Shown here piece by piece: positions 1-64,000 of a DNA stretch of 64,000 nucleotides (positions are counted from its first letter, which is position 1; each line of letters starts with the position of its first letter). The notes under the pieces are model-generated. The model had not been told where the DNA came from. It worked only from the letters and a program-made list of their open reading frames with translations, and did not search any database. The stretch comes from Alphaproteobacteria bacterium (GTDB lineage: Bacteria > Pseudomonadota > Alphaproteobacteria > G965222575). The DNA is taken from NCBI GenBank assembly GCA_965222575.1, contig OZ244958.1, positions 1,151,847-1,215,846 on the forward strand, written 5' to 3'. Both the position numbers and the translations under genes were made by a program.

Positions 1-377
1 CTATACACAACCTTCTCAATCTTGCCCGATACAGGAAGACGATTCAAATGAACATCAAAAATATTCATAAAAATACTAATCCTCCTATATTCCCCTTTTA
101 CTCCCGACTCCTCCGGTGCCACAGCACGTACTACCTCACAAACAACACCATCCGCAGGACTTAAAACAAACGCCTCATCTTCTAGAGAATCCCTCCGCGG
201 ATTCCGAAAAAACCAAAAACACCATATCATCAATAACAAGCCTATCAACCCTAACGGAACCCAAAGCCACCATAACACCACCGCACAAAGAAAAATTACC
301 CCACCAAAAAATAAACCATCCGGGTGAATGGGAAACGAATCAGAAACAGATAAAGAAAAAAAAGTGCGCAACCTCAT
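1..377 (-). CDS. psd: Phosphatidylserine decarboxylase proenzyme, 5' part (runs off the window start)
   Basis: Not in the ORF track. Manual minus-strand translation from ATG 377 gives ...PIHPDG...WFFRNPRR...VLSPADGVV...RISIFMNIFDVHLNRLPVSGKIEKVVY, which are typical Psd motifs. Confidence 0.9.
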   Translation of the reverse strand, partial: MRLRTFFSLSVSDSFPIHPDGLFFGGVIFLCAVVLWWLWVPLGLIGLLLMIWCFWFFRNPRRDSLEDEAFVLSPADGVVCEVVRAVAPEESGVKGEYRRISIFMNIFDVHLNRLPVSGKIEKVVY

Positions 378-492
378 CACCTCCAAAAAAAACCATTTTG
401 TCATCAGAAACTTAAAATGCTACTCTATCATAAAATCCTCAAAAGGGGAATCCTTGTTGAGACCAACAAACCCCTTAAAGAATTTTTCATAA

Positions 493-801
493 GCGGATGT
501 GGTGGAATTGGTATACACAACAGACTTAAAAACCTTGAGTGCCCTAGTGGAAACGCTAGGAGTAGAATTGCTCAAAGTCGGGGAAAGCTTCTCATTGCTA
601 ATCCCGAGCCAAGCCTTTCATAAAACAGCAAAGGAAGGTGTAGAGACTAGACGGGCAATACCTTACGACAAAAAAAATAGCCGTAATGGTAAAGGGATAG
701 TCCAGACCACAAACGGTTGCTACCGGCGGTGAAAACCGTAGTTGGTACGAAAATCTGTCGGTCATAAAACGACCTTGCGGGTTCAAGTCCCGCCATCCGC
801 A
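493..801 (+). tRNA. tRNA-Leu(UAA) split by an intron: exon 1 493-527, exon 2 750-801; CCA not encoded
   Basis: Acceptor stem GCGGATG/CATCCGC. Joining the exons restores the anticodon stem ACAGA/TCTGT and loop CTT|AAAA. Long variable arm and T-loop GGGTTCAAGTCCC present. Confidence 0.93.
528..749 (+). ncRNA. Group I self-splicing intron (IC3-like, 222 nt) in the tRNA-Leu anticodon
   Basis: Exon 1 ends in U and the intron ends in G. Core elements CTCAAAGTCGGGGAAA, AATCCCGAGCCAAG, GAAGGTGTAGAGACTAGACGG and ATAGTCCA resemble those of the Azoarcus-type tRNA introns. Confidence 0.9.
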
Positions 802-828
802 CCCTGTTTCTAATCGCCTAATACTCAC

Positions 829-1287
829 ATGACCCCTCCTAATTGGTTCGCTTGTATGGATATCGCTCTCGCAGAAGCACAAGAAGCCTTCTCTAGAGGA
901 GAAGTGCCCGTCGGTGCCGTAGTCACTAACCCAAAAGGACTCTTGCTCGCTAAAGCCTCTAACCGAACAATTCAATACGCTGACCCAACAGCACATGCAG
1001 AAATCCTCGCTATACGAAAAGTCTGTCAACTCCTCAATACCCCAAGATTGACAGGATACCGACTCTATGTCACAAAAGAACCTTGTCCTTTATGCGCTGC
1101 CGCTTTCCTAGAAGCCCGCATGACCCACCTGTACTATGGCGCTTGCGACGAAAAAGGAGGCGGAGTCGACCACAATATTCAACTCTTTACCTCCATGAAA
1201 AAAAATCATAAAATTAATGTCTATAGAGGGATTCGCGAGGACGAAAGTCTACAACTCCTCAAAGCCTTCTTTCAATCTAAACGCTAA
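829..1287 (+). CDS. tadA: tRNA adenosine deaminase
   Basis: GEVPVGAV, DPTAHAE and EPCPLC zinc-deaminase motifs. Confidence 0.9.
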   Translation: MTPPNWFACMDIALAEAQEAFSRGEVPVGAVVTNPKGLLLAKASNRTIQYADPTAHAEILAIRKVCQLLNTPRLTGYRLYVTKEPCPLCAAAFLEARMTHLYYGACDEKGGGVDHNIQLFTSMKKNHKINVYRGIREDESLQLLKAFFQSKR

Positions 1288-1301
1288 ACCACCTCACTCC
1301 T

Positions 1302-1490
1302 TTGTCTCTTCCTCTCGTACTCATCATCACCTCCCTTGCAGGGACACTGTTCGTCCTCATTACAGGCCTATTGTCCTTAGGGTTCACAAAACAGAAAGAT
1401 AGCGCACGCTTCGGAAACAAAATGATGCGCCTGCGTATCCTCTTGCAAGCCATTTGCATCGCCCTGTTGATTCTAGCCTTTGCCCTTTAG
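1302..1490 (+). CDS. HIG1-domain twin-transmembrane small protein
   Basis: Two hydrophobic helices flanking GNKMMRLRILLQ, typical of HIG1-family proteins. Confidence 0.75.
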   Translation: MSLPLVLIITSLAGTLFVLITGLLSLGFTKQKDSARFGNKMMRLRILLQAICIALLILAFAL

Positions 1491-1492
1491 CT

Positions 1493-2962
1493 TTACCTTC
1501 CACGCCAAGAAAGCGTATGCGCAAACAAAGCGAAAAGGGGATAAATCTCCAGCCGCCCTGCTATCATCCCTAAACACATGCTCCACTTGGCCACTTGTGT
1601 AAACTCCGAATAGCTCCCTGTTGGTCCTCCCATATACCCTAAACCAGGACCAAGATTCGCTATAGACGCCGAAGCCGCTGAGGCAGCACTCAAAAAATCC
1701 AACCCCGTTAACGATAAACAAAAAAACAACACAAGCCAGCTCAATAAAAAAATTAGAAAAAAACTGATAATACTATCTATTGTTTTCGCTTCTATTATCT
1801 TCTTGTCATAATGCACCTTGCGCACAGATGTAGGGGAAAGTAAAAACCAACCTTGAACAACCATGCTTTTTAGCAAAATGTGTAGGCGAAAAATCTTCAC
1901 CCCACACGTCGTAGACCCTGCACAGCCTCCACAAAACGTGAGGATAAAAAACAGAAGCAAAATAAGCGGCGGCCAAAGACTGTAATCCGTACTACTGTAG
2001 CCAGTCCCCGTTAAAACAGAAACTGTATTAAAAAACCCTAGACGTAAACAAGATAAAAAATTAATCCCCTCTATTCTGCTAAACAAAAAGCCCGAAACAC
2101 CCAAAGAACATACCACTACGAGCATCAAGAAAAATTTCACCTGCTCGCTTCTTAACACTTGAAAAAAAAATACCGGACGCGTAAAAGAGTAGATATAAAG
2201 CACAAAGGGTAGGGACGCTAGTACCATAAAGACCACAATCACACTTTCTATAAACCCACTGGAAAAATGCCCAATAGAGGCATTGTGATTGGAAAATCCC
2301 CCCGTAGCCACAGTGGTCATGGCATGCACAATCGCATCAAAACTGCTCATCCCGCCAAGCTTCAAAAATAGCACACATAAAAGTGTCAGTATCCCATACA
2401 CAACACAGATAGATTTTGAAATATCTCTTATGCGCGCATAAGGCTTATCAATCCCCTCAATACTCTGTAGACGAAAAAGTTGCATCCCCCCAAGACTTAA
2501 AGCAGGGAGCAACAATAAAGCCACAATAACAATACCAATACCTCCAATCCATTGCAAAATGCCGCGCCAGAGTAAAACGGCTTTATTCGTTTGGTCTAAA
2601 TCCTCAAAAATAGACGCTCCAGTTGTTGTTAACCCCGAGGTGGATTCAAAAAAATAATCAACCCAACTCAACTCCAACCCTGACAAGGCAAAGGGTAACG
2701 CTCCAAAAAAGGGTAGGGTGATGGAAATCCCAACAATAAGGAATACCCCATCATAAAGAGAAAACTGGTGTGCCTGAAATCTTCTAAAGGAACTCAAGAG
2801 CAAAATCCCACTGACAAAAAAGGTAACAAGCCCAGAAAAAAGAAAGCCTTGATGCGCAGAAGACAAAAATAACAGCGAAAACCCATAAGGAATCAGCATT
2901 AAGAAGGAAAAAACCATCAGTATCGTTCCTTGAATAAAAAAAATCCTCGAAAAATTGAGCAT
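1493..2962 (-). CDS. trkH: Trk potassium uptake membrane protein
   Basis: FESTSGLTTTG, QWIGGIG, TTVATGGFS and GGCAGSTTCGVK motifs. Start placed at the internal ATG at 2962. Confidence 0.92.
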   Translation of the reverse strand: MLNFSRIFFIQGTILMVFSFLMLIPYGFSLLFLSSAHQGFLFSGLVTFFVSGILLLSSFRRFQAHQFSLYDGVFLIVGISITLPFFGALPFALSGLELSWVDYFFESTSGLTTTGASIFEDLDQTNKAVLLWRGILQWIGGIGIVIVALLLLPALSLGGMQLFRLQSIEGIDKPYARIRDISKSICVVYGILTLLCVLFLKLGGMSSFDAIVHAMTTVATGGFSNHNASIGHFSSGFIESVIVVFMVLASLPFVLYIYSFTRPVFFFQVLRSEQVKFFLMLVVVCSLGVSGFLFSRIEGINFLSCLRLGFFNTVSVLTGTGYSSTDYSLWPPLILLLFFILTFCGGCAGSTTCGVKIFRLHILLKSMVVQGWFLLSPTSVRKVHYDKKIIEAKTIDSIISFFLIFLLSWLVLFFCLSLTGLDFLSAASAASASIANLGPGLGYMGGPTGSYSEFTQVAKWSMCLGMIAGRLEIYPLFALFAHTLSWRGR

Positions 2963-3081
2963 GACACCTTGAAAATTTCTTCCATTTCTGCTTGCAAAGA
3001 ACTGCACGCCCTTGTACCCTTAGCACATTGAGAAAAAATTCTCCACACTGAGCTTTTCATATCTCCACAACACCAATTCCT

Positions 3082-3447
3082 ATGTCATTTCTAGATACGC
3101 TGGATTTTTCTACTGCTGGCAACACAGACATCTTAGAAGAAGCACTCAAGAAGGTCCCCTCGCGATTCAAGCTCGTCCTCATCGCAGCACACAGAGCCAA
3201 ACAGCTTACCCAAGCTAGCTCTCCTCTGATTTCTGAAAAGGAAAAGCCTATTATCACAAGCCTCAAAGAAATCGCTCAGGGAAAAGTGAACACAGAGGAG
3301 CTTATCAACAGCATGAAAACCTTTTCAGCCTTCTCAAAGCAGCACAAAAAAAATGCCGCATTGGCTTACTCATCTCTTCAACAGTCCTTACCACCTGCTG
3401 ATGAGCAAAAAGATGACACAGAGGAAGCCCTGGAAATCCTCTCTTAA
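3082..3447 (+). CDS. rpoZ: RNA polymerase omega subunit
   Basis: SRFKLVLIAAHRAKQL...KPIITSLKEIA. Confidence 0.9.
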   Translation: MSFLDTLDFSTAGNTDILEEALKKVPSRFKLVLIAAHRAKQLTQASSPLISEKEKPIITSLKEIAQGKVNTEELINSMKTFSAFSKQHKKNAALAYSSLQQSLPPADEQKDDTEEALEILS

Positions 3448-3469
3448 TTCCCTTTTGATGGGCTAAGGT

Positions 3470-4066
3470 ATGATAACGTCCTTGAAACATCAAAACCATA
3501 CCCTAGACCTCTTTCGTAGCCATGGCGCCTTTTTAGAAGGACATTTTATCCTGTCCTCAGGATTACATTCTCCCCTCTATCTTCAAAGCGCAAAAGTACT
3601 GTCTCATCCCGATACAGCACAGGTCATAGGACAAAAACTAGCCTCCCTTGTAAAGAAAATGGCACCCATAGAAATGATTCTTTCTCCAGCCATAGGGGGA
3701 CTCATCATTGGACACGAAGTAGCAAGAGCGTTAAATATTCCCTTTGTCTTTACAGAAAAACAAGGAGACAACATGTGCCTCCGTCGAGGATTTTTCCTCC
3801 CACCTCAAACCCATATCGCCATCATAGAAGACATTATCACCACAGGACGTTCCGTCCTTTCATGCCAAAAACTCATAGAAAAATCAGGGGCAAAATGTGT
3901 CGGCATAGGAAGCATTATCCAAAGAACCGATCCCTCCAAAAATCCTCTGAAACTCTCTGTGCCTTTTGTGTCTCTCGCACAACTTGAAGCCACCACCTAT
4001 GAAGCCTCCTCCTTACCTCCTGCTCTCAAAGCCCTCCCTCCCTTAACACCGGGAAGTCGTCCATGA
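3470..4066 (+). CDS. pyrE: Orotate phosphoribosyltransferase
   Basis: GHFILSSGLHS, PRT motif IIEDIITTG, C-terminal PGSR. Confidence 0.92.
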   Translation: MITSLKHQNHTLDLFRSHGAFLEGHFILSSGLHSPLYLQSAKVLSHPDTAQVIGQKLASLVKKMAPIEMILSPAIGGLIIGHEVARALNIPFVFTEKQGDNMCLRRGFFLPPQTHIAIIEDIITTGRSVLSCQKLIEKSGAKCVGIGSIIQRTDPSKNPLKLSVPFVSLAQLEATTYEASSLPPALKALPPLTPGSRP

Positions 4067-4761
4067 GATGCAGATTAGGCGTTAATATTGACCATATAGC
4101 AACCCTACGAAATGCTAGAGGAGAAGGCTTGCCTTCTCCGCTCAGAGCTGCCAAAACCGCAATGGAAGCAGGTGCTGACCAGATTACCGCTCATCTGAGA
4201 GAAGACAGACGACACATCAAAGAGTACGATTTGCATCTCCTCTTAGAACATGCACTCCCCCTAAATCTTGAAATGGCTGCCACAGAGGAAATGGTAGAAC
4301 TCGCCTGTCAATTGAAGCCTCAAAGCGTTTGCTTTGTGCCTGAAAAAAGAGAAGAACTGACAACAGAAGGCGGACTCTCCTTAGAGGCTCTAGCACACCT
4401 GTCTGAAAAAATCGAAACGCTTAAAAAACACACCATAAAAATCAGTTTGTTCCTAGACCCTATAGAAGCGCACCTTAAGGAAGCGAAAGCTCTAAAGGTG
4501 GACGCTGTAGAACTTCACACAGGCCTGTTGAAAGAAAAAGGAGAAAAAACCTTGACGCTCTACAAAAAAGCGGCTTATACAATATCAACACTCGCCATGG
4601 AAGTCCATGCTGGACACGGACTGGATTTTCAGACCTTGCCCCTCCTGAAAACCCTGCCTATTCAAGAAGTCAATATCGGGCATTTCATTGTAGGGGAAGC
4701 CCTCTTTCTTAGCCTGCACACTGTGGTACAAAAATTCCGGACCCTCTTAGATGATTTTTAA
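4063..4761 (+). CDS. pdxJ: Pyridoxine 5'-phosphate synthase
   Basis: LGVNIDHIATLRNAR, HLREDRRHI, HAGHGL, NIGH. Confidence 0.95.
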   Translation: MRCRLGVNIDHIATLRNARGEGLPSPLRAAKTAMEAGADQITAHLREDRRHIKEYDLHLLLEHALPLNLEMAATEEMVELACQLKPQSVCFVPEKREELTTEGGLSLEALAHLSEKIETLKKHTIKISLFLDPIEAHLKEAKALKVDAVELHTGLLKEKGEKTLTLYKKAAYTISTLAMEVHAGHGLDFQTLPLLKTLPIQEVNIGHFIVGEALFLSLHTVVQKFRTLLDDF

Positions 4762-5155
4762 CATTGGAACAGATATTGTAGATTGCAACCGTATCAAGCG
4801 CTTAATAAAACGCTATCCTAAGGTCATTAGTCGTTTGTTTACAGACCAAGAAATCCATTATGTCAAACAACAAAAACGCTATCAATCCCTTGCCTTCGCC
4901 GCACGATTCGCTGCTAAAGAAGCCCTCCTGAAAGCCCTAGGAACAGGTATGGCAAGACGTATCACTTGGAAACAAATAGAAATTTTATCACACCCCAACA
5001 GAAAACCCTATATCAAGCTCTCCCATGCAGCACTTGATGTCCTTTCTTCTTTAATACCTCCCAACACTAAGGCCTATCTTTATCTGAGTATGACCGATGA
5101 ATTCCCTTTGGCTAGCGCAACTGTTATCATTGAATCTTTGACCAAAACACAATGA
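4751..5155 (+). CDS. acpS: Holo-ACP synthase
   Basis: IGTDIV, RFAAKEALLKALGTG. Confidence 0.93.
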   Translation: MIFNIGTDIVDCNRIKRLIKRYPKVISRLFTDQEIHYVKQQKRYQSLAFAARFAAKEALLKALGTGMARRITWKQIEILSHPNRKPYIKLSHAALDVLSSLIPPNTKAYLYLSMTDEFPLASATVIIESLTKTQ

Positions 5156-5946
5156 AAAAAAGACTACCTTTCCTCTTCAAAAAGACCATGGCCTCTTCCA
5201 AAAAAATCTGGCACGAGACAAAGTCTTTACTTCTATTAATACTCATTTTAATTGCTATTAGAACCTTTATTATCGAACCCTACTATATCCCCTCCCAATC
5301 CATGATTCCGACACTCATGGCAGGAGACCATATTTTTGTCTCAAAATCTTCCTATGGCATTTCACGCCACTCTTTTCCTTTTTCCCTTTTCCCCTTCAAA
5401 GGAAGAGCTTTTTTCTCCCCTCCCAAAAGAGGGGATATCGTCGTATTCAAATCTCCAATTGATAAAAAAACAAACTACATTAAACGCCTGATAGGTCTAC
5501 CGGGCGATACAATTTTTCTCGAAGAGGGATATCTTTACATTAATGGCCAACTCATGGACCAAATCCTTCAAGGGCAGGACTATCGCTATCAAGATAGAGG
5601 GCGTCACAAACGATATGCAACGCTTTATCAAGAAACACTAGACAATGGCGTATTTTATACCGTCACAGATGAAGTAGTCTCTTCTGTAGATAATTGCGGT
5701 CCCTTTATTGTTCCTAAAAATCAGTACTTTGTCATGGGGGACAATCGTGATAATTCCAGTGATAGTCGTATTGCGCCCGCTCACGGGGGCATAGGCTTTG
5801 TCCATAAGAATTTTCTCATAGGGAAGGCTGTTTTCTTGGCGTTTTCTCTTGAAAATTCAGCCTTTTGGCAAATTTGGCGCTGGCCGACACACTTTCGCCC
5901 CTCTAGATTCCTAAAACCTATCAAAAACAAGAGACATGACTCTTAA
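5152..5946 (+). CDS. lepB: Signal peptidase I
   Basis: IPSQSMIPTL, YIKRLIGLPGD, MGDNRDNSSDSR. Confidence 0.95.
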   Translation: MKKRLPFLFKKTMASSKKIWHETKSLLLLILILIAIRTFIIEPYYIPSQSMIPTLMAGDHIFVSKSSYGISRHSFPFSLFPFKGRAFFSPPKRGDIVVFKSPIDKKTNYIKRLIGLPGDTIFLEEGYLYINGQLMDQILQGQDYRYQDRGRHKRYATLYQETLDNGVFYTVTDEVVSSVDNCGPFIVPKNQYFVMGDNRDNSSDSRIAPAHGGIGFVHKNFLIGKAVFLAFSLENSAFWQIWRWPTHFRPSRFLKPIKNKRHDS

Positions 5947-6628
5947 GAAGACCTCTGCAGACCATGACTTACACTCTTTGGAAAAAATCCTCAACATCAA
6001 GCCCTTATCCCCTGAAGGAAAAACCCTCCTAAAAGAAGCAATAACACCCCCAGGGGGTAAAAAAACTCCTCTACAGAAAGACTATGAACGACTGGAATTC
6101 TTAGGAGACAGAGTGCTAGGCATTTGCATGGCTAGGATACTCTTCGACAGATACCCCAAAGAAACAGCAGGCAATCTCTCCTTGCGCTACAACGCTCTAG
6201 TCAGTACAGAAATGTTAGCAAAAATCTCAAAAACCATGGGACTTCTCAACTATACAACATTACAAACTCCGCAGATAAGTCAAAAAATTACAGCTGATAT
6301 CTTAGAAGCTCTTATAGGAGCTGTCTATATCGCCCAAGGCCTCAAAGAAGCTATGTCCTTAATCACAAAATTTTGGAGCCCCTTCCTAACGGAAAATAGC
6401 CAGATTTTCAGAGATATCAAAACCACTCTCCAAGAATTGCTACAAACCCATGGATACCCTCCTCCTCTGTACAAAGTCATCAAAACAGAAGGGCAACAGC
6501 ATGCCCCTATCTTCACAGTGTCCGTGCAAGCCATGAACCAAGTCACCAAAGGACAAGGAAAAACAAAACAAAAAGCCGAACAACAGGCCGCACGCAAAAT
6601 TCTGCAGATTCTGAAAAAACTCCCATGA
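5936..6628 (+). CDS. rnc: Ribonuclease III
   Basis: YERLEFLGD signature and C-terminal dsRNA-binding domain. Confidence 0.93.
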   Translation: MTLKKTSADHDLHSLEKILNIKPLSPEGKTLLKEAITPPGGKKTPLQKDYERLEFLGDRVLGICMARILFDRYPKETAGNLSLRYNALVSTEMLAKISKTMGLLNYTTLQTPQISQKITADILEALIGAVYIAQGLKEAMSLITKFWSPFLTENSQIFRDIKTTLQELLQTHGYPPPLYKVIKTEGQQHAPIFTVSVQAMNQVTKGQGKTKQKAEQQAARKILQILKKLP

Positions 6629-7530
6629 AACCAGAAGAATACCAAGTCTCTTTCTGCGGCCTGCCTAACAGTGGAAAATCCACCTTATTCAATGCCTTAC
6701 TAGGAAAAAAATCCAGCATTGTAACCCATAAACGCCAAACCACAATCTTTTGTCTAAAAGGGATACTCAAAACCCCCAAAAGCCAACTCTACCTAGTAGA
6801 CACCCCCGGACTCTTCTCTCCTAAACACCTCAAAGCACACCACGGACAGCAAGCCCTTCATAAAGCAATGCTACGAAATGCTTGGTATATCCTAGAAACC
6901 TCCGCTACCACTTGCTTAGTGGTCGATGCGACACTACAAAACTTCCAACCTCTCAAAACCCTACTTGCAACCTCCCCTGTAAGACTCAATAACCACATGG
7001 TGCTGATTCTCAACAAAATCGATAAAATTCCCCCTTCATCCCTCCTCGCCATATCCTCAGAACTATGGCAATGGGGGGAATTTAAAAAAGTCTTCATGAT
7101 AAGCGCTAAAAAAGGCAGTGGAGTAGGGGACCTAAAAAAATTTCTCCTCACTCAACCTTCATCTCCCACCCATCCCACTCATACACCCCCTTCCTTGCCC
7201 CTCCTAGCCGAAGAGTGTACAAGAGAACAAATCCTCCTACACTGTCATCAGGAAATCCCTTACCTCCTCAGTATTGATACTGATACCTTCTCAATCCTAA
7301 AAAATGACTCTTTCCTCATCAAACAAGTCATCTATCTCTGCCACGAAAAACACAAACCTATACTCTTAGGCAAAGGAGGAAAAATGCTCAAAACTATAGG
7401 ACAAAAAGCGCGCAGGGCCATCCATAAAACCCTCGGAAAACCTTGCCACCTCTTCCTCTCCATCAAAGTCTCCAAACACTGGGCAGAAACAGTACTGAAA
7501 AAAATGCACCCTTCAACAATTCATAATTGA
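6625..7530 (+). CDS. era: GTPase Era
   Basis: GLPNSGKSTL, DTPG, NKID and KH-domain EIPY...GKGGKMLK; follows rnc. Confidence 0.93.
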   Translation: MKPEEYQVSFCGLPNSGKSTLFNALLGKKSSIVTHKRQTTIFCLKGILKTPKSQLYLVDTPGLFSPKHLKAHHGQQALHKAMLRNAWYILETSATTCLVVDATLQNFQPLKTLLATSPVRLNNHMVLILNKIDKIPPSSLLAISSELWQWGEFKKVFMISAKKGSGVGDLKKFLLTQPSSPTHPTHTPPSLPLLAEECTREQILLHCHQEIPYLLSIDTDTFSILKNDSFLIKQVIYLCHEKHKPILLGKGGKMLKTIGQKARRAIHKTLGKPCHLFLSIKVSKHWAETVLKKMHPSTIHN

Positions 7531-7579
7531 GAACTCTTCCTTTTTATGATATGAATAACTATCAAAACACGCAACTTCA

Positions 7580-8143
7580 ATGAAAAACCCCACCTACAAA
7601 GGCTATAGTTCCTCTTTCTGTAAAAAAATAGCCTATCCCTACGCCATGGCTTTGTACCAACTCGCATGTTCTCAACACACCTTGAAAGAAACAACACAAG
7701 CACTCAAAACCCTCTACTCCGCTTTACACCACAAAGACATTGCTCTTCAAGTACAATATCTCCTTTCTCCCGCTAGTACCAAGAACCATAAAGAACGCTT
7801 CTGTCAAACCCTCACCCACATACACCCCCTCATCACTAAGACACTACTTCTGCTCTTGCAAACCAATCGCTTGTTTTGTCTCATAGGCCTCATTGAAGCT
7901 TTTCAAAATATTGTCTTCCAAAAAGAAGGAGGGATGCAAGTCACCGTCAACAGCGCTTATCCTCTTTCAGAACCCAACAAACAAAAAATCACAACCTTTG
8001 TCAAAAACCACTGTAACGCTAAACAAGTCACCATCAAAGAGCACCTCACCCCTTCCCTTTTATCAGGTTGCATCCTCTACTTTTCTACCTATAGGCTAGA
8101 CCTCTCTTTGAAGGGTAAACTCAGAAAACTACAACAAGCCTAA
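7580..8143 (+). CDS. atpH: ATP synthase F1 delta subunit (diverged)
   Basis: AYPYAMALY at the N-terminus, SLLSG...DLSLKGKL at the C-terminus; precedes atpA. Confidence 0.85.
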   Translation: MKNPTYKGYSSSFCKKIAYPYAMALYQLACSQHTLKETTQALKTLYSALHHKDIALQVQYLLSPASTKNHKERFCQTLTHIHPLITKTLLLLLQTNRLFCLIGLIEAFQNIVFQKEGGMQVTVNSAYPLSEPNKQKITTFVKNHCNAKQVTIKEHLTPSLLSGCILYFSTYRLDLSLKGKLRKLQQA

Positions 8144-8196
8144 TTCTATTAATCTTTATTAGAAAGTCCGTCTAACTGACTGAATAAAATGAAATA

Positions 8197-9733
8197 ATGT
8201 CTATTAATCCTTCAGAAATTGTCAATATCATCAAGCAACGTCTAGACAACCTTCCGTCAGGGGAGGAACTAGAGGAAGTTGGGACAGTTTTGTCCATTAG
8301 CGATGGCATTGTGAAGGCCTTTGGGTTGGGGCAAGTGAGGGCGGGAGAAATGGTAGAGTTTTCCAGTGGGACTAAGGGAATGGCGTTGAATCTGGAAGAG
8401 GACAGTGTTGGCATTGTGGTGTTCGGGGAGGATAAAACCATTGGGGAAGGCGATACAGTGAAAAGGCTGAAGAAAATATCAGAAATTCCTGTAGGCAAAG
8501 GGGTATTAGGTCGTGTTATAGACCCTTTAGGGCTTCCTTTAGATGGAAAAGGAGAGATAAAATCAGAAGAAAGCCGTCGTTTAGAGCTTAAAGCCCCCGG
8601 CATTATCCACAGGCAGTCTGTCAAGGAGCCTGTACAAACGGGGATTAAGTCTATTGATGCGTTGATTCCTATTGGTCGTGGACAACGAGAGCTGATTATC
8701 GGAGACAGACAGACGGGAAAGACTGCTGTAGCCATTGATACAATTCTCAATCAAAAGGCTCTTAACAAAGAGGCAAGCAAGGAGTCAGATAAGTTATATT
8801 GTATTTATGTTGCTATTGGACAAAAGCGTTCGACGGTGGCTCAACTTCTCAAAACTTTAGAAGACAATGATGCATTGGACTACACAACAGTTGTTATGGC
8901 TTCCGCTTCAGACCCTGCCCCGTTACAATTTCTAGCGCCGTATTCAGGCTGCGCCATTGGGGAGTACTTTCGGGACAATGGCATGCATGCTTTGATTGTT
9001 TATGACGATTTATCCAAGCAAGCGATTGCTTATCGTCAAATGTCCTTGTTACTGCGTCGTCCGCCGGGACGTGAAGCGTATCCGGGAGATGTTTTTTATC
9101 TCCATAGTCGATTACTGGAGCGTGCTGCTAAAATGAGTGATGAAAAAGGAGGAGGCTCTTTGACAGCCTTGCCAATCATTGAAACCCAAGCCGGAGATGT
9201 TGCAGCTTACATTCCCACCAATGTGATTTCCATTACAGATGGTCAGATTTTCTTGGAAACCGATCTGTTTTACCAAGGGATAAGACCAGCTATTAATGTG
9301 GGATTATCAGTTAGTCGTGTAGGATCGGCCGCACAGAAAAAAGCCATGAAAAAAGTCGCAGGGAGTATTAAACTCGACCTTGCCCAATACAGAGAAATCG
9401 CCGCCTTTTCTCAATTCGGCTCCGATCTCGATGAAGCGACCCAAAAACTCCTAGCAAGAGGAGAACGCATGACAGAACTTCTCAAGCAACAACAATATTC
9501 TCCCTTGTCTTTGGAAGAACAAGTCATTGTGATTTTTTCCGCTATCAAGGGCTATACTGACGCTATCCCCGTGGAAAAACTCAAATCCTTTGAAGCTCAA
9601 TTACTCTCTTACATGCACCAAAAACACAAAAGTATCATGACCTCCATCAAAAATTCCGGAGACTTAGAACAGGACACAGAAAAAGCTTTACAGAAAGCAC
9701 TAAAATCTTTTTGCGAAACGTGGCAATCTCAAT

Positions 9734-9759
<26 letters not shown>
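8197..9759 (+). CDS. atpA: ATP synthase F1 alpha subunit
   Basis: [29 protein letters not shown]. Confidence 0.98.
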
Positions 9760-12465
<2,706 letters not shown>

Positions 12466-12469
<4 letters not shown>

Positions 12470-12762
12470 ACTTCTTGTTGGAAAAAAGCACAAAAGGCAT
12501 CATTACATTCTTGATTATCACAAGCATTAGTTTAACAACCTTATTACTATTACCCTTTTTGCTTGTGATAACTCCCTTTTGCTTTGCCCTAGCCCTGTAC
12601 TACCTCCTGTTACCAAAACACCGCACTTGGATGAAAAAGCCCTCCCTACAGGACATAAAAAATGCTAAGACAGAATCCCCAATGCTCTATGTAACTGTTA
12701 TTTTCATTGTCACCATACTCTTTTTCATCCAAGGTTTAGTCCTATACCATTTCGTCAGATAA
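12466..12762 (+). CDS. Hypothetical small membrane protein
   Basis: Overlaps the atpC stop codon; two to three hydrophobic segments. Confidence 0.55.
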
Positions 12763-12806
12763 AAGACTCGGAAGAGGAGGGGAGGGTAATGAAAAGGAAG
12801 TCCGCC

Positions 12807-12932
12807 ATTCCACAGCACTAGCCCGATGTATACAAGGTGTGCTAGCAAGAAGTACTAGCTTAAGTGTAGAAGGCGCACTACTACTATTCCACAGCACTCT
12901 AGCCCAATGTATACAAGGTGTGAGGTGCTAGC
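12807..12932. repeat. Two imperfect ~40-bp direct repeats separated by a ~39-bp unique segment
   Basis: ATTCCACAGCAC-TAGCCC(G/A)ATGTATACAAGGTGTG..CTAGC occurs at 12807 and 12886. Confidence 0.75.
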
Positions 12933-13061
12933 TTCTCTATATTTACCTGACTCCATGCGCCGGGCTTGAAGCAATTATCTCATGAAAATCAATCTATAAG
13001 GAAGAAAACCTAAATGCGTGCATTGCGTGCATTTTAAGGCACGCATTTAAGGAGTCCTTTA

Positions 13062-13089
13062 TTGTCGTATAAGATATATTATGTTAAAT
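13062..13089 (+). other. dif-like XerC/XerD recombination site
   Basis: TTGTCGTATAA-GATATA-TTATGTTAAAT. The right arm equals the canonical XerD arm and the central region is 6 bp. The site is intergenic, between converging gene blocks. Confidence 0.82.
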
Positions 13090-13267
13090 GAAGTTCCCTC
13101 TGACCTTATAAGAGGTTTTACCTTATAGGAGTATAGTCCTTAGGATTAGCGCTGTGTTCTAGTACATATAGAACATGGCAAAATATGGATTAAGTTCCCG
13201 CTATGCTTTTCTCAAAACTCTCCGGTAGGGTTCTACCTATTTCACCCGGTGGGGTTTCGACGGAAAC

Positions 13268-15784
13268 TCACTCAAAGCCAACAATTTTTAGGAACTCTTC
13301 CTCTGTCATAATGGAAATACCTAAATCTTTAGCTTGCTTAGCTTTTTTACCGGGCTTTTGACCCACAACAACAAAATCTGTCTTAGAAGAAACATTACTA
13401 ACCTGACCGCCTAAACTCTCTACATGTCCCTTAGCTTCTCTTCTCCCCATCCTATCAAGAGCTCCCGTAAAAGCAAAAAGCTTGCCCGCAAAACGACCGG
13501 GTTTCTTCTCTAAGGCCTTAGGCGTTAAATACCCTGAAAGCTTTTTCAGTCTTTCAACAGCAGAAGATGAAAAAAACGCCTCAAGTGACTTCCTAACACC
13601 TACCCCCACACCATCTAATCCTATAACAGTCTCCAAAAGCTCTCCTTTCTTCTCATGACATTGCCTAGCAAAGACTAGTAATTGCTCTTTAGTCCTCAAA
13701 AATTCCCCAATATCAGAGGAAAGATTCTTCCCAAGATTGCGAATACCCTGACTATACAGAACTCTGTCCAACCCAACACTCTTAGCTCTTTCAGTAGCCT
13801 CTAACAACTTCTCAACAGAGACCTCACCAAATCCCTCTTCAATAGACAAATCTACTCTTTTCTCTTTCTGCTCTTCTGCCCAATCAAAAATCTCCACCCC
13901 ATACCTAATCCACCCTTTTTCAAACAATACCTTCAAGGTTCTACCCCCCATCCCCTCAATGTTCATAGCATCAGCACTCACAAAATGCTCCAATTGTCCC
14001 AGTAACTGAGAAGGACATCCCTGCTCATTAGAACAACAATAAGCAGCAGACTCTTTCCCCACAAGACTTCCACACTCAGGACAATACTTAGGAAATTTAT
14101 ACACAGTAGCAAACGATGGATTATGAATCACTCTATCAATTTGTGGAATCACATCTCCGCTACGATACACAACCACCTCAGAACCAACACGGATAGCCTT
14201 TCCCGCCATATAATCCTCATTATGAAGAGAGACATTCCTCACCACTACTCCACCTAGTACAACAGGCTTAAGACGCGCAACAGGAGTCAAAGCCCCAAGA
14301 CGCCCAACTTGCACATCAATAGCCCGAACCGTTGATAACCCCTCCTCCGATGGAAACTTAAACGCCACTGCCCATCGAGGAGCCTTTGCTGTCTCCCCAA
14401 GACGACGCCTAACAGCAAAATCATCAACAGAAAAGACCACCCCATCTACCTCATAAGGAAGCTTATGCCGAATAGTGCTTAAATGGTTATAAAACGCTAC
14501 CGCCTCTTGAGGAGTGCGACAAAGCCTCTTTTTATGAGATACCTGAAAACCAAGTCCCTTCAGAACACCATGCATTTCCGCTGCTCCCTTACAACACAAT
14601 ACCTGCATAGTCTCTTCACTCCACCCATGAAGGGTATACTCTAAACAGGACAACTTCTCTTTCCACTGTGCTTTCTCCTCCTCTTTAGAAGGCGGTAAAG
14701 ACCTCATAATACCAGCCGCTGCATTCCTAGCACTACTCCCCCTCCCCTCCCCCTCTATCTCTGTTTTAAGACCCTCAAAGGTCTCCTTCAAAAAATACAC
14801 CTCCGCTACAACATGAAGCGCTTCCCTACAAGCAATTCTTTGAGGAATAGAACCAATGTGAGCAACATTCTGTGTAAGCTCCTCTCCCTCTTGGCCATCT
14901 CCGCGACTAAGAGCCCTCACAAGCCTCCCATCCCCATAATGAAGAGCCAAGCAAACACCATCAATCTTTTCCGTTCCCCAAAAAGCAAACGCCTCTCCCG
15001 TTCCCCAAAAAGCCTCCAGTTCCTCCTTCTTCTTCAAATGCGGGAATAAAAACCGTGCCATTTTATTCAAGCACTCTCTAAACTCAGATTCCTCAAGAGC
15101 ATTCTGTAAAGACAAAAGAGGTTGGGAATGCCGCCCCTTGTAAAACTTTTCGTAAGGGGCATCCCCAACAGGAGATGACAAATAACGAGATAATACAGAA
15201 GCAGATGTATCTCCAACAGGTTGACGCTGCCTTTTAGAGACCCCTTCATCATAATCATTGCCAACAGGCAAGCGTTCTACAAATCTCTCCATCCTATCGT
15301 AGTCTGCATCACTTATCAAAGGCCTATCATAGCGATAGTAACAACGCCTATAATAATAAAGAAGCAGGGGCATATTCAAAGACGCGGCACAGATATCCCA
15401 CAAAAGCTGAAAGGGGTACCCTGAGCGCGGCGACTTGCTCTCTGAAAACCCTCTTTCTTGATAAGGTCTCCTGATTGTTTCCCATAATGCAATCTTTTTT
15501 CTATTACTAGAATCTTTCTTTAACCTATTTATAAATATGTCTATTTCAGAAAAAATATCGCTGCCTTGTTCAAGACAGTTTGCTATGGTTTGTAAAAAAG
15601 AGGCATGTTGAGGATAAAATGCTTTTAGGAGAGGGAGAGAGCGGAAATCTGAGACAAGGTGCTTGAAAAATGTTGGGATATCTTTTTTCTGTGCAGAATT
15701 TTCCCTGTATAAGTCTAGGCTTAAATCCAGACTTTGAGCTATTGTTGCCCACTCTATAGCTTGGTCTTTATCTTTTTCTTTCAA
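13268..15784 (-). CDS. ligA: NAD-dependent DNA ligase with a ~135-aa N-terminal extension
   Basis: ISDADYD, EKIDG, SRGDGQEGE, RNAAAG, PRWAVAFKF, Zn finger and C-terminal BRCT domain. Confidence 0.93.
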   Translation of the reverse strand: MKEKDKDQAIEWATIAQSLDLSLDLYRENSAQKKDIPTFFKHLVSDFRSLPLLKAFYPQHASFLQTIANCLEQGSDIFSEIDIFINRLKKDSSNRKKIALWETIRRPYQERGFSESKSPRSGYPFQLLWDICAASLNMPLLLYYYRRCYYRYDRPLISDADYDRMERFVERLPVGNDYDEGVSKRQRQPVGDTSASVLSRYLSSPVGDAPYEKFYKGRHSQPLLSLQNALEESEFRECLNKMARFLFPHLKKKEELEAFWGTGEAFAFWGTEKIDGVCLALHYGDGRLVRALSRGDGQEGEELTQNVAHIGSIPQRIACREALHVVAEVYFLKETFEGLKTEIEGEGRGSSARNAAAGIMRSLPPSKEEEKAQWKEKLSCLEYTLHGWSEETMQVLCCKGAAEMHGVLKGLGFQVSHKKRLCRTPQEAVAFYNHLSTIRHKLPYEVDGVVFSVDDFAVRRRLGETAKAPRWAVAFKFPSEEGLSTVRAIDVQVGRLGALTPVARLKPVVLGGVVVRNVSLHNEDYMAGKAIRVGSEVVVYRSGDVIPQIDRVIHNPSFATVYKFPKYCPECGSLVGKESAAYCCSNEQGCPSQLLGQLEHFVSADAMNIEGMGGRTLKVLFEKGWIRYGVEIFDWAEEQKEKRVDLSIEEGFGEVSVEKLLEATERAKSVGLDRVLYSQGIRNLGKNLSSDIGEFLRTKEQLLVFARQCHEKKGELLETVIGLDGVGVGVRKSLEAFFSSSAVERLKKLSGYLTPKALEKKPGRFAGKLFAFTGALDRMGRREAKGHVESLGGQVSNVSSKTDFVVVGQKPGKKAKQAKDLGISIMTEEEFLKIVGFE

Positions 15785-17438
15785 TGACTCTTTATTTTTT
15801 GTTGCGTCGCACGCTTCAGTAAAAAGTCCGCTGTTTCGTACACAGAAGCCGCAGTCGTTTTTCCAGCAAGCATTCTCACTAGCTCTTGAAGGCGCCCTTG
15901 TTTGGTCCGTAAACTCTTCACTTCAATCCCCTCTTTTTCTTTTGAGATACAAAAATGGCAATCTGCATAAGCCGCTACCTGAGATGAGTGCGTAATCAAA
16001 ATCACTTGGGTGCTTTTTGACAACACATATAACCGCTGAGCCACAGCCTCAGAGGTCTGACCTCCTATTCCTCTGTCAATCTCATCAAAAACTATCACCT
16101 TCGCCATACTCACCGTATGGACTTTTAACGCCAACATCAACCGAGACATTTCCCCTCCAGAGGCCGCACGCCCTAACTCTTCCATTTTCCCATCAGGATA
16201 TCTCAAACAAAATGCAACCTCTTGATGCCCTAACGATGTCCACTTCTTGACTTCAAGGTCAGTAAACCTCACCCGGAAAATAGACCCTTCTATCTTCAAA
16301 ACCTTAAATTCTCTTGCCATGTGCTTCTCCAATACATGCGCCGTCTCTTGACGAATTTCCGAAACTCTTCGCGCCTTTCTTTCATAAAGACTCTCTGCCT
16401 TCCTAACCTCTTCCTCAAGACTCTTAAGATGCAAATCCTTCTCTTCTACCTCCCGAAGCTCTTGGCGCAATACCTCATGGTGATTTTCCAAAGACTCCAC
16501 AGGAATCCTATACAATGACCCCAAAGCTTGTAAAGCATACAACCTCTCCTCTATCTTCTCTAAAGACCGTTCATCATACCCTGAAACCTTTTCTCTCAAC
16601 CCCATGACACACCCCTTCCCTTCCTCATATTCCACCAGCGCTCTTTGAAAGGATTCTAAAGCCCCTTGCCCCTCCTCTAAAGGCAATCCCTTCACCTCCT
16701 CTAATAGCCTGTGAGAGGCTCCTCAATCACACGACTATCAGATAAAATCTCTCCAACACACTGTAATGTCTTGAAAAGACTATCTCTAGAACGCAACACA
16801 TTCCTCTCAGCAAGAAGAGCTTTTTCCTCCCCCGCTTTAGGACTCAAAACATCAAAAGCCTCTAAAGACTGCTTAATATCAGACAAAACCATGCGCTGAG
16901 CGCGCTCTTGAAAATCCTTGAGACTTTTTCTTTTCTCCTTCAAACCCTCAAAGGCAGACTTCAACGCCTCTAAAGGGGCTCTATCCTTTATCAGCGAATC
17001 CAAAATCTCAAGCTGTGTTCCTTTTCGCAGTAAAGCCATCTCACCCCCTTGAACATGATACTCCAAAAATACAGGAACCAAAGCCTTCAGAGTCGTCAAC
17101 TGTACAGGCTGGTCACTGATATAGCACTTATGACGACGAGACTCCCCTACAATCCTTTTAACCAAAATCGTCTCCCCCTCCTCTACCATAATGCCCTTTT
17201 CCCTCAAAAATGCCGCCATCTCCTCCTCGCAAGAAAACGCTACACAAACACCGCCACTAGATGCCGTAGACTCTAACGAAAGCCGACCGCGACCCCAAAA
17301 TACAAAAGAAAGACACTCCAAAACCATACTCTTGCCAGCACCAGTCTCACCTGTCAAAGCATTTATCCCTGCAGAAAAAGACAACTCCAAAGACCCAAAA
17401 GGACTCATCCGGTAACAAGATATCGACTGCAACATCAA
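15781..17438 (-). pseudogene. recN: DNA repair protein RecN split by a frameshift near 16720 (ORFs 16701-17438 and 15781-16695)
   Basis: The N half has TGETGAGKS and the C half has ASGGEMSR, FDEID and ITH. Combined length is ~549 aa. Either a real lesion or an assembly error. Confidence 0.85.
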
Positions 17439-17455
17439 AACACCCCCTTCACCCC

Positions 17456-18247
17456 TTACGGGGTAACAAGTTCATTAGCCCACATCGTCCACTGACTCTT
17501 GGGATAATTCAATTCCAACATCTCAACCATAGACAACGCCTCCCCTTCAACACCAAGAGCAAAATAAACCTCAACAAGCCTATACAGAGCTTCTTCTATT
17601 TGAGGCGTAAAGTAATACTCGCCAATAACAATCTGATACCTCTTAATAGCAGAGGGATAATCTCCTTGCTTTTGATAAAATCTTGCAACATACATCTCTC
17701 TAGCAGCAAGCTGGTTATAAATGAGCGCAATCTTCACTTTCGATTCCTGAGCATAGACACTGTGAGGAAAACGCAAAATCACCCCTTCAAAAGCCTGCAA
17801 AGCTTGAAGTGCTGTCTGTTGCTCCCGTTCAATATCAGGAATCTGACCATAAAAACACTCCGCAATAAGATAGTAAATATACGGAACAAGAGAATGCTGA
17901 GGATAAAGGGTTAAAAAATTTTCCCCAACATTGATAGCTTCTGTGTAAAATTGCCCAACATAATAAGAAAATGCCGACATAACAAAAGAATGTGCAGACC
18001 ACTTAGAATACGGATATTGACGCTCTACATTACGAAACATCTCAGCAGCTTCCTCAAAGCTATCAATCTCAAAAAGCGCCATAGCCTCCGCATAAATCTC
18101 AACAAGAGTCTTCTCCTCAATAGGAGAAATCACAGAAGGAACTTCTCCATACAAAGCACTATCAGTATCCCCTTCAGCATCCCCTTCGGCAGCCCAAAGA
18201 CTACAACCCCAACACAAAAATGACAAAATAAAAAGCCGAAACAGCAT
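17456..18247 (-). CDS. bamD: Outer membrane protein assembly factor BamD
   Basis: TPR lipoprotein with YPYSKW, RFPHSVYA, EMYVARFY, EEALYRLVEVY; lies upstream of recN. Start estimated. Confidence 0.9.
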   Translation of the reverse strand: MLFRLFILSFLCWGCSLWAAEGDAEGDTDSALYGEVPSVISPIEEKTLVEIYAEAMALFEIDSFEEAAEMFRNVERQYPYSKWSAHSFVMSAFSYYVGQFYTEAINVGENFLTLYPQHSLVPYIYYLIAECFYGQIPDIEREQQTALQALQAFEGVILRFPHSVYAQESKVKIALIYNQLAAREMYVARFYQKQGDYPSAIKRYQIVIGEYYFTPQIEEALYRLVEVYFALGVEGEALSMVEMLELNYPKSQWTMWANELVTP

Positions 18248-18314
18248 CTGATACTGCTGCTGTAGAACCTTGCTCACTTTCCCTCCCTCTTTACACTTCA
18301 CCAGACAAATCCTT

Positions 18315-19694
18315 TTACTGCTCCTTCCCCTTAAGAAAACGCTTCCAAAAAGAAGACGCAGACTCCTCTTCAACCGATACACCTTCTTCCTTCTGAATCG
18401 GCAATTCTAACTCTTCTTGCTCCCCCTTAAAACCTTCCTCAAAAGAAGAGGTCTCCCCCCCCTCCTTCTGTAACTGTGCATGAGAAAACAGTAAGGTATT
18501 GTTCTCATTGGGATCAGGCAATCCCGTAGCCACAACAGTCACAATCATAGAAGTCGCACCCTCCACATGACGCGCTCCAAGCACAATGTTCACATCCTCA
18601 CTGGCTTTATCCCGAATCACCCCCAACGCTTCCTCTACCTCCGGTAACTTCATGTCCTCTCCCCCAGCTATATTCACCAAAATATCCGTAGCATGCACTA
18701 AAGATACCTTATCCAAAAGAGGATTATAAATCGCACCCTCCGCCGCCTCCACAGCCCGCCCCTGACCATCAGCAACTCCTATCCCAATCAAAGCCCTTTT
18801 CCCCTTATTCTCAATCACAGCACGCACATCAGCAAAATCTAAATTAATCAAGCCGGGCTTCACCATCACATCCACAATACCCTGAACCCCCTTATATAAT
18901 ACCCTATCCGCCTCCTTAAACGCATCTATCACAGAAGTATTTTTATCATTCAAACGATACAGATTCTGATTATACACTACCACTAATGTATCCAACTCTT
19001 TCTCTAATTCTTCCAATCCTTTCTGCGCCATTAAAGCACGCCTCTTCCCCTCCATCTCAAAAGGCATAGTCACAATGCCAATGGTCAACGCTCCCTCCTC
19101 CCGAGCAACCTTTGCCACCACAGGAGACGCTCCAGTCCCAGTACCACCACCCATACCACCTGTAATAAAACACAAATGCGCACCCCTAACCGCTTCCCGT
19201 ATTTCTTCCTCAGACTCCTCCGCCGCTTGCCTCCCAAGCACAGGATCAGTCCCAGCACCAAGACCCTTCGTACAACTCCTCCCCAACTGAATACACTTCG
19301 AAACCCCAGTACGATGCAACGCCTGCAAATCTGTATTCGCCGCAACAAATTCTATCCCCTCTAACTCTTCATCTAACATGCGATTCAGCGCATTCCCTCC
19401 TGCTCCTCCTACTCCAAACACAATAATCTTAGGGTGAAACGACGGGTCACCATAAGAAAAATCCCCCTCTACCTTCTTCAAAGGAGAAAAACCACGCCTC
19501 CCTATCACAAGCGATTCATCAGGGAGTATTTCTTTTTCCTCAGGTAAGGGCGACACAGAAGCTTCTTTTGCCTCCGTGACTTTTGAAGAATCGTTCACAG
19601 AAACTTTCAGACTCTCTATATCCTGAGAAGAAAAAGCCTCCATCCCAGAGGAAGGCGTTTCATTTTTATCTTCTTTAAGAGGAATATTTTCCAT
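18315..19694 (-). CDS. ftsZ: Cell division protein FtsZ with an N-terminal extension and an atypical C-terminus
   Basis: GVGGAGGNA, GGMGGGTGTG, GLINLDFADV. Confidence 0.95.
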   Translation of the reverse strand: MENIPLKEDKNETPSSGMEAFSSQDIESLKVSVNDSSKVTEAKEASVSPLPEEKEILPDESLVIGRRGFSPLKKVEGDFSYGDPSFHPKIIVFGVGGAGGNALNRMLDEELEGIEFVAANTDLQALHRTGVSKCIQLGRSCTKGLGAGTDPVLGRQAAEESEEEIREAVRGAHLCFITGGMGGGTGTGASPVVAKVAREEGALTIGIVTMPFEMEGKRRALMAQKGLEELEKELDTLVVVYNQNLYRLNDKNTSVIDAFKEADRVLYKGVQGIVDVMVKPGLINLDFADVRAVIENKGKRALIGIGVADGQGRAVEAAEGAIYNPLLDKVSLVHATDILVNIAGGEDMKLPEVEEALGVIRDKASEDVNIVLGARHVEGATSMIVTVVATGLPDPNENNTLLFSHAQLQKEGGETSSFEEGFKGEQEELELPIQKEEGVSVEEESASSFWKRFLKGKEQ

Positions 19695-19826
19695 GAGTAC
19701 AGGAATACAGCAAAACTGCTATAAAGTGTACAAAATTTCCATGCAATAGAAAAGAATTTTTATCTAGCCCCCTTGACCTAAAAACCAAAGATACAACAAA
19801 ATACCCGCCAATCAATTATACTCTGT

Positions 19827-20996
19827 TCAAGCATCTCCGCCCATAAATCGAAAAAACCTTTTCAGAAAAGAAACGTTAGACAAAAAGCCAAAAGAAGAAG
19901 CTTTAGAGAGAGAAGGTCTTTGAGCCATCATATACAAAAGCCCCATGGCTACCCCATATTGAGGATGATAAGGGCGTACAAGAGGCTCTCTCACTGTTAT
20001 GCTAAGACGTTTGCCCATATAGTGCGCTAATCCTTTGAGCTGGCTTGTGCCTCCTGTGATGACAACAACGCTAGGGGGAGGAAAGCGTTCTGTCTTCACC
20101 AAATGAGGCCGAATGCCTTGACACAAGATATCAACGCCTGCTTTAACAGGCTTACTCACCTCAAAAACAGACACTTGCCGCATAGGAACATCACCAGAAG
20201 AAAGAGAAATAAGAGAAGAAGAAACTGAAGAAGAAGACAAATCTACAGACTGCTTTTTCAACTTCTCGGCATCTTCTAAAGAAATGCGGTACTGATACGC
20301 AAGACTTTGCGTCAAATGACTGCCTCCAACAGGAAGGACAAAACCATGCACCATCACGCCATTGTGAAAAATAGCGCCCCTCGTAGAGGCTTGACCCATA
20401 TCCAACACTAAAGACCCAAGATGACGCTCTTGGGGCGTGAGACACCCTAACCCTGCTGCTTTAGCAGAAAATCCATAGCGCTTAGGAGAAACATGACAGC
20501 GCTTCAAACACCTATCTATATTCCTAAGCGGCATCTCCGGCACACCCACAGAGTAAAAAGCCCCTTCCAAATGATGACCCTCCATATTAAGAGGATTATC
20601 CACCGCCACACCATCTACCTTATAGTGAAGAACATCAGTCCCCAACAATACATGATTCGTCAGCTTATCAGCTTGTCTACTCCTCATCAAACGCATATCT
20701 TCCGCCCCAATATAACGACCGTCTATAAGAATTTTATCTGTCGTATAGGAAAATACCATTTGTTCCATACAAACCCCCACCGCTACAGAACGTATCGTTT
20801 CTTCTTTTCGTATCTTCTCCAAAACCCGCAAAAGAGACCCCATAGCCAAGTCCATATGGCTAATCATTGCATTCTTAATACCCCTAGAAGGCACACTATT
20901 GTGCGTTAAAACCTCTAGCCTCGCGCCCTCCTTTACAGCCGCAACCACAGCAGAAAGTTTATGAGACCCCAAATCTATACTAGCGACACGATTCAT
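19827..20996 (-). CDS. ftsA: Cell division protein FtsA
   Basis: IDLGSHK, LDMG, VGGSHLT, VITGG and C-terminal amphipathic helix FLKRFFRF. Confidence 0.9.
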   Translation of the reverse strand: MNRVASIDLGSHKLSAVVAAVKEGARLEVLTHNSVPSRGIKNAMISHMDLAMGSLLRVLEKIRKEETIRSVAVGVCMEQMVFSYTTDKILIDGRYIGAEDMRLMRSRQADKLTNHVLLGTDVLHYKVDGVAVDNPLNMEGHHLEGAFYSVGVPEMPLRNIDRCLKRCHVSPKRYGFSAKAAGLGCLTPQERHLGSLVLDMGQASTRGAIFHNGVMVHGFVLPVGGSHLTQSLAYQYRISLEDAEKLKKQSVDLSSSSVSSSLISLSSGDVPMRQVSVFEVSKPVKAGVDILCQGIRPHLVKTERFPPPSVVVITGGTSQLKGLAHYMGKRLSITVREPLVRPYHPQYGVAMGLLYMMAQRPSLSKASSFGFLSNVSFLKRFFRFMGGDA

Positions 20997-21761
20997 CAGG
21001 GCCCCTTAGGCATGATAAACAGTTTCTTAGAAGAAACAAAAAGCCTTAAATCCAAAATCCGCGCAGAAGACAATAGCTTCCCTTCCGAATCATAGGCTAA
21101 AAAGGCCGTCCATGCTTCCTCATACCCAAGCGCAGGAAGCTTAACTACTCACCCCATCAAAGACCATATCCCATCGCCCACTCTGAACATATACCAACTC
21201 CTCAACCTTCCCATATAACCCCACGCGGCGACAAAAAGACAAAACCTCAACAGCTTCTTTCTCCTTCCCCATACCCCTTAAAATAGGCAACAACACCCCA
21301 TCCAAAACAAAACGATCTCCACCCATGAAAATCCTCTCCTCCCCCTGAATTTCCTCCAAAAATAGAATAAACTCCCCCTGCCAATTCATCAAAACACTCT
21401 TTTCTTCTTCTGCTCTTTCCATCACCGCCATAGGCTCATGCTCCCTTACCAAAACCTCAATAGTCTCCGGAAAAACTTTGCGTAAAACCACACCCCTCAC
21501 CCATGGAAGACTCTTGATATCCCGCGCCATCTCCTTTAACGATACCCCCAACATCCCCTCCCCTACCACCTCAACAGCTGCCTCAAGAGACTCAAGCGAT
21601 TGACGATTGTTCCCCTTAATCATAACAGTCTTGACCTCAAGACCACTATCCCTCACAAAGGCTTGTACGCCTTCTAATAAACCTCCCCTCAATATACTCC
21701 ACGCAATACCCCCTACTAAGACACAAAAAATAAACAACAAGCCTATCCTTCTCACACGCAC
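20996..21761 (-). CDS. ftsQ: Cell division protein FtsQ, frameshifted near 21150
   Basis: POTRA motifs LPWVR...FPETIEV. The C-terminus continues in another frame as VVKLPALG...RILDLR...KGP* and ends in TGATG overlapping the ftsA start. Confidence 0.82.
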
Positions 21762-22681
21762 TTTTTCCTCCCCTTAGCTAAATCTAACAAACGAAGACAA
21801 ACATCCTGCTCTGTCAAGGACACAGAGGTGAGAATCGCAGGCACTAAAGATGTAGAGGTCATACCAGGATGCGTATTCACTTCTAGCAAAAAAAGACCCC
21901 TCTCAGGGTGAAGACGCATATCAACACGACTGATATCCTCACACCCCAATAGCCCATGAGCCGCACGGGCTATAGCATAAGACTGCTCCAAAATACCCCC
22001 CTCCACAGAAGGCGGACAGAGATGTTCCACATTCCTATCTTGATACTTAAAACGATAATCAAAAACTTCTCCCTTAAAGACACTCTCAACTGCCCCTATC
22101 ACTTCCTCCTCCAAAATCGCCACCGTCAGTTCTCTCCCTTCTATATACTCCTCCACTAAAACCATCTCTCCAAAAGACCACTCCACAGGAATATCCTCTA
22201 TCCCCTTAAGGTAAAACACCCCAATACTAGAACCTTCAGCAGTAGGTTTTATAATCACAGGAAAAGACAACTCTCCTTCCTCAAGTTTTAAGCAAAGATG
22301 GTCAAATCTTACCACATACCCCTGCGGAATAGGCAACCCTGCCTCTTGAAAAAGTAACCTCGAAACTTGCTTGTTCATAGCCATAGAACAAGCTAACTGA
22401 GAAGAGTGCGTATAACACACCCCCATGGTATCAAATATTCCCTGTATCACCCCATCTTCCCCTATAGTCCCATGCAACGCATTATAAACAATGTCAGTAT
22501 TCAAAGACTTTATCCGCTCTAAAACTGAAAAATCCTTCATATCCAACGCTATCACATCAAATCCTGCTGCTTCCAAAAATCCCTTGACACGTTGTCCAGT
22601 TAACAAAGAAATCTCACGCTCCGATGAAACGCCTCCCATCAATACGACAATTCTCTCCTTTCCTGTTAAGTGCTCAATCAT
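21752..22681 (-). CDS. ddl: D-alanine--D-alanine ligase
   Basis: MGGVSSEREISL, ALHGTIGEDG, EGSSIG, LEVNTHPGMTSTSLVP. Confidence 0.95.
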   Translation of the reverse strand: MIEHLTGKERIVVLMGGVSSEREISLLTGQRVKGFLEAAGFDVIALDMKDFSVLERIKSLNTDIVYNALHGTIGEDGVIQGIFDTMGVCYTHSSQLACSMAMNKQVSRLLFQEAGLPIPQGYVVRFDHLCLKLEEGELSFPVIIKPTAEGSSIGVFYLKGIEDIPVEWSFGEMVLVEEYIEGRELTVAILEEEVIGAVESVFKGEVFDYRFKYQDRNVEHLCPPSVEGGILEQSYAIARAAHGLLGCEDISRVDMRLHPERGLFLLEVNTHPGMTSTSLVPAILTSVSLTEQDVCLRLLDLAKGRKKCV

Positions 22682-23585
22682 GGGGGGGGGGGGCTCCCTT
22701 GATATGAATCTCCCACTGCAATTTAATTCCCTGCGTATCATAAACTCTTTTCCTAATCATCTCCCCTAAATTCTCTATGTCCGTAGCTGTTCCATGACCA
22801 AGATTGATAATAAAATTACAATGATCGCGCGACACCATAGCCCCGCCACAGCACAATCCACAACAGCCCGCTTTTTCTATAACCTGCCAAGCCTTCTCCC
22901 CTTCAGAAGGATTCTTAAAAGTAGAACCTCCCGTATTCTTAGGCTTCGGCTGAGTCCTCTGCCTCTCTTTAAGCAACTTCTCCATGAGCCCTACGATTTC
23001 TTGCCTCTCACCTTCCATGCCCCGCACCACAACCTCCGTTATAACAACCCCCTCAGGTATAGCCGTATAACGATACCCAAACCCCACCTCTTCTTTTTCC
23101 AACCATATCCCCTCTCCCCCTCTGCTCACACCCCGCGCCCCTACAAAAATATCCTCCACACACCTCCCATAAGCTCCCGCATTCATAATAACACCACCCC
23201 CAATAGTGCCAGGAATAGTCCTCAAAAACTCTAAACCCGATACGCCATGCTCCATAGCAAAAAGCGCTAACCGCATATGCGGCGTCCCACTCCCTACCCT
23301 TATAGTAACCGTACCCTTTTCCCTCCTCTCTATCTCCGTAAAACAAAATCTTCCCCTTAAACGAACTACCTTCCCCTCTATCCCCCCTTCCCGTACCAAT
23401 GTATTCGCCCCAGCCCCAAGAACCGTTACCCCAACTGCGTCACCCCAACCCTTCAATAACCCTATCAAATCTTCCTCATCTTGCGGAAAATACAAATCTC
23501 CAACCCCGCCAACACGAAACCATGTCCAATTCTTCAAAGACTCACCCAAAAGAACTTTTCCCCTAAACTTCACAATCTTGACCAC
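22674..23585 (-). CDS. murB: UDP-N-acetylenolpyruvoylglucosamine reductase
   Basis: WFRVGG, IPGTIGG..MNAGAYG, GSTFKNP, HCNF. Confidence 0.95.
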   Translation of the reverse strand: MVKIVKFRGKVLLGESLKNWTWFRVGGVGDLYFPQDEEDLIGLLKGWGDAVGVTVLGAGANTLVREGGIEGKVVRLRGRFCFTEIERREKGTVTIRVGSGTPHMRLALFAMEHGVSGLEFLRTIPGTIGGGVIMNAGAYGRCVEDIFVGARGVSRGGEGIWLEKEEVGFGYRYTAIPEGVVITEVVVRGMEGERQEIVGLMEKLLKERQRTQPKPKNTGGSTFKNPSEGEKAWQVIEKAGCCGLCCGGAMVSRDHCNFIINLGHGTATDIENLGEMIRKRVYDTQGIKLQWEIHIKGAPPPHD

Positions 23586-24984
23586 AGATTCTTGCCCACG
23601 AAGTGATATCTCCAGCTCCCATAAAAATAATCATATCCCCTTCCTCTACAACCCGCACAAGCTGCTCGCGTAACGCCTCATAACAACCGGGCTTCCAAAC
23701 ACAACACTCCGATTGGCGCTCTATAGATGAAGCAATAGACCCCACACTAACCCCCTCAATAGCCTCCTCACCAGCCCCATAAATAGGCGTCACAAAAACA
23801 CCAGTTGCCTCCTTGAAAGCACACGCTACTTCTCCCTTGAGTAACGCCATGCGCGAATACCTATGCGGCTGAAACACAACCCATATCTGACCCCTACCAT
23901 AAGCGTTCACAACAGAACGCACCGTCAATAACACTTCCTCAACAGACCGCGGGTGATGCGCATAATCATCAATCACCAGTGCCTTATTCAAAAACCTTCC
24001 ACAAGGCGTAAAACGCCGCTGCGGTAAAACAAAAGAAAATCCTAAAAGACCTTTGATATCAACTTTCGCAACATCCGCCGCTACTATCGCACCCAACGCA
24101 TTCACAACATTATAAGTCCCAAGAGCTTTCGATACAAAAGATAACCAAGGCTGTCCCTGCTTTTGTACATCAAACTTCACTTCGAAATTCCCTCGATTCC
24201 CCTCCATCCTCACATTCATAGCCCGATAGTCCAACCCCTCCTCTAACCCATAACTCACAAGACAACAGGCAGGCGAAGATAAAAAAATCTCTCTAATAGC
24301 CCTATCATCACAAAACCCCACAACAGTAGCTGAACGAGAAAGACCATGAACATAATCATAAAATCTCTCGTAAAGCACCCCTACATCCTTATAAAAATCC
24401 ATATGGTCATTATCTATACTCGTCAAAACCGTAACAAACGGACGATAAGATAAAAAACTATTATCAGATTCATCTGCCTCCGCTACACACCACTTCCCCT
24501 TCCCCATCCTCAGATTACTATCCCAAGAAGACACAACCCCTCCATTGAAAACCGTCGGATCCCATCCCGCCGCCTCAAGCAAAGACGCCGTCATAGTCGT
24601 CGTAGTCGTCTTCCCATGAGTGCCAGTCACAACAATGCTACAGTAAGGCTTAAGACACCAATTCAACAACTCACTTCTATGAAACAAGGGAAGCCCTAAC
24701 CGCAAAGCTTCTACACGCTCAGGGTGAGAAGGACCGATAGCAGAAGAAAAAATAACAGCACCCGCTCCCTTTAGAGTCTCCGCCCCTTGCTCCCCAATAC
24801 GCACATCAATGCCCATATTGCGCAGCTTCTCAGTCATTTTCCCATGACAACTATCACTCCCCTGTACACAAAAATCTTGCACCTTCAAAAAAGCCGCCAA
24901 CGCACTCATCCCTATCCCCCCTATACCACTAAAGTGAATAGAAACCTCTTTTTTATTTCTCAGAATTTTATCTAATAAATGCAT
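23563..24984 (-). CDS. murC: UDP-N-acetylmuramate--L-alanine ligase
   Basis: GIGGIGMSALA, GTHGKTTT, EADESD, DDYAHHP, FQPHRYSR. Confidence 0.96.
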   Translation of the reverse strand: MHLLDKILRNKKEVSIHFSGIGGIGMSALAAFLKVQDFCVQGSDSCHGKMTEKLRNMGIDVRIGEQGAETLKGAGAVIFSSAIGPSHPERVEALRLGLPLFHRSELLNWCLKPYCSIVVTGTHGKTTTTTMTASLLEAAGWDPTVFNGGVVSSWDSNLRMGKGKWCVAEADESDNSFLSYRPFVTVLTSIDNDHMDFYKDVGVLYERFYDYVHGLSRSATVVGFCDDRAIREIFLSSPACCLVSYGLEEGLDYRAMNVRMEGNRGNFEVKFDVQKQGQPWLSFVSKALGTYNVVNALGAIVAADVAKVDIKGLLGFSFVLPQRRFTPCGRFLNKALVIDDYAHHPRSVEEVLLTVRSVVNAYGRGQIWVVFQPHRYSRMALLKGEVACAFKEATGVFVTPIYGAGEEAIEGVSVGSIASSIERQSECCVWKPGCYEALREQLVRVVEEGDMIIFMGAGDITSWARICGQDCEV

Positions 24985-25023
24985 ATAAAAAAGATACTTA
25001 TATCAAATACCTAGTCATTCTAA

Positions 25024-26076
25024 CTACAATTTTCCCAAGACCAATTGCCCCAGATTCTCCGTGGCCTGTTCATTCCCCAACTCCTTCATAGCCTTTCCAT
25101 AAGATTTTCCTATAGACGGGGGTAAAAGCTTCAATAAGGCTGTAACCCAACCATCCAGAGATAACTCTTTTTCTTGTAACAAAATCGCTGCCTTTTTTTG
25201 TTGAAAAAATTGCCCATTGCGTAACTGGTGGTTATCCAAAGAGCTATGAAGCGGAACCAAAATAGCAGGAACCCCTAAAAAGGCTATTTCCCAAAGAGTA
25301 GAGGCTCCACACCGACTGATAACCAGATCCGCTCTAGACATCTTAAAAGGCAAATCCTCCATCCAAGATGATACTTTCGCCTGTATCTTCAAGGTCGAAT
25401 ATATCTCCTCTAACATCTCTACCCCCTCCTTAGTACATTGATGATAAACACAGAGATTCTTAATCCCTTTAAGGCGCACAGACATGGCTATGGCATGGGG
25501 CAAGTGATAAGAAAAAATATTGCTCCCAAGAGTCCCAGAGGTAATCACAATACTGCTCCCCTCTTGCATCCTTCCCCTCCCTTTAGACAGTAAAACCTTC
25601 TCCCCTATAGGCATACCCGTACAGATAACACCTCTTCTTTTACCCTTAGCAGGAAAAGAAACAGCCATAACACTAGAAAAAGGGCGCAAAACCCTGTTAG
25701 CCCTTCCCCAATAAGAATTTTGCTCGTGGAGAAGTAGGGGAATCTTCTGACACCACGCTGCAATACCAACAGGTACAGAGGTATAACTCCCAAAACAAAC
25801 CACCCGTTGAGAAGCCTGTGTCTTCAGTAACCTCCTCGTATATCTTACGGCCTTCAACAGCAACCACAAGGCTCTTACTATACGCAAAGTCCCCCCTGTC
25901 GGACTAGAAACTTGAATGACAAAATAGGGAAAATCCTTGAGAAATTTCTCTCCGCGCACATCCGTAATAAAACAAACATCACAGTAACGACACGATAACC
26001 ATTTTCCTAATGCTAAAGCGGGCGAAAGGTGTCCCGCTGTTCCACCAGCTACTATCATCACACGCTTCACTTCCAT
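25024..26076 (-). CDS. murG: Lipid II GlcNAc transferase
   Basis: GGTAGH, HEQN..GRANR, SRCGASTL, HQLRN. Confidence 0.93.
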   Translation of the reverse strand: MEVKRVMIVAGGTAGHLSPALALGKWLSCRYCDVCFITDVRGEKFLKDFPYFVIQVSSPTGGTLRIVRALWLLLKAVRYTRRLLKTQASQRVVCFGSYTSVPVGIAAWCQKIPLLLHEQNSYWGRANRVLRPFSSVMAVSFPAKGKRRGVICTGMPIGEKVLLSKGRGRMQEGSSIVITSGTLGSNIFSYHLPHAIAMSVRLKGIKNLCVYHQCTKEGVEMLEEIYSTLKIQAKVSSWMEDLPFKMSRADLVISRCGASTLWEIAFLGVPAILVPLHSSLDNHQLRNGQFFQQKKAAILLQEKELSLDGWVTALLKLLPPSIGKSYGKAMKELGNEQATENLGQLVLGKL

Positions 26077-27209
26077 GATTTCTCCTCTGACATAAGGGCT
26101 TCCATCCTTGAAATCCGCAACAAAGATAATAAAAATCCCATAGCAATACTAGACGACAATAAAGAGGAACCTCCATAAGAAATAAAGGGCAATGTCATCC
26201 CTGTATTGGGTAAAAGAGCAAGATTAACTGCCATATGAATAAAGGCCTGAAAAATAAAGTGACAGAGTAAACCACAGCTAGCTAGTAGTAAAAAAGACTC
26301 TCTGGACAATAAAGCCGTTCTCATCCCCCGTAAAAATATCAGTAAAAATATCAACATAATTGGTACAACAAGAATCATACCATACTCCTCTGCTATAACA
26401 GAAAAAATAAAGTCATTATGAGCCTCTGGAAGACTTTTCCCTAACACCCCACGATTCACGCCAACACCTAAGATATGCGCCCTAAAAACCCCTCCTAGAG
26501 ACTGTATCGTTTGAAAATCCCCCCCCTGAAAAAACCCTAAAACACGAACAGAAAAATGCGGAAATATAAACCACAATGCCACACCATTTATAGCAACTAT
26601 CCCTAACAAAACACAAAACCATCTCATATAAACGCCCGATAAAAAAACCTGACACCCCCACACAGAACATATCAACACTGCCATGCCAATATCAGGCTGT
26701 ATCACCGTCAACCCTATCACGCCTACCAACAGTACGCAGGATAACACAAAAGGCCTATTAAAAGACCCCGTATTAATCCCTTTAGACAGTAACATCGCTG
26801 TTTGAATCGCAAAAAAAGGACGAATAATCTCAGAAGGTTGTAAAGACTGCCCCAACAGGGATATCCAACGCCGAGAAGCATTGACCTCAATCCCTACAAA
26901 ATAGGTTAAAAACAACAACAAGAAAAATAACAAAAATCCCAGCAATGCTAAGACTTGTAGGCTTCTTTTGTTCACAAAAGATAACCCCAACATCAGACAA
27001 AAACCCAAACACAAAAACACAGTTTGCCGAGTCAAAAAATGAAGAAACCAAAGGTGCTTTCTTTCCGCAGCCAATACCCCCACATTGACCATGGACAGGA
27101 AACCAATAGCAAACAGTAACAATAACAGCACAAAAATGACTCTGTCCACACCCCACCACCACAAAAGCACGTACTTCTTAACATGCCTAAGAGGTAAAAA
27201 CTCCATCAT
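26067..27209 (-). CDS. ftsW: SEDS peptidoglycan glycosyltransferase FtsW
   Basis: RRWI..QPSE, QPDIG, LPEAHNDFIFS..EEYG, PFISYGGSS; within the dcw cluster. Confidence 0.93.
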   Translation of the reverse strand: MMEFLPLRHVKKYVLLWWWGVDRVIFVLLLLLFAIGFLSMVNVGVLAAERKHLWFLHFLTRQTVFLCLGFCLMLGLSFVNKRSLQVLALLGFLLFFLLLFLTYFVGIEVNASRRWISLLGQSLQPSEIIRPFFAIQTAMLLSKGINTGSFNRPFVLSCVLLVGVIGLTVIQPDIGMAVLICSVWGCQVFLSGVYMRWFCVLLGIVAINGVALWFIFPHFSVRVLGFFQGGDFQTIQSLGGVFRAHILGVGVNRGVLGKSLPEAHNDFIFSVIAEEYGMILVVPIMLIFLLIFLRGMRTALLSRESFLLLASCGLLCHFIFQAFIHMAVNLALLPNTGMTLPFISYGGSSLLSSSIAMGFLLSLLRISRMEALMSEEKSWK

Positions 27210-28558
27210 CTTGCGTGCTGCTTCACCAATTGCAAAAACGTCTCCCCTCTCTGCTCAAAATTATCAAACTGGTCAAAAGAAGCACATCCCGGAGAAAACA
27301 AAACAACACTTTTTCCATCTCTATCCTCTCTAGCACGCCTAAAGGCTTGATGAACTGCCGCCTCTAACACATAGCACAGATGAACAGGACACTTATCCCG
27401 TAAAAGACCTTGCCATTTCCTAGCACAAGAACCCACGAGAAAAATCTCCTTAATCTTCCCCAACACAGGTAAAAGAGGCTCTATGCTGTCTTCTCCCTTT
27501 TCTTGTCCGCCAGCAATCCAATAAACGGAAGAAAACTGCTCTAACGCAAAGGCCGCCGCCGTCATATTCGTTGCTTTAGAATCATTATAAAAATCTACGC
27601 CCTCATGACATCCAGCCCATTGAATCCGGTGAGGCAACGGAGAAAACCCCTCTAAAGACAACCCTTCAGGCAAGTCCTCGCCCCCCATCTCCAAAACCTT
27701 CACTAGTGCTCCAACAGCTCCAAGAACATTATGAGAGGTACAATGACCAAGGGCAACCTTCATCACCTTCCTCCTTCCTAAATAAAGATTCTCCCCCCTC
27801 AACGCTATGCCACGCTTAGTAAACCTTCCACCAAGAGTTAAAGGAATAACATGCTCCTGCCCTTTAGAACACATCTCTTCATAAACCAAATGCGTATTAG
27901 GACAATCTACACACAAAAGGGCTATATCTTCTTGTCTTTTATTCTTGAACATGTTTTTCTTAGCAGCAACATACCGCTCAAATGTCCCATGACGATCCTT
28001 GTGATCCTGTTGCAGATTTAACAAAACCGATACAGGTGCTCTAAAAGTCTCAATTAAATCCAACTGAAAAGAGGAGGTCTCAAGTACATAACAATCCACT
28101 TCTTCCTTCTCTAATAAATCTAGACAAGGCGTGCCAGCATTGCCTCCTACTGCGACTCTTTTTCCCAACTGCTCTAGCAAAAATTTTAACAAAAACACTG
28201 TTGTTGTCTTGCCATTCGTCCCACCCACCGCAACCACAGGCTTACACGGCAAAACCCATGAAAAAAGCTCAAAATCCCCAATAACTCTAATACCAGCTTT
28301 CTTAGCCTCAGTAACCACAGGATGACAAAACGGGGCATACAAGGGAATGCCGGGTGCTACAATAAGTGCACGAAATATCGATAAATCTACCGCCTTAGGA
28401 TGGCACATTCTAATAGAAGGATAACAACCTCCTACCTGTAAACGGCAATTAGGATTATCGTCCCATGCAACCAGCTCACAACCCCTTGAAGACAAAAAAC
28501 GCAAAACAGAACGACCACTTTTCCCCAACCCAAAAATAAAAAACCGACCTTCTATCAT
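27206..28558 (-). CDS. murD: UDP-MurNAc-L-Ala--D-Glu ligase
   Basis: GLGKSG, GTNGKTTT, SSFQL, NDSKATN, SPGCASFDQF. Confidence 0.96.
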   Translation of the reverse strand: MIEGRFFIFGLGKSGRSVLRFLSSRGCELVAWDDNPNCRLQVGGCYPSIRMCHPKAVDLSIFRALIVAPGIPLYAPFCHPVVTEAKKAGIRVIGDFELFSWVLPCKPVVAVGGTNGKTTTVFLLKFLLEQLGKRVAVGGNAGTPCLDLLEKEEVDCYVLETSSFQLDLIETFRAPVSVLLNLQQDHKDRHGTFERYVAAKKNMFKNKRQEDIALLCVDCPNTHLVYEEMCSKGQEHVIPLTLGGRFTKRGIALRGENLYLGRRKVMKVALGHCTSHNVLGAVGALVKVLEMGGEDLPEGLSLEGFSPLPHRIQWAGCHEGVDFYNDSKATNMTAAAFALEQFSSVYWIAGGQEKGEDSIEPLLPVLGKIKEIFLVGSCARKWQGLLRDKCPVHLCYVLEAAVHQAFRRAREDRDGKSVVLFSPGCASFDQFDNFEQRGETFLQLVKQHAR

Positions 28559-28565
28559 AATCCTC

Positions 28566-29660
28566 CTAGCGCAATTTCAGCATAGCCAAACCAGCTAAGG
28601 CTAACAAAAGCGTAATAATCCAAAGACGAATCACAATGGTTGACTCCTCCCAACCTTTCTTTTCTAAGTGATGGTGAAAAGGCGCAATCTGAAAAACACG
28701 CCGACCAAAAACCCTAAAGGAAAACATCTGAACCATCACCGACAGCGCCTCAAAAACAAAAAGACCCCCTATCACTAAAAGAGTAAGCTCATGCTTCGTC
28801 ATCACTGCTATCCCTCCTATCAAAGCCCCAATAGGCAAACTCCCTGTATCTCCCATAAAAATCCTCGCAGGCGGCGCATTATACCACAAAAATCCCAAAC
28901 AAGACCCAATCATCGCTCCACAAATAACAGATAACTCTCCTACCCCACGAATAAAAGGCACATGTAAGTAATCGGCAAACACACTGTGACCTACAAAATA
29001 CGCAATAAATCCAAAACTTCCCGCCACAATCACCGCAGGTACCGTCACTAACCCATCCAACCCATCCGTCAAATTCACCCCATTGGCACACCCCACAACC
29101 ACACACACACTAAAAGGAATGAAAAACCAACCCAAATCTATCTGTAAATCTCTGAAAAGAGGAAAAAATAAAATCGTATCCACCGAAGAAGGCAAAAATT
29201 GCAAAATCCCCCATGACCAAAAAATCGCCACAAGAACTTCCATAAAAAGACGCTTGCGCGGCGATAAACCCCTGTGACCAGAACCTCGAAAATTCATCCA
29301 ATCATCTACAAAACCTATAAGACCAAACCCCACTACAAGTGCTAAACTCAACCCTATAAACCCAACAGAAATATCCGCCCAAATCATCCCCGAAACCACA
29401 AGAGACAATAAAATTAAAACACCCCCCATGCTCGGCGTGGTTTGCTTGCGCACACCATGATGCTCAAGACCTAAACGCTGCGTGGCAATACGCAAAAATT
29501 TCCCTTGCCACCTCTTCATCATCGTAATCGTACAAGGCATGAAAAAAAATACTATCAAAAATCCAAAAATAAACGCCATGCCAGAACGAAACGTCAGGTA
29601 CTTAAAGACATGAAAAAACGGATACTCTCCAAAATAAGGATATAAAAAATAGTACAGCAT
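28566..29660 (-). CDS. mraY: Phospho-N-acetylmuramoyl-pentapeptide transferase
   Basis: TPSMGG, NLTDGLDGL, FMGDTGS, APFHHHLE. Confidence 0.97.
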   Translation of the reverse strand: MLYYFLYPYFGEYPFFHVFKYLTFRSGMAFIFGFLIVFFFMPCTITMMKRWQGKFLRIATQRLGLEHHGVRKQTTPSMGGVLILLSLVVSGMIWADISVGFIGLSLALVVGFGLIGFVDDWMNFRGSGHRGLSPRKRLFMEVLVAIFWSWGILQFLPSSVDTILFFPLFRDLQIDLGWFFIPFSVCVVVGCANGVNLTDGLDGLVTVPAVIVAGSFGFIAYFVGHSVFADYLHVPFIRGVGELSVICGAMIGSCLGFLWYNAPPARIFMGDTGSLPIGALIGGIAVMTKHELTLLVIGGLFVFEALSVMVQMFSFRVFGRRVFQIAPFHHHLEKKGWEESTIVIRLWIITLLLALAGLAMLKLR

Positions 29661-29667
29661 AAACCCG

Positions 29668-31092
29668 CTACTCCTTCTCCCCTATACTCCCCTCATCCCC
29701 CCTAAGAAAAGCCACTACCTTATCCATCCTCATGGAACAAGACCCCTTAACTAAAAAAATGTCTCCCTCCTCAGGAGACGGTAAGTGCGATAGCAAATCC
29801 CCCATCTCCTCCGCATACCACCCCCTAAGAGATTCCGGAAGCACCGTAAACAGCTCCTTCATCATAGACCCTATACAGTAAACTTTACGGACTCTCGCTC
29901 CTAAAAGCAAAGGCAAAATCTCCCGGTGACGTAAAGTACTCTCCGACCCCAACTCTACCATATCTCCTAATACCGCAACAAAACTCCCACCCAGCCTAGC
30001 CCCTAAACGACCAGTAGACAAAATCGCCGCCCTCATGGAAGCAGAAGAAGCATTATAACTCTCATCTACTATCAAAAATGACTGCTCCTCAAATGAACAT
30101 CGTAATACCTCTCCCCTCCTCGGTAATAATCGAAAAGACGATAACGCTTTCAACCCTCTTCCCTCCTCCAACCCCAACCCCTTGCAAACAGACGCTACCG
30201 TAGCAAAAATACATAAAAATCGCTCATCCTCACAAAAAGACGGAAACCCGCCTAACCTCCAACGCTTCTCCCCCATCTCTATCTCACACCCTCCCTCACA
30301 AGGAGACCACCTCACACCCTTTCTACCCCCCACCGACGCATGAAAATTCAAAATACGCATCCCACTACCATCCCTATCCCCAGATAAAGATTGAAAAACC
30401 GCTACCTTCTTCCCCTGTAACCCCTCAAATATCATCGCTTTTTCCTTCACCAATGCCCCAAAATCTTCAAAATACCCCAAGTGCGCATCCCCTATATTCG
30501 TAATCACAGCAACATCAGGAGAAACTAAACGCGTAAGAGGCAACATCTCCCCCCTAGCACTAATCCCTATCTCCAACACACCCACACCAGCTAAAGGAGG
30601 CATATTCGCCAAACACAGCGGAACCCCCAAATGATTATTATAATTGCCCTCCGATTCATACACTCGCGGAAAAAAAACCCTCAACCCTTCAGCAAGCGCA
30701 TGCTTAACCGTCGTCTTCCCCACACTGCCTGTAATAGCAATCACAGGAGAAAAAAACCGCTTGCGTCCCCCCTCCCCAAGACACACAAGCGCTTTATAAG
30801 GGTCTCTTACCTTTACTACACGCCCACCACGTTCACTCAAAACACCATCAGGCACACTAGAAACAAGACACAAACCCGCTCCCTTCTTAAGCGCTGCCTC
30901 CACATAGTCCTCTCCACGCGCCCTCTTCCCCCTTAACGCTACGAAAATCCCTCCCTCTTCAAGCTTTCGCGTGTCTAAACTCACTCGCGATAACCACCCC
31001 TCACCCCCTTCCATTTCCCCTTCAATATGAGAAAACAAAAGAGATTTTACCTCTTCCCGCCTCCAGAGCTTTGACGTTTGTTCTTCAAACAT
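29668..31092 (-). CDS. murF: UDP-MurNAc-tripeptide--D-Ala-D-Ala ligase
   Basis: DTR, ITGSVGKTT, NNHLGVP, DESYNAS, LGDMVELG. Confidence 0.93.
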   Translation of the reverse strand: MFEEQTSKLWRREEVKSLLFSHIEGEMEGGEGWLSRVSLDTRKLEEGGIFVALRGKRARGEDYVEAALKKGAGLCLVSSVPDGVLSERGGRVVKVRDPYKALVCLGEGGRKRFFSPVIAITGSVGKTTVKHALAEGLRVFFPRVYESEGNYNNHLGVPLCLANMPPLAGVGVLEIGISARGEMLPLTRLVSPDVAVITNIGDAHLGYFEDFGALVKEKAMIFEGLQGKKVAVFQSLSGDRDGSGMRILNFHASVGGRKGVRWSPCEGGCEIEMGEKRWRLGGFPSFCEDERFLCIFATVASVCKGLGLEEGRGLKALSSFRLLPRRGEVLRCSFEEQSFLIVDESYNASSASMRAAILSTGRLGARLGGSFVAVLGDMVELGSESTLRHREILPLLLGARVRKVYCIGSMMKELFTVLPESLRGWYAEEMGDLLSHLPSPEEGDIFLVKGSCSMRMDKVVAFLRGDEGSIGEKE

Positions 31093-32300
31093 TCCTTCAC
31101 CACAACCCCATCTTGAAAATCTAATACTTTATCCCCTATAATCTGAACTTTCTCGTGACCCTTGCCAGCCACTACCAATAAATCTCCTCCCTGCAAGTCC
31201 TCTATAGCCTGACGAATCGCCTCACCCCTATCAGGAATCTCCACCCCCTTCCTACAAACCCCCAAAATCGTACGCCGAATAGACCCAGGGTCTTCATCAC
31301 GAGGATTATCATTGGTCACATAAACCCTCTGAGCATAAGCTTGCACAACTTTCCCCATCCTCACCCTATTGCTCTCATCCCTTTGACCCCCACAACCAAA
31401 TACAACAGAAACTCTCCCCTTTTTCCCTGCCCAACGCTTCCCAGCTTTCAATACTAACTCCATAGCATCAGGCGTATGCGCATAATCTACATAAACCTTC
31501 CAAGGATCAGACACTTCATGCATCCTCTCAAGACGCCCCTCTACCTGTGGAAAAGTCCTCACAGCCTCCATCACCCTCTCCACCACCCCTTCTTCAAAAA
31601 GAAGACCAAGCGTAATCCCTAACGCACAAAGCGCATTCTGAGCCTCCCAATCCGTTCTCACATTCATAAAAGACCCATAAACTTTTCCTCCTACAGAAAC
31701 CTCAGCTCTATACCTCCCCTCCTCCACATTCCCCCAAACAAAAGACCCCCTAACCCCCTCCCATATCCCCCCATACTCCATCACAAACAGCTGCCTTCTC
31801 TCACTCTCCTCCTTCAAAACAGAAAAATACGGACTCCCCTTCGGTAATACCGCAACCCCACCCCATCTCACTACCTCCTGAAAAAGACGCAACTTCGACT
31901 GAAAATACTCCTCCTTCGTTCCATGATAATCCAAATGCTCAGACTCAAAATTCGTAAAAGCCCCCACCTCACAGGTTAACCCATCTATTCTACGCTGATC
32001 CAAACCATGACTAGAGGCTTCCAGTACCAAATAAGACACACCCTTCCTTTTTAAGGCTCTAGCAATCCTCTCAAGAACACGACCATCAGGCGTCGTTAAA
32101 TGCCCCTTCTCTATCTCCATACTCTCACCTTGCCCATCTCTCAATCCCAATGTCCCAAGAGAAACAGCTCCCCCTCCTCCAGCAGACTCCAGCAGATACT
32201 GCGTCCATATCACAACACTACTCTTCCCATTCGTCCCCGTCACCATAGCAATATGCTCTGGTTGATACTGATATTTCTTAACGGATTTCATGTCAGGCAA
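31047..32300 (-). CDS. murE: UDP-MurNAc-dipeptide--DAP ligase lacking the N-terminal domain
   Basis: VTGTNGKSS, LTTPD, EASSHGLDQ, VDYAHTPDA, DNPR (DAP-type), AGKGHE. Confidence 0.93.
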   Translation of the reverse strand: MPDMKSVKKYQYQPEHIAMVTGTNGKSSVVIWTQYLLESAGGGGAVSLGTLGLRDGQGESMEIEKGHLTTPDGRVLERIARALKRKGVSYLVLEASSHGLDQRRIDGLTCEVGAFTNFESEHLDYHGTKEEYFQSKLRLFQEVVRWGGVAVLPKGSPYFSVLKEESERRQLFVMEYGGIWEGVRGSFVWGNVEEGRYRAEVSVGGKVYGSFMNVRTDWEAQNALCALGITLGLLFEEGVVERVMEAVRTFPQVEGRLERMHEVSDPWKVYVDYAHTPDAMELVLKAGKRWAGKKGRVSVVFGCGGQRDESNRVRMGKVVQAYAQRVYVTNDNPRDEDPGSIRRTILGVCRKGVEIPDRGEAIRQAIEDLQGGDLLVVAGKGHEKVQIIGDKVLDFQDGVVVKECLKNKRQSSGGGKR

Positions 32301-32316
32301 TGCACAATACGGCTAT

Positions 32317-34005
32317 TTATTCTTTAGCAGACTTTACAAGATGAAATAAGGAACCTGCTGTTTCCACAAATTCTTTCACAATGACGGCTGCTGTCGTAGC
32401 ACCCGAGGGCTTTCTGTCATCAATGCCATGGGTAGGAGAATCTATGGTAATCACCACAACATATTTTGGATTCCAGTAAGGGAATGCAGCGGTAAAAGAG
32501 GCAATATATGTATCAGTATAAACACCATTCATCAATTTTTTGGCTGTTCCCGTTTTCCCTATCATGCCGTAACCCTCCACATAAGCTTCTTTTCCTGTTC
32601 CCTGTTTCGATAGTATAGTATAACGCATCATCTCAATCATCTTTTGAGAGGTCTCCTGTGTGATAACGCGTTTGCCTGCCTGTATCTTCTGTTTCATGAG
32701 CGTAGGGTCTCTATAGAGACCCCCGTTCACAACAGCAGCCGTCCCAGCAGCTAAGTGTAAAACTGATACAGCAATCCCATATCCATAAGACATACTCACA
32801 CTATCAACAAGTCCCCACTCTCCAGAGAGAATAGGCGTTGCCGTTTCAGGAACTTCAATGGATAAAGGGTCCATAAGGCCAAAGCCTTCCAAATAGTGGC
32901 GGTGCTGATGAATGTCAAGTTCCAGAACAATCCGCGCCGTACCAAGATTAGAAGACAGGGCATAAATATCTTTACAACTCAATGTCTTTTCCAATGCCCG
33001 TTTATCAGTAATTCTAAGAGGGCCAATCACCATAGGCGTTGCAATATCATAGGCTTTATCTTCCCAAGTAACGCCTTCATTCAGAGCAGCAGCAAGAGTA
33101 AAAGTCTTAAAAGTAGACCCCATCTCATACAAAGCATAAGTTGCTCGATTTCTCTTCTCCTCAGGAGAGGCCAACCAATAGACATTCCCATCAAAATCAG
33201 GTAAAGACACCATAGCAAGAATTTCACCTGTTTGCGCTTCCATCACGACTCCCGCCATGGCTTTCGCCCCAAACTTTTCCATCCCTACTAGCATGTGCTT
33301 GTGCAAAGCGTACTGTATCCCTCTATCCAAGGTCACGCGTAGAGGGGGGTTGCTTTGATTTTGAAGATACGTATCAAAGGTATATTCCAGCCCCGCAAGA
33401 CCAATGCCTTGGGGAGTCGTAAACCCTATGACATGGGAAAATAGTCGACCTGTATGATACAGGCGTTTTTCAGCTGTTCGAAACTCTAAGCCAACACAAT
33501 CCTCTTCACACACTGCTTGTTTTTGCTGCTGTGTAACATGAGAAATCACTAATACGCTGTGTTTTTTTTTCATCCTCAGACGCTTCTTAAGAGTCTCAAA
33601 AGAGACCTGTGGAAAAACAGTTTTCAAAATAGTCGCTGTCCGTACAGGGTCTTGAATATCTTTAAGACGCGCATAAATGTCATACACGCGAACATTTCCC
33701 GCTAGCATGTTACCCATTCTATCCACAATGGGCAAGCGTTTATAAGTAGAAGGAAGAAGGGAGCTATCAGAGAGTAACAAAGGCATTCTTTTATCCTCTT
33801 CCTGTACCTCATAAGCAAAAAGCAAGTGCCTTCCCCCAAAGACCACCGATAACAAGTGCGCCCCCATGAGTAGAAAAAGACAAATGATAAGCCATTGCAA
33901 AAAATCGCCTCTAGCACGTGCTACCTTAAAAAAAGACACGGTTTGACACACAGAAAGAGCCTTCATGCCCAACTGCTTCATAAAGAAAAGACGAAAGCCA
34001 TTCAC
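32317..34005 (-). CDS. ftsI: Septal transpeptidase PBP3
   Basis: YEMGSTFK (SxxK), SSN and KTGT motifs; within the dcw cluster. Confidence 0.93.
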   Translation of the reverse strand: MNGFRLFFMKQLGMKALSVCQTVSFFKVARARGDFLQWLIICLFLLMGAHLLSVVFGGRHLLFAYEVQEEDKRMPLLLSDSSLLPSTYKRLPIVDRMGNMLAGNVRVYDIYARLKDIQDPVRTATILKTVFPQVSFETLKKRLRMKKKHSVLVISHVTQQQKQAVCEEDCVGLEFRTAEKRLYHTGRLFSHVIGFTTPQGIGLAGLEYTFDTYLQNQSNPPLRVTLDRGIQYALHKHMLVGMEKFGAKAMAGVVMEAQTGEILAMVSLPDFDGNVYWLASPEEKRNRATYALYEMGSTFKTFTLAAALNEGVTWEDKAYDIATPMVIGPLRITDKRALEKTLSCKDIYALSSNLGTARIVLELDIHQHRHYLEGFGLMDPLSIEVPETATPILSGEWGLVDSVSMSYGYGIAVSVLHLAAGTAAVVNGGLYRDPTLMKQKIQAGKRVITQETSQKMIEMMRYTILSKQGTGKEAYVEGYGMIGKTGTAKKLMNGVYTDTYIASFTAAFPYWNPKYVVVITIDSPTHGIDDRKPSGATTAAVIVKEFVETAGSLFHLVKSAKE

Positions 34006-34340
34006 GGCGTTGGAGGATGTTTAGCTAAATACTCTTCCATAGAGAAGGCTCTCGGAGAAGAATCCCTCTGCGGAAAGTATTGTTGCCCTAGCTTCTCTAA
34101 CCGCTCAGGATTATTCAAAACCGCCCATTCATTCTTCAAAACCCATAAGCGTTGTGTTTGTATCGTGAGATTTTTCCTTAAATCCTTAACATCTTGAAGA
34201 GCCCCTCTTGTGAGAATCCCAATCACACAAGCCGCTACTCCAATAGAAAAAAAGAGGCCCAAGGCTCCAAAAAATAGCCACCGCACCCTCTTAAGGTCTC
34301 GTCTTTGGGCCTTTTTCGCTGAAGGAAACTCTATCATCAT
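34002..34340 (-). CDS. ftsL: Cell division protein FtsL-like
   Basis: One TM helix plus coiled coil with LKNEWAVLNNPERL; lies between rsmH and ftsI. Confidence 0.8.
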   Translation of the reverse strand: MMIEFPSAKKAQRRDLKRVRWLFFGALGLFFSIGVAACVIGILTRGALQDVKDLRKNLTIQTQRLWVLKNEWAVLNNPERLEKLGQQYFPQRDSSPRAFSMEEYLAKHPPTP

Positions 34341-35200
34341 AGGACTCTGTGTTCTTGGGCTTTCACAGCAGCTCTCATCTTCGCCGACGCAGCACGAGGA
34401 TTCCGCTCAACCTCCAAAGAAGAAGGCAATAAAGGCTTTTTTGACAAAGGAAAAAGCTTTTGAGAAAAAAACCGCTTAACAAGCCTATCTTCAAGACTAT
34501 GGAAAGATACCACCACCATCACCCCTCCCGTCTTCAAAAAATCACACGCCTGCTCTAACCCACTTTGAAGCCTTCTCAACTCATCATTGACGGCAATCCT
34601 CAACGCCTGAAAAATTCTCGCCACAGGCTTCCACTTCCTGAAAGTAGGCGGATGACAAGCAGACCAAATTACCTCCACAAAATCCCTCGACATGGAAAAT
34701 ACACGCTCCCTCCTCCTGCTCACCACCGCACGAGCAACAGCACTAGCACAAGGCTCTTCCCCGTACACGCTAAAAAGAGTCCGTAACTCCTTTTCCGAAC
34801 ACCTGTTGAGAATCTCCGCCGCCGTCTCCCCTGTGCCAGCCATACGCATATCCAAAGGACTGTCATGAATATAGGAAAACCCTCTGGAGAAATCCTCAAG
34901 CTGATAAGAGGAAAAACCAAGGTCAAAAACAATACCATCCATCACTTCCCCTACATCCCCTATCAACGCTCTCATAGACCCAAAATTCCCCTCCAGAAAA
35001 ACAAAAGCAGAAGACTCTATCTCACAAGCACGCTCTCTCGCTTGCGGGTCACAGTCTATAGCAAAAAGCTTTGCAGGCCCCCTCTCCAATATCTTCCGAC
35101 TGTAACCTCCACCCCCAAAGGTACTATCCAAATACACACCCCTCTCCTTCACATCTAAGACTTCTAACACAGCTTCACTCATAACAGGAAGATGAGACAC
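34337..35200 (-). CDS. rsmH: 16S rRNA m4C1402 methyltransferase
   Basis: HLPVM, DSTFGGGGYS, DLGFSSYQL..RGFS, FQALRIAVNDEL, SFHSLEDR. Confidence 0.96.
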   Translation of the reverse strand: MSHLPVMSEAVLEVLDVKERGVYLDSTFGGGGYSRKILERGPAKLFAIDCDPQARERACEIESSAFVFLEGNFGSMRALIGDVGEVMDGIVFDLGFSSYQLEDFSRGFSYIHDSPLDMRMAGTGETAAEILNRCSEKELRTLFSVYGEEPCASAVARAVVSRRRERVFSMSRDFVEVIWSACHPPTFRKWKPVARIFQALRIAVNDELRRLQSGLEQACDFLKTGGVMVVVSFHSLEDRLVKRFFSQKLFPLSKKPLLPSSLEVERNPRAASAKMRAAVKAQEHRVL

Positions 35201-35664
35201 TACTCCTCCTGCCGCTGAACTCTAGAAGGAAAATCCTCCGTTAAAAAGAAACTAAAAGCCCGCTGGCGTTGAGACTCCAAAAAACGCTTGCCTTCCTCAG
35301 GCTCCCAAATCAGAAAACGCTCGCCAATCCCTACAAAAAGCGCTTCCCCCACAATAGAAGCAAACCTCTTCAAAGAGGACAACAACACCACTCTCCCATC
35401 CCTATCAATAGGCAAAGGAGATGCCGTAGCAAACAAAGCCGTTAACAACGCATCATCCTTCCCCGATAAAAGAACATTCTCCCGCGCAGCATGAAGCTTG
35501 CCAATAAAAGACACGCCACTCACTTCAATAGCCCTATAATGAAGAGACGGGTAAGCAATAAAATTACCCGTCTCCTCAGGCTTCATCACCCCTCGAAACT
35601 TCGAAGGAATTGAAACCCGCCCTTTGCTATCTACGCTATGAATATAGTGAGATAAAAAAAACAT
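35200..35664 (-). CDS. mraZ: Transcriptional regulator MraZ
   Basis: Paired DSKGRVSIP and DRDGRV motifs; first gene of the dcw cluster. Start placed at ATG 35664. Confidence 0.92.
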   Translation of the reverse strand: MFFLSHYIHSVDSKGRVSIPSKFRGVMKPEETGNFIAYPSLHYRAIEVSGVSFIGKLHAARENVLLSGKDDALLTALFATASPLPIDRDGRVVLLSSLKRFASIVGEALFVGIGERFLIWEPEEGKRFLESQRQRAFSFFLTEDFPSRVQRQEE

Positions 35665-35713
35665 AGGGCTCTTCCTCTTTATACAAAAATGTGTTTGCAT
35701 AAAAGCTCTCACA

Positions 35714-35775
35714 TTTATCCCATAATACCACAATCTTATGGGATAAAAACACTTTTTTATGGAATTATATGGAAA
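35714..35775. promoter_or_regulatory. Putative MraZ-binding region upstream of mraZ
   Basis: Perfect inverted repeat TTTATCCCATAA-N10-TTATGGGATAAA plus further ATGGA repeats at 10-bp spacing; MraZ is known to bind TGGG-type boxes. Confidence 0.5.
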
Positions 35776-35972
35776 AATACTTTAAGAGACCTAGTAAACA
35801 CACTGTACTCATGACAGATGATGCCAACAGAGGAGAGAACGCCTGCTTATAGCACTTTGCCTTGTTTTTTCTCTATACCACACACCACTCCACACTATTC
35901 ATACGAAGCTTACCCCTAAGTTAAGTGAAAATTTTGTTTATGTTTTTCCTTGAATTTTGTACAGTAATTATC

Positions 35973-36662
35973 ATGAAGGAGAAACCTCACTATTACGGAC
36001 ACAGAAAAAGATTAGCGAAACGACTCCGCTCAATCCCCTCTCATTTCCTTGAAGACTACGAGATACTAGAAGGGCTTTTACATTTTTTTATCCCCAGAAA
36101 AGATACAAAACCTCTAGCAAAAAAATTGCTTAAAGACTTCCACTCTCTAGAAGGAATCTTCAAAGCTCCTCAGAAAACCCTTCTCACGTATTCTGGTATC
36201 GGATCACAAGTTTCTTCTAACATAAAGCTCGTTGACGCTCTCTATGAGGAGTTCATCAAACCTCCCCCCAAAAAGCCTCTTGTTTACCTGAACTCTCTAA
36301 ACAAAATTACAAAGTTCTGTAGAAAACGCTATGTTCATCAGAAAATGCCCCACTGTCTATACGCACTAGGATTAAACACAAAAAGACAATTTCTCTTGGA
36401 GAAGTCCTTAGAACAACGGACTTTTATTACAGAAAAAACACAGTTCTTCTCTTATTTACTGAAATATATGCTCTCTAGCCCCATTGAAGCCATTTTGCTG
36501 ATAAACTTTTACACAACCCCTTCTATCTCTATCCCTGATGGACACAAAGAACATATCATGGACCTCTCCTCAAAACTCGCTTCTTTAGATATTGACATAG
36601 AGGACTATGTTATTCTCAATAAAAAATCTGCTATTAGCTTCAAAGATGAAAATCTATTGTAA
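35973..36662 (+). CDS. radC: RadC-like protein with a degenerate JAB domain
   Basis: N-terminal PHYYGHRKRL...DYEILE...IPRKDTKPLAKKLL. The HNHPSG motif is replaced by NFYTTP. Confidence 0.75.
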   Translation: MKEKPHYYGHRKRLAKRLRSIPSHFLEDYEILEGLLHFFIPRKDTKPLAKKLLKDFHSLEGIFKAPQKTLLTYSGIGSQVSSNIKLVDALYEEFIKPPPKKPLVYLNSLNKITKFCRKRYVHQKMPHCLYALGLNTKRQFLLEKSLEQRTFITEKTQFFSYLLKYMLSSPIEAILLINFYTTPSISIPDGHKEHIMDLSSKLASLDIDIEDYVILNKKSAISFKDENLL

Positions 36663-36674
36663 GCTGAAGCTATA

Positions 36675-36738
36675 GACCAAAAGGTCTTCGACCAAAAGGC
36701 CTTCGACCAAAAGTCCTTCGACCAAAAGGCCTTCGACC
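36675..36738. repeat. 15-bp tandem repeat, 4 full copies plus a partial copy
   Basis: Consensus GACCAAAAGGCCTTC with single substitutions. Confidence 0.9.
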
Positions 36739-36796
36739 GCGCGTCCCGTTACAGGAGGAAGAAGCCCCACAAGCCTTCTTTCACCCGCTACAAGCC

Positions 36797-37476
36797 ATAA
36801 AGACTAAGAAGGAGGCACCCTTAGGGTAAGACTAAGAAGGAGGCACCCGCTAAGGGTAAGACTAAGAAGGAGGCACCCGCCTATAAGGGTAAGACTAAGA
36901 AGGAGGCACTATAGGGTAAGACTAAGAAGGAGGCACCCGCCTATAGGGTAAGACTAAGAAGGAGGCACCCGCCATAAGGGACTAAGAGCCATAAGGGTAA
37001 GAAGGAGGCACCCGCCATAAGGGTAAGACTAAGAAGGAGGCACCCGCTATAGGGATAAGGGTAAGACTAAGAAGGAGGCACCCGCCATAAGGGTAAGACT
37101 AAGAAGGAGGCACCCGCCATAAGGGTAAGACTAAGAAGGAGGCACCCGCCTATAGGATAAAACTAAGAAGGAGGCACCCGCCTATAGGGTAAGAGTAAGA
37201 AGGAGGCACCCGCTATAGGGTAAGACTAAGAAGGAGGGTAAGACTAAGAAGGAGGCACCCGCCTAAGGGTAAGACTAAGAAGGAGGCACCCCCTAAGGGT
37301 AAGACTAAGAAGGAGGCATAAGGGTAAGACTAAGAAGGAGGCACCCGCCATAAGGATAAGACTAAGAAGGAGGCACCCGCCTAAGGGTAAGACTAAGAAG
37401 GAGGCACCCGCCATAAGGATAAGACTAAGAAGGAGGGAAGGCTCATCGAGCCATAGGATAAAACTAAGAAGGAGGA
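36797..37476. repeat. Tandem array of ~22 copies of a ~30-33-bp unit
   Basis: Consensus TAAGGGTAAGACTAAGAAGGAGGCACCCGCCA. I counted 22 AAGAAGGAGG cores by eye; there are no unique spacers. Confidence 0.95.
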
Positions 37477-37502
37477 AGAAAGGGGGGGGCCTTTCTTCCT
37501 CC
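37471..37502. terminator. Perfect 13-bp stem hairpin, possible terminator of the minus-strand pilus cluster
   Basis: GGAGGAAGAAAGG-GGGGGG-CCTTTCTTCCTCC, located 80 bp after the last pilus gene; no clean U-tract. Confidence 0.45.
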
Positions 37503-37581
37503 CATAGTATAAAACCTCTATCAACAGCTGTGGTAGCTTATGAAGGGAGAATCGTATCTTGTAGAAAAGGAGACTATTTTT

Positions 37582-38280
37582 CTAATAATAGATAAGAAAG
37601 ATAACAAAGAATCCTCTTGTTCCTTCTTCTACAGAGACTTCATAAGAATCTTCTCCTCCCTCAAGAAGAAGTTTGCCAGAGAAAGTCAAATCTAAAAACC
37701 CACTGCTATCAAATTGCACAGAGGCAGGAGAAGGATTTTGTATGTCCGGAGAAGGCAACTCCATATCTTTTCCCCCTATTTGCTTAAAGGTAGTAGGTAA
37801 AAACTTGAGAATATTTTTATTTTCTTCATTTTTCAAAATACTTGGCTGAAACAACAAATTAATTTCCAAGTTTGGCTTTCCAGAGATCTGAATACGCACT
37901 ACATTTTCCAACACCTTTTCATCGAAGACAGAAAAAATCCCACGCTTTTCATCCTCTTTTTTTATCTCCTCTTCCTGCAGAAAATTCACGCGCTTAATCA
38001 TAAGTTTTCTGAGCCTTGGAACCACCTGCGTGTGAACAATAGAATCTGTTTCCCCAACATAAGGAAGCAATAAAGGCGCAATAAAAGAAGTTTTCCCCAC
38101 AACATGAACACTATCTCCCAGCGCAATACTGGGTGGACGAACAAAAATCTTTGGCACAATAAGGTGAGAAAAGGAGAACCCTAAACGAAAAGAAAGATCT
38201 TCCGCCTTTAACTCAGTAACTACTTTCACCCCTCCTAATAATAAGCATAATACAAAAATAACACCTACAACTTTTTTCAT
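37582..38280 (-). CDS. Secreted pilin-like protein (divergent DUF4402-like), downstream of the usher
   Basis: Signal peptide, IQISGKPN, LTFSGKLLL and a C-terminal hydrophobic strand ending in Y, shared with the paralogues. Strong GGAGGT upstream of ATG 38280. Confidence 0.55.
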   Translation of the reverse strand: MKKVVGVIFVLCLLLGGVKVVTELKAEDLSFRLGFSFSHLIVPKIFVRPPSIALGDSVHVVGKTSFIAPLLLPYVGETDSIVHTQVVPRLRKLMIKRVNFLQEEEIKKEDEKRGIFSVFDEKVLENVVRIQISGKPNLEINLLFQPSILKNEENKNILKFLPTTFKQIGGKDMELPSPDIQNPSPASVQFDSSGFLDLTFSGKLLLEGGEDSYEVSVEEGTRGFFVIFLIYY

Positions 38281-38326
38281 GTTACCTCCACCTCCGTCAC
38301 CATAACCGTCTTTCATAAAATAAGCC

Positions 38327-41107
38327 TTACTCTAACTCTACCACAATATCATCAAGCTCTATATAATCACTGTCCTCTGTGATTTCAAACTTATGGTCGT
38401 CAGAAAGAGACAACTCTTTACCATAGCGAGTTTGCCCTTTTTCCAAAGCAATAGTATACTGCCCTACAAGGACTTCAGATGAAAAAAGATAGCCCGATTC
38501 ATCCGTAAGAACACGCCATTTCGCTCCGTCATGACCAACAAGATAAAGCGCCATTCCCCTTGCTGGAACAAGCTGATTATCAGGCTTGCGAACCATGACC
38601 CTTGCTTCTACAGGAGCAACATACGATAAAGGTACAAAAACCTCCGTTACACTACCTCCCTTCGGCGCAACACCAATTCTTTGATAAACAGGCACAACAA
38701 AAGGATTCTCTATGCTACCAAGATCAACAGAGAGAACCGCTATACGATTAGCACTAACCCCCTTAATAACACCGCGCCCATCTCCCCCTGAGGCTTGTTG
38801 AAATTTAGAATACCCCCTCACACGAACTCCTTCCACAGGCTCTTCTCCAACGTCCTTCACCCTGTTCCTATTAGAGTCAATGAAAAATATAGGGACAATC
38901 ACACCATCTCCAATACCCCCAGACCCAGAAGCAACATAACGCCCTCGTCCCGTATGATACAACATAGTAGAGACACTAGCTGATATCGTAATGTTTTTAT
39001 TCTCATGAAACCTGACATTCATACTAGTCCTCAAATTTCCCGTCACCACAAAATTCGTACTAGCAGTAAAAGACACTTTCTTAGTTGTAGTATTATACGA
39101 AGGAGACAAGGACACAGCAAAATTTCTCACAAAATTCACATACACCCTAAAATCAATAACATCAACCTTGAACTTCTTCTCCTTCTCCGTATACTTATAA
39201 GGCACAGATATCCTTACAGAAGTGCTGATGCTCCGCGAAGCCCACCAAGAATACCCAGCAGAAAGTCTTCCTGAAAAGTCTTTATACTTCTGTTTATGGT
39301 CTCTACTGCTAGCAACCGTAGCCCCTAGCAATAGCCTTTTCATATATGCCGACCAGCTAACATTGAAACTTTCCTTATACTGAGCCCCATCCAACCTCCT
39401 AGGTTCTCGATAATGCCAGCGCCTGAAATTAGCAGATAAACTGGTTCTCCCTATGGGCAAACTCACATTGAAAAAACCGTTAAATTGCAGCTCCTCGTCA
39501 TTGTAGTAAGCACTTGAAGAAAGGTATCCCTTTTGAAAAATATTGCCTTGAAATGAGTATAAAATACGATTCATTCTACCAGATAAATAAAAGGCAACTG
39601 CAGTCTTAAGGGCATCTTCCTGCCTGTTCTTCAACAGCGAAACAGTTGTTGATGAATGAAATTTAGAAGTGCCTGTGCTGATGCCCATACTCAACGCCCA
39701 ATTTTGGGCATCCCTCTGCCCACTAGGAAAAATCCCGCCTAATAAAGAGAGCCTCACATTGTTTCCTAGTCCATAAACCAGTCTTACTACTGCCGTTGCT
39801 TTGTGCTGAAATCCTTCCTCTTTTTCCCCCTTTAGAAGTTCAAACATGGAATAGCCAGTATCCAAAACCGTAGCGTTAACAAACACTTTCCCTCTAATTG
39901 GTACAGCATAAGATAGCTCTACCCTCTCTATTTTCTCATCTATTTTCCCTTCATCTCCATAGGTTAAAACCTTCAGAATATTTTCCCCAGGTAAAAGAGG
40001 AATCTCATCAAATTCGTAGTAATAACCCTCCTCATCCTGCTTGATGTGCTCATCATCTAATGCAATAACAACAATTTCTTGCAGAACGCCATTATGATAG
40101 AATTCTAACTCTTCTCCCGGTTTCCCATAAGCTTTCAAAGAAGTCGTGTGGCCTTCCGCTCTGTAATCCATAGAGTGAGTAGAAACCTGAAACCCTATCC
40201 CTGATGAGCCTTGAAAGGCTAACGGAATACCTAAGGATGAAATATCCCCTAAACGGAGAGACCGTAACCCTTTGACCCCTAAAACATTACCATAGGGACT
40301 TTCACTCTGAGCAGTCCAAGAAAAATTACTCAAGCGCTTGTTGACATCAGGTGAAAAATTATACGCAAAATTTACACGTTGATTAAGACGAAATGCATCT
40401 GCAGCTATCCTTACAGATAAAGAACTATACAAGTCTTTTGAATCCTTATTCCACGAAAATGACTGGTTTAGAGACACAGATGGCAATGTTAAGCCAGCAT
40501 AGGAAGTCTCAGGATAAGAGAGATACTTATATTCTTTTGGGATACCCTGTGCCGAGAAAAAATTAGAAATTATTTGTTGGCGCGCTAACTCCTCCTCTAA
40601 AGGAAGATATTCCTCACTATCAATGGACAGAGTCCCAGAATCAAAAGACGCAACAATTTCTAAAGAGAACAAAACCTCCCACAAACCTTTCAAAGCATAG
40701 AGCATATTATCGTACTCAATAAAAGTATCGTCTACAAGATCATGGCGCTTCCCATCTTTTTCCAAGACCCCTTCTTTATAACGAATTGAGAAAGTATTCA
40801 CTTTACTCATGAACCATCCACTGATGATTCCTTTTTCTTCATCCCAGTCGGTGACACGAACACGCAAAAGGCTACTGAATTCCTCAAAAGGAAGATATAA
40901 AGGTTGGCCTGTCTCTATATCGGCATACCCTATAATAGGATCATCTAAGGCAATGGATTTCACCCTAAGAGTGAGAATTACTTCGTCCATTTCGGCTGCA
41001 GAGCACCCTAAAAATCCAAATAATCCTACTACTACAAAGAATTTCAAGAATCTAAAAATCATAATCCCTCTATCCCCATACATCATAAAAAAATGTTTCT
41101 CTATCAA
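38327..41107 (-). CDS. Fimbrial usher-like outer membrane protein (926 aa)
   Basis: Signal peptide; plug-like ELEFYHNGVL...YEFDEIPLLPGEN; long alternating beta-strand region; C-terminal FIDSNRNRVKD and carboxypeptidase-regulatory-like domains; adjacent to the chaperone. Confidence 0.75.
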   Translation of the reverse strand: MIEKHFFMMYGDRGIMIFRFLKFFVVVGLFGFLGCSAAEMDEVILTLRVKSIALDDPIIGYADIETGQPLYLPFEEFSSLLRVRVTDWDEEKGIISGWFMSKVNTFSIRYKEGVLEKDGKRHDLVDDTFIEYDNMLYALKGLWEVLFSLEIVASFDSGTLSIDSEEYLPLEEELARQQIISNFFSAQGIPKEYKYLSYPETSYAGLTLPSVSLNQSFSWNKDSKDLYSSLSVRIAADAFRLNQRVNFAYNFSPDVNKRLSNFSWTAQSESPYGNVLGVKGLRSLRLGDISSLGIPLAFQGSSGIGFQVSTHSMDYRAEGHTTSLKAYGKPGEELEFYHNGVLQEIVVIALDDEHIKQDEEGYYYEFDEIPLLPGENILKVLTYGDEGKIDEKIERVELSYAVPIRGKVFVNATVLDTGYSMFELLKGEKEEGFQHKATAVVRLVYGLGNNVRLSLLGGIFPSGQRDAQNWALSMGISTGTSKFHSSTTVSLLKNRQEDALKTAVAFYLSGRMNRILYSFQGNIFQKGYLSSSAYYNDEELQFNGFFNVSLPIGRTSLSANFRRWHYREPRRLDGAQYKESFNVSWSAYMKRLLLGATVASSRDHKQKYKDFSGRLSAGYSWWASRSISTSVRISVPYKYTEKEKKFKVDVIDFRVYVNFVRNFAVSLSPSYNTTTKKVSFTASTNFVVTGNLRTSMNVRFHENKNITISASVSTMLYHTGRGRYVASGSGGIGDGVIVPIFFIDSNRNRVKDVGEEPVEGVRVRGYSKFQQASGGDGRGVIKGVSANRIAVLSVDLGSIENPFVVPVYQRIGVAPKGGSVTEVFVPLSYVAPVEARVMVRKPDNQLVPARGMALYLVGHDGAKWRVLTDESGYLFSSEVLVGQYTIALEKGQTRYGKELSLSDDHKFEITEDSDYIELDDIVVELE

Positions 41108-41998
41108 TTATTGTTGCATTTGATTTTCATAGTACCATTGTGTTCCATATTTCGGAGCATCACTGATATGAACTTTATCAAAAACCTTTATCTTGTTGCT
41201 GGTATCATCATCTCTTGTGTATTCAACCTCTATGGTATTAGGGTCAAAAGTTGTGAAGTCATCGGACTCCATGACATTAATAAAGATCATGCGACGTTCT
41301 ATTTCACTATAAACGGCGGCGCCATTGCGTAGTCCTATGAGTTTTCGTCCTTTATCGGTTTTAGCATACACCTCTAGTTTTCCGATAGCGGATCCATTTC
41401 CTTCTCTATTCAGGACAAAAGAGACGAGTTTTTTGTCTCCATCATAGGACACATCAGAGATTTTTGCGCCCCCTGTGACATTGCCATAGCGTATGATAAG
41501 AGGGATAGACACAGCGATTAACATTTCTACGCCTAAGCTATTATCGTCTTTGTTATCGTCTTTGGAAAACTTGACGGAGGTAGGTCTAGGAACGAAATTG
41601 ACATAGACACGATATTCCCCATGTCCAAAGTCTTTAGGCGGACGGAACAAGAAGCGAAAGACTTGGCTTTTGTGGGATTGCAAGATGGTTTTTCTAGGGC
41701 TATAGCGCAGGTATTTGAAGAAAGGAAAATCCTCCAAAGATTCTCCAGCTTTGACCAGAACTTGGTGATTACCATAAGCATCCTGACGCATAACGGAGAA
41801 CTGAATGTCATAGATTTTAGCAGAGGAAGAAGAGTTTGTTAAAGTGACACTTCCTGTTTTTTTGCCATCTGCAATCATGATTCTCGTGGGATAGATACTT
41901 GTGTAAGCTTGAGCATTAGCAAAGAGGAAAACACAAGATGCAACTAGCGTTTTTACACATAAAGTTCGGATTATTTTCTTCATTTCCTTTGATTTCAT
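41108..41998 (-). CDS. Periplasmic pilus assembly chaperone (PapD/EcpB-like)
   Basis: Signal peptide followed by IYPTRIMI, VTLTN, YLRYSPRK..L...QVFR, GEYR, VSIPLIIRYG, REGNGS. Confidence 0.85.
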   Translation of the reverse strand: MKSKEMKKIIRTLCVKTLVASCVFLFANAQAYTSIYPTRIMIADGKKTGSVTLTNSSSSAKIYDIQFSVMRQDAYGNHQVLVKAGESLEDFPFFKYLRYSPRKTILQSHKSQVFRFLFRPPKDFGHGEYRVYVNFVPRPTSVKFSKDDNKDDNSLGVEMLIAVSIPLIIRYGNVTGGAKISDVSYDGDKKLVSFVLNREGNGSAIGKLEVYAKTDKGRKLIGLRNGAAVYSEIERRMIFINVMESDDFTTFDPNTIEVEYTRDDDTSNKIKVFDKVHISDAPKYGTQWYYENQMQQ

Positions 41999-42056
41999 TT
42001 AACTATTAATATAGTGATTATTTTTCTCTTTTTGCTTTCAAGAAGCAAGTACAACC

Positions 42057-42698
42057 TTAATCATAAACAACACGCACTAGAACATTAGCTATTACATTAG
42101 CTATTGTGTTATAGGTATTAGCCTTTGCGTTTGCTTCCACAGTGACAATGCCGCCTAGGTGTAAATAGGCTTTGCCATTTGCTCCCAAAGTGGCATAAAC
42201 CACTGTATCTTCTTCAGTTTCATCTAATAGTTCTGCTTCTCTTGTGGAGGTGGAATAGAAAGGAACGCGGGTACTTTCCTGTAGCTCTCCCGCAGTACTC
42301 ATAGACAGAGGGCCAATCTCAAAAGAGACACCATCACTCTCTGTGGTATCAGAGACGAGGAATTCTATACCAACGATGGCATCTTGGCGTCCTAGAATTT
42401 CGATAAGTGCTTCATTGAATATCCCTTCAACACCATACACGTTATAGAGTTCTCCTAAGGTGCCATTAGGTTTTAGTTCTAAGGTGGCTTCTAGGGTTTT
42501 ATCTTCGATGACAATGTTACTCCCTAGCTCCATTTCTTCGACTAGGGATAGGTTGATATAGCCAACTTCAACGGTTGCCTTTACATTGACTTCCGCTAAC
42601 GGCTTGACTGCTATTGCACTTGGTATTGACAAAATATTGGTAGCCTCCCAAAAGAAGAATCCTAGAGAGAAGGCTAATAAACAACGTGTACAGATCAT
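42057..42698 (-). CDS. DUF4402-like pilin subunit
   Basis: Signal peptide; EMELG, LHLGGIVTV, C-terminal VLVRVVYD. Confidence 0.7.
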   Translation of the reverse strand: MICTRCLLAFSLGFFFWEATNILSIPSAIAVKPLAEVNVKATVEVGYINLSLVEEMELGSNIVIEDKTLEATLELKPNGTLGELYNVYGVEGIFNEALIEILGRQDAIVGIEFLVSDTTESDGVSFEIGPLSMSTAGELQESTRVPFYSTSTREAELLDETEEDTVVYATLGANGKAYLHLGGIVTVEANAKANTYNTIANVIANVLVRVVYD

Positions 42699-42842
42699 CC
42701 CTTTTTTTCAGTGGTTTTCCCAATTTCGCTAGAATCTATTCCTCAGTATATAGCAAAGAAAGGAAAAAGCAACACAAAAAATTAAGAAACCTCTTTAATT
42801 TTTATAGGTTCTTAAGCTTTCTGTAGAAGAGAGGGTTAAAGA

Positions 42843-43982
42843 TTACCTCATATTGCCGATAATTGTCTCTTTTGAGCGCATAGTTTTGCTTAAGACATTA
42901 CTGGTCATATCGAAGGCTTGGTTTCTGTAGTTGGTGAGTTTTTGGAGTGAGATCATTTCCAGTTGTGAATCATTATTCATGCCGTCGCTGATACCTTTGA
43001 GGCTTTGGATAGTGGAGTCGAATTTTGCCTGAGTGATTTCAGTCCCTGCGGCTGGGACATCGTGTCCTTGTGCTGATAGGTATTGTCGGACGTGTTCTGG
43101 CATGAGGGCTTTTTCGTCCGCATCGCCGTCGGGTCTAGCGGCGCGCATATCAGACATATACTGGTTAATTTTCGCTAGTTCCAAGTTTCGTTTTTTCATA
43201 GACTGAACAACGGAGTGGATTTTCAAGTCTAAGAGTTTGACTCGATCCAGTTGGGTTCTCATGAGGAATTCCGTGACGTCTTCGCTACTGATTCCGGTAT
43301 GAGGGATACCTTGTGATAGGGTGTGTTCCAGAGCGGCGTTTTGGAGTTTTCCTAGGGCTTCGATTCCCGTACCAACATCTTTGACATAAATGCCTCTAGC
43401 CTCTAAGTCTGATTTGTAGGCTACGACGGCGCGTTCGACAGCAAGGGTGCTCTCTTGCTTGAGTAGGGCTGGCAAGTTTTCTTTTTGTGTTAAGAGTGCC
43501 TCTTCTTTAGCTTTAGCAGCGAGGAAGACTTTTTCTTCGGGAGCAGACATTTTGACTCGTTGTTGGAGTAATCCAAGGAATGTAACGGCCCATTTATTAC
43601 CGGCGGTTTTTTCTGCTGCTCTCATGGTTGTTAGCCTAGAGTCTTTCTCCTTTGCGCTTATGGTATCGTCAAAGAGGAATTCAATTTTGCCTCTGAGACC
43701 TGTGAAGGTTACTTGGGATTCTTTTAAGGTCCAGAAGTTAGAGCTTTCCAATTTTGTCAGGACCAATCCTTTAGAATTGGATCTCGCGAGTGAAGATGTT
43801 AGCACCCTTTTTACTTCGTCTTGGAAAGCTGTCTGTTTTGCTTCTTTATCTTTAGTGGCGGCAGCGAGAGACTCGTCAAGAGTAGTGCGTTTTGCGTTAG
43901 CAGAAGTAGTGGCTTCATCAAGAATTCTCTTTGCTTCGCCTGATAGCGTTGTGGTGCTAGGGAGTTGCGTTATTTCTGGCAT
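42843..43982 (-). CDS. Bsp22/EspA/SseB-like type III secretion filament/tip protein with a long N-terminal extension
   Basis: The C-terminal ~140 aa (Q.DRVKLLD...RNLELAKIN; FDSTIQSLKG..D.MNNDSQLEMISLQKLTNYRNQAFDMTSN...IIGNMR) follow the Bordetella Bsp22 pattern as I recall it. No Sec signal peptide. Confidence 0.72.
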   Translation of the reverse strand: MPEITQLPSTTTLSGEAKRILDEATTSANAKRTTLDESLAAATKDKEAKQTAFQDEVKRVLTSSLARSNSKGLVLTKLESSNFWTLKESQVTFTGLRGKIEFLFDDTISAKEKDSRLTTMRAAEKTAGNKWAVTFLGLLQQRVKMSAPEEKVFLAAKAKEEALLTQKENLPALLKQESTLAVERAVVAYKSDLEARGIYVKDVGTGIEALGKLQNAALEHTLSQGIPHTGISSEDVTEFLMRTQLDRVKLLDLKIHSVVQSMKKRNLELAKINQYMSDMRAARPDGDADEKALMPEHVRQYLSAQGHDVPAAGTEITQAKFDSTIQSLKGISDGMNNDSQLEMISLQKLTNYRNQAFDMTSNVLSKTMRSKETIIGNMR

Positions 43983-43988
43983 AGGATT

Positions 43989-44363
43989 TTAGAGTTTGAT
44001 TTTATTACGAGATTTTTTCTTTTTGTCTTTTTTACTGTCTTGCATAAAAGCCGTGAGGAGTTTGTTATAGGACTTTCTATCGGCCATCAGTTCTTGTCTG
44101 AATTGTTTTCTCTCTGGGTGAGAGAGGAATTGTTTTTGGGAGTCTTCTCCATAGCCTTGTTCTTCAAAGAACTGCTGCATTTCCGCTGTTGAGATTTCTG
44201 TATCTAAAATCATCTTTGCTTGGAGAGAGTGTGTAGCAGCGGAGGTATTAAGAGCGGATTCTATCCATTGAGAGACTTTTTCTTTGCGTTGGTCGTTACT
44301 AAGGTCTTGAAATAAAGGACTTGTCATAGGAGGGAGAAATAATTGAGTTTGAAAATGAGACAA
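43989..44363 (-). CDS. Small helical protein, candidate chaperone of the Bsp22-like protein
   Basis: Ends 6 bp before the Bsp22-like gene; 124 aa, helical, basic tail. Function inferred from position only. Confidence 0.45.
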   Translation of the reverse strand: MSHFQTQLFLPPMTSPLFQDLSNDQRKEKVSQWIESALNTSAATHSLQAKMILDTEISTAEMQQFFEEQGYGEDSQKQFLSHPERKQFRQELMADRKSYNKLLTAFMQDSKKDKKKKSRNKIKL

Positions 44364-44432
44364 TCCTCACTATAAGGAAAAAGGATTAAAAAATCCCTAT
44401 CTTACTCCCCTACAATCTCCCCTGCCAATGCT

Positions 44433-44630
44433 CCCCCTTCAATTCCTACTCTTAACTTCCCTACCCCTATAGAAAACAAAGAGACTCCCTCCCCTGCGCC
44501 CCCTTCAATTCCTACTCTTAACTTCCCTGTCCCCTACAGAAAACAAAGAGACTCCCTCCCCTGCGCCCCCTTCAATTCCTACTCTTAACTTCCCTACCCC
44601 CCTATAGAAAGCAAAGAGACTTTCTCCCCT
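44433..44630. repeat. ~66-bp tandem repeat, 3 copies
   Basis: CCCCCTTCAATTCCTACTCTTAACTTCCCT..CCCCTA.AGAAA.CAAAGAGACT.. starts at 44433, 44499 and 44566. Confidence 0.9.
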
Positions 44631-44942
44631 TACAATGAGTCGGCACGGGCTTATAAGGAAATCCAAGCCTTCCCTGTTCTCAGGAAGGCTACTAGTCGCT
44701 TCTAGCAGAAGATTGTGCTAAGTATAAGAGTTCCCACTTGTAGCGCCGCTTTGTGAAGTGTCGGCTTCCCTTAAAGACAAAAGCTAAGCTTAAAGCTTAA
44801 AGCTTAAATTAAATAGTGAAGGATATCCCTAGCAGTCTTCTCGTAATCACTATCACACTACCCATAGGGCAGAAGCAATATACTTATCTTTAAGTCTAAG
44901 ATGAGACTGACGGTATGTGCTACCCCCCCCTCACCATCTTTT

Positions 44943-46070
44943 CTATTCGAGGAAAGTCGCCGTAAGTGTAAGAAATCCTACTTGCTCGCCGCTTTTTAGA
45001 GAAAGCAGTTCCTCTTTGTTCAAATCCCAAAATATTGGTCCGATTACTTCAATGCTTACAAGTGCGTTTCCCTTCACCTTTACCATCATCGTAGATGCCG
45101 TTACCGGTCCCGGTCCACCAGGGCCGAGTCCGGGATTGGGGCGATTGCGAGTAAAGCCTTTGGTGTTGACTCCACCCCCGGCAGGGGCACGATACATCGT
45201 CCCTGGAACAAGATCAGCCTTCGTCTTACCAGGGTCGAGCCGACCACCCGTCAAGCCAGTTTTTGTGAGTGGGCGGCGGGGGGAGGCATCGTCGGCTGGA
45301 GGGACAGGGACCGTTAGCTCTAGGGCATTAATAGAGTGTTGATCTTGTGCTTTGGGGTTGTCTGCGGTAGGGGGGTGGATGTAATCCGGGTCTAGGGCTA
45401 TGATATGCGACGTTGACTCTCCCGTTCTTAAGCTTGCCCCCTTGGGGGAGGAGATTGACTCATCAAACTGTCTTGTGCCACCCAACCAATCCGTCGTATT
45501 AAGTGTCCCCTTCCCGGGGATCATGCTACTACTTGCAAAAGACACATTTAAAGCTGCTAAGTCTACTACGTCAAAGTCTAACCCTCGGTCATGCAGCTCC
45601 CAAGTGTCGCTTCCGCTTCTAGCCCTGCCTGTTCTTTGGTTGAGCAGCGTATGAGCAATAGCGTGTTGTGTTCTTATTCTCCATGCAGGAAAAGTCAACG
45701 AGCCACTGTCAAGGGTTATAAAAGCAGCAGCATCCTCATATGCATCAGGAGTACCTGCCACAAAAGTTCTTACTCCTGCGATAGGGTTGAGGTTAGAGTC
45801 TTTTTCTAGTATTATCCGTATTGTATTATGGGTAGAATGAGTAGCAAAATGAGCATTCAATGCCGCTTCATCAATGTCGATATCTCCAAAATTCAACTCT
45901 TCTAAGACATAAACATCGAATCCCCACGTTGAGTAGGACAAAAATCCAACAGGAATCTGAGCAAATGTACTAAGGGCTTCAGAATCCTTTTGATAAAGAC
46001 TTCCGACTACTAAAAGCCCTAAGACCACAAGGGCAGAAGCAACATACTCTTTACATTTATCTTTCAACAT
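44943..46070 (-). CDS. Pilin-like protein with a large Pro/Gly-rich insertion, candidate adhesin
   Basis: Signal peptide, EELNFGDI, C-terminal VGFLTLTATFLE. Confidence 0.6.
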   Translation of the reverse strand: MLKDKCKEYVASALVVLGLLVVGSLYQKDSEALSTFAQIPVGFLSYSTWGFDVYVLEELNFGDIDIDEAALNAHFATHSTHNTIRIILEKDSNLNPIAGVRTFVAGTPDAYEDAAAFITLDSGSLTFPAWRIRTQHAIAHTLLNQRTGRARSGSDTWELHDRGLDFDVVDLAALNVSFASSSMIPGKGTLNTTDWLGGTRQFDESISSPKGASLRTGESTSHIIALDPDYIHPPTADNPKAQDQHSINALELTVPVPPADDASPRRPLTKTGLTGGRLDPGKTKADLVPGTMYRAPAGGGVNTKGFTRNRPNPGLGPGGPGPVTASTMMVKVKGNALVSIEVIGPIFWDLNKEELLSLKSGEQVGFLTLTATFLE

Positions 46071-46092
46071 TTTACCTCAGCCTTTTTTAGTC

Positions 46093-46788
46093 TTACGGAA
46101 ATACTGTTACTCTTAGAACCCCTAATACTACGAGGTTGAGCCCATCTTCGTTTAGATTATGGTATTGAGTGGAAAGAGTCTCAGCATCACCTGGAGTGAA
46201 AATCAAGTCTCCTCCAAAAACAAGCTCAACGGCCCCGCGGCTATCAAGCTTCACATCTCCTTCTAAGTACACAAAGGGGTCACCAGGAGCCTGTAGTACC
46301 CTGTAGCTGGAGACATCAGCAGTGGGATCGTCCTCAAATGATGGGCGAGAAATAGGAGGATAATAATGGGAATCTTTCCGAACCACATGCGTTAAGCGTG
46401 TCATAGAAAATTTAAAGGGTGCGTTGCCACCGAAATTGCTATTGTATCTAAGCTGGAAACGCACCTTAGTATAGGGAGTTCCATGTATAATAAAGTTCCC
46501 CGGGTGAGCATTATTAACGGTAACACTAGGATCGGAATACTCTATTTGAGAAGAAGGATGAAGTTTTATTGTAAAGCTGGTTTGTGGTGCAGTGTGCAAG
46601 ATGTTTCCAAAGCTTAAGGAATCACCAGCGACTACCCCTAAGGGTACATTAAATCCTTTAAACCCTAACTCCATGATGGCCTCTTGGGAAGCGAAAATTC
46701 CTTTTCCAATTCCCATCATCACTAAGAAAGCAAGTAAAACCCTAAAACCCGTCTTTTTTTTCATGATATTTAGCATCGTTATTTTCAT
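46093..46788 (-). CDS. DUF4402-like pilin subunit
   Basis: Signal peptide; SLSFGNI, PGNFIIHGTP, LVFGGDL, LGVLRVTVFP. Confidence 0.72.
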   Translation of the reverse strand: MKITMLNIMKKKTGFRVLLAFLVMMGIGKGIFASQEAIMELGFKGFNVPLGVVAGDSLSFGNILHTAPQTSFTIKLHPSSQIEYSDPSVTVNNAHPGNFIIHGTPYTKVRFQLRYNSNFGGNAPFKFSMTRLTHVVRKDSHYYPPISRPSFEDDPTADVSSYRVLQAPGDPFVYLEGDVKLDSRGAVELVFGGDLIFTPGDAETLSTQYHNLNEDGLNLVVLGVLRVTVFP

Positions 46789-47588
46789 GGTAGAGCCACC
46801 GTTACCCCCATTGTAGAAATTGTAGTAAGAGTGTTAGGACGAGTAGCACTTGACGCAAAGGTTATTTTCCCACCAATAGCAAGGTTGACCCCAGTCACCG
46901 CAGAAAGCTCTAAATAAACTTTCCTAGCGGTAGTATCCCCAGCAATAGCCTCAACGAACAGGTCAGTATTTGGCGCCATCGGCGTCGGCGTCATGGCATT
47001 CATTGTGTATAGAGAGGAGGCGTCAGTACTACGATGGCTTATGAATTTTCCACCGCTATCACTGGGATTCAACGCTTTGGTCCAAGTCGTCGTCGAACCC
47101 TGTGTCGTACTCTTCACGAAGGATATCTCTCCAAAGGCAAAAGATGCTACGCTAGAAGCAACAGGAGTAACAGTCAATGATACCATTACCCTTTGAGCCA
47201 CAGTCCCCTTCAAATTAAACCTTGCCGGAGCAACATTCGAGTTTAATGCACTTACTGTAAACCCCGAAGGAGCCAAATCTCCAATGGAATCTATCGTTAC
47301 GAAGCTGTTATCACCCGCCCCCAGCACATCCGTGCCACCTGATTTCGGTCTCAAGACAAGACCTTTAATTTCTAAATCATTTAGCAGCTCTACAACCAGT
47401 ACCTTATTCTCACGTACCTTTCCTATCGTGAGTCGAGTGGTGTAGGTATCGCTTGATAAGAAGAATTGATTGAAAGCAAAAGCAATAGGAGAAAGCTTCA
47501 TTACCCCTAGCATGACCACAACAGACAAAACAGAAGAAACAATCGCTCTCATTCTCACCATTACCCTCATTTTTCTCATTTTTCTCAT
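46785..47588 (-). CDS. DUF4402-like pilin subunit
   Basis: Signal peptide; PARFNLKG, LAIGGKITF, MGVTVALP. Confidence 0.65.
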   Translation of the reverse strand: MRKMRKMRVMVRMRAIVSSVLSVVVMLGVMKLSPIAFAFNQFFLSSDTYTTRLTIGKVRENKVLVVELLNDLEIKGLVLRPKSGGTDVLGAGDNSFVTIDSIGDLAPSGFTVSALNSNVAPARFNLKGTVAQRVMVSLTVTPVASSVASFAFGEISFVKSTTQGSTTTWTKALNPSDSGGKFISHRSTDASSLYTMNAMTPTPMAPNTDLFVEAIAGDTTARKVYLELSAVTGVNLAIGGKITFASSATRPNTLTTISTMGVTVALP

Positions 47589-47631
47589 TTTTTAATTGTT
47601 AACCATGATTCTTAAACTTCTCCTAAGGCTT

Positions 47632-48336
47632 TTAGGGAAAGCTCGCAGTAAGCATTACAGTAGCTATTGTTGTCGACGTCTTAGGATAGGTCGCACCAGC
47701 CGTCAAGCTAAAGACACCACCAAAATAAACATTCGCAGTCTCTGTCGAGGCAGCGAGTTCAATAAAGGCTGTGTTGTTGGTGGTATTATCGACAAGAGCA
47801 TTCGACTTAACTGAGATATCGAGTATAGACTTTTGATTTTGAGTTTTAGCTTCATCCCGAAAGTTCGACGCACTAGCATCAGCCAGCCTTAGTTGTTTCA
47901 CCGCAAAGGTGATACCATCATTCGAATCTGTATCGGCTACTGTAAAAGTCAGTTGAATTAGCGTGTCTGGTTGTCCCTCAACTTTAAATGAACCGACTGT
48001 GAGATCGCTCGCTTCTAATGGATCACCTACTTCTGTACTATGAACAGATGTAGTTGCCGCATTAACAGCACCAAGCGTTGCGGTTCCGGTAGAAGTAATA
48101 CCAACAGTTACTTCTGTGGCGGTATTTATCGCTAGCATTGCAAAGTCTCCTACTTCAATATCCGCAATCTTCTCTACATACAGCGGTTTCCATATAGGTC
48201 CTACACTTATATCAGCACTCGCATCTGTGGCAGCATTCAGGCGCCCACCCCACCAATGGGCACTTCCTAATATGCCTACCATTATTACAACTGCAAACAA
48301 GACAGATAAAGATTTTTGTATCATTTCTCTTCTCAT
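47632..48336 (-). CDS. DUF4402-like pilin subunit
   Basis: Signal peptide; VGPIWKPLYV, IEVGDF, GSFKVEGQP, VYFGGVFSL, IATVMLTASFP. Confidence 0.72.
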   Translation of the reverse strand: MRREMIQKSLSVLFAVVIMVGILGSAHWWGGRLNAATDASADISVGPIWKPLYVEKIADIEVGDFAMLAINTATEVTVGITSTGTATLGAVNAATTSVHSTEVGDPLEASDLTVGSFKVEGQPDTLIQLTFTVADTDSNDGITFAVKQLRLADASASNFRDEAKTQNQKSILDISVKSNALVDNTTNNTAFIELAASTETANVYFGGVFSLTAGATYPKTSTTIATVMLTASFP

Positions 48337-48367
48337 CTTATTATCTTATCTTATTCCTCTCTCACTC

Positions 48368-49069
48368 TTAATCGTCATAGGCGACATTCAACGTTATAGT
48401 TGCAACTGTCAAAAACTCCTTAGGAAAGGCCGCATGGCTAGCCGCCGTTATGGTAAAGACACCACCAAAAGAGACGATCGTAGTCTCATCAGCAGGGAGG
48501 TCAAGCCAGGCGTCAGTAGTAGCACCACTCGCCACGGCAAAAGCGTTTATATTGTTTGCTCGCGTACCCGTATTCGACCCAGGACGTAAAGCCCCATGGG
48601 CAGTGGAAGAGGAATTGACAAGAGAGGCAGTACCTTCAAGGTCTAGCCCGAGTATTGCAAAAGAGACTCCATCATTACCGCTGCTGTCGACTATAGAAAA
48701 AGACAGCTTTACTGGCCTGTTTGGCTCTCCCCCAATTGTAAAACTACCGGCTGTCACCGCCGCATCTCCTAGTACAACACCAGTCCCAACAGCATCCGCC
48801 GAAATACTTGTGACAGTACCAAGAATTCCACCGTAAGTAACTGTTACTAATGAGTTGGTAGACTTTGAGGCTATTGCAAACTCTCCTACAGTAATATTAA
48901 CACCCGTATCTACAGTAAGCGGCACCCATATAGGTCCTATCTTCGCATCCGCAGTCGCCGGCGCAGCAGCATGATTGGTTTGATGACTCATCACAATAAC
49001 AGCCATTACCCCTGCCGCAATAAAAAATACACTATTCTGAAAAATCTTCTCTGTTACGTTTCTCATCAC
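48368..49069 (-). CDS. DUF4402-like pilin subunit
   Basis: Signal peptide; KIGPIWVPLTV, ITVGEF, AGSFTIGGEP, VSFGGVFTI, ITLNVAYDD. Confidence 0.75.
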   Translation of the reverse strand: MMRNVTEKIFQNSVFFIAAGVMAVIVMSHQTNHAAAPATADAKIGPIWVPLTVDTGVNITVGEFAIASKSTNSLVTVTYGGILGTVTSISADAVGTGVVLGDAAVTAGSFTIGGEPNRPVKLSFSIVDSSGNDGVSFAILGLDLEGTASLVNSSSTAHGALRPGSNTGTRANNINAFAVASGATTDAWLDLPADETTIVSFGGVFTITAASHAAFPKEFLTVATITLNVAYDD

Positions 49070-49201
49070 TATTACTCCTTAAACATTATTTATTTTGTTT
49101 TCTTAAAATTTCGCCCTTGCGGTTATCTTCTAAATTATGAAAAAAATTCTTCCTCAAGTCAATACTTTTTTATTCATTTTTTTTCTCCACCTCTCGTAAT
49201 C

Positions 49202-50053
49202 CTAACTAGTACCATACGTAATGGTGAAAACAATCTTCCCAAGTGCAAAACGCCAATTCGCTCCCTCCAACTTGCTCTTCTCTATATGAGGCTCTAAATA
49301 ATCGTTAGTGAATTCAATGTCTAGCCCAAACTTAATGACAGCCCTCTCACTGGTAGCGCTAGGTCTAATGACAATGGCATCACTGTCGACTATCCTTCCT
49401 CCGTCAGAGAAAGACATTGTCGCCTCTTTCACATCACTACCATTGACCACGAACTCCCCTTCAACAGCATGCAAGGACAAGGAGTGAAGGGTAACGGGGA
49501 GGGTTACAGATGCAGAAGACTGTTTAATCTTCGGGCTTCTGAGAAACTGCGCATTGAGGTTCACTGGACGGGCGGCATCCGTAAATAAGGTCATGGTTGG
49601 CCTACTAGTAGAAGAGTGGGCGTTTGAGCCGCTTACAATCTGTGGCACGTGAGTGGTGCTTGTAGTGAGATCATCACCATCATGATCTATGAGATTAGAG
49701 TCCATCTTACCCGTCTCCGCATCAATCGTAATTCTTAACGCTTCTGCCGGATTCCATATAGTAAAGTCTCCAAGAGAAAAGTTTCCCTTAATATCCCAAA
49801 GCAATACTTCTGCCACATCAATAGACTCGTCTAGTATCCCAAAAGTGACTTTTCCTACGGTCATAGCCATATTTCCAGATAGCTTATTCACATCCGCACT
49901 AGGAATCTCCATCTTGCGTTCCATGTATTGGCGTAACGCGTAAGAACGATTAGAAGAGAGAAACACACTCCCTAAGACAACAATACCCGTTACTAAAACA
50001 GAAAGTACAATGGAAGAATATCTTTTCATTTTCATTTTCATTTTCATTTTCAT
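49202..50053 (-). CDS. Pilin-like secreted protein (divergent paralogue)
   Basis: (MK)5 start plus signal peptide; FSLGDF, IKFGLDI, LGKIVFTITY. Confidence 0.6.
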   Translation of the reverse strand: MKMKMKMKMKRYSSIVLSVLVTGIVVLGSVFLSSNRSYALRQYMERKMEIPSADVNKLSGNMAMTVGKVTFGILDESIDVAEVLLWDIKGNFSLGDFTIWNPAEALRITIDAETGKMDSNLIDHDGDDLTTSTTHVPQIVSGSNAHSSTSRPTMTLFTDAARPVNLNAQFLRSPKIKQSSASVTLPVTLHSLSLHAVEGEFVVNGSDVKEATMSFSDGGRIVDSDAIVIRPSATSERAVIKFGLDIEFTNDYLEPHIEKSKLEGANWRFALGKIVFTITYGTS

Positions 50054-50083
50054 CTAGTTTTTTTTGTTAGAGAATTTTCTTGT

Positions 50084-50896
50084 CTACCTCTTAAGGATAC
50101 CCGGGTCGGGCAGGGGCGGGTCGTAATGCGGGCTATCAGGATCATCTACCCCAGTAAGGAAGCCCGTGTACAGAACATCTATCAAGAGATAACCAACCAC
50201 TTCATTATGCTTCATCCCATTGATATAGCCTTTCGCAAACTTCGAGCCATCTATCATCAATTTTCCGCCAAATGTCAACGTTTGGGGGGTACGGCCATCA
50301 GTCTCTGTCCTCATTTTCATGTAATGCGGCTTCTCACCTAAGTTGTCTATGTCCTGTTCGCTTAAAACCTCATTAACATCAGTTACTATACCGCGCTTGT
50401 ATTTTTGGTACCCAATTGTAACTTCAGATAAGGTGAAGATGTCGGAATAGGGCAGAAATCTCACGGCTACCGAAAAGTAATTATGATCAATGTTGCCTAG
50501 CCCTAAGCCCGTTAGTGTTATTTCACCAGCACTCCACTCGTCATCTGTCTCCACCGCTCCATCATAGGTAATAGTAGCATCACCACTTCCGTCCTCGAGA
50601 AGGACTATGGTGACAGAATGGTTGAAATAGGTGAACTCTTCCGAAGGCAGGGAAAGGGTGACCTCTGCATTAATCTTTGTATCAATGTTGTAATCACCGC
50701 TACCGAGAACCTCATTCAACTCAAACCCCCCAAAATTCAGCGGTTTCAAAATCGCCACCTCTATATACGGTTGTGGGTTTATGGTGATAGGCGCATAGGC
50801 TACCGCACCGATTACATATCCTTGATACAATAGCCCCCCTGTAAGGACAATTCCTACAACACAGGAAGACAAAAAGCAGTTTTTTAAGTATGTCAT
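50084..50896 (-). CDS. DUF4402-like pilin subunit
   Basis: Signal peptide; PLNFGGF, AGEITLTG, LTFGGKL, VGYLLIDVLY followed by a Pro/Asp tail. Confidence 0.68.
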   Translation of the reverse strand: MTYLKNCFLSSCVVGIVLTGGLLYQGYVIGAVAYAPITINPQPYIEVAILKPLNFGGFELNEVLGSGDYNIDTKINAEVTLSLPSEEFTYFNHSVTIVLLEDGSGDATITYDGAVETDDEWSAGEITLTGLGLGNIDHNYFSVAVRFLPYSDIFTLSEVTIGYQKYKRGIVTDVNEVLSEQDIDNLGEKPHYMKMRTETDGRTPQTLTFGGKLMIDGSKFAKGYINGMKHNEVVGYLLIDVLYTGFLTGVDDPDSPHYDPPLPDPGILKR

Positions 50897-51724
50897 TTAA
50901 CGCACCACTGTAAGTTTGAGATAACCAAGTGTTATTTTACCCCTCTTAGGTATTAGGGCCGCCGCATCAGCAAGATAAAGTCTTCCTCCTACCGCAATCT
51001 CCATCTCCGTAGCATCAGCATGAATAGCTACATTAGAGAGGGAAGCCTTTTGAGCTGTATCTGTAAGCGGCAAGGAAGCGTTTTCGTTGGATATAGGCCC
51101 GCTGCTGCTGTCACGAAGCCAATAATGAACATTAAGAAGCTTCAAGCCCGTTTTCTCACCATCCCAGTCAGGAGCAAGAAGAGGATTGTTGTGGACGTCG
51201 AAGACAAGGGGTGCTGCGAGCTCTGTTCCTGCTTTCGCTAAGACACTGTTGGGAACATGCACTATCTCAACTTCAACCTTTGTGAGTGTACTCCCCCCCG
51301 GCAATCCGCCTATCTTAAAGAGTCCATACTCCGCACCATTGATTCTTGAGACAGCAGGATCATTACTCGCGGTTCGAGATTCGTAGTATGATGCAGAAAG
51401 GGCATTGACATTTACCGCGGGCGTGTCACTACTCGTGATAACATCCACCTCAAAGACAAGGGGAGCATTTTTGGTAAAGAAAAGATTTCGCAGAATAAAA
51501 GTCCCAAAACTCAAGCCTTGTTCTGCTGAAAGCGTAATGGCGGAGTTTATATGAACTGTGCCGACAGCTGCTCTCACCGTACTACTTTTATCCTTCGTAT
51601 TCATATAAAAGTAGTTACGCAAGCTCTCTTCGTCGGTACTCCATGAGAACACTAGCTGGGGCAGGGTACACACTAGCCCTACGAAAAGAGAAAGAGAAAT
51701 AAGACGGAGGCTACGCATTTTCAT
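50897..51724 (-). CDS. DUF4402-like pilin subunit
   Basis: Signal peptide; GLSFGTF, YGLFKIGG, IAVGGRL, LGYLKLTVVR. Confidence 0.68.
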   Translation of the reverse strand: MKMRSLRLISLSLFVGLVCTLPQLVFSWSTDEESLRNYFYMNTKDKSSTVRAAVGTVHINSAITLSAEQGLSFGTFILRNLFFTKNAPLVFEVDVITSSDTPAVNVNALSASYYESRTASNDPAVSRINGAEYGLFKIGGLPGGSTLTKVEVEIVHVPNSVLAKAGTELAAPLVFDVHNNPLLAPDWDGEKTGLKLLNVHYWLRDSSSGPISNENASLPLTDTAQKASLSNVAIHADATEMEIAVGGRLYLADAAALIPKRGKITLGYLKLTVVR

Positions 51725-51736
51725 TTGGGTTCTCCC

Positions 51737-53239
51737 TTAGTTATATGCTACTTTTATTATCAAAAATCCTAATGATTGTGGGGCTCCCAAGAGCAATTTT
51801 ACCATTTTAGCATCGAGCGGATCGGCGCTTCTAACACTATCGAAATGCAATGACGCATGGACAAGAAACTTTATTCTATACAACTCCGTATTTGGAACTT
51901 TTTTGATAGTATAAGTTGAGAACGGACCTAAATCGCCCTCTGACCTTGGGTTGAACCTTTTCTTTGGCTCGTATATTGGGGCACCATTATTAGAATGACC
52001 AACAACAATTGGATTTCTGCCGAGGATACTTCCTACCAGTACCCTTTTTTCCACTATTCGGTAATAAGTCCGAGGTAAAAATTTCCCAGGTGTTACCTTG
52101 TTAATTTGCATCCTCCCCCACCCCAGAACGGTTCGATCGTAACGATTCCAACCACGTACAAAGAGGGGAGTCCAAACTTGCTGCCTCGTCTTAGGGTCTG
52201 TACGCCACCCATAGCCGTATCTCTGGTAATACTCCGCTTTAAACTCTACTGCTAGTAGTTCCCAGATCTCGAGGGAGGGGTTGGTTCTTGGTCGACAGAC
52301 GGCGCCTTCGAGGGATGTGTCACAGAATGAGCCGTCCGCTACAATACGTTGTCCTTGGGAATTTTTAGGAAAAGGATTTGATTCTATAGCAGGAATTATC
52401 TCGCCGGGCAGAAACACAAAATTAGCGGCTTCCCCTACATCTTTACAGTCTTTGCCGGCTTTGCAGGCTTTGATTATGTCATAGCCAGACTTAACGTAGA
52501 GTTGTGACACGGGGGATTTCACGAACCATCCCCGCCCGTTGTCTGTAAGTCCTATATTGCCGGACGGTCCTCCAACCACTTTATTGCTATCCTCCTCAGC
52601 AACAACTGGCGCCTGCGGACGAACCGTGGGGGTGAGGTCTATCTTCTTCGTAACTCCCCGCTGATCATCTTCACTCCCTTCCCTAGGCGTCACTTTCATA
52701 ACTTCCCTCTGGGATTTGTCCACAAGAAGGACTAGCTCTCGTGGCCTATTCGTCAGCACAATAAATTCCCCTGGGTGCCCTAGATCCTCAGGATCGGGGT
52801 AGGTTACATTCGAAGATGGATTATCGTGGGAGTCTCCACTTTCAGACAAACGTCGTTCTGCTCTATCGGTTGTTACTTCGCTTGCATAAATAGGGTCAAG
52901 GATGTTAAAAGACCCAAAATGCAGGTGTTTTACGATAGCAATCGATACACTATCCGTGTATGTAACAGGACCTGCCTGTACTCCCATAAAGTTGTCACTG
53001 TTGAGCGCTGGGAACTGATAAGCCTTTTTCCTTATAATGATTCTACCCTTTTTATCTAAGCGGATGTTACCATCCTTATCTAAGGGTTCACCATATATAT
53101 TGTAATTACCCCTCGGCAGCTCCCCCCGAAAGGCATAAGACTTTTCTCCTAAGATGAGGAACATAAATCCTGCAAGGACTAAAAGAGAAATCAGGTATTC
53201 TTTTATGAGAAATCTTTTCATTTTCATTTTCATTTTCAT
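51737..53239 (-). CDS. 500-aa pilin-like protein with a large inserted domain, candidate tip adhesin
   Basis: (MK)4 start plus signal peptide; HLHFGSF and PGEFIV; Cys-containing insert; C-terminal LGFLIIKVAYN. Confidence 0.62.
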   Translation of the reverse strand: MKMKMKMKRFLIKEYLISLLVLAGFMFLILGEKSYAFRGELPRGNYNIYGEPLDKDGNIRLDKKGRIIIRKKAYQFPALNSDNFMGVQAGPVTYTDSVSIAIVKHLHFGSFNILDPIYASEVTTDRAERRLSESGDSHDNPSSNVTYPDPEDLGHPGEFIVLTNRPRELVLLVDKSQREVMKVTPREGSEDDQRGVTKKIDLTPTVRPQAPVVAEEDSNKVVGGPSGNIGLTDNGRGWFVKSPVSQLYVKSGYDIIKACKAGKDCKDVGEAANFVFLPGEIIPAIESNPFPKNSQGQRIVADGSFCDTSLEGAVCRPRTNPSLEIWELLAVEFKAEYYQRYGYGWRTDPKTRQQVWTPLFVRGWNRYDRTVLGWGRMQINKVTPGKFLPRTYYRIVEKRVLVGSILGRNPIVVGHSNNGAPIYEPKKRFNPRSEGDLGPFSTYTIKKVPNTELYRIKFLVHASLHFDSVRSADPLDAKMVKLLLGAPQSLGFLIIKVAYN

Positions 53240-53384
53240 TTTCTTTTTTCTGCTTTGTTAACTACCTTTTAATTTTTTAACCCTAAGTGCAGGGTCTTAA
53301 TCCTTCTTGGAACGCTAACATATTTTTTAGGGAAGTGTCAATGGTTTTTTGAAAATTTTACCAGCGTATTTTTCACGCACACCC

Positions 53385-54092
53385 TTAATTATAAATAATG
53401 GTAACCGTGACCTTTGCTAAGTCTTCCGAAGGGGGAGGAAGAGTGGTGCTATCTTCAATGGTGAGCGTGCCGCCAAAGGAAAAGGCCAACGTTCCGGGAG
53501 ATGGGGAATCGATACCGGGCAAGTGGATGGTGAAAGTCGAAGGCAATTGCGTCATCTTATCAATCACTGCACTATCGACTAGAAATCCGCCATTAAAGCC
53601 ACCAACACCCGGCTCATAAGGAGGAAGCGCAATCTCGTTACCCATGATATCTGTAGTAGAATCGCCTTCGATTGCGGCTATCAACCCGTCCCCAATCCTA
53701 AAGTCATACCCTGGTAGTTCATCTCGCACCTTCAACTCTACAGTGATACCACGCGCCCACTGCCCCTCAATAACAAACTTGCCCGCCTTAATAGCGCTTT
53801 TGTTTAACCCATTGTGATTCTTAGCCTTATAGGGCAACTCCTCGCCCAAAGCATTAATCTCAACCACCGTTTCAGACCTGCGCTCTATCACGCGAAACGC
53901 TCCGAATTGTAAATGCTCCACGCCGTACACAGCAAGAGGGATATAAATAGGACCAATCTTCGCATCTGTTTCAGCAGGGGCCGCCCCTTCACTCTTCATA
54001 AACGGAAGGGAAAATACAAAACAGAACAGAACAACACACAATGAACTGAGGCTTTGCCTCATAAGGGGGGGTATCTCTACAGACATTTTCAT
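53385..54092 (-). CDS. DUF4402-like pilin subunit, first gene of the array
   Basis: KIGPIYIPLAV, LQFGAF, AGKFVIEG, FSFGGTLTI, VTVTIIYN. Start estimated. Confidence 0.75.
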   Translation of the reverse strand: MKMSVEIPPLMRQSLSSLCVVLFCFVFSLPFMKSEGAAPAETDAKIGPIYIPLAVYGVEHLQFGAFRVIERRSETVVEINALGEELPYKAKNHNGLNKSAIKAGKFVIEGQWARGITVELKVRDELPGYDFRIGDGLIAAIEGDSTTDIMGNEIALPPYEPGVGGFNGGFLVDSAVIDKMTQLPSTFTIHLPGIDSPSPGTLAFSFGGTLTIEDSTTLPPPSEDLAKVTVTIIYN

Positions 54093-54251
54093 CAATAACT
54101 CTCTGTAATTTCTGAACAAGCTTGTCAAATGCACAACTTCTTTATTAAAGCCTACAATTACAATAACCACAAGAATTTCTTTTGTCAAGAATCAAAACCA
54201 CTTTTTTTGTGATTGAAAAAAACCCCATCCCCCCCCAAAGACCAAACCCCC

Positions 54252-55262
54252 TCATAAAGCTGCTCTCAAATGAGAGGCTATAAAGGGCATTGCCCGGTCG
54301 CTCTCCTCCGCTAACCGCTTCACCGCTATGGACTTGAGCATATTGCGCTTCGTCTCCTTATGAAGGTCTTGAAACTTATCCAGCTCATAACCAAGCCTAT
54401 TCCTCTTCAACGAGGACTTGTTATCCTCATTGCGATACTGCTTGCTTATCACACTTATCTCATTCAATAAAGACTTTTGCTGCTTCTTTAACCCTCTACG
54501 ACCAAATAAATACCCCAAAACCGGTATGCCCGCAAGACCCTTCAGCTTCTTCTTACACTTCTGAACCGCCTCTTGCTTCACTGCCATCTCCCCATCATAC
54601 GTACGCTTCAACTCCTTAATCTCACCATTCACAGACTTCAACTCAGATTCTACCTTCGTTAACTCCTCGCCAATAGAGCGCACCTCTCCTCCTTCCCCAC
54701 GCACCTCTGCTCCTTTATCCCGTATCTCTTGACCCTGACTCAAAATGCCTTCCTTCTCCCCCTCTAAACGCGATAGCACACAGCGCTTACAATAGTCTAC
54801 CACACCAGCAACCGGATCCTCTAAAAGCCGTAACAAATCCTCCATGGTCTCTACCCCCCCAGCTAAGGTCTCTCGAACATCCCGAAAAGACAAAAGCGTG
54901 CCCAGTGACTCATTATCCTCAGTCCCTAACAGCACCCTCAATTCCGGCTGCGATACAAAAATCTCCTCCAAAAACTTATCCCCAGAACCAAATAATACCT
55001 TCTCCCCAAACGCATCAATGGCCGCTAATGCCTCCTCCGATACCCCCGCACCCTCCCCCTCATCAGTAAACACACTCCCCTCATCAGTAGGTAACAAAAC
55101 ATTATGACGCTCCAACGCCCCTCCCTTTATGCTTCCCTCCCCAGCTACATGCTCAACAGAACGACCAAACAATTTCCCCTGCGCCTTAGGAGAAAAATCC
55201 TTCAACGCCTCCTGATTCACTATACTCGTTGCACCCGCTGCTACTTTCCCTACAGGCATCAC
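54252..55262 (-). CDS. Hypothetical coiled-coil protein, candidate type III effector
   Basis: Low-complexity N-terminus with GKLFGRSV, long coiled coil and a short hydrophobic LAGIPVLGYLFG segment; no signal peptide. Confidence 0.5.
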   Translation of the reverse strand: MMPVGKVAAGATSIVNQEALKDFSPKAQGKLFGRSVEHVAGEGSIKGGALERHNVLLPTDEGSVFTDEGEGAGVSEEALAAIDAFGEKVLFGSGDKFLEEIFVSQPELRVLLGTEDNESLGTLLSFRDVRETLAGGVETMEDLLRLLEDPVAGVVDYCKRCVLSRLEGEKEGILSQGQEIRDKGAEVRGEGGEVRSIGEELTKVESELKSVNGEIKELKRTYDGEMAVKQEAVQKCKKKLKGLAGIPVLGYLFGRRGLKKQQKSLLNEISVISKQYRNEDNKSSLKRNRLGYELDKFQDLHKETKRNMLKSIAVKRLAEESDRAMPFIASHLRAAL

Positions 55263-55373
55263 AAAAATCCCCTATCCTTAGCTTTTCTTTACATCACTCC
55301 TCTAACATCCCAAACAATCCCTAAAAACTCCTTACTATCACACATGCTCATCTGTTGATTCTCACATAAAAAA

Positions 55374-56633
55374 ATGCTATGCATATTTCTCCACCCTACT
55401 CCCCCTTCTCACACACACACCCTACCCCCCCCCTTGACCCCCTTCAACCCTCAACAATTCCTCGCTCATAAAACTCAACAAACTCACCTCAAGCACCTCT
55501 TCCTAGGCTACCCCGCTAACCACAATCCCCCACCCAAAAACTTCTTCAAGTGGAAACAGCAACTCCTCACTGCCGGTATCGGAAAACAAGGATTCAATAA
55601 CGCCGGTAACCCTCATGAAAAAGAAATCCAACCCTATAATACTCTAACCCTCGAAAAAGAAGTCATTCAATACTTCGGAAAAACCATAGGATTCCAAGAC
55701 CACAATATTTGGGGATACTGCTCCAGTAGCGGTACAGAAAGCAATCTCCATGGTCTCTACATGGGACGCACCCTCCTCAAAGGCAAGACCGGACTAATGC
55801 CTAAAATCTACTTCACCTCAGAAGCCCACTACTCCATTGAAATCATTGCAGACCTCCTCACCCTAGAATCCATCAGAATCAAAGCACACACAGATGGCTC
55901 TATCAATACTGAAGACTTAAAAGAAAAACTCGTCCCAACACACCCTGCTCTTCTCCTCGCCACCGTCGGCACAACCTTCAAAGGCGCCATAGACCCCCTG
56001 CCCACCCTCAAGTCACTCCTCCAGAATATCCCGCACTATATCCATGTAGACGCTGCCCTCTTCGGGGGATACCTCCCCCACACCAATCAGGCACACGTAC
56101 TCTCCCCCACCCTCAACAATACCCCTCTTTACGACTCTCTTGCTATCTCCTGTCACAAATTCTTCGGCTTCCCCTACCCAGCAGGACTCTTCATCACCTC
56201 CAACACACACTTCCAACACTTCCTCTCCTTCTTCTCCAATACCCACAACCCAGACTATATCCACCAAATACCAGGACTCATCTTTTGCTCAAGAGATGCT
56301 TCAAAACCAGCAGAATTCTTCTTCTTCACTACACCAGAATCCGTACAACAACAAAAAAAAGATACGACCTCTATCCTCAACCTCACTTCCTTCCTCATGG
56401 AACAACTGCTCCACCACCTCCCGCAACTCTCTCCTCAACGCGCTAGCTCCGTGTCTAATATCATCACCTTCAAAAAACCTAGCCAACCCCTCATCACAAA
56501 ATACTCCCTAGCTACAACCTCTACAGACCTAGAGGGCACAACGCAACCTTGCGCCCACGTCGTCATCATGCCGCACACTAACCAAAACGCCCTTGAAGAA
56601 TTCCTCAATGACTTGATACGCGAAAACTCATAA
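55374..56633 (+). CDS. PLP-dependent group II decarboxylase, histidine-decarboxylase-like (copy 1; true start may be TTG ~55434)
   Basis: LGYPAN, NNAGNP, WGY..SSGTESNLHGL, HYSI, GTTFKGAID, YIHVDAAL.GG, SCHKF (PLP lysine). Confidence 0.85.
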   Translation: MLCIFLHPTPPSHTHTLPPPLTPFNPQQFLAHKTQQTHLKHLFLGYPANHNPPPKNFFKWKQQLLTAGIGKQGFNNAGNPHEKEIQPYNTLTLEKEVIQYFGKTIGFQDHNIWGYCSSSGTESNLHGLYMGRTLLKGKTGLMPKIYFTSEAHYSIEIIADLLTLESIRIKAHTDGSINTEDLKEKLVPTHPALLLATVGTTFKGAIDPLPTLKSLLQNIPHYIHVDAALFGGYLPHTNQAHVLSPTLNNTPLYDSLAISCHKFFGFPYPAGLFITSNTHFQHFLSFFSNTHNPDYIHQIPGLIFCSRDASKPAEFFFFTTPESVQQQKKDTTSILNLTSFLMEQLLHHLPQLSPQRASSVSNIITFKKPSQPLITKYSLATTSTDLEGTTQPCAHVVIMPHTNQNALEEFLNDLIRENS

Positions 56634-56649
56634 CTCCCCCACTTCCCCT

Positions 56650-57843
56650 ATGCTCTTTGATACCAAACAATTCCTCAAGGATAAAGCCCCCTATAAAAAC
56701 CTGAGAAAATTCTTCCTAGGCTATCCTGTTAACCGCACTATTCCCCCCAAAAACTTCTTCAAGTGGAAACAGCAACTCCTCACTGCCGGTATCGGAGAGT
56801 TTAACTTCAATAATGCCGGTAACCCTCAATCATCAGGCGTTCACCCCTATAACACTCTCCCCCTCGAAAAAGAAGTCATTCAATACTTCGGAAAAACCAT
56901 AGGATTCCAAGACCACAATATTTGGGGATACTGCTCCAGTAGTGGTACAGAAAGCAATCTCCATGGTCTCTACATGGGACGTACCCTCCTCAAAGGCAAG
57001 ACCGGACTAATGCCTAAAATCTACTTCACCTCAGAAGCCCACTACTCCATTGAAATCATTGCAGACCTCCTCACCTTAGACTCCGTTAGAATCAACGCAC
57101 ACACAGATGGCTCTATCAATACTGAAGACTTAAAAGAAAAACTCGTCCCAACACACCCTGCTCTTCTCCTCGCCACCGTCGGTACAACTTTCAAAGGCGC
57201 CATAGACCCCCTGCCCACCCTCAAGTCACTCCTCCAGAATATCCCGCACTATATCCATGTAGACGCTGCCCTCTTCGGGGGATACCTCCCCCACACCAAT
57301 CAGGCACACATACTCTCCCCCACCCTCAACAATACCCCTCTTTACGACTCTCTTGCTATCTCCTGTCACAAATTCTTCGGCTTCCCCTACCCAGCAGGAC
57401 TCTTCATCACCTCCAACACACACTTCCAACACTTCCTCTCCTTCTTCTCCAATACCCATAACCCAGACTATATCCACCAAATGCCAGGACTCATCTTTTG
57501 CTCAAGAGATGCTTCAAAACCAGCAGAATTCTTCTTCTTCACTACACCAGAATCCGTACAACAACAAAAAAAAGATACGACCTCTATCCTCAACCTCACT
57601 TCCTTCCTCATGGAACAACTGCTCCACCACCTCCCACAACTCTCTCCTCAACGCACTAGCTCTGTGTCTAATATCATCACCTTCAAAAAACCTAGCCAAC
57701 CCCTCATCACAAAATACTCCCTAGCTACTACCTCTACAGACCTAGACGGCACAACGCAACCTTGCGCCCACGTCGTTATCATGCCACACACTAACCAAAA
57801 CGCCCTCGAAGAATTCCTCAAGGACTTGATGCACGAAAACTAA
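56650..57843 (+). CDS. PLP-dependent group II decarboxylase, histidine-decarboxylase-like (copy 2)
   Basis: Same motifs; nearly identical to copy 1 beyond the first ~65 aa. Confidence 0.87.
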   Translation: MLFDTKQFLKDKAPYKNLRKFFLGYPVNRTIPPKNFFKWKQQLLTAGIGEFNFNNAGNPQSSGVHPYNTLPLEKEVIQYFGKTIGFQDHNIWGYCSSSGTESNLHGLYMGRTLLKGKTGLMPKIYFTSEAHYSIEIIADLLTLDSVRINAHTDGSINTEDLKEKLVPTHPALLLATVGTTFKGAIDPLPTLKSLLQNIPHYIHVDAALFGGYLPHTNQAHILSPTLNNTPLYDSLAISCHKFFGFPYPAGLFITSNTHFQHFLSFFSNTHNPDYIHQMPGLIFCSRDASKPAEFFFFTTPESVQQQKKDTTSILNLTSFLMEQLLHHLPQLSPQRTSSVSNIITFKKPSQPLITKYSLATTSTDLDGTTQPCAHVVIMPHTNQNALEEFLKDLMHEN

Positions 57844-57846
57844 GAC

Positions 57847-57933
57847 CGGAGGGTAAGGGATTCGAACCCTTGAGACAGTTGCCCGCCTACACGCTTTCCA
57901 AGCGTGCGCCTTAAGCCACTCGGCCAACCCTCC
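57847..57933 (-). tRNA. tRNA-Ser(GGA); CCA not encoded
   Basis: Reverse complement GGAGGGTTGGCCGAGTGGCTTAAGGCG-CACGC-TTGGAAA-GCGTG...GGGTTCGAATCCCTTACCCTCCG, with a long variable arm. Confidence 0.95.
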
Positions 57934-58416
57934 TCATGTAGACCACGACCTAAACACCCTCTCCATATAAAGATGCTTCTCTTTCTCCCCAAAAGAAGTC
58001 TCCAATACCTCATACACACTAGCAAACGCTAACCTCCTAACCCTCTCCTCCAAGTCCCTTACCTTCTCCTTCTCCAGAGACTCCGACTCCAAACGTACAC
58101 GAAGCTTGCTCCTCTTCAACTCCCCCTTCAATACCTCCATCCTATACCCCTTCAACTTCTCCCGCTCCCGATGCGCCTCCTCCTTCATCTCTTCACTCCT
58201 CCTGCGACACTCCTCCACAAACTCAAGCCTCTTATTATAAATATCCCATGAGTGCTCCTGCAGATTCTCCGCTTCCACAAGGTCAGAGGCAATCTCCTCT
58301 AACTTGCTGTCCAATCCCGATAACCCCTTCTTCCAGAACGGCGAAACATAAACACCCAATATCAACAAAATAAACGATAACGCTACATAAAATTCCGCAG
58401 TCAACTCCATCCCCAC
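57934..58416 (-). CDS. atpF: ATP synthase F0 subunit b
   Basis: [10 protein letters not shown]-terminal TM segment followed by a charged coiled coil; last gene of the F0 operon. Confidence 0.8.
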
Positions 58417-58913
58417 TACCCCCTAGACTCTAAAGCTTTAATCGTTAACTCCACCTTCTCCCTCAACACCTCCTCATCAATACTAACCCCCACTCCCAAC
58501 AAAATCCCTACACTCACCTCCAACACATGAGAACAAAGACCCGCCTCTAAATCCTGCTCTAAACGCCTAATATCCTTTTTCTTCTTCTCAAACTCCGCAT
58601 GAAGCGTCTTCTGTTGCTCCAAAAAACGCTTCTCCTTCTCCGCCAAGAAAGCCTCCTCATCCTTCTCATGCAAAGCACGCCCATACGCATGCCCCTCCTG
58701 TATCAACTCCTGCCCCCGTAACTCCGCTGCCTTAGCTTTCTCTTGCAATACCCGCGCCTCATCAAGATTTAACGAAATCTTGTCATCACGACTCCGAAAA
58801 ATACTCCTCACTCCCGGCAAAATAAACAACTCCACCAAGCCATACAACAACAAAAACCCAACAAGAATCCAAAAAATCTGATTGGGATAAGTCGAAACAT
58901 CAAGCTGTGGCAT
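58416..58913 (-). CDS. atpF2: ATP synthase F0 subunit b'
   Basis: MPQLDVSTYPNQIFW start, characteristic of alphaproteobacterial b'. Confidence 0.88.
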   Translation of the reverse strand: MPQLDVSTYPNQIFWILVGFLLLYGLVELFILPGVRSIFRSRDDKISLNLDEARVLQEKAKAAELRGQELIQEGHAYGRALHEKDEEAFLAEKEKRFLEQQKTLHAEFEKKKKDIRRLEQDLEAGLCSHVLEVSVGILLGVGVSIDEEVLREKVELTIKALESRG

Positions 58914-58925
58914 GACCCCTCCTCC

Positions 58926-59153
58926 CTAAAAAACAAACAAAATCAATAACGCTATCACTAACGCAAACAACGCTATCGCCTCCGTTAACGCAAACCCTAA
59001 CAAAACATTCCCAAAAACCTTCGAAGACGCCTCCGGATTCCTAAAAGACCCAGAAATATAACTAGCAAAAATATTGCCTATGCCTATTCCAACACCTCCA
59101 AGAGCTATGGTCGCTAAACCCGCTCCTATCATTTTCGCTGCTTCCAATTCCAT
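58926..59153 (-). CDS. atpE: ATP synthase F0 subunit c
   Basis: IGAGLA..GIGIG..RNP..GFALTEA. Confidence 0.97.
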
Positions 59154-59202
59154 TGTGATCTCCTGAGTTCTATTTATAACAAGTTATAACCTACACACCT
59201 AA

Positions 59203-59973
59203 TCAATGCACAGGGTGAAGTGCATCCTTAAGATACAAACACGTTAATATAGTAAAAACATATGCTTGAAGAAAAGCAATCCCTATTTCAAGAGCCGTCA
59301 ATGCTACCATAAATACTAAAGGGAAAAGAGCCAAAACCTTAAATATCCCTCCTAAAGCAACAGCACCAGCAGCAAAAACTTTTAGCAAAATATGTCCCGC
59401 CGTCATATTCGCAAAAAGACGCACCGATAAACTAATAGGACGTATAAAATACGACAGTACCTCTATAGGCGTAATCAATAATAACAAAAACGGACTCACC
59501 CCAGAAGGAACAAATAAACGCAAAAACTCCTTGCCATTTTTCACAAACCCCAACACCGTCACCCCAATAAATACCATCAACGCCAACGTTAAGGTCACCG
59601 CAATATGAGAGGTCACCGTAAAACTGTACGGAATCATCCCACACAGATTACAAGCCAAAATAAACAAAAATAAGGTGAAAATAAAAGGAAAATAGACCTT
59701 GCCTTCCTTCCCAACAGTCTGATGCAACAGAGAAGAACTGAACTTATAGAGCAGTTCTACTAGTAACTGCCATCGTCCAGGAATCACCTCCTGCTTGCGT
59801 ATCCCAAAAAAACAAAAGAAAAAGATACCGCCTATCCCTACTAACATCCAAAGCATGGAGTTGGTAAAGGAAAGGTCAAAAGCTCCTAACTGAAACTCTA
59901 AAAGACGCTTAATCTCAAATTGCTCAAGAGGAGAATGCATAGCGGAAGAAGAAATATGAGGGGTCATCATCAT
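59203..59973 (-). CDS. atpB: ATP synthase F0 subunit a
   Basis: SPLEQF, RPISLSVRLFANMTAGH, LQAYVF. Confidence 0.97.
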   Translation of the reverse strand: MMMTPHISSSAMHSPLEQFEIKRLLEFQLGAFDLSFTNSMLWMLVGIGGIFFFCFFGIRKQEVIPGRWQLLVELLYKFSSSLLHQTVGKEGKVYFPFIFTLFLFILACNLCGMIPYSFTVTSHIAVTLTLALMVFIGVTVLGFVKNGKEFLRLFVPSGVSPFLLLLITPIEVLSYFIRPISLSVRLFANMTAGHILLKVFAAGAVALGGIFKVLALFPLVFMVALTALEIGIAFLQAYVFTILTCLYLKDALHPVH

Positions 59974-59990
59974 AACTGACTGCTCCTTAC

Positions 59991-60278
59991 TTATCTCTTA
60001 TCATCCTCTTTGTCTAACGCAACCATTTTACAAACATTTCTTATGCCTATAACAAGCCCTAACATAAGAAAGGCTAATATCCATATTTTATGCACCTTCG
60101 CCACCGTAATGACTCCCCATCCTATCACTGCCACTAGACCAATAGCAACACCCATTTCTATGAAAACCCGCAAGCCCTGCCCTAACACTCTCCCCTGCCA
60201 CAACGGCGGCGCTGAAGGGCTTTGCTTCTTTTGTAAAACTTTCAGGCGCTTTTGTAACGCCTCTAGGTCTTTCTTCAT
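59991..60278 (-). CDS. atpI: AtpZ/AtpI family protein
   Basis: Two TM helices ending in LGLVIGIRNV; first gene of the F0 operon. Confidence 0.75.
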   Translation of the reverse strand: MKKDLEALQKRLKVLQKKQSPSAPPLWQGRVLGQGLRVFIEMGVAIGLVAVIGWGVITVAKVHKIWILAFLMLGLVIGIRNVCKMVALDKEDDKR

Positions 60279-61111
60279 TCGTTAGCCTTAGGCACAAGCT
60301 CTATTACCTCCGGGTGCGTAATCTCCAAAAAAGGCCCATAATATTGCCTAATCCACCCCCTAACCCGCAACACGCACCCAATCCATTCCTCAAAAACCCT
60401 AGCCCCTTCCTTCACAGAAGATATGCCAAAATTCTCAAGATGCTCACGAGCAATCATAAAAGAAAAATCCTTCCGCCAATCCTCCCCAAAGTTCACATAA
60501 AATTTATTCCTAACTTCCGACACTTGTAACACCTTCCCCTGTACAATAGCAAAGCCTTCCTTAGGATTCCTCTCCACTTGTTTCGAATCCTGTATCTGAT
60601 AGGCAGCATAAGCCCAAAGCCCCACCTGCCCCCGCCGCGCAAGGCCTTCGGCCTTCAACAAGTCCAAAATGCCCTCCCTGTTATCCGCAAAACTATACAC
60701 AAACGCACCCCCGCTGCTCACCAGAAGTTCCTGAACCCATTGCCCCTTGAGAAAAATATGCCCCAAAAGCCTCCTATAACGATCCTTGTGATGCGGGGGA
60801 TAAAAAACAATTTCCACCTCCTCCCCCATCACAAGCCGCCGAAGAAAAACATAAGATTCTTCAGCAAAAGGCTCCGCAAGACGCGTTCTCTTGTTGAACA
60901 TTTCAGGGGCTTGAATCCCCAAAAGCCTCACCTCCTGACCCCCTTCCACAACAATAGTATCCCCATCTACAACAGAGGTCACCCTTGCCTGTAGTCTCTT
61001 TGCCCCTTCAGAAAGAACCAAAGCTTCACAAACTACACCTCCCCAAGCAAGGCCTAACAATATCAATGTCCCCTTCAACATCATCTCACAAAGCCCTATG
61101 GTCAGAAGCAA
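60275..61111 (-). CDS. Thermonuclease (SNase) family secreted nuclease with a C-terminal OB-like domain
   Basis: VVDGDTI, VRLLGIQAPE, DRYRRLL, ARRGQVGLW. Confidence 0.88.
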   Translation of the reverse strand: MLLTIGLCEMMLKGTLILLGLAWGGVVCEALVLSEGAKRLQARVTSVVDGDTIVVEGGQEVRLLGIQAPEMFNKRTRLAEPFAEESYVFLRRLVMGEEVEIVFYPPHHKDRYRRLLGHIFLKGQWVQELLVSSGGAFVYSFADNREGILDLLKAEGLARRGQVGLWAYAAYQIQDSKQVERNPKEGFAIVQGKVLQVSEVRNKFYVNFGEDWRKDFSFMIAREHLENFGISSVKEGARVFEEWIGCVLRVRGWIRQYYGPFLEITHPEVIELVPKANE

Positions 61112-62213
61112 AAACTTTTGGCCTCTTCAAACAACTAGACAAATAACAACTACAGGCAATCCCCACCAACAAAAGCCAAACAACATTGCTACTACCCCCA
61201 TAAGACAAAAACGGTAAGGGCAACCCCACAACAGGCACAAAGCCACTCACCATCCCCACATTCACAAACCCATAGAGAAAAAAACTACAAATAAAAGAGG
61301 CAACCGTGAGCTTCTCAAACATACCCCCACACTTCAACGCCATATACCATCCATATCCTATTACACAAAAGAAAAGACCTAAGAACGCTAGTACGCCTAT
61401 AAAACCAAACTCTTCCCCCATGAGCGTAAAGACAAAGTCCGTATGCTGCTCAGGCAAAAAATCTAGACGACTTTGCGAGCCTTGTAAATACCCCTTGCCC
61501 TCCCAACCCCCAGAACCAAAGGCTATCTTAGATTGCCAAATATGATAGCCATCTCCTAGTACATCGCGATTTACATTAAAAAATACCAATATTCTCTCCT
61601 TTTGATAAACTGCCATCCACCGCCACAAAAAAGGCAAACTCATCAAAAAACTACCCCCCAACCCCAACAGCACCTGCCACCTCAACCCCCGCACAAACAA
61701 CACAGCTACCCCTATCATCCCTAAGACAATACCCGTGCCCAAATCCGGCTGCTTAACCACTAAAATAACAGGTATCCCTATTAGAACTAACGCCCCTAGT
61801 ATTGAACGCCACTGCAATCTCTGAAAAGACGATAAATACCTGCTCAATGCTAAAATTAACGCCACACGCACCGCTTCTGAAGGCTGAAAAGTCAACGTCT
61901 TAACCTGCAACCACCTGTTAACCTCTCCACGAGAATCCCCCTGTATCTCCAAAATTATCAACAAAGCCAATACCCCTAAATACAAAAAATACGCACTCCG
62001 ATACCAAACACTAGACGGCAAAAAACAGGCGATCACCATCACAAAAATCCCCAATAAAAACCTATAAAATTGACCCATAGCCCAAGGAGACATACTCCCC
62101 CCTCCCACAGCATATAACATCACAAGACTAATCCCCATCATCAAAAAAATCATCACCACCATGCCAACTGGAAAAAGACGCAGACGAGAAGAAATATACT
62201 CCTGATACCTCAT
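61086..62213 (-). CDS. rodA: Rod shape-determining protein RodA
   Basis: QPSE, QPDLGT, GYHIWQSKIAFGSGG, FLPEQHTDF; follows PBP2. Confidence 0.94.
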   Translation of the reverse strand: MRYQEYISSRLRLFPVGMVVMIFLMMGISLVMLYAVGGGSMSPWAMGQFYRFLLGIFVMVIACFLPSSVWYRSAYFLYLGVLALLIILEIQGDSRGEVNRWLQVKTLTFQPSEAVRVALILALSRYLSSFQRLQWRSILGALVLIGIPVILVVKQPDLGTGIVLGMIGVAVLFVRGLRWQVLLGLGGSFLMSLPFLWRWMAVYQKERILVFFNVNRDVLGDGYHIWQSKIAFGSGGWEGKGYLQGSQSRLDFLPEQHTDFVFTLMGEEFGFIGVLAFLGLFFCVIGYGWYMALKCGGMFEKLTVASFICSFFLYGFVNVGMVSGFVPVVGLPLPFLSYGGSSNVVWLLLVGIACSCYLSSCLKRPKVFASDHRAL

Positions 62214-62216
62214 CCC

Positions 62217-64000
62217 TTACACAACTTCTTCTTCTTCTTCTTGATGAGACATACTGCCTTGTTCATCAAGGCGTATGGCCTCTTTCAAAACATTGCGCGC
62301 AATAGGGGCTGCTATCCGCCCCCCGCTACGCCCATGCTCCACAACCACAAGGACACAATACTTAGGTTTTGTCAACGGCGCATACCCAAAAAACATGCCA
62401 TGAGCAACCTGATGAGGTAACAATACTCCCTCTAAGTTCTCTCCTGTCTTACGAGAAACAAGCTGCACAGTACCCGTCTTGCCAGCAAAAGGAAACTGCT
62501 CTTCAAAAGCACTCCGTGCTGTCCCACGCTTGCTAGCCACTACCCCCTCCATAGCACGTCTTAAAACCTTCACAATCCCTTCCTCTGAAGCAGAAAGTAC
62601 CCGCTCTGACTTTGGGAGACTCTTCTCAAGCAATAAAGGCTCTACCTTCAATCCTCCCGAAATCAAGACATTCATCGCTACCAACAGCTGTAACGGCGTA
62701 CTCCTAACATACCCCTGCCCAATAGAAGCATTGAGCGTATCACTCAACCACCAAGGATCGCCTACCGTCCGCCTCTTCCATTGATTACTCGGAAAAGGAA
62801 TAGAGGGACTAGAGAGAAAGTCTCCTTTCACAGGAAGACCAAACCCCAACCGTTGTACTGCCTCCTTCATATTCTCAATCCCCAAACGCTTAGCCAATTC
62901 ATAAAAAAACACATCACAGGACTCCACAATGCCACGATGAAACCCAACAACACCATGACCTTGTCGCTGCCAACACCGAAATTCTCTACCCCCTACTTTT
63001 ATGCCGCCCTTACACTCAATGGTTTGATTCAGAGGAAACAACCCCTTTTGTAAGGCCGCATAAGAAACTAACAGCTTGAAAATAGACCCCGGAGAATACC
63101 GCCCGCTCACAGCCTTGTTAAAGAAACTAAAATCCTGTGAAGACTGAAGCTCATTCCAACGCTCAGAAGAAACAGCCCCAGATAAAAGATTCCCATCAAA
63201 TGAGGGAAGAGAAACCATCATGCAAATACGTCCCGTCTCAACCTCCATCACAATACAACAGCCCCTCCACTTCCCCATGGCAGCTCTTCCATATCGCTGT
63301 AAGTGAGCATTCACCGTCAAACGCAAATCCTGACCAGCCACAGCAGGCTTGCGTACCACTTCTCTTGAAATCTCCCCCCGCATCCCTACCTCTAAACGCA
63401 CATACCCCTCTTTCCCTCTCAACAGAGAATCATACCGCTTCTCAAGACCACTCACCCCTATAGGGAAAAAGGACGCCGCTCTAAAAATCTCATCCTGCTG
63501 CCGCTTCACACACACCCGTAAATCAGGACGCGTATACCCTAAAACATGAGAAAATACCTCCCCCAACGGATAGGTGCGCTTGCTATCCTTCTCAAAATAC
63601 ACACCCTTAAGACCCCCTAAATGAACATTCAGATGGGAAAAATTCTTAAAACTCTCCGTAGATGCTACCCGCACAGCAGAAAAAGGATGACGCGCAAGAA
63701 AAGTCTTATAATCACGAAAATCAGAATCTAAAGGACTATACTTTTTTATCTTCTTCAGTACCGTTGCCATAGAATGTACCTCTTGGGGCAAAACATAGAG
63801 ACTATACAGAGGCTTATCATAAGCCAACACCGCCCCTGTCCTGTCAAGAATACGCCCCCTAGTAGGGAAAATCAGGTAGTCCTGAAAACGATTTTTATCC
63901 GATAAAAGCACATATTTTGTATTTTGAAACACCTGTAAATAATAAAATCTCGCCGCCAAAACTGATAAGAGAAGACCTTTGATACCCAGCAATAAAAAGG
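62217..64000 (-). CDS. mrdA: Penicillin-binding protein 2 (5' end beyond the window)
   Basis: LSDKNR..PTRGRILDR, YSPGSIFK, SCD, AGKTGT; lies upstream of rodA. Confidence 0.94.
   Translation of the reverse strand, partial: FLLLGIKGLLLSVLAARFYYLQVFQNTKYVLLSDKNRFQDYLIFPTRGRILDRTGAVLAYDKPLYSLYVLPQEVHSMATVLKKIKKYSPLDSDFRDYKTFLARHPFSAVRVASTESFKNFSHLNVHLGGLKGVYFEKDSKRTYPLGEVFSHVLGYTRPDLRVCVKRQQDEIFRAASFFPIGVSGLEKRYDSLLRGKEGYVRLEVGMRGEISREVVRKPAVAGQDLRLTVNAHLQRYGRAAMGKWRGCCIVMEVETGRICMMVSLPSFDGNLLSGAVSSERWNELQSSQDFSFFNKAVSGRYSPGSIFKLLVSYAALQKGLFPLNQTIECKGGIKVGGREFRCWQRQGHGVVGFHRGIVESCDVFFYELAKRLGIENMKEAVQRLGFGLPVKGDFLSSPSIPFPSNQWKRRTVGDPWWLSDTLNASIGQGYVRSTPLQLLVAMNVLISGGLKVEPLLLEKSLPKSERVLSASEEGIVKVLRRAMEGVVASKRGTARSAFEEQFPFAGKTGTVQLVSRKTGENLEGVLLPHQVAHGMFFGYAPLTKPKYCVLVVVEHGRSGGRIAAPIARNVLKEAIRLDEQGSMSHQEEEEEVV

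What the first reader, a model, noticed from the sequence alone, without database searches (positions are those of the whole stretch)
37582..54092. One chaperone-usher pair serving about 12 highly diverged DUF4402-like pilins
Seen: 12 co-oriented signal-peptide ORFs share a motif skeleton (L-x-F/V-G-x-F near the N-terminus, a G-x-F-x-I-x-G strand, F/I-GG-x-L, and a terminal alternating hydrophobic strand often ending in Y/F). Three also share (K/S)-(I/V)-GPI-(W/Y)-x-PL-x-V. Only one chaperone and one usher-like gene are present. Established: chaperone-usher operons normally carry a few subunits, and the DUF4402-associated type is poorly characterised. Inference: tandem expansion gives a combinatorial or switchable pilus repertoire for host adhesion or immune evasion, which is striking in an otherwise reduced genome.
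Basis: partly seen in the sequence, partly recalled or inferred. Interest (0 to 1): 0.82.

Follow-up and report, generated by a model that had tools for sequence, protein, structure and literature searches.

The report
Expanded pilin cluster, one chaperone-usher pair
A small (1.2 Mb) alphaproteobacterial genome has a single, very diverged chaperone-usher export machine next to at least 8 and probably 12 fibre-subunit genes, more than any related locus examined, which suggests a large investment in a variable cell surface.

Summary
On the minus strand of 37582-54092 lie 12 co-oriented ORFs with signal-peptide-like N-termini, plus one chaperone and one usher. These are the only chaperone and usher of this kind in the 1,215,846-bp genome.

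- **Usher:** the 926-aa protein matches no Pfam Usher model. Its AlphaFold model (pLDDT 84.6) matches FimD/PapC ushers (Foldseek E 5.9e-30; VIA Z 23.4).
- **Chaperone:** its family is PapD-like (PapD_N in 44 of 63 members).
- **Binding:** a complex prediction passes (ipSAE 0.80, best control 0.00). A chaperone strand lies in parallel register with the subunit's C-terminal strand, as in donor-strand complementation.
- **Subunits:** 8 of 12 are DUF4402-like by sequence, one has moderate support and three have weak support.
- **Relatives:** homologous loci are widespread (240 confirmed stretches) but carry only 1-4 such genes.
- **Beyond the finding:** a second dispersed family of 7 DUF4402-like genes lies elsewhere in the genome. 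Two ORFs without signal peptides are embedded in the cluster.

The proposed role in adhesion or immune evasion is untested. The supporting hints are faster divergence of subunit genes between samples and repeat tracts at three start codons. I found no invertible switch and no RNA data. Verdict: a real, unusual expansion of an uncharacterised, archaic-like chaperone-usher type.

The parts
38327..41107 (-). Usher (926 aa; the database copy P0001 is 911 aa). Predicted outer-membrane barrel with an inserted middle domain and C-terminal beta-sandwich domains.
   Evidence: AlphaFold2 on a 53-sequence alignment: pLDDT 84.6, pTM 0.69. Foldseek against PDB: the top 18 listed rows are all FimD/PapC, best 9fw9_D at E 5.9e-30. 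VIA: FimD Z 23.4 (626 aligned, rmsd 11.3); FimD translocation domain 3ohn_A Z 22.0 (374 aligned, rmsd 4.4); the best non-usher barrel reaches Z 16.3. No Pfam Usher hit.
41108..41998 (-). PapD-like periplasmic chaperone (296 aa).
   Evidence: PapD_N E 0.008, 16.6 bits, below the 23-bit cut-off. 24-26% identical to chaperones next to homologous ushers. PapD_N at E<=0.01 in 44 of 63 family members. Predicted to bind the subunit 53385-54092. It is the only such gene in the genome.
53385..54092 (-). Subunit (235 aa from the probable start; the ORF runs to 54188). Carries the GPI motif. This is the subunit that was modelled and docked.
   Evidence: DUF4402-family HMM, genome-wide E 1.7e-4. jackhmmer from it reaches 112 family members. 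Model pLDDT 67.7: beta-sandwich with a low-confidence N-terminal stretch. Complex with the chaperone: ipSAE 0.80 against 0.00 for the best control.
51737..53239 (-). Candidate subunit or adhesin (500 aa) with a roughly 280-aa insert between the middle and C-terminal motif blocks. Moderate support.
   Evidence: 3 of 4 strict motifs. hhalign against the family profile: probability 15%, E 0.0017, co-linear over the N and middle blocks. One orthologue, P0003, at 60% identity by BLASTP. Not significant with the family HMM.
50897..51724 (-). Subunit (275 aa).
   Evidence: Family HMM genome-wide E 8.5e-5. N-block score ranks 1 of 2716.
50084..50896 (-). Subunit (270 aa) with a proline-rich C-terminal tail.
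   Evidence: Family HMM genome-wide E 2.7e-5.
49202..50053 (-). Candidate subunit (283 aa). Weak support. Its start lies in an (ATGAAA)n tract.
   Evidence: Signal-peptide-like N-terminus. 2 of 4 strict motifs. No HMM or hhalign support. Atlas search uninformative.
48368..49069 (-). Subunit (233 aa). Carries the GPI motif.
   Evidence: BLASTP against 47632-48336 E 5e-24. Family HMM genome-wide E 5.8e-5.
47632..48336 (-). Subunit (234 aa). Carries the GPI motif.
   Evidence: BLASTP. Family HMM genome-wide E 1.1e-3.
46785..47588 (-). Subunit (267 aa). Its start lies in a 9-nt x3 repeat.
   Evidence: BLASTP against 47632-48336 E 5e-5. Family HMM E 0.035. Middle-block score ranks 2 of 2716.
46093..46788 (-). 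Subunit (231 aa), the best DUF4402 match of the cluster.
   Evidence: Family HMM genome-wide E 4.3e-7. Pfam DUF4402 E 0.055. hhalign probability 92.9%.
44943..46070 (-). Candidate subunit (375 aa) with a Gly/Pro-rich stretch. Weak support.
   Evidence: Signal-peptide-like N-terminus. N-block ranks 17 of 2716 at the expected position. Otherwise not significant.
42057..42698 (-). Subunit (213 aa) directly upstream of the chaperone, the usual place of the DUF4402 gene in relatives.
   Evidence: Family HMM genome-wide E 9.7e-5. BLASTP against 47632-48336 E 1.6e-7. C-block ranks 2 of 2716.
37582..38316 (-). Candidate subunit (244 aa; probable start at the 13th codon) downstream of the usher. By recall, this is where Csu-type operons place their tip subunit. 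Weak support.
   Evidence: Signal-peptide-like N-terminus. Middle block ranks 11 and C block ranks 73 of 2716, both at co-linear positions. Family HMM not significant.
42843..44363 (-). Two embedded ORFs (379 aa and 124 aa) without signal peptides. They are probably not subunits and their function is unknown.
   Evidence: No signal-peptide-like segment. No Pfam or NCBIfam family. No PDB sequence match for the 379-aa ORF.
54160..54188 (-). Promoter-like site (TTGACA, 17 nt, TATTGT) upstream of the first subunit gene.
   Evidence: Consensus scan, 10 of 12 matches. The scan as a whole is not enriched over shuffles (35 found against 30.2 expected), so this is only a candidate.
37470..37503 (-). 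Terminator-like hairpin (14 pairs followed by a T-rich tail) after the last gene.
   Evidence: Consensus scan.

Best explanation
This is a working chaperone-usher secretion and assembly locus of an uncharacterised type. Its subunits belong to the DUF4402 family, which is distantly related to the SCPU subunits of archaic pili. Its usher has the FimD/PapC fold but falls outside Pfam's Usher family.

Proposed mechanism, step by step:
1. Subunits cross the inner membrane by Sec. This is inferred from signal-peptide-like N-termini.
2. The single PapD-like chaperone (41108-41998) captures each subunit by laying its strand at residues 152-166 in parallel against the subunit's C-terminal strand (donor-strand complementation). 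This is predicted, not measured.
3. The complex docks on the single usher (38327-41107), where subunits are joined by donor-strand exchange of their N-terminal extensions and threaded outside. This is inferred from homology and was not tested.

The unusual part is the number of clients. At least 8 and probably 12 very diverged subunit genes lie in one co-oriented cluster, most likely expanded within this lineage. They probably serve as alternative or mixed fibre subunits and adhesins.
For: Usher:
- The model has pLDDT 84.6.
- Foldseek's top 18 listed rows are all FimD/PapC, best E 5.9e-30.
- VIA's top 15 entries are all ushers with Z 20.1-23.4; other barrels reach at most 16.3.

Chaperone:
- PapD_N at E<=0.01 in 44 of 63 family members, best 9.7e-10.

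Binding:
- ipSAE was 0.80, 0.78 and 0.84 in three runs; the best of 3 controls was 0.00.
- This mark was reached by 58 of 80 solved complexes and 2 of 110 mismatched pairs. These counts hold only roughly here because my own alignments were used.
- The runs agree in at least 83% of contacts. The partner's pLDDT is at least 69.
- The tightest contacts are chaperone 157-164 with subunit 226-233 in parallel register. Chaperone residues 33-39, including the conserved R39, are in the interface.

Conserved triad in relatives:
- DUF4402 E 1.8e-23, PapD_N E 3.5e-6 and a protein of about 920 aa.
- The chaperone was found in 75 of 88 loci. DUF4402-like genes were found in 71 of the 80 loci.

Subunits:
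- An HMM built only from other organisms' DUF4402 genes puts 7 cluster ORFs at the top of 2716 genome ORFs (E 4e-7 to 1e-3). An eighth scores E 0.035 and is linked to the others by BLASTP at 5e-5.

Expansion:
- Relatives have 1-4 such genes per locus and 1-7 matches per genome in 18 of 300 sampled class members.
- Monophyly of the 8 window rows is not rejected (p-AU 0.879).

One machine only.
Against: - No cluster ORF reaches Pfam's cut-off for DUF4402 (best 14.6 bits against 25.2). The chaperone is below PapD_N's cut-off (16.6 against 23).
- Four of the 12 ORFs are not significant in any sequence test.
- The subunit model is of middling confidence (pLDDT 67.7). Its fold matches are generic beta-sandwiches: no Foldseek E<=0.001, and best VIA Z 7.4.
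- The usher's N-terminal domain (about residues 41-164) was not aligned to FimD's.
- Chaperone-subunit complexes of other chaperone-usher systems are solved, so the pass may partly reflect likeness to them.
- Polymerisation, expression and surface fibres were not shown.
- The monophyly test involves very long branches, which can attract each other.
Confidence: 0.8

Rival explanations
1. Only the 8 sequence-supported ORFs are clients of the chaperone-usher pair. The other four (37582-38316, 44943-46070, 49202-50053, 51737-53239) would be unrelated secreted proteins whose short motifs resemble the family by chance or by shared beta-strand composition.
For: - None of the four is significant with the family HMM (E 2.6-5.1 genome-wide for three; the fourth is not listed at E<=10).
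- jackhmmer from each finds only itself.
- hhalign probabilities are 1.3-4.7%.
- The atlas look-ups of two of them gave no DUF4402-like neighbour.
Against: - All four have signal-peptide-like N-termini, are co-oriented and sit tightly packed among proven members.
- 51737-53239 has 3 of 4 strict motifs, a rate of 8 in 761 genome-wide, and a co-linear hhalign match.
- 44943-46070 ranks 17 and 37582-38316 ranks 11 of 2716 in block tests, at the expected positions.
- The supported members are themselves so diverged that misses are expected. For example, 46093-46788 finds none of its paralogues by jackhmmer.
Confidence: 0.3
2. The machine exports the subunits, but they do not form pili. They would stay as a surface coat or capsule-like layer, or be released. 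By recall, protein U of the Myxococcus spore coat and the Caf1 capsule are handled this way by chaperone-usher systems. The many paralogues would then be coat variants.
For: - The DUF4402 profile is related to the SCPU (spore coat protein U) profile only over the C-terminal strand (hhalign probability 93.5%, E 2.3e-7, 32 columns).
- No polymerisation test was run.
- The subunits (213-500 aa) are longer than the relatives' (median 182 aa).
Against: - The modelled subunit has a low-confidence N-terminal stretch ahead of its first strand (pLDDT about 47-53 for residues 11-40).
- The family consensus has an alternating hydrophobic N-terminal segment. Both features are what a donor strand looks like.
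- Coats of this kind are, by recall, also polymers joined by donor-strand exchange. This rival therefore differs in morphology rather than in mechanism.
Confidence: 0.15
3. The cluster is a decaying remnant. Most paralogues would be silent or drifting genes in a shrinking genome, without present function.
For: - Branches are very long: 2.0-2.5 changes per column for five window rows, against a median of 0.81.
- The dispersed second family shows dN/dS near 1, and one of its copies is split.
- No RNA data could be had.
Against: - All 12 ORFs, the chaperone and the usher are intact, with no internal stops.
- The 500-aa ORF has an orthologue at 60% identity, with conserved ends and motif blocks, in another assembly.
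- The chaperone keeps the family's nearly invariant residues and is predicted to bind a subunit.
- The usher-chaperone segment is nearly identical between two samples: 11 differences in 7020 bases.
Confidence: 0.05

Closest known systems
Archaic (sigma-type) chaperone-usher pili such as Csu of Acinetobacter baumannii and CupE of Pseudomonas aeruginosa, with SCPU-domain subunits. I saw only search listings and abstracts of PMC4654587, PMC9452303 and PMC10104325; the gene order of Csu is recalled.
   Same: - One chaperone, one usher and several small beta-sandwich subunits.
- The subunit family profile shares the C-terminal strand motif with SCPU (hhalign probability 93.5%).
- One gene follows the usher, as the tip subunit does in Csu (recalled).
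   Different: - No SCPU match in this genome.
- The subunits are DUF4402-like.
- The usher is outside Pfam Usher (0 hits here; 2 of 53 relatives at E<=0.01) and ends in SdrD_B-like and CarboxypepD_reg-like domains (50 and 49 of 53).
- There are 8-12 subunit genes, where Csu has about four (recalled).
Classical type 1 and P pili (FimC/FimD, PapD/PapC) of Escherichia coli.
   Same: - The usher fold matches from the barrel to the C-terminal domains: model residues 198-924 against FimD 131-833.
- The chaperone is PapD_N-like, with the conserved N-terminal arginine in the predicted interface.
- The chaperone strand pairs in parallel with the subunit's last strand.
   Different: - Sequence identity to FimD/PapC is 10-14%.
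- A profile of the usher family finds no usher in the PDB by sequence.
- The N-terminal domain was not aligned.
- The subunits are unrelated in sequence to Fim/Pap pilins.
DUF4402 - PapD-like chaperone - ~920-aa protein loci of other bacteria (Micavibrio, Pseudoalteromonas, Psychromonas, Desulfobulbus, Lujinxingia, and many MAGs). These are annotated but, as far as my searches show, undescribed.
   Same: The usher (17-20% identity) and the chaperone (17-27%) are homologous, the gene order is the same, and the subunit family is the same.
   Different: - These loci carry 1-4 subunit genes, against 8-12 here.
- Their subunits pass Pfam's DUF4402 cut-off (for example 84.1 bits). None does here.
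- The subunits here are longer (213-500 aa against a median of 182).
The Synechocystis slr1667/slr1668 'novel chaperone-usher system' (bioRxiv 10.1101/130278; I read passages only).
   Same: [quoted passage not shown]
   Different: I could not test whether slr1667 is DUF4402-like. Its usher is reported as 30% identical to FimD and unlinked. This is a lead only.

Membership tests
Chaperone-usher pathway (functional class) | Outer-membrane usher: a large beta-barrel with an internal plug domain and C-terminal beta-sandwich domains. | tested here: met
   Foldseek gives FimD at E 5.9e-30 and its top 18 listed rows are ushers. VIA gives Z 23.4, and Z 22.0 at rmsd 4.4 over 374 residues for the FimD translocation domain. 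DSSP of the model shows a run of long strands over 210-727 interrupted by a small-strand domain at 283-398. This rests on a predicted structure.
Chaperone-usher pathway (functional class) | Usher N-terminal domain that receives chaperone-subunit complexes. | tested here: inconclusive
   The model has a confident domain at about residues 41-164. The alignments to FimD/PapC begin at model residue 198-209. I did not fold or search this domain alone.
Chaperone-usher pathway (functional class) | Periplasmic two-domain PapD-like chaperone. | tested here: met
   The protein itself scores PapD_N E 0.008, below the cut-off. Its family scores PapD_N at E<=0.01 in 44 of 63 members, best 9.7e-10. The family profile finds PapD, FimC and CupB2 in the PDB only weakly (E 0.07-0.79).
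Chaperone-usher pathway (functional class) | The chaperone completes the subunit's fold with a donated strand lying parallel to the subunit's last strand. | tested here: met
   This is a prediction only. ipSAE was 0.80 against 0.00 for the best of 3 controls. Chaperone 157-164 pairs with subunit 226-233 in parallel register. Only one subunit (53385-54092) was tested.
Chaperone-usher pathway (functional class) | Subunits have an incomplete Ig-like fold. | tested here: inconclusive
   The model is a beta-sandwich at pLDDT 67.7. Foldseek finds no match at E<=0.001. The best VIA score is Z 7.4, which the tool's own notes say is common for generic sandwiches.
Chaperone-usher pathway (functional class) | Subunits polymerise by donor-strand exchange. 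| not tested
Pfam DUF4402 (PF14352) | Score at or above the gathering cut-off (25.2 bits). | tested here: not met
   The best scores are 14.6 bits (46093-46788) and 14.1 bits (53385-54188). The other 10 ORFs have no hit at E<=1. The genome-wide search has no match at E<=10.
Pfam DUF4402 (PF14352) | Homology to proteins that do pass the cut-off, shown with a profile built from them. | tested here: met
   Met for 8 of 12. Seven score E 4e-7 to 1e-3 among 2716 genome ORFs with an HMM grown from a DUF4402 protein (84.1 bits) of a relative's locus. An eighth scores E 0.035 and has a BLASTP link. It is not met for 37582-38316, 44943-46070, 49202-50053 and 51737-53239.
Pfam Usher (PF00577) | Match to the family model. 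| tested here: not met
   No hit at E<=1 for the protein. No hit at E<=10 in the genome. Only 2 of 53 homologues hit at E<=0.01, best 6e-4.
Archaic chaperone-usher pili with SCPU subunits (PF05229) | SCPU-domain subunits. | tested here: not met
   G000 has no SCPU match, with no candidates in the first look. Profile-profile similarity of the DUF4402-like family to SCPU is limited to the last 32 columns.

The most novel reading that the evidence does not exclude
One chaperone-usher machine of a previously unclassified clade services about 19 clients in a 1.2-Mb host-associated bacterium. Twelve are clustered. Seven more are dispersed 'cassette-like' genes with near-identical ends and variable cores (G000:C1 150096-150845, 271564-273149, 388510-396401, 520156-520932). 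Together they would form a surface-variation system built on donor-strand assembly. By recall, the comparable multigene surface families of small-genome intracellular bacteria use a different export route. The rapid between-sample divergence of subunit genes and the repeat tracts at start codons would be its population-level and expression-level variation mechanisms.
Probability: 0.25. Interest if true: 0.8.

Novelty: new variant of a known kind. Interest (0 to 1): 0.62.

Why it matters
1. It points to a widespread chaperone-usher clade that usher-based classifications relying on Pfam Usher would miss. I confirmed 240 stretches across Alpha- and Gammaproteobacteria, Desulfobacterota, Acidobacteriota and others. 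Neither 'DUF4402' nor 'PF14352' occurs in the 8.4 million papers searched.

2. Within that clade, this genome is the extreme case among those I examined. It has 8-12 clustered subunit genes, plus 7 dispersed ones, for one chaperone and one usher. The cluster alone takes about 16.5 kb, or 1.4% of a 1.2-Mb genome. A shrinking genome that keeps and diversifies such a family marks its surface fibres as central to its way of life. The genome also encodes a type III secretion needle protein, which fits a host-associated life.

3. The locus offers a compact natural test of how one chaperone and one usher recognise many clients that share only about 10-35% identity.

Tried and rejected
**Searches that gave nothing**
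- Pfam and NCBIfam on all 17 ORFs of the stretch gave only sub-threshold hits.
- A profile of the five clearest paralogues recruited no further genome ORF even at E<=10. jackhmmer from 8 of the 12 found only the query itself.
- The search for homologous proteins with the usher found only itself and one protein at E 1.9e-17.
- Sequence searches of the PDB gave no usher for the usher profile, nothing convincing for the subunit profile, and nothing for the embedded 379-aa ORF.
- Atlas look-ups of 51737-53239 and 49202-50053 scored 0.83 and 0.78, below the level at which hits mean anything. The ricin/beta-trefoil neighbours of the former are a lead only.
- Two metagenome scans, with the 500-aa ORF and with the usher, found no relative.
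- No RNA holder is listed for the stretch, so expression per gene could not be examined.
- Paper searches for DUF4402 and PF14352 returned 0 papers. Searches combining chaperone-usher with carboxypeptidase regulatory-like domains or with spore coat protein U showed no paper on this type in their listings. Supplementary files were not consulted and may hold relevant tables.

**Ideas tested and not supported**
- An invertible promoter switch: no short-range inverted repeats flank the intergenic regions. All 16 inverted pairs are imperfect, and 15 are more than 1 kb apart.
- The embedded 379-aa ORF as a type III secretion needle or tip protein. This was my recollection of its C-terminus. The needle family model hits another gene in the genome and not this ORF.

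**Tools and runs that failed**
- A first MAFFT-based iteration timed out and was replaced by jackhmmer.

**Limits**
- dN/dS among the clustered paralogues was not attempted, because they share at most 36% identity and synonymous sites are saturated.

Full report
**What is there**

The window is the last 64 kb of a single-contig genome of 1,215,846 bp, estimated 97.6% complete. Every relative on offer is only 'same class'.

Between 37582 and 54188 all long ORFs lie on the minus strand. In order of transcription they are:
- ten ORFs from 53385-54188 down to 44943-46070;
- a 579-bp gap;
- two ORFs of 124 and 379 aa (43989-44363, 42843-43982);
- 42057-42698;
- a 296-aa ORF (41108-41998);
- a 926-aa ORF (38327-41107);
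- 37582-38316.

Most neighbours are 0-60 bp apart, and one pair overlaps by 4 bp. A 14-pair hairpin with a T-rich tail follows the last gene (37503-37470). A TTGACA-17-TATTGT site lies just upstream of the first (54188-54160). The promoter scan as a whole is not enriched over shuffles.

**Check of the observation**

A simple hydrophobicity and charge heuristic finds a signal-peptide-like N-terminus in all 12 candidate subunits, the 296-aa protein and the 926-aa protein. It finds none in the two embedded ORFs or in 54252-55262. The background is 177 of 761 ORFs of at least 200 aa.

Each occurs in 5-12% of the 761 ORFs. At least three of the four occur in 8 ORFs, and 6 of these are in the cluster. 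The GPI motif occurs in exactly three ORFs of the genome, the ones named. The skeleton is therefore real and far above chance. In half of the ORFs, however, it is present only in degenerate form.

**The usher**

Pfam gives no Usher, PapC_N or PapC_C hit for the 926-aa protein at E<=1. The genome has no PF00577 match at E<=10. A profile of the protein and four homologues finds no usher in the PDB by sequence.

Homologues of about 900-960 aa occur in 4 of 40 sampled relatives. They also occur in 240 confirmed stretches of the species-representative genome collection. The titles of the best 80 name Micavibrio, Rickettsiales and Rhodospirillales MAGs, Pseudoalteromonas, Psychromonas, Vibrio, Desulfobulbus, Lujinxingia, Acidobacteriota and others.

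With 53 of them aligned, AlphaFold2 gives a confident model: pLDDT 84.6, pTM 0.69.
- Foldseek's first 18 listed rows are all FimD or PapC, best E 5.9e-30 over 783 columns.
- In the VIA re-alignment the top 15 entries are all ushers, with Z 20.1-23.4. The FimD translocation domain alone gives Z 22.0 at rmsd 4.4 over 374 residues. The best other barrels reach Z 16.3.
- The aligned range is model residues 198-924. The confident N-terminal domain (about 41-164) was not aligned, so its equivalence to the usher N-terminal domain is open.
- Of the 53 family members, only 2 touch Pfam Usher (best E 6e-4). Fifty have an SdrD_B-like domain and 49 a CarboxypepD_reg-like C-terminal domain.

The protein is an usher by fold, in a family that current sequence models do not label as such.

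**The chaperone**

The 296-aa protein scores PapD_N at E 0.008, below the cut-off. It is 24-26% identical to the genes that precede the homologous ushers in three relatives. One of those passes the PapD_N cut-off (E 3.5e-6).

A chaperone of this family was found in 75 of 88 loci examined. In a 63-member alignment, 44 members hit PapD_N at E<=0.01.

**The subunits**

In relatives, the gene next to the chaperone is a bona fide DUF4402 protein (E 1.8e-23 and 2.5e-9). Starting from one of these, jackhmmer over the ORFs of 88 loci collected 160 proteins. It found 1-4 per locus, in 71 of the 80 loci, with a median length of 182 aa.

The resulting HMM contains no sequence of this genome. It ranks seven cluster ORFs first among 2716 genome ORFs:

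| ORF | Genome-wide E |
|---|---|
| 46093-46788 | 4.3e-7 |
| 50084-50896 | 2.7e-5 |
| 48368-49069 | 5.8e-5 |
| 50897-51724 | 8.5e-5 |
| 42057-42698 | 9.7e-5 |
| 53385-54188 | 1.7e-4 |
| 47632-48336 | 1.1e-3 |

46785-47588 follows at E 0.035 and is tied to 47632-48336 by BLASTP (E 5e-5). That makes 8 of 12.

The other four are not significant.
- 51737-53239 has three of the four strict motifs and a co-linear but weak hhalign match (probability 15%, E 0.0017). An exhaustive search of 1.84 billion representatives found a single relative for it, P0003. P0003 is 60% identical by BLASTP, with conserved signal peptide, motif blocks and C-terminus. It comes from a 4607-bp contig that I could not fetch.
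- 44943-46070 and 37582-38316 rank 17 and 11 of 2716 in tests with sub-profiles of single motif blocks, at the expected positions.
- 49202-50053 does not stand out in those tests.

None of the 12 reaches Pfam's own cut-off. I therefore call them DUF4402-like, not DUF4402 members.

**Fold and mechanism**

I modelled 53385-54092 with a 103-row alignment. The model is a beta-sandwich of eight strands at pLDDT 67.7, with a low-confidence stretch ahead of the first strand. Its structural neighbours are generic sandwiches:
- Foldseek gives nothing at E<=0.001, and a PapG pilin domain appears at rank 5 with E 0.013.
- VIA's best is Z 7.4, followed by Gram-positive pilins and archaeal cannulae.

The fold is therefore compatible with a pilin but not diagnostic of one.

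The controlled complex prediction is more telling. Chaperone residues 33-296 with subunit residues 37-235 gave ipSAE 0.80, 0.78 and 0.84, against 0.00 for the best of three controls. That mark was reached by 58 of 80 solved complexes and 2 of 110 mismatched pairs. The counts hold only roughly because my own alignments were used. The runs share at least 83% of contacts, and the partner's pLDDT is at least 69.

The best-defined contacts run 157:226, 158:227, 160:229, 162:231, 164:233. This places a chaperone strand with alternating hydrophobic residues (152-166) in parallel with the subunit's C-terminal strand. Chaperone residues 33-39, which hold the family's conserved arginine, also touch the subunit. 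This is the geometry of donor-strand complementation.

Chaperone-subunit complexes of other chaperone-usher systems are solved, so the pass shows likeness to them and not that this pair binds in a cell. Polymerisation by donor-strand exchange is inferred, not tested.

**Relation to known types**

The DUF4402-like profile matches a profile of 12 SCPU proteins with hhalign probability 93.5% (E 2.3e-7). The match covers only the last 32 columns, the 'G-x-Y...V-x-V-x-Y' strand. The genome has no SCPU match.

The system is thus nearest to the archaic chaperone-usher class in its subunits, and to FimD/PapC in usher fold. It fails the sequence definitions of both.

Neither 'DUF4402' nor 'PF14352' occurs in the paper library. 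[quoted passage not shown] I could not test whether that is the same type.

**How unusual is the number?**

Relatives have at most 4 family members within 7 kb of the usher. In a sample of 300 other genomes of the class, 18 have matches to the family profile, with 1-7 matches each. G000 has 9 matches in 8 ORFs, but the profile contains those rows, so that figure is not independent.

The genome has one usher and one chaperone.

A tree of the 103 rows is poorly resolved and the window rows have very long branches. The AU test does not reject their monophyly: p-AU is 0.879, and the constrained tree is 40 log-likelihood units better than the quick free search. This fits expansion within the lineage, although long-branch attraction could give the same result.

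**A second family**

The same external HMM also picks up weakly (E 0.007-0.18) a set of genes elsewhere in the genome. These are six intact genes and one split gene of about 240 aa, at G000:C1 150096, 271564, 272412, 388510, 391703, 395663-396401 and 520156. They are 56-73% identical to the copy at 150096 by tblastn, and 43-67% in the two pieces of the split gene.

Evidence that they are DUF4402-like:
- Their profile matches the DUF4402 profile over the N-terminal half (probability 70%, E 3.9e-5), signal peptide included.
- They fill ranks 2, 3, 5, 8 and 9 of the N-block test.

Their ends are conserved and their cores are variable. Synonymous divergence is 0.13 in the first 95 codons against 0.62 in the middle, with dN/dS near 1 throughout. 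The low synonymous divergence of the first part would fit gene conversion of that part. I rate 'DUF4402-like clients of the same machine' at about 60-70% for this family. It was not tested by structure or docking.

**Variation**

Three public runs hold the stretch (shares 0.98, 0.77 and 0.27), and none is on record as RNA. I laid their contigs at 80% likeness. Only 22 of 336 pieces are listed, so the figures below for the second run (X2) are partial.

| Segment | Content | Differences |
|---|---|---|
| 37407-44426 | usher, chaperone and neighbours | 11 in 7020 bases |
| 47605-49070 | subunit genes | 5 in 1466 |
| 45497-46926 | subunit genes | 15 plus 15 gap letters in 1415 |
| 50150-51153 | subunit genes | 17 plus 18 gap letters in 1010 |
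| 49041-50015 | subunit genes | 33 plus 21 gap letters in 986 |

Low-depth contigs carry replaced cores. One example is in the first run, where 399 other letters stand between 48487 and 48872, at depth 4.5.

These are metagenome contigs, and two of the runs come from one study. The pattern is a hint that subunit genes diverge faster than the machine, not a measurement.

Other observations bearing on switching:
- No short-range inverted repeats suggest an invertible switch.
- Three genes begin inside short in-frame repeats. These are (ATGAAA)n of 5.2 and 5.7 copies at 50023-50053 and 53215-53248, and a 9-nt x3 repeat at 47566-47592. The tool notes that reads seem cut at the two hexamer tracts. 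Whether their copy number varies is unknown.

**Context**

The genome encodes a type III secretion needle protein (PF09392, E 3.3e-15), next to an FHIPEP export-gate gene, and two secretins. This fits a host-associated life. Host adhesion as the role of the fibres remains an inference.

**Limits**
- Only one subunit was modelled and docked.
- No expression data exist here.
- Paper supplements were not consulted.

**Verdict**

The chaperone-usher reading is well supported, at about 0.8-0.9. '12' is probably right, but only 8 are demonstrated. The adaptive story is open.

It is a new variant of a known kind of system: an uncharacterised chaperone-usher clade with an exceptional expansion of clients in a small genome.

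Noticed in passing
G000:C1 150096-150845, 271564-272289, 272412-273149, 388510-389244, 391703-392407, 395663-396401 (split), 520156-520932 (outside the window): A dispersed family of about 240-aa signal-peptide proteins with DUF4402-like N-terminal, middle and C-terminal motifs. The copies are 56-73% identical to the copy at 150096 (43-67% in the two pieces of the split gene). Their ends are conserved and their cores are variable. dS is 0.13 in the first 95 codons against 0.62 in the middle, and dN/dS is near 1. They may be further clients of the single chaperone-usher pair.
   Followed up: partly
window 36795-37480: A tandem array of about 22 copies of a roughly 32-nt unit, directly downstream of the cluster's terminator-like hairpin. 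Each unit holds a Shine-Dalgarno-like AAGGAGG on the plus strand and a small hairpin on the minus strand. Contigs of two runs join 36846 to 37209, skipping 362 bases. This is either a length variant or an assembly collapse.
   Followed up: no
window 44398-44630: Three copies of a 67-nt C-rich repeat lie in the 579-bp gap between the embedded 124-aa ORF and the subunit gene 44943-46070. Their function is unknown.
   Followed up: no
window 50023-50053, 53215-53248, 47566-47592: In-frame repeats lie at the start codons of three subunit genes. They are (ATGAAA)n, read as MKMKMK..., at 49202-50053 and 51737-53239, and a 9-nt x3 repeat at 46785-47588. The tool notes that reads seem cut at the two hexamer tracts. 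They could be contingency tracts that alter the length of the signal peptide's N-region or the choice of start codon.
   Followed up: partly
window 42843-43982 and 43989-44363: Two ORFs (379 and 124 aa) without signal peptides are embedded in the cluster, with no family in Pfam, NCBIfam or the PDB. The C-terminus of the larger one reminded me of type III secretion needle or tip proteins (recalled). The needle family model does not hit it.
   Followed up: partly
G000:C1 240836-241036, 242428-244413, 403577-404056, 622072-622569 (outside the window): The genome has a type III secretion needle gene (PF09392, E 3.3e-15) near an FHIPEP gene, and two secretin genes. This suggests an injectisome and a host-associated life.
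   Followed up: no
window 55374-56633 and 56650-57843: Two tandem, nearly identical genes for a histidine-decarboxylase-like PLP enzyme. The second scores NF002748 at E 3.4e-62, below the equivalog cut-off. The first has a different, proline-rich N-terminus.
   Followed up: no
window 40001-54000: GC skew of the plus strand is much weaker over the cluster (-0.07 to -0.17, and +0.07 at 42-44 kb) than in most of the rest of the window. There, minus-strand genes sit at about -0.17 to -0.55, although two bins at 8-12 kb are also near zero. This could reflect the cluster's odd amino-acid composition or a more recent arrival.
   Followed up: no
P0003 (476 aa, from a 4607-bp ENA contig): This is the only relative of the 500-aa ORF among 1.84 billion representatives. 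It is 60% identical, with several indels in the insert region. A sister organism therefore exists in public assemblies.
   Followed up: partly
window 36675-36749: Four copies of a 15-nt repeat (GACCAAAAGGCCTTC) lie between the RadC-like gene (35925-36662) and the 32-nt array.
   Followed up: no
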